Shown here piece after piece: positions 1-64,000 of a stretch of DNA of 64,000 bases. The first letter of the stretch is position 1. Each line of letters opens with the position of its first letter. The notes under the pieces were generated by a model. The model was not told where the DNA came from. It saw only the letters and a program-made list of their open reading frames with translations, and did no database searches. The translations under genes and the position numbers were made by a program. The stretch lies in assembly GCA_000388065.2 (NCBI GenBank), contig KB932210.1. One strand, written 5' to 3'. This stretch comes from Fonticula alba ATCC 38817. Lineage: Eukaryota > Protista > Nucleariida.

Positions 1-20
1 AGAGGGGCCGGCTAGCGCAC

Positions 21-3000
21 CGTCCCAGGGGGTGGCCCGGTGGAGGCACTCCCACAGCATGATGGCCGCGCTGTAGATGTCCGCCGGGAGGTAGTGGTCC
101 CGGTCGAGCGGGCGCTTCCGGTGGAAGGCGGCCAGCACCTCCGGCGCGGCGTACCGTGCCGTCAGGGCGTTCAGCTCCGGCGCCTGGCTCACCAGGGTGG
201 ACGACCGGTCGGTGCTGAGGTTGCGCGAGGTGCCCAGGTCGCCGAGGGCCGCGCGCCAGCCCCCGTCCAGGCGCTGGCTGACAAACACATTGCCCGGCTT
301 CAAGTCCCGGTGGGCGATCCCCTGCGCGTGCATGGCCTCCAGCCCGGAGGCCCACTGCTGGCAGATGTCCAAGATGGCGCCCTGGTCCAGGGGGACGTCC
401 GAGTGCAGCAGCGTCGCCAGGTCCGTGTCGAAGCGCTCCATGACGATGGCCGGCGGCTGCTCGCTGTACCCGTACAGCCGGACGACATTCGGCGCGTCGC
501 GCAGCAGCCACATCAGCGCCACCTCGTTCTGGAAGAGGGTCACCTGCGTGGGGGTCATGCGCGCGGCCTTCAGCTGCTTGATGGCCACGGTGCTCGGGCA
601 GCCCAGCCGGTCGGAGATGCCGGCCCCGACGGCGTGTGCCGCGAACACCGACGCCTGGGTCCCGGCGCCAAGCTGCTCCTCGTTCAGCGGGGCGAAGTCA
701 TTGGCAATGCTCACCAGGATGCTGCCGGGGAGCGACAGCTCCAGCATGGTGTTCAAGACCGTGGCGTCCTCATCGTCGTCGGTCTGCGTATTACGTGGTC
801 GGTGGGGTCGGTGGTCAGTGGGGTCGGTGGGGCCAGTGGTCAGTGGGGTCGGTGGGGCCAGTGGTCAGTGGGGTCGGTGGGGCCAGTGGTCAGTGGGGTC
901 GGTGGGGCCAGGGGCCGGTGGGGTCGGTGGGGTCGGTGGTTGGCTGAGCTCCGCGACAGGCCGGGGGGAGAGCGCACCTTGGTCGGGGCGCCGCGCTGGC
1001 GGCGCAGCCGCAGCAGCAGGAACAGCACCAGCAGCAGGAGCAGGAGCAGCAGCAGCAGCCCCAGGCCGATGCCCAGGCCGAGGGCTGTGTTCAGTGAGGC
1101 AGTGGTCAGCACACAGCAAGAGGGCGCAAATCAAAAGTGGTGCTCGCACGTACCGAGGCGGCGACCGGATGGCTTGTTGCTGCTGCAGTCCGCCTCCCCG
1201 GGACCGATGCACGTCTTGCAGTTGGCGTGGCAGGGCGCGCAGGCCGGCGCCGGCGCGTCGCGATCCGCGAACGTCCCATCCGGGCAGCTGGCCACACACG
1301 CACCCCCCAGCACCAGCAGGCCGGCCTCGCACTCGAGGCACACGTCGGCCACCGGGCAGGACAGCTCCCCGTCCGGGCCGAAGGCGCACTCCGGGGTGCC
1401 TGGCCCGGCGGCGCACCGCTCGCAGCCGGCCGGACAAGCAAGGCACATTCGTCTAGGTAGGGGGGGCACCGCGGCCGGGAACTCGACCGCGACCAGCCCG
1501 CCGGCCGGACAGGCGCTCAGGCACATCCCATCGCCCGCATGCAGCCAGGCATCCGGGTCCATGCACGAGGTGCAGTGCTCGGCTGCGCCGAGGCATGTCC
1601 AGCAGGAGGGGCCGCATGGGGCGCAGGTGCCGGAGCCCGTGCTGTACTCGCCGGCCGGGCAGTCGGCAACGCACTCGCCGGTCGACGGGGACAGGACGAA
1701 GCCGCCCTCGCAGGCCAGGCAGCCGGGCGTGCAGCCGACGCCGGGCTGCTCGGCGGCCACCACACACTCGGTGCAGTTGGCCCCGCAGGGCTCGCACATC
1801 GTCGTGACCCCGCAGCCGAAGGTGCCGGCCGGGCAGACACCCACGCACAGGCCCCGGTCAAGGTACGTCTGGCCAGGGCATACTGTGCACTGGTCGGCGG
1901 CCGCCCCGGCGCAGGCCAGGCAGGACCCATGGCAGGCGCCACATGTCCGGTCGGCCTCGGCAAAATACCCGGCTGGGCAGCTGGTCAGGCATGCGTGGCC
2001 ATGCATGACCCGGTCCGCCGGGCAGGCCGTGCACTCGGCGGCCCCGGGCCCGGAGCACGCGCCGCAGGTCGAGCTGCATGGGGGACATGCCGCCCCGCTC
2101 TGGAAGGTGCCGGCCGGGCAGGTGGCCAGGCAGCGGCCGTCCACCAGGAGCGGGGCGTCCGCACCGCACGTCAGGCAGTGCTCCGGCCCCGGGCCGTAGC
2201 AGGTCCCGCAGGACTCGTGGCAAGTGGCACACAGACCGCCCAGGGCCACCGAGGAGCCGGGGCACTGGTCGACACAGGCCGGGCTGGCCAGCAGCCACCC
2301 GCGCTCGCACAGGGCGCAGGTAGTGGCGCTGTGCGGGCAGCTGGAGCAGTGCTCCGTGCACTGGCGGCAGCCGCTGGCCGAGGTGTGGTACCCCACCGGG
2401 CAGGCCCCGGCGCAGCGCGAGGGCGACTGCTCCGCCGGCAGGGCGAGCAGGTCCCCCGGACACCCGGTACACTCGGTGCTCCGGACCCCGGCGCACTCGG
2501 AGCACGAGGCGTGGCAGGCCAGACACCGCCCCGCGATGGCCACATGCCCGGCCGCGCAGGCCTGCACGCAGTCGTCGCCCTGCAGCACGGCCCCGGCGCA
2601 CCGCCAGCAGTCCTTGTCCGTGGGGCCGTTGCACGTGGCGCAGGCCGCGTCGCAGGGCAGGCAATCAGCACCCGCACGATACTCGCTCTCCAGGCAGCCG
2701 GACACGCAGGTCCCCACGCCGGGGGCCGCCTCGACAAGCTCCAGCCCCGCGCCGCAGCCGGTGCACTGGTCGGCCCCGCCGCCGGCGCACGTCCGGCAGC
2801 TGACGTCGCACGGCTGGCACGACTCGCCGTTGCTGAACGACCCGGCCGGGCAGTCGGTGATACACTGCCCGTTGGGGCCCAGTACGAGGCCGGCCTCGCA
2901 CACCAGGCAGCCGCTCGCCCTGCAGGAGGCGCACCCAGGATCACAGGGGACGCATGTGCCGGTGGCGCCGGCCGCCGGCGGGCCCGCGGCCCAGCGGAAG

Positions 3001-6000
3001 CCGGCCGCACACACCAGGCACCGGTCGGCCCCCTGGTCGCACAGGGCACAAGACCCATCGCATGTGACACATCGGCCCGCGCCGGCATACTCGCCCGGGG
3101 CGCAGGTGCTGCCGCACAGCGAGGGCGCCTGGGGGTCCAGGAACACCAGGCCCGATCGGCACCGGGTGCAGGCACCGGCCCCGGTGCACTGCTCGCACGA
3201 CGCGTCGCACGGCCGGCAGGCCGGCACCTGGCCAGGCGTGCTGCTGGGGAAGAAGCCGGCCTGGCACTCCGAGCACATGTTCCCCAACGGCTCGCACGCA
3301 TTGCAGTGGTCGGGGCAGGGCAGGCACGCGGCGACAGGCCCGTTGGTCCAGGTCCCCGTCGGGCACGCCGACACACATGTTCCCTGGTGGTTGAGCTGGC
3401 CGGGATGACAGGAGGAGCAGGCGGCCGGGTCGTCGGGCGACAGGCAGGTGGCGCAGGACTCATGGCACTCGAGGCACATGTCGCGCTCCGGCAGGCGAAG
3501 CATCCAGCCCGGCGGGCACTTGGTGCACTGGTAGGGGCCGATATCCGGCGGGCCGAGCGACGTGCACTCGCTGCAGGAGGCATGACATAAGCACGGCCCA
3601 CCCGGCACGGAGTGCATCCCCGCCGGACACTGCTCCAGGCAGACGCCCGGCGAGTCGGAGAGCCACGCGCGGCAGGCGGTGCAGTGGCCCTCGGTCGGGC
3701 CATCGCAGGTGGCACAGACGGCATGGCAGCCGCCGCAGGCGGGCGCAAACTGCCCGGGCTCCGGGCAAGTCAAGAGACTCAGCCGCAGGATGGTGGCCCG
3801 GGGGCCCGCGGTGGCCAGCAGCAAATCCCCCAGCATCTGGTCGGCCTCGGGGGATCCGGCGACCGGCGGCGCCAGCGGCACGGCTGTCACCCAGTGCACG
3901 GCCGGGGAGCTGCCGCCGGGAGGCCCGAACGGGAGCCCGGCAAATGCCCGCCCCGGCAGAAGCCGACATCCGCCCACCGGGCCGGGCACGGTCGGGCACT
4001 CCAGCAGCGCCACATGGATTTGGTCCTGCGTCAGCAGCAGCAGCGCCGAAGGGTGGCGAATGGCGCCGAAGGAGCTCCCGCGGGCCGCCGACGCCGACAG
4101 CTCCACCCCGATGACGCGGTAGTCCTCCGACGAGCCGGGGGTCACGCCCGGCAGGACGGCCAAATCCTCCAGGCTGTATGACAGGGCCTCCAGGCGCAAG
4201 TGCGGCACCAGCCCACGGGGAATGTGCGCCACGCGCCAAGCCGCACCGCCGGCCGGGCCCTTCGGCCAGGCAAGCCCCGACAGGAAGACCTCGGCCGTGG
4301 CCTCGGGCCGGCCCGTGGCCAGGGCGACCGCGCGCCAGCCACTCGGCAGTGCCGCCGGCAGGGCGTCCCGCCCGGCGGCCACATCCACGCGCGGGTCGCT
4401 CGTCACCACCAAGCCCAGCGGCAGGATGGCCGCGCCGTGGGTGCCGGGCGCGTCCTCGGCCAGCAGGGGCTGCAGCAGCATATCCATGTCCACCCCGGCG
4501 ACCGCCGGCGCCGGGATCAGCACCGGATGATGGCGGAAGGTCGGGTGGGCTGGCAGCTGTGCGACGGCCCCGGTGTCCGGGTCCACGCGCAGGTACGCCA
4601 CGCCGGCGGCCAGCTCCACCGTCACAAGCCCCCCATCGGCCGGCAGGTGGCGCAGGCTCTTGGCCCCGGGGAGGTCCAGCGCATAGAACGAGTCGACTGC
4701 CACCTGGCAGCCATCCGCCGCCGGGGGGGGGCCGTTGGTCAGGCATCGAAGCTCCGCCACCGAGAGAAGGCCATCCTCATCGGCCAGCAGCGCCACCGCC
4801 AGGTTCGCCGAGATCGACACCTCGACGTAGGACCGAACACGGCCACTGTCAAAGAAGTTGGCGGGCAGGGCCTTGGCGAAGAGCTCCTCTCCCGGGCGCG
4901 CCAGCAGCCAGTGTGCCTGGCCGGCGGTGGAGAAGGTCAAAAAGTGCCCCGGCGGCCAGGCCCCGGGGTGCAGGACGACGGTCTGGTCCTCGGTCACGCG
5001 CAGGCGCGTTTGCGCGACGAGCACCACCGGGGTGCCAGCCGCGCCAGGCAGCTCGAAGTTCCTGGCCTCCAAGCCCACCTGGGCGTCCCACCACCGAGGC
5101 ATGCACCGGTTGCCGGCCTGGGAAAAGCGCTGGCCGCATGAAGAGACACACCGGGCCCCGAGCGAGGGGTCATCCTCAAGTAGCCAGCCCGTGTTGCACA
5201 CGAGGCACTGGCCGCCAGGCATGCAAGTCCGACAGTTTGGCGGGCATGGCTGGCAGGATCCTAGGTCGAGAGTTGGCAGAGGGGATGGGGGACCAGGGGG
5301 TCGAGGTTGTGGAAGGGGGGTCGTGGGAGGGGGGTCGTGGGAGGGAGGCCGTGGGAGGGAGGTCGTGGGGGGGAGGTCGTGGGAGGGAGGTCGTGGGGGG
5401 GAGGTCGTGGGGGGGAGGTCGTGGGGGGGAGGTCGTGGGAGGGAGATCGTGGGAGGGAGATCGTGGGAGGGAGGTCAGGGAAGGGAGGTCGTGGGAGGGA
5501 GGTCATGCAATGAAACGCGGAGAATCAAACGCGGCGAATCAAACGCAGAGCATCGAGATCAGGGCTCGACCAAGCCCAAGCGGGGGGCGGCAGGCCCAAA
5601 GGCACGAAAAGGGCATGACATACCGGAATGCGGCAGCAAGTGGTCCCCCAGAGTGAAGCCGTCCGTGCATCCGGCACACAGGACCCCGGGAACAGCGAGG
5701 GCGGCCCGAGCGCGGCCCGAAACACACCCATACCCCTCGATTCTGAGCGAGGGGTCGGCCTGTGGCGAAACGCACTCGATGGACCAGTCATCGGTGCAGA
5801 GGAAATCCGCCGGCTGGAGGTAGGCATACTGCTGGCCGACCAGGGCCCAGGTGCGAGCGCTGCCTGCCTGCCCGGTCACCAAACGGGCAAGCCTGAAGCC
5901 AGTGGCCCCATCGTCCGAGGCCCCGGCCGGGGGGATGGCCCGCCGCCAGGTCAGCTGGTGCCCCTGGCTGGGGGCCGCGACGATCCACAGCCCGCTCGAG

Positions 6001-6995
6001 CCACTGGCAAAGACCGCCCAGCCAGGCGGAGTGTCCACCTCGCCGGGGCCCAGGTCGAGAAAACGCCCCCCGGCGGGATGGACCCCCTGTGGGATCGAGT
6101 CCAGTGAGTGATCCAAACAGAGGCCAGTCAATTGTGACGGGTCGCTTGTACAAGTGCAAGTTTGGTCGTTGTCCAGGACAATGATGCGCATGTGGTGGCC
6201 ATTCTGGTTGGTCGAGTAAAAGTGTGTCCCCGCCACGCCGAGCACATTGCCCGGGAGGTTGTTGAACAGATTGACCAATTGGTGACTCGGGTAGAGGGGC
6301 AAAAGGACCATGATGATATTGTTGTTCCACACGACAAAACGGCCCGCGGTCTCGACCACGGCTCCCAGGTACGACGCCGGCAGATTGATGCTCGTGATGA
6401 TGTCTGCTCCGAACGCGCCTCCATGGAACTGGTACAGTTTCAGATGACCTTCCTCCGAATGGAAGACCAGGAAGGCGACCTTGCTCGGAGATGAGGCGGA
6501 GATGGCCAGCACCCTGCTCGATGCCGGGATGATGGTGGTCTTCCACTGCGAGCCGTCCAAAACAAGCAGGAGCCCCGACCCGACACCGACCAGCGCCGGG
6601 CCCTGGCGAGAGGACACCAGACGAAGGGCAACCTCCTGGGTGCCGGTCGGCAGGGGGATGGTCTGGGTGGGGAGCGGCCGGCCGAAGGCCCCGCCAACCC
6701 GATAGTCGGAGTTTAGGTCCAGCCTCAGGCCGGTTTGGGTGGCGCAGTCCGTCTCGCCGGTGGTCTGCACGGCGCACAGGGTCCCCGGCTGATCGGGCCC
6801 ATGCGAAAGGATGCTCATGCCGGGAGCGGGGCTTTGGGTGAAGGCCCATGGCTGCGCCTGGAGGTACATGTCGGGCAGCATTGTCGGGGCCATTCGAGCC
6901 AGGGGCAAGCCCCAGGCGGCCAACACCAGGAGGAGAGCCACCAGCGGGCCCGGGGCCCAGGAGCGCCGGGCTCCTGACCATCGGCCGCGCGACAT
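21..6995 (-). CDS. RK1: FU-repeat receptor Ser/Thr (TKL-like) kinase; last exon lies off the left edge
   Basis: Exons 6995-5624, 5260-1154, 1084-978 and 783-21; GT..AG introns of phase 1,1,0,1 keep the frame. Kozak-like GCCACCATG, signal peptide (PLVALLLVLAAWG), CxxC/FU repeats, TM ALGLGIGLGLLLL, kinase VAIK/HRDLKPGN/DLG/APE. Donor GTGCGC at 20 matches the intron position in the 12841-13751 fragment. Confidence 0.9.
795..945. repeat. Intronic minisatellite (25-bp unit x~4, built from 9-bp GGGGTCGGT/GGGGTCAGT subunits) in RK1 intron 3
   Basis: GTGGTCAGTGGGGTCGGTGGGGCCA recurs at 811, 836, 861 and 886; a shorter homologous array lies in RK6 intron 3 (~42197-42270). Confidence 0.85.
5314..5505. 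repeat. G-rich intronic minisatellite (GGGAGGTCGTG(G)n, ~15-bp unit) in RK1 intron 1
   Basis: More than 10 imperfect copies of GGTCGTGGG(A/G)GG inside intron 5261-5623. Confidence 0.85.
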
Positions 6996-7233
6996 GGTGG
7001 CCAGTGGCCGGAGGGGGGGGGGGNNNNNNNNNNNNNNNNNNNNNNNNNNNNNNNNNNNNNNNNNNNNNNNNNNNNNNNNNNNNNNNNNNNNNNNNNNNNN
7101 NNNNNNNNNNNNNNNNNNNNNNNNNNNNNNNNNNNNNNNNNNNNNNNNNNNNNNNNNNNNNNNNNNNNNNNNNNNNNNNNNNNNNNNNNNNNNNNNNNNN
7201 NNNNNNNNNNNNNNNNNNNNNNNNNNNNNNNNN

Positions 7234-10200
7234 AATCAGCACCCGCACGATACTCGCTCTCCAGGCAGCCGGACACGCAGGTCCCCACGCCGGGGGCCGC
7301 CTCGACAAGCTCCAGCCCCGCGCCGCAGTCGGTGCACTGGTCGGCCCCGCCGCCGGCGCACGTCCGGCAGCTGACGTCGCACGGCTGGCACGACTCGCCG
7401 TTGCTGAACATCCCGGCCGGACAGTCGGTGACACACTGCCCGTCGGTGCCCAGCACGAGGCCGGCCCCGCACACCAGGCAGCCGTCCGCCCTGCAGGAGG
7501 CGCACCCAGGATCACAAGGGACGCATGTGCCGGTGGCGCCGGCCGCCGGCGGGCCCGCGGCCCAGCGGAAGCCGGCCGCACACACCCGGCACCGGTCGGC
7601 CGCCTGGGCGCACAGGGCGCAAGACCCATCGCACGCGGCGCATCGGCCAGCGCCGACATACTCGCCCGGGGCGCAGGTGCTGCCGCACAGCGAGGGCGTC
7701 GAGCTTTCGGTCGCCAGGAACACCAAGTTGCTCCGGCAGGTGGTGCAGGCGCCGGCCTCGGTGCACCGGTCGCACGAGGCGTCGCACGGCCGGCAGACCG
7801 GGCCTCCGGCCGGGCCGATGAAGTGCCGCGCCGGGCAGAGGGCACACGTTTCCACACCCGCCGGGCACTTGAGGCATGGCGCCTGGCACGGGACGCAGTG
7901 GGCCCCCTGCGGGGCGAAGCCATCCGGGCAGGCGGCCACACAGGCCCCCTGGTGGAGGTAGTGGCCGGCCGGGCACGAGATGCAGGCAGCCGGGTTGCCA
8001 GGCAGCGAGCATTCGGCGCACGATGCATGGCACTCATAGCACCGGTCCCGGGGGAGCAGCGGGTCCGCGTCCACCGGCAGCAGAGCCATCCCCATGGTGC
8101 AGGAGACGCACTGGTACTCCTGCACCTGCGGGTCCGGCTGCAGGCAGAGCAGGCAATCCCCATGGCAGTCGCAGTGGTCTTGGCCGTTGGCGTGCAGGCC
8201 GGCCGGGCACTGCCCGACGCACATGTCACTCGGCCGGTCGCGCACGGTGAGCGTGCACTCGGTGCAGTGCTCCGGCCCGGGCCCGGTGCACTGCCGGCAT
8301 GCCGGGTCACAGGCGAGGCACTCCTCCGAGTAGGTGGCCGCCGAGCAGACGTCCAGCTCGATGGTCAGCAGGGCCGGCTGGCCCGGGGCCAGGGCCAGCG
8401 CGACGCCGCGCCCGGGCCCGGCCGACAGGGCCCCCGCCGGCCCGGCCGCCGGCAAAGCCACCAGACCCACCAGCGAGGGGTCCGGCATGCCGGGCGCCGG
8501 GAACACCCGCCCGGGCAGGAGCCAGCACTGCCGGCTTGGCGAGGCCGACGGGCAGTGCAGCAGCGAAAGGGCCACCCTGCCGTCCGCCAGCAGGAGCAGC
8601 AGCCCGCTCGGGTATTCCGCGTGGCCGAGGCGCACCGGGGCCGCCTGGAAATTGTCCCGCACCGCCGGCGCGGCGGTCAAGTCCAGCAGGGGCAGCCGGT
8701 TGAAGGGGATGTCCTTGGTCCGGCCGTGCGGCCGCAGGCCGTGCGGGTAGAGCTGCGCGATCCAGGTGACCCGGGCCCCGTCGGGCGGGCTGGCGTCCAG
8801 GAGCCCGGTCAGGAGGAACTCCTCCGGGCGGCCCGGCTGGCCGGTGGGCAGGGCCACCGCCTGGAGGGTCGGATGCCGGGCCGAGGACATGGGCATGGCC
8901 AGGAGCATTTGCTGCGTGACGCGCGGGTCCTCGGCGACGAGCATTTCCAGCGGCAGCAGCACATCCGCGTTCAGGGCGGCCATATGAAGCAGCTGGCCCA
9001 TGGCCACCATGGCCGGGTCGGCAAGTGGCTGGGGGAAGGGCGCCGGCAGGGCCGACACCGAGATGCCGGTGTCGACCAGCTGGGCCGTGCCGTCCGGCCG
9101 GACGCGGATCAGGATCACCGACTTGGCCAATGTCACCGCGGCCGCGGTGGTGGCGTTCACCCGGACCAGGCGCGACGTCGGCGAGTGGTGCAGGCGGACG
9201 CCGCCGGCCGGGTCGGCCTCCGCCAGGCAGGCAGCCCCCGTGGACGGGGGTGGCATGCCCTGGCACAAGATCCGCCGGTAGTCCAAGCCAGCGGGGCCGG
9301 TGCTCAGGGCCACGAGGACCGGGTGCCCGGAGGGCTGGCGGCTGGCGGCCACCAGCTCCAGGTACGAGTGCGCCCCCGGCATGGCCACCGACAGGCCGAG
9401 CGGGGCCGTGGCATCCGGCATGCCTCCCGCCCCGCTGGCCCAGAGGATGCTGCCGTCCTGGTGGAAGAGCAGCAGGTGCTCCCCCGGGCCGGCGGTGCTG
9501 GCCCCGGGCTCGAGCCAGCCAATGCGCGGGGTCGACTCGCCGGCCTGCCGGACCAGGCGCGTGGATGCCACCAGGTCCACCTGCGAGTGCCACTTGGCGT
9601 CGGCCCCCGGCAGGGGCAGCACCCCGGCCGAGGCCCTCAGGTGGGCCCTGGGCGCCGGCAGGCAATAGGCCCCGCGATCGAGGAACCCCTCGTCGCAGGT
9701 GAGCACGCACCTTTCGCCGGCCGGCGGCCCGGCGTCAATCTGCAGCTTGTGGCCATCATCACACACAAGGCACCCGTCGACATTGGCGCACGCCCGGCAC
9801 AGGGGGTCCTGGCATTCGGCGCACGGGGTGCCTGCGGGCGGCGGTGGTCAGTGTCGGCCCGGCCGAGGCGGCAGAGGGTGGCCCTCCGGCACGTACTGTC
9901 ATCGAGCGGCAGCATGGTGGTGGTGCGCCCATCGGCGCAGGCCGCGCACAGGCGCCCATCCTGGGAGAAGATCGAGCGCGCCCGGCCGGCGACACAGTCC
10001 CAGCCGAGGATGTTCTGCGGGTCCGGGGGCTCCGGGGCGCCATTGCAACGGATGGTCCGGTCGTGGATGGCCCCGGCCCCGGCCCCGGGCACGCAGCCGA
10101 AGTCCACACTGTCGAAGTAGACATACTGCCCGACCAGGGCCCAGGCCCCCGGGGCGCCGAAGCCTCGGCGCATGAGGGCCGGCTTCAGGCCGGTGACCGG

Positions 10201-11346
10201 CTCGTGGTTGAGCGGCAGCGACACCGCGTCCCAGGCCCCCGGGCCCGGGGTGGCCGACAGGGCCAGGCGAAAGAGGCCGGCCGGCGGGATGGCCAGAAAG
10301 AGCCACCCCGTCGGCTGGGCAAGGGCCTGGCCCGAGGGGGCCAGGATGCGCGCCTGTGCGGTGGCCGTCACCCCCGGCGGCAGGGGCTGCCTGAGCATGG
10401 CGGCCGGCGACTGGTCCAGGTCATCGCCGGCGATGATGCCCAGCTCGTCGGCAAAGAGGACCACCAGGTCCGGCGGCCCGCCAGGCGGCGCCCATGGCAG
10501 GATCCGCGACTCCACCAGGTCCAGGATGTCCTTGCCGAGCTGCGCCCTCGGGCGGAGGACCACCGGCTGGGCCGACACCGAGGCGATCTTGTCCGCGTGC
10601 CAGAGGATGAATGTGTCGGCGCTTCGCCCGGAGGCGATGGCCCGCATGCCCGGCAGGACCCCGCCCGAGGCGATGTTCGTGGGCAGGAGGGTCGAAAAGG
10701 ACACGACCACCATGTCCATGTCGGTGTGGAACACCAGCGCCAGGACCTGGTCGCCCCCGCGCGAGGACAGGGTCACCGCGGCGATGTCCTTGACGCCGGT
10801 GAAGGTGGTTTGCAGGCCCGCCCGGCCGAGCAGCCCCTCGTAGAGGTGCATCTGGAAGGGGGAGGACACCCCGGCGTAGGCCGGCAGCAGGGCCGCCGCC
10901 TGGCCGGAGGTGTGGGTCACCGCGAGCAGCCACTGCCCCGGGTCGGGCATCGGGTTGGGCGGGGCCTGGCCCATGTTCACCTCCGCCCCGTTGAAAAACG
11001 GCCCAAGCCGATACTCCGGCAGGATGTCCAGCCGGAGGAAGTCCTGGGAGTACACCGCGGCGGACATGTTTGACTGGAACGCCACCCCGGAGGCAAATGC
11101 CCCCCCGGACAGGCCGCCCAGCATGTGCACCAGCAGCTGGCTGTGCAGGCGCGACACGGCCCGAATGTAGTGCCGTGTGGCGGGCGCGGCCCTTGCCGCG
11201 TCCAGGGCCCCATCTGGGGCTGCGTGTGCCGGATCGAAGGCCGCCGCCGCCGCCGCCATCAGGACCGTCAGCAGCAGCGCCAGAAGCAGCGCGAGGGGGA
11301 GGCCGGGGGCCCTGTCTCGGGCCGCGGCGCGCGGCTCCCGGGCCAT
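7234..11346 (-). CDS. RK2: FU-repeat receptor kinase paralog, 3' part lost in gap
   Basis: ATG at 11346 (MAREPRAAARDRAPGLPLALLLALLL signal peptide). Exon 1 11346-9897, intron 9896-9832 (GTACGT..CAG, phase 1). Exon 2 runs from 9831 through domain B and FU repeats to the N-gap at 7233. Confidence 0.85.
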
Positions 11347-11932
11347 GGTACGCAGGCCGGGCGGAGGGAGAACGGGAGGCGGGGGCAGGGGGAGGGGGGG
11401 GGGGCAGGGGCGGAGGAGGGGACAGGGACAGGGGAAATGCAAGGGACAGAGGGGGTATATGCGGATCCCGGCATCCCACTCCCTCCGTGGGCGAGCCCCG
11501 TGAAAAAGGGCTCCCCCGCACGCAGGCTGGCTGGCCGGCCAATCCCGCATCGAGCACCAGGCGCCGCCATCCCGCCAGGGCGCCCCCTCTTGGCGGAGCG
11601 GGCGTCCCTCTGTCGGCGGGCCCGGCCGCACTTTTCCGGCGATGTGCCCTGGCTGGAAGCTGGCACGGTGGCGCCAGCAGGGGGCCCCTCGGGGCGGGGC
11701 CATCCGGGGCCCAGGCCCGAGATGGATGCCGCGCGGGGCTCCCCCGACCCGGGCGGGGCGCGGCCATCGTTCCGGCCTGGGGCCGCCATCCGCGTGTGTC
11801 GGCCTTCGAGTCAACAGCACGTTCAGGGGGGTCGGGGGGGGGGGGGGACAGGAGCGCTCGCGGGAAAATGCGCCCGGGGCCACGGCGCGTCGGTTTAAAG
11901 CAAGGCGCGGCGCCCCAACTGCCAGCGCCACG

Positions 11933-12003
11933 GCGTCGATGGTTTAGTGGTAGAATTGCCGCCTGCCACGCGGTAGACCCGGGTTCGATTCCCGGTCGAC
12001 GCA
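11933..12003 (+). tRNA. tRNA-Gly(GCC): tRNA-Gly (anticodon GCC)
   Basis: Acceptor stem GCGTCGA/TCGACGC; A box TGGTTTAGTGG; anticodon loop CT-GCC-AC; B box GGTTCGATTCC; T5 terminator at ~12016; TTTAAA about 35 nt upstream. Confidence 0.95.
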
Positions 12004-12840
12004 CGCGCTCCTCCTTTTTGTCCGGACGACCCCGGCCAGCCGCCTGGCAGCGCACAGCCGCGCCCGGGGGGAAGGGGAGGGAGGAGGGCGCGGGGGATCG
12101 GCCGGGGGGACACGCGCACCGCGGCGGGGGGGATGGTGCTCCGCGCGGCCCGGGTTTTTCCCGGCCGCCCCGGCGCCGCACCTCCTCCGACACAGGCGTG
12201 GGGGGGGCATGGCGCCCCTCGCGGCCCGGGTCCGACGCCGGGACCGAGGGGCCGCATCGCCGGGGGGAGACCCGACAGCCGCGCGGCGATAACGCCAAGC
12301 ACATCGTCGCTGCGCAGAATAAGGCCCGGCCACCACAGAAAAGGGCCCATTGCTTGGCACACTGGCAGGGGGGGGGCAGGCTTCTCCAGAGCGGCCAGAT
12401 GCCAACTCATACAGGGCGCGCCGTCGCCGTGCGCCCGGGCCGATTGTGGATGGAGCTCGGGGGGGGGGAGAGGCCATGAAAGGGTCAAACACGGGGTCCC
12501 GGGGGATGGGGCGGTGCAATGGGCGCCGGGCGTGCTCCGGCCTTTGCGCATTATGCACGTGTTACTCGATCATGACGTGGGCACATGCCCAGAGGGGCCT
12601 GTGGCTCGCGACGGATGATCGCCCGTGTGATGTGCCCGGTGCCGGCGGCCACCGGCCCCCGCGCCTGGCCAGCCCCGGGGCGTCTCCCCCCCCCCCCGCT
12701 GCCCGGGACTTGGGTGATTCCATTGTGGCCCCCCACCTGCTGATCGACAGAGATGTATTTGACTGTCTGGCCAAGAAGCTACAACCCGGGGGGGAGGGGG
12801 GGGGGCTGGCGGCCAGGATGCCGCCGAGCCACGCGACCAC

Positions 12841-13751
12841 TCAGCCACGGAGTGCCAGGGCCGAGGCGCACTGGACGCGGAAGGTGGCTGCCGGCGGCCG
12901 CTGCGCCGGGTCCGAGTCCCAGGACAGGGCCACAAGCGCCCCGAGGCCAGGGTTGGCGCCGGCGGCGATGCCGGGCCGGGTGCCCACCTGCACCGAGCTG
13001 GAGATGGTCTGGAAGTCGGCACCTGAGCCGATGTGCGTGCGTGTGTGTGTGTGTGCGTGACAGAATTGCGGCCGGGTCAGATACATCGGGGGCTGGGTGG
13101 AGGGGGCGAGAGGGGCCGGCTAGCGCACCGTCCCAGGGGGTGGCCCGGTGGAGGCACTCCCACAGCATGATGGCCGCGCTGTAGATGTCCGCCGGGAGGT
13201 AGTGGTCCCGGTCGAGCGGGCGCTTCCGGTGGAAGGCGGCCAGCACCTCCGGCGCGGCGTACCGTGCCGTCAGGGCGTTCAGCTCCGGCGCCTGGCTCAC
13301 CAGGGTGGACGACCGGTCGGTGCTGAGGTTGCGCGAGGTGCCCAGGTCGCCGAGGGCCGCGCGCCAGCCGCCGTCCGGGCGCTGGCTGGCAAACACATTG
13401 CCCGGCTTCAAGTCCCGGTGGGCGATCCCCTGCGCGTGCATGGCCTCCAGCCCGGAGGCCCACTGCTGGCAGATGTCCAAGATGGTGCCCTGGTCCAGGG
13501 GGACGTCCGAGTGCAGGAGTGTCTGCAGGTCCGTGTCGAAGCGCTCCATGACGATGGCCGGCGGCTGCTCGCTGTACCCGTACAGCCGGACGACATTCGG
13601 CGCGTCGCGCAGCAGCCACATCAGCGCCACCTCGTTCTGGAAGAGGGTCACCTGCGTGGGGGTCATGCGCGCGGCCTTCAGCTGCTTGATGGCCACGGTG
13701 CTCGGGCAGCCCAGCCGGTCGGAGATGCCGGCCCCGACGGCGTGTGCCGCG
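12841..13751 (-). CDS. 3' kinase portion of a receptor kinase (about 99% identical to RK1 positions 1-643), 5' end lost in gap
   Basis: Exon 13751-13129, intron 13128-13023 (GTGCGC..CTCAG, phase 1), last exon 13022-12841 (GADFQTISSSVQVGTRP...ALALRG*). About 8 mismatches versus 1-643 by eye. Confidence 0.85.
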
Positions 13752-13761
13752 NNNNNNNNNN

Positions 13762-14747
13762 CCCCCCCCCCCCCCCCCCGGGGGGGGGGACCACTGGGCG
13801 TGCTGCATGGCGCAATGTGACGCCGGCCACCGTGCCAGGGCAATGTTCTGGCGCCGGGTCTCGCCTGTGGCCCGCCCTGCGGCGGGGCCTGTGACGCCCC
13901 ATTGGCGCCTGGGCCCCTGCCCTCCAGCGTGCCGCCGGTCGGCCGGCTCCCGGTGGCCGCGTGCCTGCGCGGCACACTGGCGCCCCCGCGCCTCGCCCCC
14001 CCCCCTCTTGGCGCGGCCGGCTCTTCGTCGGGACATCGCTCATCGGCCCAGAGCACGGCTCTGGCACACCTGCCCGCGCGCCGGTGTGTCCCACTGCTCG
14101 GCCGGCCGGGCGCATGCCCGTGCCGATACAAGCGCCCGCCTGACACCTCCCGGCGCCAAGGGTCCTGATCTCGCCCTCGGCCGTGACAAGATCGCCCGAG
14201 CATCTGCTGCCTGGCCAGGGGGGGGGCCAGCGCGCAGCCAACCGGCAGGCGGCTGTCCCAGGCCCCGGGCGCAGGGCCGCCGCCGGCGGAGCCGGGAGCC
14301 CTGCCGCCGGCGCCCCGGCGACATCCCCCACAAGGGTAGCATGGCCGTGGCATGGCCACCGGGCTGCCGGTACTGCCCCCCCCTCCCCCCCAGCCAGCAC
14401 GGCAGGCTGTCGCGGGCCGATGCCTCGCGGCCTGGGGCCGTGGGACATCGCGCCGCGGCTCGACCCCCGGCGCGCTGAGCCCCCCCCCCCCCTATGGGCG
14501 GCGAGCAGCCCGTCGCCGCCGGCCGCTTCCGACGGTGGCCGCCGCTCTGAAACGCGGCTGCTCACCTCGGCCGAGCTCCCGCACCCGGCGATTGGCCGGC
14601 ATCAAGACGCCCGCTCCCCCGGGGGGAGGGCCCGGGCGCGGCAAAAAAGGTATGTCCGAACCAGGACTCGAACCTGGGACATTCTGTGTGTTAGACAGAT
14701 ATGATAACCATCTACATCATTCGGACGCGGCGGATGGGACCCGGCCG
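13762..14747. repeat. ~985-bp segment identical to 20720-21705 (includes tRNA-Val)
   Basis: Constant offset of 6958; this copy starts at a 10-N gap and the other ends at a 10-N gap. Confidence 0.9.
14653..14726 (-). tRNA. tRNA-Val(AAC): tRNA-Val (anticodon AAC), copy 1
   Basis: GTCCGAA/TTCGGAC acceptor stem; TCTGT-CT-AAC-AC-ACAGA anticodon arm; GGTTCGAGTCC B box; T6 terminator (A6 on + at 14643-14648). Confidence 0.95.
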
Positions 14748-16833
14748 CGCGCGAGGCCATTTTTAGGACGCCGCCTCTGCGGCCCCGCGCCCCGCCGCGC
14801 AGGGGGACCGGCCGCAGCCCACGCACACGAGGACACCGCACACGCCGCAGCCTCGCAGGAAGCGAGCCCCGCGCCGGAATCGCCGGCTCCCCGCCGAAGG
14901 CGCGGCCCCTCCCGTGCGCCGTGGAACCCCCGCACCTGGCGCGGGCCGCGGCACCGTCGCCCGAGCCCCGATACACCCCAACCGCGTCTTGCCTCGCGGG
15001 CCATGCCCCGCCGTCCCCTGCGGCGGGCCGCCCCGCCCCCGCGCCGGGCACGTTCCCGCGTGGCCGGGGTGCGCGGGGTCCGACGCGCCCCGAGCGCGCC
15101 GTGATGGCCGCCAGCAGCCCCGGGGGTGTCTCACCCCCCGCTCTTGGGGGGGCGGGGGAACTACCGCACGGGGCGGCGTGCTCCGGGGCCCGGGTGCGCG
15201 GGGAACAGGCCCGCGGCACTGCCAACGCATGGGCCCCTCACGCATGGGCCCAAGACAAATGTACGTCCTCGGCGCACGTACATTTGATGGTGTGTATCAT
15301 ATTTGTTTATTTGTTTTTGGTCCATTTCGCGCGATCCGGCCGTTTCGGATTTTCGCCTGAACCCTCCTTCTCTGCAAGGGGGATCGGCCAACTCCGGGGC
15401 ACGGTCGCGCCATCCCGGGCGGCGGCATGTATCACTCGGCGCCGGATCCGGCGGGGCTCATCCCGGGGCTCGTCTTCCCGGGCCCATATGTTCGTTCGGC
15501 ACCCCCCGGCCGGCCCTTGCTCGGCGCCCACAGGCAACGGGCCCCGCCCGGCGGCTCACCACCGCGGCAGGGGCAAGGGCGCCGGGATCCGTTGCGGGCG
15601 TCGCGGCCCGCGAATGGCGCGGCCGGTTCCAAACTCACCCGGAGCACCCCCCAGGCATGGGGCTCCTTGGCGTCGCCGGTCCCGGAGCCGCCCCCCGCCA
15701 AGTTCCCTGCGGTGCGACGTGCGACACATACACATGCACGCGCACAGGGGCCCGGGGCCTGGGGATTGGGCCCGGCCGAGGTGCCTCTCGCCGGACCGAT
15801 GCATTCGCCGCCCGGGCGGCAGTGCGCTCGCCGCCGCCAGCCCACCACCGTGGCCGCAGGGTCGAGCTGCCCTCCCGGCCGGCGGCCCACGCCCCCGATG
15901 AGGCCTGCACGGCGCGCGGCCCGGCCCCAGGGGGGATCCTAGAATGGGTCCTGCGAGCATGCGCCAGGCCGCCCCGCCGGTGTGCCTTGGGCATGCGCCT
16001 CGGAGGACTGCACGCCTGGCGAGCTCCCCTCCCCCCTCTCTCCGCCTCTCCATGGCTCTCCTGCGGCTCGTGTGGTGTGCCAGACATGCACGCACGCACA
16101 CGCACACACACACGCACACACGCACCCTGCATGGTGATGATGCGGCCCGCCTCGTGGCGTCGCGTTGACCCTCGGGTCCGTGATCTCGCCGGCTGCCCGG
16201 CGCCCGTGCCCCTCCCTGTGGACGAGGCATGGCCACCTGTTGGCTGCTCTCTGCCCTTGGCCCGAGCACTCGCCGCCACGTTGGCACTCCGTGGCATGAG
16301 CGGTGGATGCGCGCCCGGGCCGCCGGGAGCGCCCGCTGGCCCTCGCACAGGCAGCCGGCCGCCCAACTGACCGCCCTCCTCCCCTGAGATCCGCCCGCAG
16401 GCCGGACCCCTCGGCGACGGGCGGCCTAACACCCTCCAGGCCGGCATAACACCATCCCCCCCCTCTCCCGATCGCCGCCCAGCTGGGCGCGCCTCCATCC
16501 GACGAGCGCGCGCCGAAAGGCCCCTGCCGACCTCGCGGCGCAGAGGCGCACAGAACCCCAGGTGTACGTTGGTACCTGGACCGACACCTGCGCGTCCCCT
16601 GGCCGTGTTATTTACTTCTTCCTGCCGTTCCGCCTCTTTTGTGCGAGCCCCCGCCCAGGAGCCCGAGGCCTTGGGCCCAAGCCCCACATCGCCATCTGCC
16701 ACCCCGCGGCCTGCCCCCCCCCCCCCCTTCCTTGTGCCCTTGCCCTGTCCCTGCCCGTCGCCCCTGCCTCCGGCCAGCATCGTTTTCTTCCCCTCGGCGG
16801 TCGCCCACCCGCCTGCCAGCGAGCGCCACAAGC

Positions 16834-18217
16834 ATGCTTCCCGTGGCCGGCCCCGGCCCGGGCCCGGGCCCGGCGCGGCTGGCCGCCCTGGTCATCCTGT
16901 GCGGCATCCTGCTCGCCACGGCGGGAATCTGCGCCATCCCCTCCCAGCAGCCCCTCTATGCCATGATCACCGACGACCCGCTGCCCGGAGCCGGGTACAT
17001 GGTCCCCGGCGAGGGTGCCGCGTCGGTGGCCCTGTACCCGGGGCCCGGCCAGCAGCCGGACCAGGTGCTGGTGTACGGCCAGCGGGACCCCTCGCGGCCG
17101 GGGGTCTTCCCGGACTGGCGCGTCGGGTCGCTGTTCCACCAGCCGCCCGGGGAGCCGCGCTTTCGCCTCGGCGGCGCGGTGCCCGGGCCGGTGTCCGGGC
17201 GGGTGATTCTGCCCACCGCCACGGGGGCCGCCCTGCCGGGCTTCGTGCTGACCGTCGAGCAGGAGCTCCTGTGGTTCCCGACGGAGGGCGGCCAGCCGGC
17301 CGGCTGTCACCTGGCCGGGCCCTTTGCCCTGCTGGCCGGCGTGGCCCACACGGCCGACGACCTGGATGTCCTGGTCCGGTCTGCCGACGAGCTGGCCGTG
17401 GCCTTCCTCCAGGATGGCCGGTGCACCATGGACCGGCTTGCGCTGCCGGCCATGTGGGCCTCGGTGCCGGCCACGCCGGTGGCCGGCCTCCCGCGCGGGC
17501 AATTCATCCTCTTCCACGACCGGGAAATGCTTGCCTACGCCTCGGTGGCCGGGCGCCTGGAGTACGCCGGCCGGCGGACCGAGGGCGCGGCCATCCGCCA
17601 AGCGCTGGCCACGCGCCTGGGCCCGGGGCTGCCCGGGCACTTTGACATGGCCATCCTGCTGGACACCCAGCAGGTGCATTTGCTCCAGGACTGCCAGGTC
17701 CTCGCGGAGAGCTGGCTCTGCAAGCGGGACCGCATGGTGAGCCCGGCGCCGGACATGCCGGCCGAGGGCCGGCTCCTGGCGCCGGACTTCCGCACCCAGC
17801 CGGCCGGCGATCCGGCCGTGGTCTTCTATGTGCCCCCTCCGATGACGTCCCGGGTGCATGTCTGGCGTTTGGCCACCGACGAGACTCCCGTCCAGTGGGC
17901 GGCCTTTCGGCTGCCGCCCATCGCGCGTGGGCTAGTGCTGGACTTGCGCCGGATGGCCCTGGCCCCGGGGATGCGGCGGTATGCCCTCGGCGCCGCGGGC
18001 GTGCTTCTGCTCGGGGCCACGGACTTCCTCTGCGACACCGATGAGTCGATCACCTGCCTGCCGGTCATTCCCTTTCCGTTCAACTTTGATCACTCTCAAG
18101 TTGGCTGGGCGTGTGCTGCCGGGCAATTTGAAGCCCCGTTCATGTCCCCCGGGCGCCTGTGCCACGGCTGTGCCGATGGTCATTCGGTTCTCTGGTCGGC
18201 GTCCACCACGGATAGTT
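16834..18217 (+). CDS. RK3: exon 1 (signal peptide + domain A) of a receptor kinase; probably the first exon of RK4
   Basis: MLPVAGPGPGPGPARLAALVILCGILLATAGICA signal peptide; family Cys motif FLCDTDESITC...WAC..G..EAPFMSPGRLCHGC; phase-1 donor GTATGT at 18218; 1384 nt. Confidence 0.85.
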
Positions 18218-18287
18218 GTATGTCTTTCCTGCCCTTCGCTGTCCGGCCGGTCGGCCGCCCCGTGGTGTATCCTGCCCTTGCCCCTTG

Positions 18288-18288
<1 letters not shown>

Positions 18289-18324
<36 letters not shown>

Positions 18325-18395
18325 CTCTCAGTTTCTCTCAGTTTCTCTCTTTCTCAGTTTCTCTCTTTCTCAGTTTCTCTCTTTCTCAGTTTCTC
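18289..18395. repeat. (CT)n / TTTCTCTCAG microsatellite in RK3 intron 1
   Basis: Visible CT tract followed by degenerate TTTCTCTCAG/TTTCTCTCT units. Confidence 0.85.
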
Positions 18396-19424
18396 CCCCT
18401 CCCCCCCCCCTTGCCCTCCAATGCCTCATGCACTAATGGCTTGGATCCNNNNNNNNNNGGGGGGGGGGGGGGAAGACGGCGTGCGGACGGACGGACGAAG
18501 GAGGGGAGCATGGAGGCCGGTCCCTGTGGTCGAGTCCGCGGCGGGGGCATTTCTCTCCGCCGGGCCGTGTCGGCAGATCATCCCCCCTCCCCTCTGGCAG
18601 GCCTGTCGGGGGCTGCGACGAGTGGGCACCCACACGCGGGAGTTGGGCGCTCGCCATGGGTTGGCACTTGGCCGAGGTATCATTAGCCGAGGGGTTGCAC
18701 GATGTTGTGGCCCCGGCCTCGGGCGTGGCGGGGCGCTGGGGCGCCGGGGGCGGCACCGCACGACGCCCGCCACGGGGGAGACCGGGCGCGCGCCCCCCCC
18801 CGCCCCCCCCCCCTGGGGGCCGGGCCGGCCAGGTTGATGCCTGGGCTCCCGGCAGGGGCACCGCAGATGTCTGTCACATCGCTGGACGTACACGCACGCG
18901 CGCGCACACACATTCACACCCCCGAGAGGGGAGGGGGGGGGGGCGCACGCGGGGGAGGGGCCCGTTATGTGCAGCCGGCGCCGGGGAGCGCATGTGCACG
19001 CGCTGGCCCTGGCCCGGGCCGGGAATGCGCGCTCCGTCCCCCCCCCCCCCCCCCCCCGGGCAAGGCGCCCGCCGGGGTGCCGAGAAATGCGCCGATCGGG
19101 CGAAAGGTACCCTTCTCGTGGGCCAGTCCGGGCGGGGGGGGCCGGGGGCGCGCGGCGGGACCTCGTCGTCTCGCCCGGGGCCCCGTCCTGTGGGATGTTG
19201 TCGCACGGCGAGGGGCCCGCCCCGGCGCCGTGTGGTTGGTGCCGGCCCCGGGCCTCGGGGTTGCCCGCGCATTCCGTTTGGGTAGATGGGCCGCCGGTGC
19301 CCGCCGCCCAGGCAGCCGGCGCGCCCGCGCGCCCGCGACGGGTGGCCCCTCGTCACTTGCCTGCACATGCGTCCTGAGGCTCGACAGACGGTGGACGGGC
19401 CTCCCCGCGGATGGCCTTCGCTCT

Positions 19425-19595
19425 GCCTCTCTCTCCCACGCTCTCTCCCACGCTCTCTGGCCCTCTCCGCCTCTCTCCGCCTCTTTTTGTCTCTCTCTCT
19501 CTCACGCTCTCTCCCACGTTCTCTGTCTCTCTTTCTCGTTCTCGCTCTGACTCTCTCGCTCTGACTCTCTCGCTCTCACTCTCTCTGATCCCCTG

Positions 19596-19635
<40 letters not shown>

Positions 19636-19642
19636 GCACGCG
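19425..19642. repeat. Degenerate (CT)n followed by (CA)n microsatellite
   Basis: CT-rich tract 19425-19587; pure (CA)n ~19597-19630. Confidence 0.85.
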
Positions 19643-20719
19643 CGCGCCTCTGGTCGGCACCATTGGCGGCCGCGGGCACGGGCATGCCTGGCTGGCCTCC
19701 CCCTCCCGCTCCAGCACCACCGGCCCCGGCGCAACGGATGCCCGGCCCGAGGCACGACGACCGGCCCGGGCACCCGGTGGGCCGGCGTCGCGTCCGCTGG
19801 GCCTCGGCCCTCGCAGGACGCCGCACAGCCAGCCCCCCCGCCGCAAGGACGGCCCCTCCCCCTCCGGCCGATGCCGACAAGCGCCCATGCGCCCCCGGGC
19901 CACCGGGAATGGAAGGCAACCGGCGCCGTGCCGGCGGCCATGCCCACGACGGCGGCCCGCCGGGTGCGGGCCCGGCACCATGACCCGCGGCACCCGGACA
20001 CCGGCGAGGTGGCCCGGCGGGTGCTCTTTCCCCGGGTCGAAGGGGCGCCGGCCGACCTTGCCCCGCGCCAGCACCCAGGACCCGGCGCCGGTGTGGGCGC
20101 CGGCGGCCGTGCATCCGGCGGGGGGGGGGGGGGGGGGGGCGCATGCCGGGCCACGCCCGGGCAGCGACATTGGGCCAGGTCACCACCCAGCCGAGGCCGA
20201 GATCAGGGCCCTTGGCGCGTGCCGGTGCCTGGCGGACATGCGGCGCCTGGCCTCGCCCCTCCCGGGGGTCGGATGGCCGAGCCCACTGCGCGCCGGCACC
20301 GGGCCCGGGACCGAGCCGGGCCGCACACGCGTGCCCCGGGTCCCACATTCGTGGCTCCGGCCCGGGCCCGCATCCGCCACGGCCCGGCGGGGGAGCCCGC
20401 TCCCGGAGCCACCTCCCCGGCGCCGGGCCGGAGCCACCTCCCGGCGCCTGCCCCTCACGAGCACCACACCCGGCTCCGACGGCGACTGGGCCCGTGCCGC
20501 GCCACAGCAGCACACTTGGCCGACCGCCCCCCGCCTCCCCGGCCACAACGCCACACCCGGCCGGGCCCGAGGGGTCTGGCGTGCATGCGCGCTGTCGGTC
20601 CCGCACCAGGGCCTTCCGAAGTCGCGGGGCCGGACCCCGGCGCAGATCCGCCCGCGACATGTGCCGGCCCTTGCCGGGCACGCCCCCTCGGGCACCGGGC
20701 CTGCCGGAGGGCCACACCT

Positions 20720-21705
20720 CCCCCCCCCCCCCCCCCCGGGGGGGGGGACCACTGGGCGTGCTGCATGGCGCAATGTGACGCCGGCCACCGTGCCAGGGCA
20801 ATGTTCTGGCGCCGGGTCTCGCCTGTGGCCCGCCCTGCGGCGGGGCCTGTGACGCCCCATTGGCGCCTGGGCCCCTGCCCTCCAGCGTGCCGCCGGTCGG
20901 CCGGCTCCCGGTGGCCGCGTGCCTGCGCGGCACACTGGCGCCCCCGCGCCTCGCCCCCCCCCCTCTTGGCGCGGCCGGCTCTTCGTCGGGACATCGCTCA
21001 TCGGCCCAGAGCACGGCTCTGGCACACCTGCCCGCGCGCCGGTGTGTCCCACTGCTCGGCCGGCCGGGCGCATGCCCGTGCCGATACAAGCGCCCGCCTG
21101 ACACCTCCCGGCGCCAAGGGTCCTGATCTCGCCCTCGGCCGTGACAAGATCGCCCGAGCATCTGCTGCCTGGCCAGGGGGGGGGCCAGCGCGCAGCCAAC
21201 CGGCAGGCGGCTGTCCCAGGCCCCGGGCGCAGGGCCGCCGCCGGCGGAGCCGGGAGCCCTGCCGCCGGCGCCCCGGCGACATCCCCCACAAGGGTAGCAT
21301 GGCCGTGGCATGGCCACCGGGCTGCCGGTACTGCCCCCCCCTCCCCCCCAGCCAGCACGGCAGGCTGTCGCGGGCCGATGCCTCGCGGCCTGGGGCCGTG
21401 GGACATCGCGCCGCGGCTCGACCCCCGGCGCGCTGAGCCCCCCCCCCCCCTATGGGCGGCGAGCAGCCCGTCGCCGCCGGCCGCTTCCGACGGTGGCCGC
21501 CGCTCTGAAACGCGGCTGCTCACCTCGGCCGAGCTCCCGCACCCGGCGATTGGCCGGCATCAAGACGCCCGCTCCCCCGGGGGGAGGGCCCGGGCGCGGC
21601 AAAAAAGGTATGTCCGAACCAGGACTCGAACCTGGGACATTCTGTGTGTTAGACAGATATGATAACCATCTACATCATTCGGACGCGGCGGATGGGACCC
21701 GGCCG
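20720..21705. repeat. Second copy of the 13762-14747 segment
   Basis: Identical by eye to 13762-14747; ends at the gap 21706-21715. Confidence 0.9.
21611..21684 (-). tRNA. tRNA-Val(AAC): tRNA-Val (AAC), copy 2 (may be the same locus as copy 1 assembled twice)
   Basis: Sequence identical to 14653-14726, within the duplicated segment. Confidence 0.85.
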
Positions 21706-21732
21706 NNNNNNNNNNCCCCCCCGATGGCCCAG

Positions 21733-24700
21733 TCTCTTGCTCACCAAGCCCCATGGAGCGATGCCTCGCGTTGCAGCGCGGCCGTGGCGAGTGCGCCCTC
21801 TGCACCCCGGGGCTCATGCTTCAGGAGGGCCCGGTGGCGCACGGCGAGCCGGCCGCCTGCACCATGGTCTGCCCCTCCCAGAGCCAGATCAATGGCGGCA
21901 TCTGCGAGCTGGGCCCGCTGGACTGGGGCATCCGCCCGCCGGGCCACCTGCGCCTTGCCCAGGGCGGGGACTTCTCCCTGGGGCCTCCGCGGCTCCTGGC
22001 CCGGTCGCTGCTCAGGCCGATGGCCTCCCTCGAGCGGTGGGCCCTGGCCGAGGCCCTGCCCCCGGAGGAGCACTCCCATGTGGTGCTGGCCCTGGGCCCG
22101 GGCATGGCCGCCCCGCGACTGCTGGACATGGCGGCGTCCCTGGCGCCTGTTGGCACGCCGGACAGCCGGGTCCCCCCGGTGCTGGGCACCGCCGTGGCCT
22201 ACGCCGAGCTCGGGCCGCTGCATTCGCCGGGACCACCCGAGCGTGTGGCCCTGGTGCAGGTGTTCTGCCACGGCCCCGGGCGGCTGGGCTTCATCACGGC
22301 CACCATCCCCCGGCAGGCCGGCCCGGCGGATGTGGCCCCCGTGGACTTTGGCCCGGTGCAGGATGTGCCGCTGCATGGGGCCCGGTGTGTGGGCCTCCGG
22401 CGCCTGTCGGCCCGGGCCCTCAGCATGCTGCTGGTGCCGGAGGCCGGGGAAGGAGACCCGGCCCCCGGGGGCCCGGGCGGCCAGCCCTCTCGCGCGGCCC
22501 TGGTCATGCTGTCCCCCGGGGACGACCGCATGCCGGATGGGCTGACGGTCATCCTCCCGCCCATGGGCCACACAGGCCCCGGGCACCTGGCCACCTTCCC
22601 GTCCTTCATGGACCCCCGCCCGGAGGGGCCCGCATGGTGGTACCTCTTCGGCGGCCAGGGCAGCGCCCCTGCCGCCGGGGGTTTTGGCACCGCCCTGCCG
22701 GCCGGGGTGCTGGAGGCCGAGGACCCACAGGCCCGGCGGGCGTCCGGCCATGCGGTCGTCTGGCAGGCGGGGATGCTGAGCTCCTTCTCCCCCCTGCTGG
22801 TGCCGATGGCCCTCGACACGCATGCAGCCTCGCGGCATCCGGCCGAGCTGCTGTTCACTTGGGTGTACCAGGAGGCCTGGTGGGCGATCCATGTGCCGGG
22901 AGCCGGGTCGCTGCAGGGCCGCTCCCGGAACATGGGCTCGCGCGGGGTCCAGCGCCTGGGGGCCTGGCGCGGGCTGTCGGCCGGCCCCGGGGTCGGGCTC
23001 TTCCCCCTGCCGGCCCTCGGCCTGCCGACGTACCCCAGCGGCCTGCTGCTGGTCAGCGAGGTCGGGCTGCTGGGGCTGGCCCTGCTCCGGTGCCCGGGCG
23101 ACGGCACCCACGAGTGCACCCTGCGGCCGGCCACCTGGCACAAGCTGTCCGGGCCGCTGGCCCCCGGGCAGGCGGCCCTGGTGTCGGTGCTGCGGCTGCC
23201 CCCCCAGGCAGACCCGGGGGAGGCCATCCTCCTGGTGGGCCTCGGCCCGGACCGGGCCCCCATGTTCCTGAGCATCCACGATGGCGCCTGCCCGGGCGGC
23301 ACCTTCGGCCCGGCGTGCGAGCCCTGCGACCACCTTTGCGCCACCTGCCACGGGCCCCGGCCGGAGGACTGCCTCACCTGCCGGCTCTCCTCCCCGGCCC
23401 CGGGGGACGGCTGCCTGGACACGTGCGCCGACGGGCTGTTCCCCCCGGCCACCAGCCCCTTCATCGGCCAGTGCCTTTGCCACCCGCACTGCCAGACCTG
23501 CGCCCGGGCCCCGGCGAGCCTGGGCGGCGGCTATATGTGCACCTCCTGCCCCGCGGGCATGGTCCTCTCCTCGCAGAACGGCGGGGGCGGCGGGGGCGGG
23601 GGCGGGGGCGGGGGCGGCGGCGGCGGCCAGCCGATCCCCGAGTGGGGCCACTGTCTGCCCTGCGCCCCGGCGTGCGCCGAGTGCGCCTTCCCCGACGACC
23701 CGGCCGCCTGCACGGCTTGCCCGGCCGGGAAGTTCCTGTACCTGGGCGCCTGCCTTGATGCTTGTCCGCTGGGGATGTACCCGGACCCGGGCCGTGCGTG
23801 CGCCCCGTGCCCGGCTGGGTGCGACGTCTGCTCGATGGAGCATGACTGCGAGGTTTGTGCCGACGACTTCACCCGCGGCACCGATGGCCTGTGTCACCGG
23901 TGCGACGTCTCCTGCAACGGGTGCCTCAGTAGCACGGCCTGTTTGGCGTGTCGCCCGGGCCTGGTGTTCCTGGACCCCCAGGCGCCCTCGCTGTGCGGCA
24001 GCACCTGCGCCCCGGGCGAGTATGCCGGCGCGGGCCGATGTGCCGCGTGTGATGGGTCTTGTGCCCTGTGCGACCAGGCGGCCGACCGGTGCCAGGTGTG
24101 TGCGGCCGGCTTCCGCTGGGCCGCGGGCCCGCCGGCGGCCGGCGCNNNNNNNNNNNNNNNNNNNNNNNNNNNNNNNNNNNNNNNNNNNNNNNNNNNNNNN
24201 NNNNNNNNNNNNNNNNNNNNNNNNNNNNNNNNNNNNNNNNNNNNNNNNNNNNNNNNNNNNNNNNNNNNNNNNNNNNNNNNNNNNNNNNNNNNNNNNNNNN
24301 NNNNNNNNNNNNNNNNNNNNNNNNNNNNNNNNNNNNNNNNNNNNNNNNNNNNNNNNNNNNNNNNNNNNNNNNNNNNNNNNNNNNNNNNNNNNNNNNNNNN
24401 NNNNNNNNNNNNNNNNNNNNNNNNNNNNNNNNNNNNNNNNNNNNNNNNNNNNNNNNNNNNNNNNNNNNNNNNNNNNNNNNNNNNNNNNNNNNNNNNNNNN
24501 NNNNNNNNNNNNNNNNNNNNNNNNNNNNNNNNNNNNNNNNNNNNNNNNNNNNNNNNNNNNNNNNNNNNNNNNNNNNNNNNNNNNNNNNNNNNNNNNNNNN
24601 NNNNNNNNNNNNNNNNNNNNNNNNNNNNNNNNNNNNNNNNNNNNNNNNNNNNNNNNNNNNNNNNNNNNNNNNNNNNNNNNNNNNNNNNNNNNNNNNNNNN

Positions 24701-27389
24701 NNNNNNNNNNNNNNNNNNNNNNNNNNNNNNNNNNNNNNNNNNNNNNNNNNNNNNNNNNNNNNNNNNNNNNNNNNNNNNNNNNNNNNNNNNNNNNNNNNNN
24801 NNNNNNNNNNNNNNNNNNNNNNNNNNNNNNNNNNNNNNNNNNNNNNNNNNNNNNNNNNNNNNNNNNNNNNNNNNNNNNNNNNNNNNNNNNNNNNNNNNNN
24901 NNNNNNNNNNNNNNNNNNNNNNNNNNNNNNNNNNNNNNNNNNNNNNNNNNNNNNNNNNNNNNNNNNNNNNNNNNNNNNNNNNNNNTGCCGCCAGTGCGCG
25001 GCGCACTGCTCCAGCTGCCCCGGGTCGCCGGACACCTGCGCCCTGTGCGAGCGCGGGTGGCTGCTGGCCGGCCCGGCCTGCGTGAGCTCCTGCCCGGCGG
25101 GGTCCCTGGCCACGGGCGGGGTGTGCACCACCTGCCACCCCTCCTGCGGCACATGCTACGGCTTCGAGCCGGGACACTGCCTGACGTGCGGTGCGGACGC
25201 CCCGCTCCTGGTGGACGGCCACTGCCTGGCCGCCTGCCCGGCCGGCACCTTCCAGAGCGAGCAGGCCTGCCAGCCATGCAGCTCGACCTGTGAGACATGC
25301 ACGGATTCCGGCCCCGGCGACTGCACCGCCTGCCCGGGGGACCGGGCTCTCATGGCCGGGCTCTGCGTGCTTACCTGCCCGACTGACCACTACATGGCCG
25401 ACGGGCCGGCCGCCGGGCGCGAGTGTCTGCCCTGCGATGGCTCGTGCGCCGGGTGCACCGGGCCCGGGGCCGATCAGTGCACGGCCTGCGCCGGCGCCGG
25501 CCGGCTGCACATGGGCACGTGCGTGGGTGTCTGCCCGGCCGGCACCTTCGGCTGCGGGGTCACGACGCAGTGCGAGCCCTGCGCCGAGCGCTGTGCCGAG
25601 TGCATGGTGCTCGTCGACACGCCCGACCTCGGGTGCACATCCTCGTGCCGGGCGTGCGAGGGCGGCTTCGTCCTGTCGTCCTCGACCGGGCAGTGCGATG
25701 CGGCCTGCGCGGCGGGGGAGTATGCGGCCGACGGGCACATCTGCGCCCCATGCGGCCCCCCCTGCCGGGCATGCTTCGGCGCGGCCGAGCACTGCACCTC
25801 GTGCGCGGACCCGGATGCCTGGCTGCATGCGGGCGATGGGATGTGCCTGAGCGCCTGTCCGGCTGGCGGGCTGGCCGCGGTCGAGTTCCCGGCCGCGGCG
25901 CCCCCCCTGCCAGGGCGGGTCTGCCTCGCTTGTCCGGCCGGCTGCGAGCGGTGCGCCGCCGGGCCAGGCACCCCGGCGTGTGCCTTCGGCCCGGACGGAG
26001 AGCTGTCCTGCCCGGTGGCCGACGTGTGCCTCGAGTGCGAGGCCGGCCTGCTGGTGCTGGGGGGTGCGTGTGTGGCCAGCTGCCCGGATGGGACATTCGC
26101 GGATCGCGACGCGCCGGCGCCGGCCTGCGCGCCCTGCCACGCCGGGTGCGACAGATGCACCGGGCCCGGGGAGGCGGACTGCACCGACGCAGCCAAGGGC
26201 CCAAGCGGACGGGGCCTTGCCCTGGCCCTGGGGCTTGGGCTTGGGCTGGGCATCCTGCTGCTGCTCCTGCTGGTCCTCTTGGCGCTATTCCTCCTGCGCC
26301 GGCGCCCCCGCCGGCCCGGGTCCAAGTCGCATCCGGCCGACGAGGATTGCACGATCCTCAACACCATGCTGGAGCTGTCCCTGCCGGGGACCATCCTGGT
26401 GAATGTCAGCACGGACTTCCACCGGCTGGACGGGGCCCTGGGCAGTGGGTCCCAGGCGTCGGTCTACGCGGCGCAGGCCATCGGGGCCGGCATTGCGGCC
26501 CGGCTGGGCTGCCCGGAGGTGGTGGCCATCAAGTCGCCGACCGCCGAGACCATGCTGCCGGTGCACTATGCCATGTTCCAGAACGAGGTGGCGCTGATGT
26601 GGCTGCTGCGCGACGCGCCGAATGTCGTCCGGCTGTACGGCTACAGCGACCAGCCGCCGGCCATCGTCATGGAGCGCTTCGACACGGACCTGGCCACGCT
26701 GCTGCACTCGGAGGTGCCACTGGCGCCGCACGTCCTGCTGGACATCTGCCAGCAGTGGGCCTCCGGGCTGGAGGCCATGCACGCGCAGGGGGTGGCCCAC
26801 CGGGACCTGAAGCCGGGCAACGTGTTTGCCAGCCAGCGCCCGGACGGCGGCTGGCGCGCGGCCCTCGGCGACCTGGGCACCTCGCGCAACCTCAGCACCG
26901 ACCGGTCCTCGGCCCTGGTGGCCGAAGTCCCGGACTTGAATGCCATGACCGTGTGCTATGCCGCGCCGGAGGTGATCAACGCCTTCCGGCGCGGGATCCT
27001 GCTGGAGCAGGACCTTCTCCTGCTGGCGGACATCTACAGCGCGGCCATCATGGCCTGGGAGTGTCTGGCCCGCGCGCGGCCCTTCGATGGTACGTCCGCC
27101 CGGCGGCTCGTCTTCCTCCTGCCCGGGGGCTGCTTCGCCGGCCCTGACATCCGTACCTGCTCGCCTGCCCGTCCGCCCGCCGTGCGACAAAGGCATGTGC
27201 CTGGAGGAGATCCTGGCCGCCGCGTCGGCCGGCACCCGGCCCAACCTGGCCGCCCTCCCCGCTGGACCGGGGCCGCAGCTCGTGGCCGACCTGCTGCCGG
27301 CCTGCTGGAGCCCCATCCCGGCCGGTCGGCCGCCGGCCGCGGCCCTCCGGCAGAAGTGCGCCGCCGCCCTGGCCCTGCACCATGGCTGA
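21733..27389 (+). CDS. RK4: receptor kinase, exon 2 onward (exon 1 probably RK3); lacks both TM-flanking introns
   Basis: Acceptor CCCAG at 21728-21732. Open frame through domain B, FU repeats (gap 24146-24985), TM LALALGLGLGLGILLLL and kinase HRDLKPGN. One intron 27090-27192 (GTACGT..AAAG). Last exon 27193-27389 (GMCLEEILAAASAGTRP...HHG*). Confidence 0.88.
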
Positions 27390-27490
27390 CGCCCGCGCCG
27401 CGTGTCGCCGTGTGCCCTCCCGGCCCTCTCTCCCCGGCCAGTATATACATGAAAAATATACAAGCATATACACGCGCGCCAAAAAGGGTC

Positions 27491-27564
27491 TGTCCGAACC
27501 AGGACTCGAACCTGGGACATTCTGTGTGTTAGACAGATATGATAACCATCTACATCATTCGGAC
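27491..27564 (-). tRNA. tRNA-Val(AAC): tRNA-Val (AAC), copy 3, ~100 bp downstream of the RK4 stop, convergent with RK4
   Basis: Identical tRNA body; shares only ~40 bp of 5' flank with copy 1; A5 (T5 terminator) at ~27480. Confidence 0.95.
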
Positions 27565-27981
27565 GCGGCGGATGGGACCCGGCCGCGCGCGAGGCCCTTT
27601 TTACCTGGCGGCCCACCCTGGTGCGCTGCCCGGCCGGCATTCGCTCGGGCTCGTCGCCGGCGCCGCCGGCGCGCCGGCCAGGCCGGACGCCGATCGCCCG
27701 GCACCCCGGCACATGTGGCCCCATCGCAGGAGTGTGGCCGGGCGCGGACCGGACGCCGCGCTCGTCGGACGACAGTCTGGCCCCGGCCGGGCTGCCGGCA
27801 CTTTGGCGCCGTCCGTGGCCGCCTCGCACACGGGCCGGGCATGGCCACCGGCCCCCGGGGAAGGGGCCGGCATCGCCTCCCCCGCCCCCCCTGACGCCGG
27901 CGGGCAAAGTACGAGGGCGGTTGGCGCGACGATTCCGTGCGTTGGCACTCTACCGCACGGTCGCCGGTGTGTTTCATGTGC

Positions 27982-28200
27982 CCGGTGAAACGCAGCGGTG
28001 TGATGCCTGGGTAGAATCGGGCAACGCGTGGATGAACGGTAATGTGTATATCTGGGCACAAAGGGAATATACAATAGGCAGCGATGCAGGCGCATCGGCG
28101 GACAGAGCAGGGGCCGCAGCCTTATATACCTAGGCTGCGGCACTCATACAAGCGTTGGTAGTAGTGGGGATCACGTGTCGTGTCACGAGCGGGGCATTTC
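27982..28200 (+). promoter_or_regulatory. Conserved upstream element, copy upstream of RK5
   Basis: Alignable with 51788-52002 and 60717-60895 (anchors TCGGGCAA, CAA(T/C)AGGCA, CAAGCGTTGG, CACGAG..GGGC.TT); perfect 10-bp hairpin 28113-28141. Confidence 0.6.
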
Positions 28201-28490
28201 ACCCGGCTGCAACGATGGCGACGCCCCCCCCCCGTTCCATGGTCGCCCAAAAAGGCGCTGCCTCTGGCCCTCGCCGGGGCCAGGGAGCTAATTCTTCGCC
28301 CCGCGACTCGCGCCCTCCTCTCGCGCCCTCCTCTCGCGCCCTCCCCTCGCGCCTCCTCTTCGAAACGCTCCTGGGCTGTTTCTTGCGCACTCGCTGCTTG
28401 TGTGGCCCCCGGCCGCGATACAACCACACCAAGACCCATCTGACAACACAATTATACCCGGTTCCCCGGGCCTGGCGCCGAGTGTCCGCC

Positions 28491-31400
28491 ATGCGCATGG
28501 CGTATCGCCGCCTGTGGCAGGTGCTCCTGCTGTGGGGTCTCCTGGCCGGGGGGGGGGGGCCGTCTCGGGCGCGGCGCGCCGCTGGCGCTGCCCGAAGCCG
28601 AGGTTAGCCTCTTCCGGTCGCTGTTTCCGGTGAACCTGCTCGCGGCCCCGCCACTCGGCCTGGCCTCCGAGCATATGGCCATGGTGCGGGGGCACCACCC
28701 TCCGGCGGTTGTCAGGATCTTCAAGGACCATCACATGGTGATCCACTATGCCAGCCCGGTCTCCTCGCGGCCGGTGGGCGAGCACCGCCTCGGGGGGCTG
28801 ATTTCCTCGTACTCCCCCCCCGGAGACCCTCGGCATCGAGGGGCTCCAGCCCAACTGGTCGCGCTTTCACTCGCAGCTGGTCCCCACCTCCGAGGGCAGC
28901 CCATTGGGCTGGGCCTACTCCAGCACCCACGGCCTGGCGCTTGCCAAGGTGTCCGGCCCGTGGCGGGTCTTCCCCAAGCCCAGCCTCCTGGGGGACGTCG
29001 TGGCCCTTCGGTCGGTGGGCCCCGACGAGGTCATGTATGTGGCCATGTCCCTGGGCACGACCAACGCGCTGGTGCTCGGCCGTGCCTCCCTGCAGGGGCT
29101 GTCCACCCCGGTGACGATTCCCGACCTGGGCGAGGGGCCCGCCCCGGTCCAGGCCCCGGCGCTGGCCCATGCCCCGGGGTTCTACCTGTGGGACGGGCCA
29201 TCGGCCACCATCCACCACGTGCAGCACCCCGCCCGGGATGCCCTGATGGTGGTGCAGTCGGTCACCCTGTCGGCTCCTGTGCGGGATGTGGTCCAACGGC
29301 GGGTGACCGCCGGCGGTGGCACCGTCGACCGGGTGGCCCTGCTGGCCGGGGGCCTGGTCGACATCTGTCGCGAGAGCCACACCCCGGGCACATGTATCCA
29401 CCACTGGCAGGTCCGCCTGCCGGCCGGCGTGCCGCCCGATGGCCAGCTCCTGGCCCCCGAGGCGCATTTGTCCCCGGTGCCCATCGGCTGGGTGGGGTAC
29501 ATTGCCATGGGGGCCGGCTCGACCGGCGCACCGCCGGCCCTTTGGCAGTTGCACTTCTCCAGTGGCTCGCCGGCGCGCCGGGTCCAGGTGCACATGCCTC
29601 ACAGCATCTCCTTCGGCCAGCTGCTGCCGGTGCTGGTCCCGGCCGGCGGGCCGGGCCTCACTTGGGGCCTGACGGAGCAGAGCCTCCTGCTGGCGTCCGA
29701 GGCGCTCGGCTGCGACGGCGCCGATCCGTCGATCGTTTGTGCCTGCAGCCTGGCTTTCTTGTTCTGTGGATACACGTGCGCCCAGGACCGGTTCACCTCG
29801 CCCCTCATGGCGCCGGGGCTCCTCTGCGGCGGGTGTGCCGCCCTTCACCAGCCCAAGGACCCGTGGTCGCTGGACGGTGCGACCTGGCTCTGGCCTCGCC
29901 CCCCGGTGGCGCGTCTCGCTTGCCACCCCCTCGACCTGCCTCTCTGACCTCGGCGCTCTGCCCACCATAACCGCCATGTTGCCGCGTCCGCCGCGGTCGC
30001 CGCCATGTGCGCGTGCCGCCATGTGCCCGTGCCGCCATGTGCCCGTGCTACCGGGCCCTTCGTCCTGCCGGCCCCGCCGTGTCCATGGGTCTCTCTCTCT
30101 GTGTGTGTATGTGCACGCGCGAACGCCCGGCCCCCGGGGCTCGCCGGTGGCCTTGTGTGCCCTGCCTCCTTGGTCTCACGGTGACCCGGCCGGCCGGTTG
30201 GCGACCCTCAATCTGCCCCGGTGCGCGGCTTCCGCCGGCCATGCCCTGGCCCTGCCACGGGCAGATCCCTGCGAGCCCTGCTCGGTGGACAACTGCGAGG
30301 TCTGCAGCGGCGACGAATGTCTCGTGTGCACCCAGCCGTTCCTGGCCCAGGTGGACCCGGCCACCGGGAAGTGGCAATGTGTGAGTGCCTGTGCATCGGG
30401 CTACTCGCAGGGGACCGGGCAGCGCTGCTCGCCGGACCCCTCCACCGCGGGGCTGGTGCTGGACGTCGCCCACGCCCGGCTGGAGCTGGACATGGCGCCC
30501 GGGCAGGCGGCCGCCGGCGGGTGGCACTTTGCCAGTACCCACCTCGCCCAGCACCCGGGCGGAACGCGACTGCTCGGCGCGGCTGCCAGTGCGGGGGACC
30601 TGGCCCGGCACCTGCTGGCCATCTCCCTGGCGTCGGATGGGCCGCCGCTGGCCGTCCAGCTGATCGGGGCCCGGGCCCAGGCCAGTGCCCTGTCCGCATG
30701 GCCGGCCGCCACCGGGCAGCCGACCTCCTATGTGGAGTTCCCGCCCAGGCCCCAGGCGAATGGGGACCCGCTTGGCGCGGCGGTGGCCTGCATCGGCGGC
30801 CGGCTGCATTGGTCTGTCCTCCGGTGCGCCGGCCCCCGGGGGGGGGATGGCTCGTGCGCGGCATCCATCGGCCCCTTTGTCCCGATCCCGGCCGAGGGGG
30901 CGCCCCGCGCGGCCGAGCCCCTGGCATGCGCATCGCTCCGGCGCCTGACCCCGGAGCATGTGACGGTCACCACCACCCCCGGCGGGGGACCCTGCTGCTG
31001 GTCTTCGACACGGGCGCCGAGCCGGCCGTGCGGGTGCTGCTCGCGCTGGAGTCGTGTCACACGCACCCGGCCATGGTGCGCCTGCCCCGGGAGCCGGCCG
31101 GCCCGGGGGCCACCCTGCTGGAGGACTTCCTCGTGGAGGCCGGCTCGACCTCCATCAGCCTCGTGCCCTTCTCGCTGCGCCGGAATGCGGATCCGCTGGC
31201 GGCCGGCTCCTTCCCGATGAGCACCCCGCTGAGCGGGCTGTGGATGCCCGTGGCCCTGGCAGCCGAGCCAGGTGCCGTGGGCCAGCAGGACCTGCTCGTG
31301 TCGACCATCTTGACGACGTCCGCCGGGGGGGCCGGGGGGCCTGGCACCGGGTCGGACATCCACCGGTGGATGGTCTACCACTCGGGCCTCGGGACCACCG

Positions 31401-34400
31401 GGTCCCAGCAGCGCACCATCAATGTGCCGATCATGGTCGAGGAGCTGGGCATCCTGCCGGAGGACCCGCCCAGCAAGTACCAGATCCGGGGGCTGAGCCT
31501 GGCCGAGCGCCGGGACCCGCGCTTCCCCGGGGCCCTGGTCCTGCTGACCGAGCGCCATGTGGGCCTGGCCCTGATGGAGTGCGCCCCGCGGCCGGGGCTG
31601 CGGCTGGCCGGCGCCGGGGGGTCCACCTCGCCGCCGGTGCGGGCGCTGTGTCGCATGCACCGGGCCCGGTTTACCCCCCACCCCGGGGGGGCCGGCCTTC
31701 CCCTGGCGCATGTGGCCGCGGTGCATGTGCTTCCGCCGGACTTCGCCCCGGACCGCCGGTCGCTGGCCCTCCTGCTGCCGGGGCTGCACGACGCGCCGGC
31801 CACCGTGCTGTTGGTCACGGCGGATGTCTGCCCGCCGGGGACCTTCCCGCCGGAGTGCGCCAGCTGCGCCGACCGGTGCGCAGCCTGCACCGGGCCGGCC
31901 CCGGGCGACTGCACCGGCTGCCGGCTGGCCGCGTTCGATGCGCCGGCCGCCTGCCTGGACGCCTGCCCGCCCGGGCTCGAGCCCGGCCCCGACAGCCTGT
32001 GCACCTGCATGCGAGGCTGCGCCGCCTGTGGGCCGGTCTCCGCCGGGCGGTATGCCTGCACCGGGTGCCAGGCGGCCCATGCCCCGCCGGCCGGGGTCCA
32101 GCACCCGGCAACATGCCTGCCGTGCGACAGGACGTGCGCCGAGTGCCGGGTCCCTGGCGACCCGGCGGCCTGCACCGGGTGTGCCCCGGGCAGGCACCTG
32201 CACCAGGGGGCCTGCCTGGACGCCTGCCCGCCGGACTTCTGGCCCGACGCGCAGGGCGCCTGCCGGCCATGCCCGGAGGGCTGCTCCAAGTGCGTCAACG
32301 AGGCCCATTGCGAGGTGTGCAAGCCGGGCTGGCACCAGAGCTCGCGCGTGTGTCTCCGCTGCCATGGCTCCTGTCAGACGTGCACCACGGCCGAGGCCTG
32401 TGACTCCTGCATGGCGGGCCTGGTGTTCCTGGACCCCCAGGCGCCCTCGCTGTGCGGCAGCACCTGCGCCCCCGGCGAGTATGCCGGCGCGGGCCGATGT
32501 GTCACATGCGATGGGTCTTGTGCCCTGTGCGACCAGGCGGCCGACCGGTGCCAGGTGTGTGCGGCCGGCTTCCGCTGGNNNNNNNNNNNNNNNNNNNNNN
32601 NNNNNNNNNNNNNNNNNNNNNNNNNNNNNNNNNNNNNNNNNNNNNNNNNNNNNNNNNNNNNNNNNNNNNNNNNNNNNNNNNNNNNNNNNNNNNNNNNNNN
32701 NNNNNNNNNNNNNNNNNNNNNNNNNNNNNNNNNNNNNNNNNNNNNNNNNNNNNNNNNNNNNNNNNNNNNNNNNNNNNNNNNNNNNNNNNNNNNNNNNNNN
32801 NNNNNNNNNNNNNNNNNNNNNNNNNNNNNNNNNNNNNNNNNNNNNNNNNNNNNNNNNNNNNNNNNNNNNNNNNNNNNNNNNNNNNNNNNNNNNNNNNNNN
32901 NNNNNNNNNNNNNNNNNNNNNNNNNNNNNNNNNNNNNNNNNNNNNNNNNNNNNNNNNNNNNNNNNNNNNNNNNNNNNNNNNNNNNNNNNNNNNNNNNNNN
33001 NNNNNNNNNNNNNNNNNNNNNNNNNNNNNNNNNNNNNNNNNNNNNNNNNNNNNNNNNNNNNNNNNNNNNNNNNNNNNNNNNNNNNNNNNNNNNNNNNNNN
33101 NNNNNNNNNNNNNNNNNNNNNNNNNNNNNNNNNNNNNNNNNNNNNNNNNNNNNNNNNNTGCCGCCAGTGCGCGGCGCACTGCTCCAGCTGCCCCGGGTCG
33201 CCGGACACCTGCGCCCTGTGCGAGCGCGGGTGGCTGCTGGCCGGCCCGGCCTGTGTCGACGAGTGCCCCGGCTCCTCGGTGGCCCTGGGCGGTCTGTGTG
33301 CCACCTGTCACGAGTCCTGCGGCACATGCTACGGCCCGGGGCCGGCGCACTGCCTGACGTGCGGTGCGGATGCCCCGCTCCTGGTGGACGGCCGCTGCCT
33401 GGCCGCCTGCCCGGCCGGCACCTTCCAGAGCGGAGAAACATGTCTGCCGTGCAGTCCGACCTGCGGTGCGTGCTCCGGGCCCGGGGCCGCTGAGTGCACG
33501 GCCTGCCCGGGGGACCGAGCCCTGCTTGACGGCGTCTGCGTGGTGTCCTGCTCGGAGGGGTATTTGACAAAGGACCATGGCACGGCCGGGCGCATGTGCG
33601 TGCCCTGCGATGGCTCGTGCGCCGGGTGCACCGGGCCCGGGGCCGATCAGTGCACGGCCTGCGCCGGCGCCGGCCGGCTGCACATGGGCACGTGTGTGGG
33701 TGTCTGCCCGGCTGGCACCTTCGGCTGCGGGGTCACGACGAAGTGCGAGCCCTGCGCCGAGCGCTGTGCCGAGTGCATGGTGCTCGTCGACACGCCCGAC
33801 CTCGGGTGCACATCCTCGTGCCGGGCGTGCGCGGCGGGCTTTGCCCTGTCCCCGTCGACCGGCGAGTGCGTTGCCGACTGCCCGGCCGGCGAGTACAGCG
33901 TGGGCCCCGGCACCTGCGCCCCATGCGGCCCCCCCTGCCGGGCATGCTTCGGCGCGGCCGAGCACTGCACCTCGTGCGCGGACCCGGGTGCCTGGCTGCA
34001 TGTGGACGCCGGGGCCTGTGTGAGCAGGTGCCCGGAGGAGCGAGCAGCACCAGTCGAGCGTGTGCATGCCTTGCCGCCGGTCCCGGCGCGGGTGTGCCTC
34101 GGCTGCCAGGCGGGGTGCTTGCGGTGCGCCGCCGGCGCCGGGCTGCCGGAGTGCGCCTTCGGCCCGGGCGGGGAGCTGTCCTGCCCGGTGGCCGACGTGT
34201 GCCTCGAGTGCGAGGCCGGCCTGCTGGTGCTGGGGGGTGCGTGTGTGGCCAGCTGCCCGGACGGGACGTTCGCGGATCGCGACGCGCCGGCGCCGGCCTG
34301 CGCGCCCTGCCACGTCGGGTGCGACAGATGCATCGGACCCGAGGAGGCAGACTGTCTCGCCAACAACTCTGGCAAGCGCCAGCTCGGTGCGCGGCGCCTG

Positions 34401-35876
34401 TTGCCCATTTGTGATGCCCCCCCCCCCTTGCTCGCCCGTCTGACGTGTGGCTCTCTGTGCAGCCCTTGGTCTAGGCATCGGCCTCGGGCTGTTGCTGCTC
34501 ATCCTCCTCGTGGCGCTTGTTCTTGTACTTTACCTTCGCCTCCGGCGTCAGCGGAGGCACTCGAGCAAGGTGCGTGCTAGTCTTTGCTCCCCGGTCTCCA
34601 GGAATGTCACTTACCCCACTCATGCAGACCCACGACGACGAGGACGCCACCGTGATGAACACCATGCTGGAGCTGTCCCTCCCGGGCAGCATCCTGGTCA
34701 GCATCGCCAGCGACTTCTCGCCGCTCAACGAGGAGGCACTGGGCGCCGGGACCCAGGCGTCGGTGTTCGCGGCGCGCGCCGTCGGGGCCGGCATCTCCGA
34801 CCGGCTGGGCTGCCCGGGCACCGTGGCCATCAAGCAGCTGAAGGCCGCGCGCATGACCCCGGNNNNNNNNNNNNNNNNNNNNNNNNNNNNNNNNNNNNNN
34901 NNNNNNNNNNNNNNNNNNNNNNNNNNNNNNNNNNNNNNNNNNNNNNNNNNNNNNNNNNNNNNNNNNNNNNNNNNNNNNNNNNNNNNNNNNNNNNNNNNNN
35001 NNNNNNNNNNNNNNNNNNNNNNNNNNNNNNNNNNNNNNNNNNNNNNNNNNNNNNNNNNNNNNNNNNNNNNNNNNNNNNNNNNNNNNNNNNNNNNNNNNNN
35101 NNNNNNNNNNNNNNNNNNNNNNNNNNNNNNNNNNNNNNNNNNNNNNNNNNNNNNNNNNNNNNNNNNNNNNNNNNNNNNNNNNNNNNNNNNNNNNNNNNNN
35201 NNNNNNNNNNNNNNNNNNNNNNNNNNNNNNNNNNNNNNNNNNNNNNNNNNNNNNNNNNNNNNNNNNNNNNNNNNNNNNNNNNNNNNNNNNNNNNNNNNNN
35301 NNNNNNNNNNNNNNNNNNNNNNNNNNNNNNNNNNNNNNNNNNNNNNNNNNCCAGCAGTGGGCCTCCGGGCTGGAGGCCATGCATGCGCAGGGGATCGCCC
35401 ACCGGGACCTGAAGCCGGGCAACGTTTTTGTCAGCCAGCGCCTGGACGGGGGCTGGCGCGCAGCCCTCGGCGATTTGGGCACCTCGCGCAACCTGAACAC
35501 CGACCGGTCGTCCACCCTCGTAAGCCAGGCGCCGGAGCTGAACGCCATGACGGCGCGGTACGCCGCCCCGGAGGTGCTGGCCGCCTTCCAGCGGAAGCGC
35601 CCGCTCGATCGCGAGCTCCTCCTCCCGGGGGACATCTACAGCGCGGCCGTCATGCTGTGGGAGTGCCTCACGCGCACGGTCCCCTGGGAGGGGTCCTTCT
35701 TCGATGAGATCGCCGCGCATGTGCTGGCCGGCGAGCGGCCGGCCATCTCCTTTGACGGGCCGCTGGCGGACCTGCTGCCGCTGGCGTGGGACGCCAACCC
35801 GCACGCCCGGCCACCGGCCGCCGCCCTCCGGCAGAAGGTCGCCATGACCGCCCTGATGGGTGCTAACCAGCCCTAG
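28491..35876 (+). pseudogene. RK5: receptor kinase paralog with three homopolymer-run frameshifts (pseudogene, slippage allele or consensus error)
   Basis: ATG 28491 (MRMAYRRLWQVLLLWGLLA). Frameshifts at G12 28548-28559 (+1), C8 28814-28821 (+1) and C5/G5 30976-30988 (-1). Introns 29877-30264, 34387-34462 and 34570-34627. TM exon 34463-34569; kinase ends TAG 35876; gaps 32579-33158 and 34863-35350. No in-frame stops seen once the frame is corrected. Confidence 0.7.
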
Positions 35877-36304
35877 AGCCGCCCAGCCGGGGACACCCAA
35901 TACACACAGATCGCCCGGGAGCGTGCTTCGGTGTACAAGGGTTGGCACCTCGGCCGGTCCATCTCCGCCCGCGGACAATTCGCCCTTCCGGCGCGGCTGC
36001 CGCGGGCCGGCGCATCCGTGTCTGTGTGTATAAGTGGTGGTGGCTCGCGGGGCTGGCGCTTGGACAGGTATTTGGAAAGGTAGCGAGGGCGGCCGCGGCC
36101 CGGATCCGGCCGACCTCGCCTATTTCTGCGCCCTTCCCGGCGGGGTTGTGCCCGGAGCATGTCCCGCAAAGTGCCCCCCCCCCCCCCCCCCGCGCTCCCC
36201 CTGCGCCTCCCCCCGTTCCGTGCCCTTTTCCACCTCCTCCACACGCCGCCCGGCCCTCGTTGCCGCGTGGCTGTTACCGTGTGCCGCCCCTGCAGCCGGG
36301 CAGG

Positions 36305-39300
36305 ATGGCCCCCCCCCGTGCACCGCACGGGCGCCGAGGCTGGCCCGGCCGGCAGTCGGTCCTCTTGGCGGCCCTGGTCCTGCTCCAGCTGCTGGCGCTC
36401 TGCCAGCCGGAGTCGGGCACCGCCGCGGCGGCGGCCGGCTTGCGGGACCCGGCCCCCCTGTACCGGGCGCCGGTGCCCCTGTTCCCCGGGATCCGGAGCC
36501 CGGACGATGCCATCGGCTTTTTCGGCAGGCAAGACACCTCGGGCTTGAGCTACCTGGCCGTCTTCCAGGCCGACGGCCATGTGGCCATCCACCAGCAGGC
36601 CGGCATCCAGTACGCCATCAACAGCCAGGCTCGGAGCGGGGCCTTTTTCTCGGCCACCCCGACCCTCGAGATGGGCAAGGCCATCACCCGGCCCGGGCCG
36701 TATCGGCTGGTGCTGGCCGCGTCGGACAGCGGGCCGGCATTCTTGGCCTTTGCCGCCACCTGGGCGGGCCTTTTCAAGGATGGCGAGTGGCTCACCTTCG
36801 ATATGACGGCCGGCCCGGTCGACGTGCTGGACTACCTGGCCCTCGCGCCGCTCCAGGTTCTGGTGGTAGTGCGTGCCACTGACTCCAACGCGCTGTACCT
36901 CCTCCAGCTGTCGGTCCAGCTGATGGAGCGGAAGCTAGCGGTGCCCGGCTCGGTGACCGGCCCCATCACCGCCCGGATCAGCCGCAGGCCGGCCATCCAG
37001 GTGGCCCTCCAAGACGGGGTGTACTTCTTCGAGCCCGGCGGCGCGGGCCCCCTGCAGCCTGTGGGCCATCTTCCCCTGCCGGGCCATGTGTCGGACTTGG
37101 CCGTTGTCAAGATGCCCAACACGAACTACGACGGCCTGGTGCTGGTCCTGCAGCAGCAGCAGCAGCAGCAGCAGACCATCCACATATGCCCGGAGATCGA
37201 CTTGGCCTGGAACTGCGCGGGGGGCCACCAGCTTGCCCCTCCCGGCGGGCCGATGGCCGACCTCCGGCTAAGGCCGCCCCCGGGTGGGGAGCTGTTCGCG
37301 CACCCCCCGACGGACTGGCTGCTCGTCGGCGATGCCGCAACCGGTGCCATGTACCGGGTGTTCCTGGCCGCCAACGAGCCCGACCCCTGGCAAGCGGTCC
37401 TGCTGCCGCCCGGCCTCACCGCGCCCGAGGCCCTGCAGGTCATGTACCTTGCCATGGCCGGCGGGTCGGCCGCCCCGCAGGAGGCGCTGACCGACCGGCA
37501 GACGGCCTACTTCCACTACCAGGCCTTCTGCCAGGGCGACTCCACGGTTTCCTGCGACAGCCCGGACTTCTGGCACCTTGCCTCCGATGACGGGTACACA
37601 TGCTCCCCCGGGCGTGCCCTCTCGCCGCTGAACATGCCCGCGTCCCTGTGCGGGGCCTGCGCCGCTGGCTTCTTCATGCCGAGCCATGGTGCGTCTGCCC
37701 ACCTCCTGTCCCCGCCCCCGCCCCCGGCCCCGCGCCCCCCGCGTCGCCACCGGGTCGCCCGCCCTGGGCTCCCTCCCGGGGGTCCGGGGCTGCCCTTGCC
37801 CCGGTCTTCTGGCCCATGGGCCCCCTTGCATGCGCCACACGCTCGACTAACCGGACCTCCCGCCGGTGGGGCTCCCACAGCGACCGGCTCCTGCAGCCCC
37901 TGCTCGTCGGCCATGTGCGAGGTGTGCTCCCTGGCCGGGGATTGCCTCGTTTGCCAGGCGCCCCGGCTGCTGCAGATGGTCCCGGCCTCCGGGAAGGATG
38001 CCTGCGTGGTGGCGTGCAGCCCGGGCTTCGTGCCGGACGCCGGGGGGACTCGCTGTGTGCCGCCGGCGGCCATGGCGCAGGCCAGCCCGTCGGCGCCCCA
38101 GCCACTGGCCCACGCCCAAGCTCCGGCGCTGGTGGTCTTCCGGTCGTACGTCCACGTGGAAAATGGCCAATGCCGCCTGTACGCGGCCGACACGCCGGTC
38201 TCCCAGCTGGCGGGCAACCTCCTGGCCCTGAGTGGGAGTGACTCACCGCCGGAGTGGATCCGGCCAAATCCGGCCCCCCCCGGCGGGGTCCTCACCACTG
38301 CCCTGCCCTGTCCAGCGGCCGGGACCCTGTCCGAGGCCTTCTTCGCGGCGGTAGAGCTGCCGCCGGCTCTGGATGCAAATGGCAGGATGGTTTCCCGGGT
38401 GGTGGCCTGTCAGGAGAATGGGTCTCTCTATGTCAGGCAGATGGCCTGCGCCGCCGCGGATAGCAGCAACACCCTCCCCTGCACCTTGGTGGAGTCCCTG
38501 CCCTCGAATCACCACTCGGGCTTCGGTCAGTGTGCCTCCCTGCGGCAGGTGTCGGCCCGCCGGGTGTCCATGCTGACAGCCGCCGGCCAGCTGCGGCTCC
38601 TGACCATCGACCCCCAAACCGGCACCAGCCACCTGCAAAGCCTGGCTCCCGTCTCCTGGCATCCGGTCCTGCTGCCGGGCATGCGGGCCACCCAGTCCAC
38701 CGACGAGTGGCTGCTGATGCACCTGGCCGACAGCCGGTCGGTCGTCCTGCAGCCGCTGGACCTGCTGCTGGGCAGCGACCCGCGGACCCAGGTTGCCCGG
38801 CGCCTGCTGGCGCTCCGGGCCCCGGACCCCATGCAGCCCGACCCGCGGCACCTGGAGCCGGTGCTTCTGCCGGGCATCCGGCCCGGCGCCCCGACCGGGG
38901 AGCTTTTCCTGTCCGGGGCCCAGCCCGGCCCCGGGGGCCTGGCCAGGTGGGTGGTCGGGCATCTGCCCTTCGGCGGGCTCCCCCATGGCCGGAGTGCCGA
39001 CCTGCCGCTGGCAATCCATGTGCTGGGCCACCTGGACCCGGGCTCGGCCAATGTGCTGCCCGCCTTCCGGACCTTCGCCCTGCCGGTCCCCTGGTCGGCA
39101 GACGTGCCCGGGCTGCTGGTTCTCCTGACGCCGGAGCTTGTGGGCGTGGCGCTGGTCCACTGTGGCCGGCCTCCGGGGCGCACCTGCTGGCCGCAGCCGG
39201 CTCGCTTCATCGGCCTGGACCCGCCGCTGGCCAGCCTGGACCGTGTGTCGGTGGGGGCCCTGCCGCTGGCGGCCTCCCCGGGGGCGGCTCCCCCCGGCGG

Positions 39301-42300
39301 CGTGCTCATCCTGGTCCCCGGCATGCAGGGCTCCCAGCCGGGGCCCGGCTGGACCATCCGCCTGGCGCCGGTGGCCTGCCCCCCGGGGACCTATGGGCCG
39401 GAGTGCCGGCAATGCGACCAGGCGTGCATCACCTGCCTCGGCCCCGGGGCCGACATGTGCACCGAGTGCCGGTACTGGCTCGCGGGCCAGGAGGCCCACT
39501 GCCTGGACCGGTGCGACGGCCCGGTGGCGTCGGCCCCCGGGCCCGGCGAGTGTGCCTGCCAGCAGCCCTGCACCCAGTGCCAGGTGGCTCCCGAGGGGCT
39601 TGGCTATCGGCCGGTGTGCGCGATGTGTGCCCCCGGCTGGGCCCTCCCCCAGCCGGCCACCCCCTCGGCCGGCGGCTGCGGCCAGTGTCACGCCTCGTGC
39701 GCCACCTGCTCCCTCCCTGCGGACCCGCTCCAGTGTGCCGCCTGCCTTCCGGGGGCCTTCCTGCTCGAGGGGGTCTGCCTGGGGGCCTGCCCGGAGGGCT
39801 TCTTCCCGGATGCGTCGGCCACCTGCCGGGCTTGCCCGGCCGGCTGCTTGCATTGCACTCTCCCGGACAGCTGCAGCACATGTGCCCCGAAGCACTTTTG
39901 GGGGGGGCCCGCCGTCGGGTGTGCCCGGTGCGATGCGTCCTGCGCCACGTGCGACAATGCCTCCAGCTGTGGCTCCTGCATGGCGGGCCTGGTGTTCCTG
40001 GACCCCCAGGCGCCCTCGCTGTGCGGCAGCACCTGCGCCCCGGGCGAGTATGTCGGCGCTGGCCGGTGTGCCGCGTGCGATGTGAGCTGTGCCCTGTGCG
40101 ACCAGGCGGCCGACCGGTGCCAGGTGTGTGCGGCCGGCTTCCGCTGGTCCGGCCCCGCGCCGGCGGCCGGCGCCACTGGCACATGCGTCCCCTGTGAGCT
40201 GGGGTGCGCCTCCTGCAGGGCGAGCGGCTGCCTGGTGTGCGGGGCCGGCCTCGTGCTGGACCCCAACGGGCAGTGTGTCGCCGACTGCCCGGCCGGGATG
40301 TTCAGCAACGGCGAGTCGTGCCAGCCGTGCGACGTCAGCTGTCGGACGTGTGCCGGCGACGGGGCCGACCAGTGCACCGGCTGCGACGCGGGGCTGGAGC
40401 TTGTCGAGGCGGCCCCCGGCGTGGGGACCTGCGTGTCCGGCTGCCTGGACAGCGAGTATCGTGCGGGTGTTGATTGCCTGCCTTGTGACGGTGCTTGTGC
40501 CACGTGCAACGGCCCTTCGGACAAGGACTGCTGGCGGTGCGCCGGGGCCGTGCTGCAGGGCGACGACTGCGTGCAGGCCTGCGCGGCCGGGCATGTGGCC
40601 GTGGCCGACCGGTGCCTGGCCTGCCACCCCTCGTGCTCCGAGTGCGCCGGGGTCCGGAGCACCGAGTGCACCGGCTGCCCGGGGGATCTGTATCCTCTGC
40701 CGGCCGAGCAGTGGCCCTCGCGCTGCGCCGGGGCCTGCCCGGTGGGGTACCACACCTCGGCCAGCGGCTGCCGCCAGTGCACGGAGCACTGCTCCAGCTG
40801 CCCGCACAACGCAACCACCTGCGCCCTGTGCGAGCGCGGGTGGCTGCTGGCCGGCCCGGCCTGCGTGAGCTCCTGCCCGGCGGGCTCCCTGGCCACGGGC
40901 GGGGTGTGCACCACCTGCCACGAGTCCTGCGGGACCTGCTACGGCCCGGAGCCGGAGCACTGCCTCACCTGCGATGGGAACTCCCCACTTCTGGTGGACG
41001 GCCGCTGCCTGGCCACCTGCCCGGCCGGCACCTTCCACAGCGGCGAAACATGTCTGCCATGCAGTCCGACCTGCGGCGCCTGCTCCGGGCCCGGGGCCGC
41101 CGAGTGCACGGCCTGCCCGGCGGACCGGGTCATGCATGGCAACGCATGCCTGACCAGCTGCCCAGCCGGGTATTTTGCCGAGGCCGACCGGACATGTCGC
41201 GCCTGCCATGGGTCCTGCCTGGCCTGCGCCGGGGCGGCCGCCGACCAGTGCACCGACTGCCCGGAGACGTGGCTTTTGCAGCAGGGCGAGTGTGTGAAAA
41301 GCTGCCTCGGCGCGGCGTTTGCATGCAGCGCATCGCGAGCATGCGAGGCTTGTCCAAGCAGGTGCGCCCGATGCATCGCCACCGCGGCTGGCGCCTCTGC
41401 ATGCACTCCCTCCTGCCAGCTGTGCGAGGGCGGCTTCGTCCTGTCCCCGTCGACCGGGGCATGTGCTGCCAGCTGCCCGGCCGGCGAGTACAGCACGGGC
41501 TCCGGCACCTGCGCCCCATGCGGCCCCTCCTGCCGGGCATGCTTCGGCGCGGCCGAGCACTGCACCTCGTGCATGGACCCGGATGCCTGGCTGCATGCGG
41601 GCGATGGGGTATGCCTGAGCGCCTGTCCGGCCGGCGGGCTGGCCGCGGTCGAGTTCCCGGCCGCGGCGCCCCCCCTGCCAGGGCGGGTGTGCCTCGCTTG
41701 TCCGGCCGGCTGCGAGCGGTGCGCCGCCGGGCCAGGCACCCCGGCGTGTGCCTTCGGCCCGGACGGGGAGCTGGTCTGCCCGGAGGCCGACCGCTGCGAC
41801 CGGTGCATCTCCTCGCACCTGCTGAGCGGTGGCTCGTGTGTGGCCAGCTGCCCGGGCGGGACGTTCGTGGATCGCGACGCGCCGGCGCCGGCCTGCGCGC
41901 CCTGCCACGCCAACTGCAAGACGTGCACCGGGCCCGGGGAGGAGGAGTGCACTAGCAGCACGTCTGCCGGTCGCCGCCTCGGTACGTGCGAGCACCACTT
42001 TTGATTTGCGCCCCCTTGCCGTGTGCTGACCACCGCCTCACTGAACACAGCCCTCGGCCTGGGCATCGGCCTGGGGCTGCTGCTCCTGCTCCTGCTCCTG
42101 CTGCTGGTGCTGTTCCTGCTGCTGCGGCTGCGCCGCCAGCGCGGCGCCCCGACCAAGGTGCGCTCTCCCCCCGGCCTGTCGCGGAACTCAGCCAACCACC
42201 GACCCCACTGACCCCACTGACCCCACCGACCCCACTGACCCCACTGGCCACCGGCCACCGACCCCGCTGGCCACGTAATGCGCAGACCGACGATGACGAG

Positions 42301-43227
42301 GACGCCACCGTGATGAACACCATGCTGGAGCTGTCGCTCCCCGGCAGCATCTTGGTGAGCATCGCCAGCGACTTCGCCCCGCTGAACGAGGAGCAGCTGG
42401 GCGCCGGGACCCAGGCGTCGGTCTACGCGGCGCGCGCCGTCGGGGCCGGCATCTCCGACCGGCTGGGCTGCCCGGGCACCGTGGCCATCAAGCAGCTGAA
42501 GGCCGAGCGCATGAACCCCACCCAGGTGACCCTCTTCCAGAACGAGGTGGCCCTGATGTGGCTGCTGCGCGACGCGCCGAACATCGTCCGGCTGTACGGC
42601 TACAGCGACCAGCCGCCGGCCCTGGTGATGGAGCGCTTTGACACGGACCTGGCCACGCTGCTGCACTCGGACGTTCCCCTGGACCAGGGCGCCATCCTGG
42701 ACATCTGCCAGCAGTGGGCCTCCGGGCTGGAGGCCATGCACGCGCAGGGCATCGCCCACCGGGACCTGAAGCCGGGCAACGTGTTTGCCAGCCAGCGCCC
42801 GGACGGCGGCTGGCGCGCGGCCCTCGGCGACCTGGGCACCAGCCGGAACCTGAACGCCGACCGGTCGTCCACCCTGGTGAGCCAGGCGCCGGAGCTGAAC
42901 GCCATGACGGCGCGGTACGCGGCGCCCGAGGCGCTGGCCGCCTTCCACCGGAAGCGCCCGCTGGACCCGGAACTCCTGCTCCCGGGGGACATCTACAGCG
43001 CGGCCGTCATGCTGTGGGAGTGCCTCACGCGCACGGTCCCCTGGCAGGGGAGGACCTTCGAGCAGATCAGCTCCGGCGTGCTGGCCGGGGTCCGTCCCCC
43101 GGCGGACGGCCTCCACGGGCCGCTGGCGGACCTGCTCCACATGGCCTGGGACTCGAATGGCCACACCCGGCCCTTGGCCGCCTCCCTTCGCCAGCAGGTG
43201 GCCACACAGGTGGCCTTTCTGAACTGA
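36305..43227 (+). CDS. RK6: complete, gap-free receptor kinase, ~2177 aa
   Basis: Exons 36305-37688, 37881-41981, 42051-42157 and 42286-43227 (sum 6534 nt = 2178 codons). Introns GTGCGT..CAG (branch CTAAC ~37846), GTACGT..CAG and GTGCGC..CAG. Signal peptide, Q8 tract, FU repeats, TM and intact kinase motifs. Confidence 0.93.
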
Positions 43228-44596
43228 TGGGGCTTGTGTGTGTGTGAGCGCGCGCGCGCACCTCCCCCTGACTCTTTGGCGCGGGCAGCAGAATGCTCTC
43301 GGAGGGGGGGATACAGGCATGCCTGAGCGCGCGCGCGTGCGCGCCTAATACACCCACGCATACACACACACACACGCGCGCCGACGCCCGCTCGCACATG
43401 CACAGATCACCGGAGCAACACCATGTGGACGCGGCAGCCCCCAACAACCCGTGGCCTGGACTGAGACCGGGGACACCCGACCTGCCTGTGTGTGTGTATC
43501 GTCCGTTACGATCGCCGGCGTCGGTCACGGACCTGCCCCGTTCGTTGGCACTACTGTGCTCGAAACCCTGGTGGGAAACCGCACGGTGCGTGACCCCCGC
43601 TGCTGTGTTTGCATGAACATGCACATACCTGTTGGCCCATCTGTGTTGGTCTGCCTGGGGCGCGTTTGGGCACGGGGCGGGACAAAAAGCACCAAAATAG
43701 AGGCCTAAATATGATATGGGATACACATGGTGTGGAAGGTGCCCGGCGGGGTGGGCCTTCATCTACCGCGCGCGCGCGCGCGTGCCCCTTCCCGCAGGGC
43801 CGATCATTGGCCTACCAATGTGCAAGCCATTGTCGGCGATCGGAGAGGCCCGGTTATGATGCTGGGTGCGGGCACCGCCGCCAGGCGAATTCCTCCTGAC
43901 CGACGGGGCCCGCGGGGCCGTGTACGAGACCGAGGCACTAGTCAAATGCGAGGATAAAAAAACAGCAACAACAACAACAACAAACACAGCAGGAACATGG
44001 GCGCGCCCCGACACGCAGCAGACCGGGTTGTCTCCCGGGAGAGGGCGATCAAACGATTGTTCGCTTGGTGCACATTGTGATTGGTCCGCCTCCCGTTCCC
44101 CCCCCCCCTCCCCCCCCCTCCCTCTGTGCCCCCCTGTCTCGGCCTTGACCCCGCCCTCACCGCGGTCCGGGCGCGCAGCGGAAGATATGCCCCTGTGTTG
44201 GCTGGCCCCAGGCCATGCCCGGCATCCGGAAACATACCTCTTGTGCTGGCGCTCCACCATGGCGTGTCCGATCGTCCCGCACACAAGCCCCCCCCCCCCC
44301 CCNNNNNNNNNNNNNNNNNNNNNNNNNNNNNNNNNNNNNNNNNNNNNNNNNNNNNNNNNNNNNNNNNNNNNNNNNNNNNNNNNNNNNNNNNNNNNNNNNN
44401 NNNNNNNNNNNNNCCCCGCCCCGCCTCTCGCTGTCCCTCTTGCTTTTTCCTCCTCTCCTCCCTCCCCCGGTCGTTCGGCCCTTTCCCGCCCGCGACGCCG
44501 GCTCCTCGTCCGCCGCTTTCGTCGGGCCTGCCCTTCGGCCGAGACTCCGGTCTGTCGGTCACACGCATGCCGTGCGCGCCGTCGCCGGCCCGGGCC

Positions 44597-47500
44597 ATGC
44601 CCGAGCGCCGGGCCTCGGCCTGGCTTGCGCCCATGCTCCTTGCACTGGCCCTGCTGTGGGGCTGGTTCCAGGTGGGTTCGTCGAACAACCAGCAGGATGT
44701 CCCCTTCGCACGGGCCCCAACGCCCACGTACACCGATCCGCAGGCCGCCCGGATGATCGGGGTTTTCCACACCTCCGCGACTCCAAGCCTGAGCCAGCTG
44801 GCAGTCTTCCACAACACCACCACTTCGGTGTCCATCTTCAAGCAGGAAGCGCTCAGCCACTCGCTCAACGAGCAGTCGCGCTCCGGAGCCGTCTTCAGCA
44901 ATGTCCCCGAGCAGGTACTTGGCGGCTCTCTCGACAAGAGCCATCTGAGGGAGCTCATGGTGGCTGCTTCGTCCAGCGGCCCGGTGCTGTTGGCCCTCGG
45001 CGACACGTGGGTCGGTGCCTGGATCAATGACAAGTGGGTCACCCATGATCTGCCGGAGTCCATCTCGCTACTCGACTACATGGCCCTCGGTTTGGATGAC
45101 ATCTTGCTTGCAGTACACTCGAGCAGCACCAACGCTTTGTACATCGTCCGGCTGGCCGACACTGGCAAATCCACGACCTACACCGTACCCGTGCCGTTGA
45201 GTGGCCGATTTGGTGGCCGATTCAGCAGACCGGATGGCTCGGCCCATTTTTTCCAGCTCTGGCACGAAAAAAAAGTCTACTTCTACGCCCTTCACGTAAC
45301 TGGGAAAAGCGACCCAATAACAAGTTACTCCACGGAGGATGTCGTCATGGATATGGCTGTTGTTCCTCTGGTAGCTGGCAAGCCAGATGGCCTGGTATTT
45401 GTGATAGGCGATCGGAAGGTGGTCATCTGCCCCTGGCTCGACCAGGCAAACGGATGTACGCCGGACCGAGACAATGACATGCCTCCAGGACTTTCAACGG
45501 ATTTCCAAATCCTCGCCACGCCGGTCAACGAGCTGGGGAGCACAGTGGTCGATAGGGTGCTCCTTCGACACAATCCCTCTGGCGAGATATTCCGCGTTGG
45601 GGTGATTGGTTCGGTCCGGGGCAAATGGGAACTGCTTCGCGTCCCGGTCGGCGTGGAGACCGGCCCAAAGGTCCGGCTCTTCAACATGTCGGATCCCCCC
45701 GGCAGCCCGCCATCCGACTGGAGCCTGTCCGATTCGCATAGCATCTTCATGGTGAGTTCGTTCTTTTGTGAGGCCGACTCGACCATCGAATGCGACACCG
45801 ACGCCGCCGATGGCTATGCGTGCACCTCGGGCCGAGTGATGTCGCCGTTGAATTTCCCGGAAAACGTGTGTGGTGCTTGCGGCCTGGGCCTCCGCATGGA
45901 CGACCTCAGTGGCGGTATGTGCCCCTCTGCCCCGCCTTCCCCGCCATTCCCCCTTCCTTTTTTTCTCGCCTCTCCCCTGCCATTGGCCTTGGGTCTTTCC
46001 CCCGGCCGGCCGATGTCCCGGGCTGCTTGTCGACCGGTGGCACCCCTTCCCGGGGCCGCGGTTTGGCTCGCGCGGCCCGGCTCCCTCGGCCGCAGATGCC
46101 CCCCCCCCCCCCCTTCGTGCGCTGTCCACTCACCGATGCCGTAACAAGTAGCCAGTCCGACATGCACAGCCTGTGGGCTGGACAAGTGCGACGTGTGCCA
46201 TGGCGGCGACTGCCTTATTTGCGAGGACGAATATCTGCTGGTGCCGGCCGTGGTTCCCGGCCAGCATTCCTGCCAAAGCAGCTGCGACCCGGGGACCCAC
46301 AGCCCCCCGGGAGGCGGCCGGTGTCTGGCCGACAGCCCGGCGCCGGCGGTGTCGCTCGGCCCGCCCGAGCCGCTGTTCTCGACGGCGGGCGCCTCGGTGC
46401 GGGCGGTTTTCCCCTCGCGCCTGGCCCTTTCGAGCAGCGGCAAATGCATCCTACAACCGCCCAGCTCGCTGGAAGACCCTTCGCACGGGAATTGGGTGGC
46501 CCTGAGATCCGGCGACGGGTGGCCCCTGTGGCTGGTTGCCCCGGCCCCGGGCGCCGGGGCGTCGGCGCCCGCTGCCCGGGAGATGACCTGCCCGGAGTTG
46601 ATGCTCTCTAGCATGGATGTGTCCATGGCCGTGGAGCTCCCACCGGCGCCCTCTACCCCCTCCGGGGAATATGTCACCCGGCTGGTCCTGTGCACCGCCG
46701 ACAATGCTGTGCACCTGGTGGAGATCACCTGCTCGCCGGACTCCGACGCGGAATGCCTCATCGAGGGCAATGTCGCTCGCAGAGCCTTGGACCGAGCGCC
46801 GCCGTGTGACTCCCTGCAGGGTGTCTCCGAGCACCAAGTGTCCATCCGGACTGCCGACGACCGGATGGTCCTCCTGTCCATCAATGCCGAGGATGGGACC
46901 TGTGATTTCACCAGTCTGCCCCCGGCCACTTGGCATCCGGTCCTCTTCCCCAGCGTGCAAGATCAAAAGCCCTCCAGTAAGTGGGTGCTCCTGTCGCACA
47001 TGCCGCGCACTGGCAGTCCCTCAAGCACCCTGCACTCGATGGACCTTCTACTGGCGAATGACCCGCGTGTCCAGGTGGGCCTGCATATGGACGCCCTGCG
47101 CAAGCCGGCCGGCCAGCAGTTGGACACGCGCCACCTGCAGCCGGTCCTCCTGGCCGGCGGCTCCCAGCCACCGGGGGGCCTGCTTTTCCTGTCGGGCTTG
47201 ATGTTGGTCCTGGACCATGGCCTGGCCTGGGTGGTGGGGCATGCGCCGCTCGGCGGCCGGCCGCACGGCCGGACCGCCGACATCCCCCTGAATACCGACA
47301 CGCTGGGTATTCTGCCGGGGCCGCGCGACCCGGTGCCGGCCTTCGCCAGCCTGGCCGTGCGGCTCCCCGGGTCGACGGACTTCCCGGGGGTCCTGCTTCT
47401 GCTGACAGAGACCCATTTGGGCGTGGCATTGGTGCACTGTCCGCAGGGGCCCGATGCGGCGTGCTGGCCCCAGCCGGCACGGTTCTTCCCCCTCGCACTC

Positions 47501-50500
47501 GACGGCCCTGCGCCGGGGCTGCTCCGGGCCTCGGCGGCGGTCATGCCGATGGGCGGCCAGGCCGGCGGCCCGGGCGGGTCCAGCTCGTCCGCCCCCGGGG
47601 GCCTGGCCGTCCGGCGGAGTGGCGCCCCTGCCCCGGGGCCGGCCCTGGAAGCGGCGCTCATCCTGGCACACGAGGGCCTGGCCTCCGGGGCCATGGTGGT
47701 CTCGCTGCAGGATGACCCCTGCCCGGAGGGGACGTACGGCCCGGCGTGCGAGGCCTGCGCCGCCGGGTGCACCCGGTGCACCGGGCCCCATGCGTCGGAC
47801 TGCACCGCATGCAAGCACTGGCTGCCCGGCCACGAGTCCATGTGCCTGGCCGAATGCACCGGGCCCACCAGGCCGACCCCGGGCGCCATCGACTGCAAGT
47901 GCGACACCTCCTGCAAGCAGTGCATGCCCATCTCGCTGTCCGGCAGCCACTGGGCTTCCTGCACCGAGTGCCAGCCGGGGTATGCGCTGAGCTCGCCGAC
48001 GGGCGAGGCCGGCCCGCCGGCCAGGGCTCTCGAGTGTGCCCGCTGCCATGATACCTGTGAAACATGCTCGCATGCGGACGACCGCCGCATGTGCACCAGC
48101 TGCAAGCAGGGCGCCTTCCTGTTCGGGGGCGCTTGCGAGGGCCAATGCCCGGACTTCTTCTTCGGCGATGTGGCCAGCCGCTCCTGCCAGCCCTGCCTGG
48201 AAAACTGTGCCGCCTGTGCGGACGACTCCAAGTGCGGCACCTGTGCTGCGGGATTCTACCTGGATGACTTGCACACCGCCTGCATCGCTTGCGATGCCAC
48301 CTGCAGCACATGCGCCGGACCTGGCGCCTGCTCCGCATGCCGGCCCGGGCTGGTCTTCCTGGAGGCCGATGACCAAGTCGACTCGCTGTGTGGCGGCGCC
48401 TGCCCCCCGGGCGAGTATGCCGGCGACACGCGCTGCACCAAGTGCCACGAAACGTGCGCCCTGTGCGCCGGCGACGCGGGGTCCTGCCAGGTGTGTGCCG
48501 ACCGCCACCGCTGGCAGGCAGGCCGCCCGGCGCCGGGGGCCACGGCCCCCTGCGTGCCATGCCCGGCTGGCTGCGCCTCGTGCACCGACAAGCTGTGCCT
48601 CTCCTGCGAGCCGGACCTCTACCTCACGCACCTGGGCGAATGTTTGGGCACTTGCTCGGGGGGCACCTTCGCCGATGACGACACGGCCACCTGCCAGCCG
48701 TGCGACGTCAGCTGCGCCGCGTGCGCCGGCGGCCGGGCCGACCAGTGCACCGGCTGCTCGCCGGGGCTGGATCGCGTGCCGGCCGACGCCCCGGCCTTCG
48801 CCTGCAAGTCCCCCTGCCCGGAGGCCCAGTATCGCGACCCCCTCTCGGAGGCATGTCTCCCCTGCGACCCGGCTTGCGCCACGTGCAATGGGCCGTCCGA
48901 TGGCGACTGCTGGCGCTGCACCGAGCCCGACAAGGTGCTCCAGGGTGGCAGGTGCGTGCAGGCGTGCGCCGAGCGGCACGTGGCCCAGGCCGGCCGGTGC
49001 CTGCCCTGCCACGCGTCCTGCCGGGCGTGCTCCGGCATCCGGAGCACCGACTGCGTGGACGCCTGCCCGGCGGACCTGCTGGCCCTGCCGGCCGGGGCGT
49101 CGCCCATGCGCTGCGTGGCCGGCTGCCCGGTGGGCTACAACGCCGGCCATGCGGGATGCTCCGAGTGCGTGTCGCACTGTGTCCGGTGCTCGGCCTCGGT
49201 GGACACCTGCGACATGTGCGAGCGAGGGTGGTTCCTCGGTGGGTCGGCCTGCGTCGGGTCCTGCCCGGCCAACACCTCGCCCCAAGGGGGCCTCTGCATT
49301 GACTGCCACAAGGCCTGCTTGACCTGCTTCGGCACCCAGGCCAACCAGTGTGCCACCTGCCAGAGCGAGACGCCCTTCCTGGTGGATGGGGCCTGCTTGG
49401 CGGCCTGCCCGGATGGGACCTTCCAGGATGGGCCAAGCTGCCTGCCCTGCCATGGCAGCTGCGGCACCTGCTCCGGGCCCGGGGCCGGGGAGTGCCTGGC
49501 CTGCCCGGCCGGTCGGGCCATGCTCGACGGGTCGTGCGTCGGCAAGTGCCCGAGCAGCCACTTTGAGGACGCCGGCCAGGCCGCCGGGAGCGTGTGCCGG
49601 CCGTGTGCTGCCTCGTGCGCCAGTTGCGCCGGGCCCGACGCCGACGAGTGCACCTCGTGCCATGGCATCGACCTGCTCTTCGAGGGCCGGTGTGTGGACG
49701 AGTGTCCCGCGGGGACCTTCGGCTGCAGTGCCTCCGGCCGGTGCGACCCCTGCGACGCCCGGTGCGCCGAGTGCACGCTGGCCGCCCACCTGGGGGACCG
49801 CTGCACCGCCGACTGCCACACCTGCAGGGCGGGCTTCGTCCTGTCGCCCTCGACGCACACCTGCGACGTGGCCTGCCCGGCGGGCGAGTTCACGCCGGAC
49901 TCGGTCCTGTGCGCCGCCTGCGACGCCGACTGCCGGTCGTGCCACGGGCAGGCCAATGCCTGCACCTCCTGCGCGGACGCCTCGCGGTGGCTGCTGGTCG
50001 ATGGGGCCGCCTGCGTGAGCAGCTGCCCGGGGGAGAAGTTCGCCGCGGCGGAGTTCCCCTCGGCGCCCTTCCCCGCGCCGACCCGGGTGTGCCTGTCCTG
50101 CGCGCCGGGGTGCCTGCGGTGCGAGGCCGGCCCCGGGCTGGNNNNNNNNNNNNNNNNNNNNNNNNNNNNNNNNNNNNNNNNNNNNNNNNNNNNNNNNNNN
50201 NNNNNNNNNNNNNNNNNNNNNNNNNNNNNNNNNNNNNNNNNNNNNNNNNNNNNNNNNNNNNNNNNNNNNNNNNNNNNNNNNNNNNNNNNNNNNNNNNNNN
50301 NNNNNNNNNNNNNNNNNNNNNNNNNNNNNNNNNNNNNNNNNNNNNNNNNNNNNNNNNNNNNNNNNNNNNNNNNNNNNNNNNNNNNNNNNNNNNNNNNNNN
50401 NNNNNNNNNNNNNNNNNNNNNNNNNNNNNNNNNNNNNNNNNNNNNNNNNNNNNNNNNNNNNNNNNNNNNNNNNNNNNNNNNNNNNNNNNNNNNNNNNNNN

Positions 50501-51463
50501 NNNNNNNNNNNNNNNNNNNNNNNNNNNNNNNNNNNNNNNNNNNNNNNNNNNNNNNNNNNNNNNNNNNNNNNNNNNNNNNNNNNNNNNNNNNNNNNNNNNN
50601 NNNNNNNNNNNNNNNNNNNNNNNNNNNNNNNNNNNNNNNNNNNNNNNNNNNNNNNNNNNNNNNNNNNNNNNNNNNNNNNNNNNNNNNNNNNNNNNNNNNN
50701 NNNNNNNNNNNNNGTGGCCATCAAGCAGCTGAAGGCCGCGCGCATGACCCCGGCCCAGGTGACCCTCTTCCAGAACGAGGTGGCCCTGATGTGGCTGCTG
50801 CGCGACGCGCCGAACGTCGTCCGGCTGTACGGCTACAGCGACCAGCCGCCGGCCATCGTGATGGAGCGCTACCAGACGGACCTGGCCACGCTGCTGCACT
50901 CGGACGTCCCCCTGGACCAGGCCACCATCTTGGACATCGTGCAGCAGTGGGCCTCCGGGCTGGAGGCCATGCACGCGCAGGGCATCGCCCACCGGGACCT
51001 GAAGCCGGCCAATGTCTTCGTCAGCCAGCACGCCGCGGGCGCCTGGATCGCGGCCCTCGGCGACCTGGGCACCTCGCGCAACCTCAGCACCGACCGGTCG
51101 TCGGCCCTGGTGAACCAGGCGCCGGAGCTGAATGCCCTGACCGGGCGCTACGCCGCGCCCGAGGTCCTGGCCGCCTTCCACCGGAAGCGCCCGCTGGAGT
51201 CGGAGCTCCTGCTCCCGGCGGACATCTACTCCGCGGCCGTCATGCTGTGGGAGTGCCTGGCCCGGGCCATTCCCTGGCACGGGTGCACCTTCGACCAGAT
51301 TTCGGCCCAGGTCCTGTCCGGGGTCCGCCCCCCGGCGGACGGCCTCCACGGGCCGCTGGCGGACCTGCTCCACATGGCCTGGGACTCGAATGGCCACACC
51401 CGGCCGCCGGCCGCCGCCCTCCGGCAGAAGGCCGCCATGGCCGCCCTCTCGGCTGATCGGTGA
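44597..51463 (+). CDS. RK7: receptor kinase (TM region lies in gap 50142-50713)
   Basis: MPERRASAWLAPMLLALALLWGWF signal peptide (alternative ATG at 44567). Exon 1 ends 45914; intron 45915-46151 (GTATGT..TAG, phase 1); exon 2 from 46152. Kinase resumes at 50714 (VAIKQLK, HRDLKPAN, DLG, APE); stop at 51463. Confidence 0.88.
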
Positions 51464-51787
51464 GACATGGCGGCCCATGTCGCACGTCCTCCCGGGGGCT
51501 CCCTTTTCCCCGGCAAGGCAGGCGCCCCTCCCGGCGCGCGGCCGGGCCATTTCCGGCAATACAACACTCATACGTGCCCTTTTTCGCATCCCCGCACGTG
51601 CCCCGGGCGTGATCGCAGTTCACACCTTGAGCCGGTTATGCCGAGTGAAAGATGAGGGGGTGATCTCAGAGACCTTGGGGCTGAGAGAGGCGGATTTGGT
51701 AAAATGAAGGGAAAGAATGAAGCATATATATCCCCGAATCTTTAACTACATCAGGTGATGTGCGTTACACACCTTTCCCGCCCCGCA

Positions 51788-52002
51788 CCGTGAAGCGACG
51801 CGGCCCCCGGGCGGGATCGGGCAAAGCGCGAGCAAGCGCGGCGACGTGGATAGCGGCTGCGAGGGATACCCCGCAACAGGCACCCATGCAGGAGCATCGG
51901 CAAAAGAGGCCGGAGGCCGCGGCCTCCCTCGTCGGGGCTGAGGCACTCCCGCAAGCGTTGGCAGTCATTTGGTATCACATGCTGCGTCACGAGCAGGGCG
52001 TT
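51788..52002 (+). promoter_or_regulatory. Conserved upstream element, copy upstream of RK8
   Basis: TCGGGCAA 51817, ATGCAGGAGCATCGG 51886, imperfect hairpin GCCGCGGCCT..GGGCTGAGGC, CAAGCGTTGG 51952, ATCACATG, TCACGAGCAGGGCGTT. Confidence 0.6.
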
Positions 52003-52390
52003 GCGTGCAGCTCACGCGCGGGCGCCGCCGCCCGAGGCGGGCCGAGACAAAATACGCGAGGGCGAGGGCGGAGAGGGCGAGGGCATAGCCGGCCCCCTGG
52101 GGGCCAGGAGGGCGGAGCCCGCTTGCCCGCCGGCCGCCCTTGCCGAGGACACGGGGCACCATCCGGCCGGGACCCGACACCCCTCACACGGGGCTCGCTT
52201 CGGGGCGCGCGGGACCGCACGGGGCCCAGACCCGGTCCAGAAGCGGCGGGGCCCTGCGATCCGGCGGGGCATCTGCGCGCGTCCGTGTCCACGATCGCCG
52301 CCGCCGCCGCCCCGTCTGCCACGCGACTGGGCCCGGCCCAGGGTGGCCTCGGCATTGCCACCGGCCGGGCAGGGGCCGATGCCAGCCGGC

Positions 52391-52409
52391 TGGGGGGGGG
52401 GGGGCGGGG

Positions 52410-52445
<36 letters not shown>
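52391..52445. repeat. Long poly-G tract upstream of RK8, followed by a C-run
   Basis: ~50 nt of almost pure G, then C14 at ~52467-52480. Confidence 0.85.
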
Positions 52446-52448
<3 letters not shown>

Positions 52449-52707
52449 AAGCACGACCAGGGGGACCCCCCCCCCCCCCCCGCCCCTCGTCCGGGAGGCC
52501 CATTCACCTGGCGGCACGGCGCTTCCGGGCCGTGCGGAGAGGCCGCCCCACAAGCCCGACCCTCAGCCCCCCGCCCCCTCTCGCCACGCCTTCTTTTTCC
52601 CTCGCGCCCCCCCCCCCCTCCCCCCCTCGCCCTCGCCCTCGCCCTCTCCGGAGCCCGTCCTCCCTGGCCCCCCTTCCACGGCACTTGCTGTTACGCCGCG
52701 GGCCTCT

Positions 52708-55700
52708 ATGACCATGGGCCTGCGCACCGTGGGCGCTTGGCGGCCGCCACGGCCATGGCCGGTGCCGCTGCTGCTGCTGCTGCCGCTGCTGCTGCCGCTG
52801 CTGCTGCTGGCCGCCGGCTGCTGGGGCCCAGCGGCCCGGGCATCGCCCACGTCGGCCCTGGAGGATGGCGCCGGGCCGGGCCTCGACCTGGCCGGCCTGT
52901 CCCGGCACCTGGGGAGTCTCCCCTGGCAGGGCGCCCCGGCGCCGGTCCGGCCGCTCGCCAGCAATCCCCCGCTGCCGTACAGCCAGACCCCGAGCCCCCT
53001 GTTCGAGCATTACAATCCCAACGCGGTGGTGGGCTTCTTCACCAGTGGGCTGGGCTTCCATCGTAGCCAGCTGGCCCTGCCGGGGCCCGAGGGCCTGGTG
53101 ATCGTCCACGGGCAGGCGGATTTGCTGTTCAGCCTGAATGGCGACTCCCGCTCCGGGTCGCTGCTGCGCGGTGCCCCGCTGGCGATGCTGGGGGCCCACC
53201 TTTCCCCGGCATTGTCCGGGTCTTGGAAAATGCTGGTGGCCGAAGGCCAGCAGGGGGCCGAGCTGATCGCCCTGTCACCCGGCCAGGTGGGCCACTTTCG
53301 CAACAACCAGTGGCATCTGGCCAGCTTCTCGACGGCCGTCACATACCTCGCGCACGGGGTTCCCCACCAGGGCGCCGTCCATCTGCTGATGCACCAGCCG
53401 CTGACCCAGGGCCTGGAGCTTCGCTACCTCTCGACCACCAGCACCGTCAAGCACTTTGCGTTTGCCACCCCGGCCGGGGCCACGCCTCGGGCCATCCTCG
53501 ACCGGTCGGGCTACTTCCTGGTCTGGCACCAAGCGACGCTGGCCATTTTCCATGTGGATTCCCCCCCCGGCGCCGGGCCCACCTGGTCGACCACCCTCGC
53601 GGAGCCCCTCGGCGACCTGGTGTCCCTGCCGGTGTCGGGGAATTCCAACAACGGCCTGGTGTCCATCTTTGACAGTGGCGCCATCTATGTGTGTCCGGAC
53701 TTTGTGAGCGGCGGGTGCAATGACACCTGGCAGGTGGACCTGTCCGGGGCCGGGCTCCCGCCAGGCGCCCGGCTGCGCGCCCACGGGTCGCCTCACATCA
53801 GTCTCGAGCCCACGACCCCGGTAAGGTGGATGCTCCTGCGCGACGAGGTGTCCGGGCGCCTGTTCAGCCTCTCCCTGGTCAGGGGCGACGCGCTGCCGCT
53901 CACCGAGCTGGTCATGCCGGCCGGGGCCCCGGCCTCGGCCTCGCTGCGGCCCTTCCTCACGGCCACCGGGTCGACCTCAGCCACATGGGGCCTGACCGAT
54001 GGCTGGGAGCTGCTCCTGCCGAATCACTTCTTCTGCTCCGGCGACCCCACCATCCTGTGTGCCATGCAAAGCCACTCGTCCCTGCCGAGGGGCTTCTCCT
54101 GCGCCGCGTCTCGCGGCCTGTCGCTCTTGAACTTCCCCGGCGCGCTGTGCGGCGGCTGTGCCGACGGCATGGCCATGGGGGCCGATCCCAGCGCCGCGGC
54201 CCGTATGTCCTTTCCTCACCCGCGCGTCGTCGCCCACGCGCGCCCGGTGTCCCCCCCCCCCCCCCCCTCGCCCTGGGCTTCCTTCCTGCCGGCCACGCGC
54301 CGGAGCTAACCCTGCCTTGCGCCCGCGCCCGCGCCCGTCCCCGCCGGCCCCACGCCGAAGCCTGCACAACCTGCCCCATGGAGAAGTGCAGCGTGTGCGC
54401 CGGCTCCTCCTGCCTCGTGTGCTCGGACACACACTTCTTGCTGGTCGACCCGCAAACCGGCGTCGGCTCGTGCGTGGCCGCCTGCCCGCCGGGCACCGAG
54501 CCACAGCCGGGGGCTTCCCGGTGCATGCGCCCGGAAAATGCCCCCCTGCCGGCTCTGCCGACGGTCGCGCACCAGCTCAGCCCGCTGGTGCTGGACCCGT
54601 CGGACCCGGGCCCGCCGGCCATCCTGTCGATCCTGCCCTCGCGCCTGCATGTGTCCAACGGCGTGTGCCTATTCCACCCGACCGGCGTGACCGCCGAGCA
54701 GCTGCTCGGCAATGCGGTCCTCTTCCGGTCGGGCGGCGCTGCGCCCCTGTGGCTTCGGCCGGACCCCAGCAGCCCGGGATCCCTGCTGTCGAGCCAGATG
54801 CCCTGCTCGATTGTCCCGGTGTCCGGGGTGGAGCTCACATCGGCGGTGGAGGTGCCCCCGGTCGTGGACGCCCACGGTACGGCCACGATCCATGTGCTGG
54901 CCTGTGACCGAGATGGCACCATCTACCTGTCCTCCTTCACTTGTCCCAACTCGGGTGCGGCGCAGGGCTGTCTCCTGGTGCTGGCCGCCGTGCCGAAGGT
55001 GCTGTCCGGGCTCGGTTGCGTCGAGGTGGCTCTGCTGGGCGACAGCCTGGCCGCCTTGCGCTTGGCCAGCGGCGATGTCTCGCTGTTCCAATTCGCCCCC
55101 TCGGTCGATGACACATTGGAGGCCGTCCTGCCCGGGGTCTCCTGGCTACCGGTGCTCTTTCCCGGGGTCCGGGGCTGGACCGGGCCCAGCTCGCCCGCCG
55201 GGTGGGTGTTCCAGCCGCCAAGCCAGCCACTCGGCCTGCCAACCGGCGTCCTGTACCCGCTGGATCTCCTGATGGGCAAGGACCCGCGCGCCCAGGCCAC
55301 CAAGCGCTGGGGGGCCCTGCGCGCGCGGCAATCGCCCCACAGCCCGGGCCTCGCAGATCTGGAGCCGGTCCTGCTGGCGGGCGTTCGCCCGGCCGGGGCC
55401 ACCCCGGCCTCCCCTCCGACCGGGGAGTTTTTCCTCTCCGGAATGCACTACGACGCCACTCTGCAGTGGGTTTGGACGGTGGCGCACCCGCCCTTCGGGG
55501 CTCACTACACCGGCCGCACATCGGCCATCCCGTACAATGTGGAAATCCTCGGGCGGATCTCCGGGCCGAGCCCGCTCTTCGACGGGCTCCCCTACCGGAC
55601 CCTGCCCGTGGTGCTGTCCTGGTCGGAGGAGCTCCCCGGGGCGCTGGTTCTCCTGACCCCCAGGGTCCTGGGCGTGGCGCTGGTCCAGTGTGATGGGTCT

Positions 55701-58700
55701 TCCGGGTGGGTGTGCCGGCTGCTGCCGGCCCAGTTTTTCGCCCTGCCCTCGGAAATCCCGGGCAATTTGTCGCACGTCGCCCTGCTGCCAGTGGCGCATG
55801 CTCCGGCCCCGGCCGGGCTGGCCGCCACCGGCCACCAGCCGGCAAGCGCGCGCGGCTCCGCCAGCCACGTCCCCACGTCCACGGTGCTGCTCATGGCCAA
55901 GGGCCTGGACGCGCCTCTGGTGCTGACCCTGAGCGAGCACCGGTGCCCGGTGGGCACCTTCGGCCCGGCATGCGCCGACTGCAGCCCCGGGTGCGCCAGC
56001 TGCACGGGCCCGGCCCCGGCCGAGTGCCTCGCCTGCCGGCACTGGCTCCCCGGCTGGGAGTCCGAGTGTCTGCCAGCCTGCGATGGGCTGGCCGTGCCGA
56101 TCCCCGGCCGAGCGGACTGCGCTTGTAGCGACGTGTGCGCCCGGTGCGAGGTTGTCTCGGTGGCCGGCACCAATGTGGCCTCCTGCGCCGAGTGTAACCC
56201 CGGCTGGGCGCCGCCCCCCCCGGCGGGGTCCCCCTCGGCGGTGCCCTGCCAGCAGTGTGCTCCCTCCTGCGGGGAATGCTCGCTGCCGGGCGATGCCGGC
56301 CGCTGCACCGCCTGCCTGGAAGATACGTACCTGCACCTGGGCCAGTGCCTGGCCGCCTGCCCGGTGGGCTTTGTCCCGGACCCGGCCCGGCAGGAGTGTC
56401 GCCCCTGCCCGAGCGGCTGCCTGGAGTGCTCTGCCGAGGGGACCTGCTCGCGCTGTGCCCCGTCGCTCTTCTGGGACAGCCCCAGCCTGCGGTGCAGCCC
56501 GTGCCATGGGTCGTGCGCCGAATGTCGCAGCCATGCCTCCTGCACCGCCTGCCGGCCGGGGCTGGTGTTCCTGGCGACCGAGCCGGGCCTGGAGTCCCTG
56601 TGCGGGAGTGTCTGCGGCCCGGGCGAGTATGTCGGGGCTGGCCGGTGCGCCGTGTGCGATGCCTCCTGCGCCCTGTGCGCCGGCAGCGCCGCCGCCTGCC
56701 AGGTGTGCGCGGCTGGCTTCCGCTGGACGGCGAGCCCGCCGGCGGCCGGCGGCACCGGGTCCTGCACGGCCTGCGCGGCCGGGTGCTCCTCCTGCACGGC
56801 GGCCCGCTGCCTGGCCTGCGAGGATGGCCTGCTCCTCGATCGCCAGGGCGCATGCGTGTCGGCCTGCCCGGCCGGCACATACGCCACCGACGAGTCGTGC
56901 CAGCCGTGCGACGTCAGCTGCGCCGCGTGCGCCGGCGGCCGGGCCGACCAGTGCACCGGCTGCGGGGCCGGGCTGGAGCTCGTCGAGGTGGGCCCGGCCG
57001 TGGGCACCTGCGAGTCCAACTGCCTCGAGGGCCAGTACCGGGACACGAGCTCCAACGCGTGCACGGACTGCCACGCCGCGTGCGCCACCTGCAACGGCCC
57101 GTCCGACAAGGACTGCTGGCGGTGCCGGGATGCCGTGCTGCAGGATGCCGACTGCGTGCAGGTGTGCGCGGCCAGGCACGTGGCCCTGGCCGGGCGGTGC
57201 CTGCCCTGCCATGCGTCGTGCGAGCAGTGCGCCGGGGTCCGGAGCACCGACTGCACCGCCTGCCCGGGGGAGCTGCGGGCCCTGCCGGCCGGGGCGTCGC
57301 CCATGCGCTGCGTGGCCGGCTGCCCGGTGGGCTACCACACCGGCGGGGCCGGGTGCGCCAAGTGCGGCGACCGGTGCACCAGCTGCCCCGCGGCGGCCGA
57401 CACATGCGCCCTGTGCGACCGGGGCTTTCTGCTGGGCGCCGGCGCCTGCGGGACCAGCTGCCCGGCCGGGTCCTCGCCGCAGGGGGGGCTGTGCACCACC
57501 TGCCACAGCACCTGTGCCACCTGCTACGGCCCGGAGCCCGGCCACTGCCTCAGCTGCTCGGCCGACACGCCGCTCCTGACGGGCGGGGCCTGCTCTGCAA
57601 CCTGCCCGGATGGGACCTTCCAGGATGGGCAAAGCTGCCTGCCCTGCCATGCCACCTGTGCCGCGTGCTCCGGCCCCGGGGAAACCGAGTGCACGGTGTG
57701 CCCGGCCGACCGTGCTCTGCTGGCTGGCACGTGCCTTTCCGCCTGCCCGGCCGGCTATCACCGGGCCCCGGCCGGCGGCGGAGCCCCCAGCGACCGATGC
57801 CTCGCTTGCGATTCGTCCTGCCGCGAGTGCAGCGGCACCGGCAGCTCCGAGTGCACCTCGTGCCATGGCATCGACCTGCTTCTCGAGGGCCGGTGTGTGG
57901 ACGAGTGTCCCGCGGGGACCTTCGGCTGCAGTGCCTCCGGCCGGTGCGACCCCTGCGACGCCCGGTGCGCCGAGTGCACGCTGGCCGCCAACCTCGGGGA
58001 CCGCTGCACCGCCGACTGCCACACCTGCAGGGCGGGCTTCGTCCTGTCGCCCTCGACGCACACCTGCGACGTGGCCTGCCCGGCGGGCGAGTTCACGCCG
58101 GACTCGGTCCTGTGCGCCGCCTGCGACGCCGACTGCCGGTCGTGCCACGGGCAGGCCAATGCCTGCACCTCCTGCGCGGACGCCTCGCGGTGGCTGCTGC
58201 TCGATGGGGCCGCCTGCGTGAGCAGCTGCCCGGGGGAGAAGTTCGCCGCGGCGGAGTTCCCCTCGGCGCCCTTCCCCGCGCCGGCCCGGGTGTGCCTGTC
58301 CTGCGCGCCGGGGTGCCTGCGGTGCGAGGCCGGCCCCGGGCTGGCGGCCTGCTCCCTGGCCGCGGACGGGCTGCTGGCCTGCCCGGAGGCGGACGTCTGC
58401 ACGGCGTGCAACTCGCCGCTGCTGCTGCACGGGGGCCGGTGCGTGGGCGAGTGCCCGGAGGGCACGTTCGCCGACCCGGACGCCCCGACGCCGGCCTGCC
58501 TCGCCTGCCACGCGAAGTGCAAGGCGTGCACCGGGCCCGAAAGGGCCGACTGCATCGGCGGCACATCCTCCTCGCGGGGCCTCGGTACGCATGCTGCCCC
58601 TGCTTTTGTTGACACACCCTGCGCACACGCATCGCTGACCGGCGGCGCCTCGCCGGGCCTTGCCCGCATCAAACGCGCCTCGCTCGCTCGCCCCGGCTGT

Positions 58701-59961
58701 CGGACGCCAGCCCTCGGCTTGGGCATCGGCCTGAGTCTGCTGCTGCTGCTGATCCTCCTGCTGGCTGTTCTCTTCTTGTATTTGCGCTTCCGCCGCCAGC
58801 GCCGCGCCCCGGCCAAGGTGCGTTCACATGCCACCGCCTCCTCTATCCCCCCCTCCCCCTCCTCCCTGCTGGCTGAGCTGTGCCCCGCCCCCCTGACACG
58901 CCCCCGCCTGGCCGTGATAGCATCTCGATGACGAGGATGCCACCGTGCTCAACACAATCATCGGTGCGCTGCGCGTTGCCTTGCCTGCCTCTTGGTGTTG
59001 GCCCCCTTCCACCCAGCTGCGCGCGCATACTGACTCGGCGCTCCACACGGGTGCAGAAATTTCCCTCCCCGGCAGCATCCTGGTCAGCGTGGCCAATGAC
59101 TTTGCCGCCCTCAATGAGGATGCCCTGGGCGCCGGGACCCAGGCGTCGGTCTTTGCGGCGCGCGCCGTCGGGGCCGGCATCTCCGACCGGCTGGGCTGCC
59201 CGGGCACCGTGGCCATCAAGCAGCTGAAGACCGCGCGCATGACGCCCACGCAATTTTCCCTCTTCCAGAACGAGGTGGCCCTGATGTGGCTGCTGCGCGA
59301 CGCGCCGAACGTCGTCCGGCTGTACGGGTACAGCGAGCAGCCGCCGGCCATCATCATGGAGCGCTACCAGACGGATCTCGGCACGCTGCTGCACTCGGAG
59401 GTGCCGCTCGAGCAAGCGGCCCTGCTGGACATCTGCCAGCAGTGGGCCTCCGGGCTGGAGGCCATGCACGCGCAGGGCATCGCCCACTGCGACCTGAAGC
59501 CGGGCAACGTCTTTGTCAGCCAGCGCCCGGATGGCAGCTGGCGCGCGGCCCTCGGGGACCTGGGCACCTCGCGCAACCTCAGCTCCGACCGGTCGTCGGC
59601 CCTGGTGGCCCAGCCGCCGGAGCTGAATGCCCTGACCGGGCGCTACGCCGCGCCCGAGGTCCTGGCCGCCTTCCAGCGGAAGCGCCCGCTTGATCGCGAG
59701 CTCTTCCTCCCGGCGGACATCTACAGCGCGGCCGTCATGCTGTGGGAGTGCCTGGCCCGGGCTCTCCCCTGGGAGGGGGCCTCCTTCGATGAGATCGCCG
59801 CGCATGTGCTGGCCGGCGACCGGCCGGACCTGGCGCGCGCCCCCGCCGCCGGGCCCCTTGCCGACCTGCTCCACATGGCGTGGGACTCCAACGCCCCGGG
59901 CCGGCCGCTGGCCGCCTCCTTCCGGCAAAAGTGCGCCATGCAGGCGGCCCTCTGTGTCTGA
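52708..59961 (+). CDS. RK8: complete receptor kinase, ~2257 aa, non-RD (HCDLKPGN)
   Basis: Exons 52708-54202, 54361-58584, 58711-58817, 58921-58963 and 59057-59961 (sum 6774 nt = 2258 codons). Intron 1 has branch GCTAAC at ~54305. ATG 52714 (ACCATGG) is an alternative start. Confidence 0.9.
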
Positions 59962-60466
59962 CGCGCGAGCGAGGCGCCCCGGTGTGTGGCCCTAGCCGCT
60001 CGCACCCGCGCCGCCCAGCCCCACGGGGGCCTGGGCAAATACACCCCCCTCGCCTTTCGCGCCGCCCTTGTTGTGTGTACGCTGCTCGCGCATGCCGGCC
60101 CTCGCGCCCTCCCCCCCGCCCCTCTCCCGCGAGACCGAAGCAGGCGCGGCATTGGCCGCCGGGGACCGGGCGCCAGACAGGGGCATCCGCAGCCTGTCCT
60201 TGTGTCCGGGCCCCCGCCCTGGTCGGAACCGTCGGCGCGACCAACCCACCCCCATGGGCGCCCGGCACCTCGCCCCGGCTGCAGGCGCCTGCGGCCCCCT
60301 CTCCCATGCCTTGCGGCAGCACTGCCGGCCCCTGGTTACCCATTCCCCGGGCATGGGCCTCATGCTGCCGGCCACCCAGACATGGCCGGATCTGGCCCGA
60401 CGATCGGACGGCCGCATTTCACAAGACGCCCAGCGCCCCCCGCCTCGCCGGTCCGCGAGCCGCGCA

Positions 60467-60469
<3 letters not shown>

Positions 60470-60511
<42 letters not shown>
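60470..60511. repeat. (CA)n microsatellite
   Basis: About 20 pure CA units. Confidence 0.9.
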
Positions 60512-60513
<2 letters not shown>

Positions 60514-60716
60514 TTGCACCCCCCGGCAGGGGGGCCGGCTGCACGCCCGGGCCCCGGGCGGCGGAGGGAGAACCCCGCCCGCCCCGGGCGGCCGCATCGC
60601 CCCTCATTTCAAGTGAGGCGACATGCCGATGTAAATGACCGCGACATGGCCGCGAAACACAGGCCCCCTGCGGCAACTTGCCGCGGCGTTTCACTCTGCC
60701 AAAAAAAGGCGGCATG

Positions 60717-60895
60717 CCGGCGTGACAGGCAGCGAAGTGATCCCCCTGGCTGGGCTCGGGCAACGCATGAGTAAGCGGCAACGTGCGTATATATCCGCGG
60801 TACGAGGGAGAAAAGACAATAGGCAGCGAGGCCGGGCTACTCGCCCAAGCGTTGGCAATCGGTGAGTGATGCGCCGCGCCACGAGAAGGGCATTA
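60717..60895 (+). promoter_or_regulatory. Conserved upstream element, copy upstream of RK9 (hairpin segment deleted)
   Basis: TCGGGCAAC 60756, ACAATAGGCAGCGA 60816, CAAGCGTTGG 60846, CACGAGAAGGGCATT 60880; anchor spacing ~45 nt shorter than in the other two copies. Confidence 0.55.
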
Positions 60896-61913
60896 CACGG
60901 CGGCCGGGGATCACATGCACATCATTCCCCGGGCCGCGCGTGATGACACCGTAGGCTGCTCCCGGGGGAGGGCGCGCCCAGCGGGGCGCTCGTCCGGCGC
61001 CGCGGCGCGGCCTGCCGCCGTTCGCGCGTGCCACGGCCCCCACCAATGCGGATGCTTCGCAATTCATGCGGCTTTTCACGGGGTCACCCATTCAGGCCCC
61101 CCCCCCCCCCCCCCCCCCCCCCCCNNNNNNNNNNTCCCCGGCCCGGAGCGAGAGCGAGCTCGCGACAGGCAGAAAACCCGCCGCCCCCGATGATGCAAGT
61201 GCCGGCATCCGGTGCCCGGCCTCCCCCCCGTTTTGGCTGGCGGGGTCCCGAGCCAGTCGCCCTCCCCGCCGACGTCCTACCAGGGTTGCCGCCACGCGTC
61301 CGGCTGCGAGTGGCTTCCGTGTGCCGAGTCCTCCTCGCTGCCCCGTGGCCGCCTTCCGCGGTGGGCCCCCCGACGCCGGCTTGGCCATGTTCATCGACGC
61401 CGCCCGCGACCCGAGCCCCCCCCCCCCCCCCGCCCGCCGCTGGAGGCAGCGCGCCAAGCCCCAGGCCATCCGGCTCGCGAACAGGAGGCCCACAACCAGG
61501 CCAGGGGGGATAATGGCGGAAAGGGGCCCCGCGTCGGGCGCCGGGCTGCCGCCGGTTCGAGATCGCGGTCCAAAGAGGCGCCCCCGCATACGCATGAGGA
61601 CGGAAACGGCCGCGCCCCAGACAGGAGGTGTACGCGCGTCCGCCCGTTCGGACCAGGGGCCGGGGGCGATCTTTCGGCCGGCCTGCCAGCGGGAGCGCAC
61701 CCGGCCAGCCACGCAAGGACATAGCCCCTCCCCGCCCCTCCTCGCTCGCCTTTTCGCCGCCGGCATTTTCCCCCGTCGCGCCCTCCTCCCTCCGGATCAG
61801 CCACACACACACACGCACACGCACACACACACACACACACACGCGCACGCAATCTCCCCTCCCCTCGCCCTCCCTCTCGCTCTTTTTCCACGCCCCGCTC
61901 CCGGTCCGGTGCC

Positions 61914-64000
61914 ATGCGGTCGCTCGGCCGGCTGAGGCTGGTATGGGCTCTTCTCGGGGCGTGGCTGGCCGCCGGGCCGCTGGCTGGCCGGGCGGCCCCG
62001 CCACCGGGGGCACCCCTCCGGGCATGGGACCGTGAGACCCCCCTGCCGGAGGCGGCGCCCATCTACTTCCACCAAACGCTCCTGCCTCTGTCGCAGTGGG
62101 CCGACCAGCCGGGGCACATGTTCGGCAAGTTCTTCTCCACCGAGCTCCCCATGTCGGGGGTCTTCTCCAGCACCGCCCATGGCCGGCTGTATGCCATGCA
62201 GGATGTGGCAGCCAGCCCGAATGCCGACATGCGCATCGGCAGCCTCGTGTCGGCCGAGCCCCATAGCACCGTCGGCATGGCGAGCCTTGTCGCTGGGCCC
62301 GGCGCCGTGGCTCTTGTGGTCCCCACGCCGCAGGGGCCCGCCCTGGCCTCGTACGTCCCGGAAACCGGGGTCTTCAACTTCGCCACCGGCCCCACCAAGA
62401 TGGAGTTCGACTTCGGCGTCCCGATCCGGGTGCTGGCAGCCACGGCCCGAAGCCCGACGCTGCTCATGGTGCTCATGTACTTCCCCGACAGCCGGGAGGT
62501 GCTTCTCACCCGCTGGGAGCCGGCCGACATGGATTCACACACCCTGGTGGCCCTTGCTCCGGGGGATGCCGCCCCGGTCGGGGCCACCGCCGGCCCGGAT
62601 GGAAGCTTCCTCTTCTGGAGTCCCAACCACCTGGCCGGGGCCTTCCTCCAATGGGACCAGCCCCTGAGGGATGTAAGCATCCTCCAGCAAGGGCCGCTGG
62701 ACCGCATCCGCCATGTGGCCCTCCTGCACCTGACCGCGGCTGCCCCCTCGCTGGACATGGCCTTACTCTTTGAAAACGGCCGCCTGGACCTCTGCTATGA
62801 TGTCACCACCGGCATCTGCAGCCCCCACAGGTATGTTCTCCTCCCGGGCGGAGGTGTTTCCGCGGCGGCCACCATCCTCGGGCCGCCGGCCGGCCAGCTG
62901 CCCAGCAAGACTCCCCACCATTGGCTGGCCGTGCATGACCCCTCCCAGGAGGCTCTCTGGCGGCTGGACGTCCTGCCCTCCGGCCAGCCGGTGTCCTGGA
63001 AGCGCATGGTCCTCCCCGGGACGGTGGCCAGCCAAACCGGCCTCCTGCTGCGCGAGGTGAAACTCGGCTCGCATGGCCTCCAGTGGCTGGTGCTCGCCGG
63101 GGCCCATGGCTACATGCAGTCGCCGCACTTTGGCTGCGACTCCGATGTGACCGTCACCTGCAACAGCGGCCAGGGGCCGCCTGCGCCCGGTGATCGGGGA
63201 TTTGCCTGCGCCACCGGTCGGGCCCTTTCGCCCTTCATCGCCCCGGGGCTCCTGTGTGCCGGCTGCCAAAGTGGAAATGAGGCTCCCACCGGCTGGAGCT
63301 CCCCCGGTACGCATCTCCCGGTGGTACCGGGGCCCCTGCATGTGTGCCTCCCCCCCCCCTACACCCCAGGCCGGGGTCTTCCTTTCTTGCATGCTCCTCT
63401 CCTCCCCCCGACCCGCCGACTCGCAGCGTGCGCACCGGCCACTCGCCATGCTGCCTGGATTGGCCACTGACGCCGCGCATCGGGCTCGGCTCATCCTGTG
63501 CCGCGCCTCGCCCCTGCCCCCCCCCCCTCCCCCCTCCGGCGCAGCCATCTGCTCGGGCTGCCCGCCCGGCTGTGAGACCTGCCACGGCGGCCGGTGCCTG
63601 CTCTGCGTGGGCGACCGCCTTCTCCTGGAGGACAACTTCGAAAGCGACACGACGCAATGCCTGGACCAGTGTTCGCCCGGGTTCCAGGTCGCCGCCGGCA
63701 GCCGGCGCTGCGTCCCGCAACAGCCTGGCCACTTCCGGAATCTGCATCTCCAGCCGATGACCCTGCCCTTTGACACGGGCGCGGAGCTGCGGTTCCTGGC
63801 CCGGAGCTGGCTTCGCCTGGACCTGCTTACGGGCCACCTGCTGGTGCTTTCGCGCGACAGCAAGGTGATGGTGGAGGACAACCTCCTCGGCTTCCTGTCC
63901 ACCCGGTCGGCCGCCTGGCTGGCCGGGGACTATGTCCTGCAGCAGGGCGTCCATCCGATCGACGGGGCCCTCATGCCGGCGGACCTGTTCGGAGCCGAGC
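61914..64000 (+). CDS. RK9: receptor kinase paralog, runs off the right edge
   Basis: MRSLGRLRLVWALLGAWLAAG signal peptide; domain-A Cys motif (FGCDSDVTVTC...GFACATGRALSPFIAPGLLCAGC). Exon 1 61914-63306; intron 63307-63544 (GTACGC..CAG, phase 1); exon 2 from 63545 (AICSGCPPGCETC...) open to 64000. Confidence 0.85.

What the first reader, a model, noticed from the sequence alone, without database searches (positions are those of the whole stretch)
1..64000. Tandem array of ~8-9 giant receptor kinases with hypervariable distal ectodomains on a conserved stalk/TM/kinase: candidate recognition-receptor repertoire
Seen: the genes and gene fragments share one architecture. The ~450-aa exon-1 domains align only through scattered motifs, whereas FU repeats, TM and kinase are near-identical in blocks. 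Established: variable-tip/constant-base tandem families underlie recognition or antigenic variation elsewhere (Dictyostelium TgrB1/TgrC1, plant RLK clusters, Entamoeba transmembrane kinases, Giardia CxxC VSPs). Inference: this is a diversified ligand-sensing system (kin/self recognition, prey or pathogen sensing) in a protist. The A-FU-B-FUn-TM-kinase layout superficially parallels EGFR/insulin-receptor L1-CR-L2-CR, but with a Ser/Thr-type kinase and non-LRR domains.
Basis: partly seen in the sequence, partly recalled or inferred. Interest (0 to 1): 0.85.

Follow-up and report, generated by a model that had tools for sequence, protein, structure and literature searches.

The report
Two-propeller receptor kinase array in Fonticula
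This stretch of the slime-mould-like fungal relative Fonticula alba holds nine neighbouring genes for large cell-surface sensor kinases whose outer heads are very different while their stalks and inner signalling parts are kept alike by copying between neighbours; what they sense is unknown.

Summary
The window is Fonticula alba. It carries nine receptor-kinase genes or fragments: A, B and Z on the minus strand, and C to H on the plus strand.

Each gene has the same layout: signal peptide, domain A (about 430 aa) with a six-Cys cap, one furin-like module, domain B (about 440 aa), about 17 furin-like modules, a transmembrane segment, and a TKL Ser/Thr kinase. AlphaFold models show that both head domains are beta-propellers with no Pfam match, so they are not EGFR L domains.

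Paralogue identity is about 23% in domain A and 21-39% in domain B. It rises sharply to 80-100% from the fourth or fifth stalk module onward. Kinases are 71-98% identical.

That conserved half has low dS (0.02-0.46), whereas synonymous sites in the heads are saturated. Its identity extends into introns, and the closest partner changes along the gene. This points to gene conversion, not only purifying selection.

All ten assembly gaps matter:
- Six cut genes at or in repeated blocks.
- One contig looks misplaced.
- One annotated protein fuses genes B and A.

A domain A profile finds 52 proteins among 1.84 billion. All 33 that I checked are from Fonticula. No paper describes the family. Other scan notes flag similar kinases elsewhere in this genome.

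"Hypervariable" and "kin recognition" remain untested.

The parts
1..6995 (-). Gene A. Exon 1 (signal peptide, propeller A, Cys cap) about 6995-5622; exon 2 (FU1, propeller B, stalk) about 5261-1134; TM exon about 1090-990; kinase 810-19, which runs off the window start.
   Evidence: It is the second half of the annotated fusion model P0055.
7234..11346 (-). Gene B. Exon 1 is 11346-9892 and exon 2 is 9829-7238. The gene is cut in the stalk (E aa 1326) by gap 7024-7233, so the rest of the stalk, the TM and the kinase are not assembled.
13127..13751 (-). [not shown]
16834..27400 (+). Gene C. Exon 1 is 16834-18216. Exon 2 starts just after gap 21706-21715 and runs to 24145, then resumes after gap 24146-24985 at 24986. 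Stalk, TM and kinase read as one open frame to 27091, with no introns flanking the TM. The C-terminal lobe is in another frame, which suggests a gene-specific intron. The stretch 18459-21705 inside 'intron 1' is probably a misplaced contig.
28470..35860 (+). Gene D. Propeller A is at 28811-29842, with an apparent frameshift near 28812. Exon 2 is 29961-32578, with a frame change near 30950-30983. The gene is interrupted by gap 32579-33158. The stalk continues at 33159-34388. The kinase is at 34589-34861 and 35352-35855, split by gap 34863-35350. D is a possible pseudogene, or the frame changes are assembly indels.
   Evidence: RNA contigs match its stalk exactly over 505 nt.
36305..43227 (+). 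Gene E, the only complete and gap-free copy (annotated protein of 2177 aa). Exon 1 is 36305-37688. Intron 1 is 37689-37880 (GT..AG, phase 1, seen in RNA). Exon 2 is 37881 to about 41987. The TM exon is about 42054-42160. The kinase exon is 42283-43227. In protein coordinates: propeller A aa 35-400, Cys cap 405-455, FU1 465-522, propeller B 523-960, 17 CxxCxxxC modules 970-1807, TM 1827-1850, kinase 1900-2160.
40011..43200 (+). The homogenised (converted) part of gene E: stalk modules 5-17, the TM exon with both flanking introns, and the kinase. The equivalent tracts are A 1-3224, B 7234-7801, C 23948-27091 and D 32415-35855. F and G share a separate tract.
44597..51463 (+). Gene F. Exon 1 is 44597 to about 45910. 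Exon 2 is about 46160-50141. Gap 50142-50713 removes the end of the stalk, the TM and the juxtamembrane part. The kinase is 50714-51463, ending in a stop codon.
52714..59950 (+). Gene G. Exon 1 is 52714 to about 54190. Exon 2 is about 54350-58589. The TM exon is about 58700-58830. The kinase is 59041-59946. Its catalytic loop reads HCD instead of HRD (codon TGC at 59488-59490).
   Evidence: RNA samples hold 60-70% of the sampled words of its head.
61914..64000 (+). Gene H. Exon 1 is 61914-63332. Exon 2 starts at about 63535 and runs off the window end. The annotated protein has 2088 aa.

Best explanation
SHOWN. The window is part of a larger cluster of a Fonticula-specific family with at least 52 gene models. 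The proteins are single-pass type I receptor Ser/Thr (TKL-like) kinases. The ectodomain is a head of two unrelated beta-propellers. Propeller A is closed by a six-Cys cap, followed by one furin-like module, then propeller B. The head sits on a rod of about 17 furin-like/EGFR-domain-IV-type modules. A transmembrane helix and a kinase with intact catalytic motifs follow.

The nine copies here keep old, mutually very different heads. The membrane-proximal stalk, the TM exon with its introns, and the kinase are repeatedly overwritten between neighbours by gene conversion. This includes inverted neighbours 41 kb apart.

INFERRED. Each head binds a different extracellular ligand. Binding brings receptors together, and the Raf-like kinases activate one another and feed one common downstream pathway. 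The family would then be a repertoire of sensors with many inputs and one output. Homogenising the base would keep all members compatible with the same partners, and possibly with each other.

The most likely ligands are external cues: bacterial prey, surface glycans or environmental molecules. Cues exchanged between amoebae during collective feeding and aggregation are the second choice.
For: - Architecture.
- Kinase: Pfam E 7e-31, VAIK, HRDLKPGN, DLG and APE motifs present, and Raf kinases are the best solved match at E 1e-14.
- Expression and splicing: the GT..AG phase-1 intron of gene E is seen in an RNA contig, RNA contigs lie on D and E, and 60-70% of the sampled words of G's head are in two RNA samples.
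- Gene conversion: dS is 0.06-0.33 in the proximal stalk and 0.02-0.46 in the kinase, against saturated heads. A and E are 94-100% identical at the DNA level through both introns flanking the TM exon, while coding sequence just upstream is 73-78%. A's nearest partner changes along the gene from C to B to E to D, and the runs of agreeing sites are longer than in shuffled site orders.
- Old heads: domain A sequences from this array interleave in a tree with members from other contigs.
- Family size and restriction: 52 proteins among 1.84 billion representatives, all with E <= 1e-10. All 33 that I looked up are Fonticula alba, arranged in several tandem clusters.
Against: - No ligand, localisation, phosphorylation or phenotype data exist.
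- The structure models rest on only 7-8 sequences each and have medium confidence.
- Roughly half of the family's gene models lack a detected kinase. Some are clearly truncated by gaps, but others end just after the TM. The family is therefore not uniformly a kinase family.
- The mosaic pattern lies exactly where the short-read assembly broke, so some partner switches could be chimeric assembly. The head-to-tail linkage of C, D and F crosses gaps and is unproven.
- Gene D has frame breaks. Gene G has a non-RD catalytic loop.
- Head divergence is saturated, so nothing shows that the heads are under diversifying selection rather than simply being old and weakly constrained.
Confidence: 0.62

Rival explanations
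1. Kin or self recognition system for aggregation, of the Dictyostelium TgrB1/TgrC1 or clustered-protocadherin kind. Heads would bind heads of neighbouring cells, and the repertoire would encode identity.
For: - Fonticula aggregates to form fruiting bodies (established knowledge; Worley et al. 1979 and Brown et al. 2009, as cited in PMC8061703).
- The variable-head, constant-base array resembles such systems.
- The family is restricted to this lineage.
Against: - There are no polymorphism data. The one 2025 DNA run that I laid differed from the reference only by isolated single bases.
- The diversity is between about 50 old paralogues, not between alleles.
- No paired ligand-receptor gene arrangement is evident.
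- The heads of E and G are both present in bulk RNA of the same samples.
- Tgr proteins have Ig/IPT folds and no kinase.
Confidence: 0.12
2. The near-identical blocks and their mosaic pattern are mainly artefacts of a short-read assembly. Collapsed or chimeric repeats and wrong joins across gaps would produce them, so there would be no real concerted evolution.
For: - Near-identical blocks abut most gaps.
- A 986-bp stretch occurs twice at 100% identity beside gaps.
- One contig appears to be misplaced.
- Gaps in C and D remove the same segment.
- Contigs from independent assemblies are only 100-500 nt long in these regions.
Against: - The blocks are 88-99% identical, not 100%, so paralogue-specific differences were resolved.
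- Logan contigs from the original reads, from two RNA samples and from a 2025 DNA run reproduce the reference over pieces of 100-500 nt, mostly with 0-3 differences and with a few further single-base differences elsewhere.
- Gap-free genes A, E and G show the same gradient and the intron identity.
- Family members on other contigs still have 53-90% identical kinases against 22% identical heads.
Confidence: 0.12
3. Purifying selection alone keeps the stalk, TM and kinase alike, with no gene conversion. The heads are simply unconstrained.
For: Kinases are always more constrained than ectodomains. Across different contigs the kinase is still about 65% identical against 22% for the heads. Kinase omega is 0.15-0.67.
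Against: - Synonymous divergence drops from saturation to 0.02-0.46 exactly where amino-acid identity rises.
- Introns flanking the TM exon are 91-100% identical between A and E.
- Partners switch along the gene.
- Omega in the homogenised stalk is a relaxed 0.4-0.8.
Confidence: 0.04
4. Variant surface coat or adhesin family, like Giardia VSPs. The cysteine-rich rod would be the functional part, and expression would switch between copies.
For: The stalk matches Pfam VSP at E 1e-17. Many paralogues lie in clusters. Some family members have only a TM tail.
Against: - Fonticula is a free-living bacterivore with no host immune system to evade.
- There is no VSP-type CRGKA tail.
- The kinases have intact catalytic motifs.
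- The variable part is the propeller head, not the CxxC rod.
- At least two heads are co-expressed in bulk RNA.
Confidence: 0.05

Closest known systems
EGFR / insulin-receptor family (L1-CR1-L2-CR2-TM-kinase)
   Same: The order is the same: globular domain, Cys-rich module, globular domain, Cys-rich rod, single TM, cytoplasmic kinase. The rod matches the Pfam GF_recep_IV and furin-like models.
   Different: The globular domains are beta-propellers, not L-domain beta-helices, and there is no Recep_L_domain hit. The rod has about 17 modules. The kinase is Ser/Thr TKL-type (HRDLKPGN), not a tyrosine kinase.
Sema-PSI receptors (MET/RON, plexins)
   Same: An N-terminal propeller of 7-bladed type is followed at once by a small Cys-rich cap. 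The protein is a single-pass receptor with a catalytic tail.
   Different: There is no Pfam Sema or PSI match, and the best structural matches are generic WD40-type propellers. There is a second propeller, a furin-like rod rather than an IPT rod, and a Ser/Thr kinase.
Plant receptor-like kinases and receptor-like proteins (RLK/Pelle, RLP) in tandem clusters
   Same: Both are large lineage-specific expansions of single-pass Ser/Thr receptor kinases of the TKL group. Both have diverse ectodomains and conserved kinases, sit in tandem arrays, and include kinase-less relatives.
   Different: The ectodomain folds differ, and the origin is independent. The closest solved kinases here are Raf kinases. 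Here the base is homogenised by conversion. No role in immunity or development is known.
Entamoeba transmembrane kinases and Giardia VSPs
   Same: Both are protist multigene families with CxxC-rich ectodomains. The stalk matches Pfam VSP at E 1e-17. The Entamoeba TMKs also carry a kinase.
   Different: Those families lack the two-propeller head. No Entamoeba or Giardia protein appeared among the sequence hits. There is no VSP tail motif.
Dictyostelium TgrB1/TgrC1 and clustered protocadherins (variable head, constant base)
   Same: Both are arrays of surface proteins with variable outer parts and a common inner part, in organisms that must tell cells apart.
   Different: Tgr proteins and protocadherins use Ig/IPT or cadherin folds and have no kinase. 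Protocadherins share the constant part by splicing, whereas here every gene has its own copy kept alike by conversion. Allelic polymorphism, the hallmark of Tgr, is untested here.

Membership tests
Single-pass receptor Ser/Thr kinase (general class) | N-terminal signal peptide and one transmembrane helix separating an ectodomain from the kinase | tested here: met
   A hydrophobic N-terminus follows the start Met in A, B, C, E, F, G and H. A run of about 24 Leu/Gly/Ile/Val residues is followed by RLRRQR. This was read from the sequence; no dedicated predictor was run.
Single-pass receptor Ser/Thr kinase (general class) | Protein kinase domain with catalytic Lys, HRD Asp, Asn, and the DFG-type Asp | tested here: met
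   Pfam Pkinase E 7e-31. VAIK, HRDLKPGN, DLG and AAPE are present in A, Z, C, E, F and G, but G has HCD. D shows HRDLKPGN, DLG and AAPE; its VAIK region borders gap 34863-35350.
TKL kinase group | Kinase domain closest to TKL members | tested here: inconclusive
   The best solved relatives are B-Raf and Raf-1 at E 1e-14, and the public annotation says TKL. No kinome-wide phylogeny was run.
EGFR / insulin receptor family | Receptor L domains (Pfam Recep_L_domain) flanking a furin-like region | tested here: not met
   There is no Pfam hit on either globular domain even at E = 1. Both fold as beta-propellers.
EGFR / insulin receptor family | Tyrosine-kinase catalytic loop (HRDLAARN type) | tested here: not met
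   The catalytic loop is HRDLKPGN in all copies.
Sema-PSI receptors | Sema-type propeller and PSI domain recognisable by profile or fold | tested here: not met
   There are no Sema or PSI Pfam hits. No Sema, plexin or MET chain is among the top 50 rows shown by either Foldseek or VIA.
Giardia VSP | CxxC-rich ectodomain | tested here: met
   Pfam VSP E 1e-17 on the stalk, above the gathering score.
Giardia VSP | Short conserved cytoplasmic tail directly after the TM, with no enzymatic domain | tested here: not met
   A 330-aa juxtamembrane and kinase region follows the TM.
Dictyostelium Tgr allorecognition proteins | IPT/TIG (Ig-like) ectodomain repeats | tested here: not met
   There are no such Pfam hits. 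The heads are propellers and the rod is furin-like.
Dictyostelium Tgr allorecognition proteins | Extreme allelic polymorphism between isolates | not testable with these tools
   No run from a clearly different isolate was identified. The one 2025 DNA run that I laid showed only isolated single-base differences.
Gene family under concerted evolution (gene conversion) | Synonymous and intron divergence is low inside the tracts and saturated outside, with mosaic partners | tested here: met
   The caveat is that the tracts coincide with assembly breaks.

The most novel reading that the evidence does not exclude
The array would be a recognition code for the only known aggregative member of the fungal side of the opisthokonts. 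Propeller heads of different paralogues would bind each other, or secreted partners, between amoebae. The shared, conversion-homogenised stalk-TM-kinase would let any combination of heads signal through one pathway. That would be a kinase-coupled counterpart of Tgr or clustered-protocadherin systems that arose independently.
Probability: 0.12. Interest if true: 0.85.

Novelty: new variant of a known kind. Interest (0 to 1): 0.6.

Why it matters
To my knowledge, fungi and their relatives are usually described as having few or no receptor kinases. Fonticula is the earliest-branching, aggregating relative of fungi. It turns out to devote at least 52 gene models to a receptor family with a head architecture found nowhere else among about 15 billion proteins. 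That is close to 1% of a gene set which I take, from memory and without checking, to be about 6,000 genes.

This gives concrete candidate sensors for prey detection, collective feeding or aggregation in an independent origin of multicellular behaviour.

It is also a clean natural example of modular evolution inside single genes. Old heads are kept apart, while the signalling base is kept uniform by gene conversion, with a sharp boundary inside a repeat rod.

On the practical side, the public gene models here are wrong in several places. One model fuses two genes across a gap, and others are fragments. Kinome or receptor counts for this species are therefore unreliable.

Tried and rejected
- RNA reads of 2026 carrying the second species label (runs X17, X18, X21, X24) gave no reads at all on gene E. 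That label does not deliver this organism's RNA, and one of the two read-laying runs was lost.
- The word-based homologue search with domain A found only the protein itself. The exhaustive profile search was needed.
- Domains A and B are not detectably homologous to each other (hhalign probability 0.2%). The idea of a duplicated head module is therefore not supported by sequence, although both are propellers.
- dN/dS on the heads cannot be interpreted. Values of 0.7-1.6 come from saturated sites, so I do not claim positive selection.
- Long ORFs in the spacers 11-16.8 kb and 18.5-21.7 kb have no Pfam match and no domain A or B signal. Weak tblastn hits there were Pro-rich low-complexity sequence.
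- No gap was bridged by contigs of the original or the 2025 DNA runs.
- The resemblance of the propellers to bacterial propeller lectins (PLL, PHL, CV39L) is no better than their resemblance to intracellular WD40 proteins. I do not use it as evidence for glycan binding.
- A location effect on kinase identity across the whole 619-kb contig was not seen: the median is 0.70 within the contig and 0.67 between contigs. Homogenisation is confined to a subcluster that includes this window.

Full report
IDENTITY AND CONTEXT

The window has 70-77% G+C outside its gaps. Protein searches place it in Fonticula alba. The best relatives of a stalk-TM-kinase query are "TKL protein kinase [Fonticula alba]". 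The translation of 36305-42001 is 100% identical to a 2177-aa Fonticula protein on a 619,120-bp contig. Earlier scan notes on this genome name the same organism.

GENE CONTENT

A profile of the exon-1 domain, searched over all six frames, finds eight copies with E from 1e-38 to 1e-171 and nothing else. A search with kinase queries finds seven kinase domains. Together with tblastn of the intact gene E, this gives nine genes or fragments.
- On the minus strand: A (1-6995), B (7234-11346, cut by a gap) and Z (13127-13751, a kinase fragment only).
- On the plus strand: C, D, E, F, G and H. H runs off the window end.

The minus-strand block and the plus-strand block are arranged head to head. Four tRNA genes lie between or beside the genes.

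ARCHITECTURE, READ ON GENE E

- Signal peptide.
- Domain A, aa 35-400.
- A six-Cys cap, aa 405-455.
- A phase-1 intron.
- One furin-like module, aa 465-522.
- Domain B, aa 523-960.
- Seventeen CxxCxxxC modules with a period of about 48 aa, aa 970-1807. They match Pfam VSP at E 1e-17 and GF_recep_IV at E 1.5e-11.
- A short intron, a TM exon, and another intron.
- A juxtamembrane region and the kinase (Pkinase E 7e-31).

The first intron (37689-37880, GT..AG) is confirmed by a spliced contig from an RNA library. The public model uses the same junction.

The catalytic motifs VAIK, HRDLKPGN, DLG and APE are present in A, Z, C, E, F and G. In gene G the HRD arginine is replaced by cysteine. Gene D shows HRDLKPGN, DLG and APE; its VAIK region borders gap 34863-35350. 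The closest solved kinases are B-Raf and Raf-1 at E 1e-14. This fits the TKL label but was not tested by phylogeny.

THE TWO HEAD DOMAINS

Neither domain has a Pfam match, even at E = 1.

AlphaFold2 models were built on the paralogue alignments, and both are all-beta:
- Domain A: pLDDT 71, pTM 0.75.
- Domain B: pLDDT 75.5, pTM 0.82.

In AlphaFold DB, the two best matches to domain A are independently predicted Fonticula paralogues (TM 0.71-0.73). Everything else is generic, with TM around 0.45.

A profile-profile comparison shows no sequence relationship between A and B.

The head is therefore propeller, cap, furin-like module, propeller. It is not an L-domain pair.

THE GRADIENT

Pairwise identity among the paralogues:
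- Domain A: median 23% (range 18-31%).
- First furin-like module: about 36%.
- Domain B: 21-39%.
- First four to five stalk modules: 32-47%.

At about aa 1181 of gene E (window position about 40011) identity jumps to 80-100% among A, B, C, D and E. F and G stay at 50-70% to that group but are 96-98% identical to each other in a block further down. Kinases are 71-98% identical.

One refinement applies: the variable part is the whole distal 1,180 aa, not only exon 1.

WHY THE BASE IS CONSERVED

Third codon positions are 86-90% G+C. Unrelated sequences are therefore expected to differ at 0.59-0.62 of such sites. The heads show pS of 0.45-0.67, which is at or near full saturation.

In the proximal stalk, dS falls to 0.06-0.33 within the A-E group. 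In the kinase it falls to 0.02-0.46. Omega there is a fairly relaxed 0.15-0.83.

Genes A and E are inverted relative to each other and lie 41 kb apart. Their DNA identity is 94-100% through the short intron, the TM exon and the start of the next intron. Coding sequence 150 bp upstream is only 73-78% identical between A and E, but 98% identical between A and C and between A and D.

A's closest partner changes along the gene: C, then B, then E, then D. For most pairs, the runs of agreeing polymorphic sites are longer than in 500 shuffles of site order. That test is inflated by the overall heterogeneity between regions. The partner switching is not.

In a tree of domain A, the window's heads sit on long branches and interleave with members from other contigs. 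Only E, F and G group locally.

The simplest reading is that the heads are old lineages and the 3' halves are homogenised by gene conversion within a subcluster. Across the whole family the kinase is still 65% identical against 22% for domain A. Ordinary constraint therefore adds to the effect.

THE GAPS

There are ten N runs. Near-identical blocks end exactly at most of them, which shows that the assembler broke at the repeats.
- Gap 7024-7233 separates B's stalk from A's upstream region. At least 3 kb is missing, and the public 3455-aa model that reads B and A as one protein is an artefact.
- Gap 13752-61 leaves kinase Z without the rest of its gene.
- The gaps in C (24146-24985) and in D (32579-33158) both remove E aa about 1220-1425, the most homogenised segment. 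Their N counts do not preserve the frame.
- The gap in D's kinase covers 63 aa but is written as 488 N.
- The gap in F removes the stalk end, the TM and the juxtamembrane part.
- 13762-14747 equals 20720-21705 exactly, and both copies touch gaps. This is the signature of two overlapping contigs placed in the wrong order. Contig 18459-21705 probably belongs left of 13762. Intron 1 of gene C would then be a normal few hundred bases rather than 3.5 kb.

Contigs from the original reads, from two RNA samples and from a 2025 DNA run did not bridge any gap. In this region they come only as separate pieces of about 100-500 nt. They matched the reference mostly with 0-3 differences per piece, plus a few further single-base differences elsewhere.

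The word depth rises from about 150 in single-copy heads to 600-4,700 in stalk and kinase segments. This fits many near-identical copies in the genome, although the tool warns that summed depth is not a copy number.

INTEGRITY AND EXPRESSION

A, E, G and H are open as far as they can be seen. Gene C has no introns around its TM segment and appears to have a gene-specific intron in the kinase C-lobe. Gene D changes frame near 28812 and near 30950-30983, so it is either a pseudogene or carries assembly indels.

RNA contigs cover E's head at low depth and D's stalk. Two RNA samples hold 60-70% of the sampled words of G's paralogue-specific head. At least E and G are therefore transcribed in the same bulk cultures.

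THE FAMILY

The domain A profile, scored against 1.84 billion representative proteins, finds 52 proteins, all with E <= 1e-10.

Of these, 33 were checked. Thirty were looked up by exact sequence, and three more were named by earlier searches. Every one is from Fonticula alba. They lie on at least ten contigs in several tandem clusters. Consecutive accession numbers show that this window's array continues upstream on the same contig.

Among the public models, 23 have a detectable kinase and 28 have a detectable domain B. A few end right after a TM segment. Four models contain two domain A matches well apart in the protein. One of them (P0055) was shown here to fuse two genes; the other three are probably fusions as well.

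No paper in the searchable library describes these proteins.

INTERPRETATION

What is shown:
- The proteins have a receptor-kinase architecture.
- The head is a novel two-propeller design.
- At least two heads are expressed.
- The family is a lineage-specific expansion.
- The signalling half evolves in concert.

What is inferred:
- Different heads bind different ligands.
- Ligand binding clusters the receptors.
- All receptors feed one pathway.

I rank sensing of external cues, such as prey bacteria and environmental molecules, first. The diversity lies between many old paralogues, as in plant receptor kinases. Cell-cell signalling during collective behaviour comes second. Strict kin recognition gets about 0.12, because its defining feature, allelic polymorphism, cannot be examined. 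Antigenic-variation-like switching is unlikely for a free-living bacterivore.

Part of the mosaic could be an assembly artefact. The gradient itself cannot be, because it also holds in the gap-free genes A, E and G and across contigs.

VERDICT

This is a real and largely undescribed receptor family with an unusual head and a textbook-quality case of partial concerted evolution. Its function is open. It is a new variant of a known kind, namely expanded receptor Ser/Thr kinases.

Other scan notes flag similar giant receptor kinases on other pieces of this genome, and several notes on sub-features of this same window exist.

Noticed in passing
13762-14747 and 20720-21705: A 986-bp stretch, including a tRNA-Val(AAC) gene, occurs twice at 100% identity, and each copy abuts a 10-N gap. 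This looks like two overlapping contigs scaffolded in the wrong order, which would put contig 18459-21705 inside intron 1 of gene C by mistake.
   Followed up: partly
7024-7233 and the public protein model covering 22-11346 (-): The annotated 3455-aa 'TKL protein kinase, partial' reads gene B and gene A as one protein across an assembly gap. Other models in the window are fragments: an 865-aa model is C exon 1 plus spacer sequence, and a 205-aa model is the start of F.
   Followed up: yes
11933-12004 (+), 14653-14726 (-), 21611-21684 (-), 27491-27564 (-): tRNA-Gly(GCC) and three tRNA-Val(AAC) genes sit between the receptor genes. One tRNA-Val is part of the exact duplicate. The tRNA-Val flanks at 14636-14765 and 27474-27603 are 97% identical. 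They could be duplication or conversion boundaries.
   Followed up: no
59479-59508: Gene G's catalytic loop reads HCD (codon TGC) where all other copies have HRD (CGG). This makes it a non-RD kinase if the base call is right.
   Followed up: partly
26135-27400: Gene C reads from the last stalk module through the TM into the kinase without the two introns that flank the TM exon in A, E and G. It seems instead to have an intron of about 100 nt after the motif ending FDG (near 27091). Its kinase is the most divergent of the array (71-76% identity, omega about 0.6).
   Followed up: partly
28470-31000: Gene D changes reading frame near 28812 (inside propeller A) and near 30950-30983 (inside propeller B). 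It is either a transcribed pseudogene or carries indel errors in the assembly.
   Followed up: partly
about 23400-23480 (gene C stalk): A run of 16 glycine codons interrupts one furin-like module of gene C. Microsatellite-like repeats (GT/CA, CT) fill introns and spacers, for example at 18300-18448, around 19400 and around 61800.
   Followed up: no
gene E, 36305-42001: Four sludge, soil and sediment metagenome runs hold 5-11% of the sampled 31-letter words of gene E. This may mean that close environmental relatives of Fonticula carry the conserved stalk and kinase. They could supply the missing population data.
   Followed up: no
family members outside the window (public models on other contigs): Several domain A proteins end shortly after a TM segment with no kinase, for example models of 1271 and 1311 aa. 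The family may include kinase-less receptor-like proteins as well as receptor kinases.
   Followed up: partly
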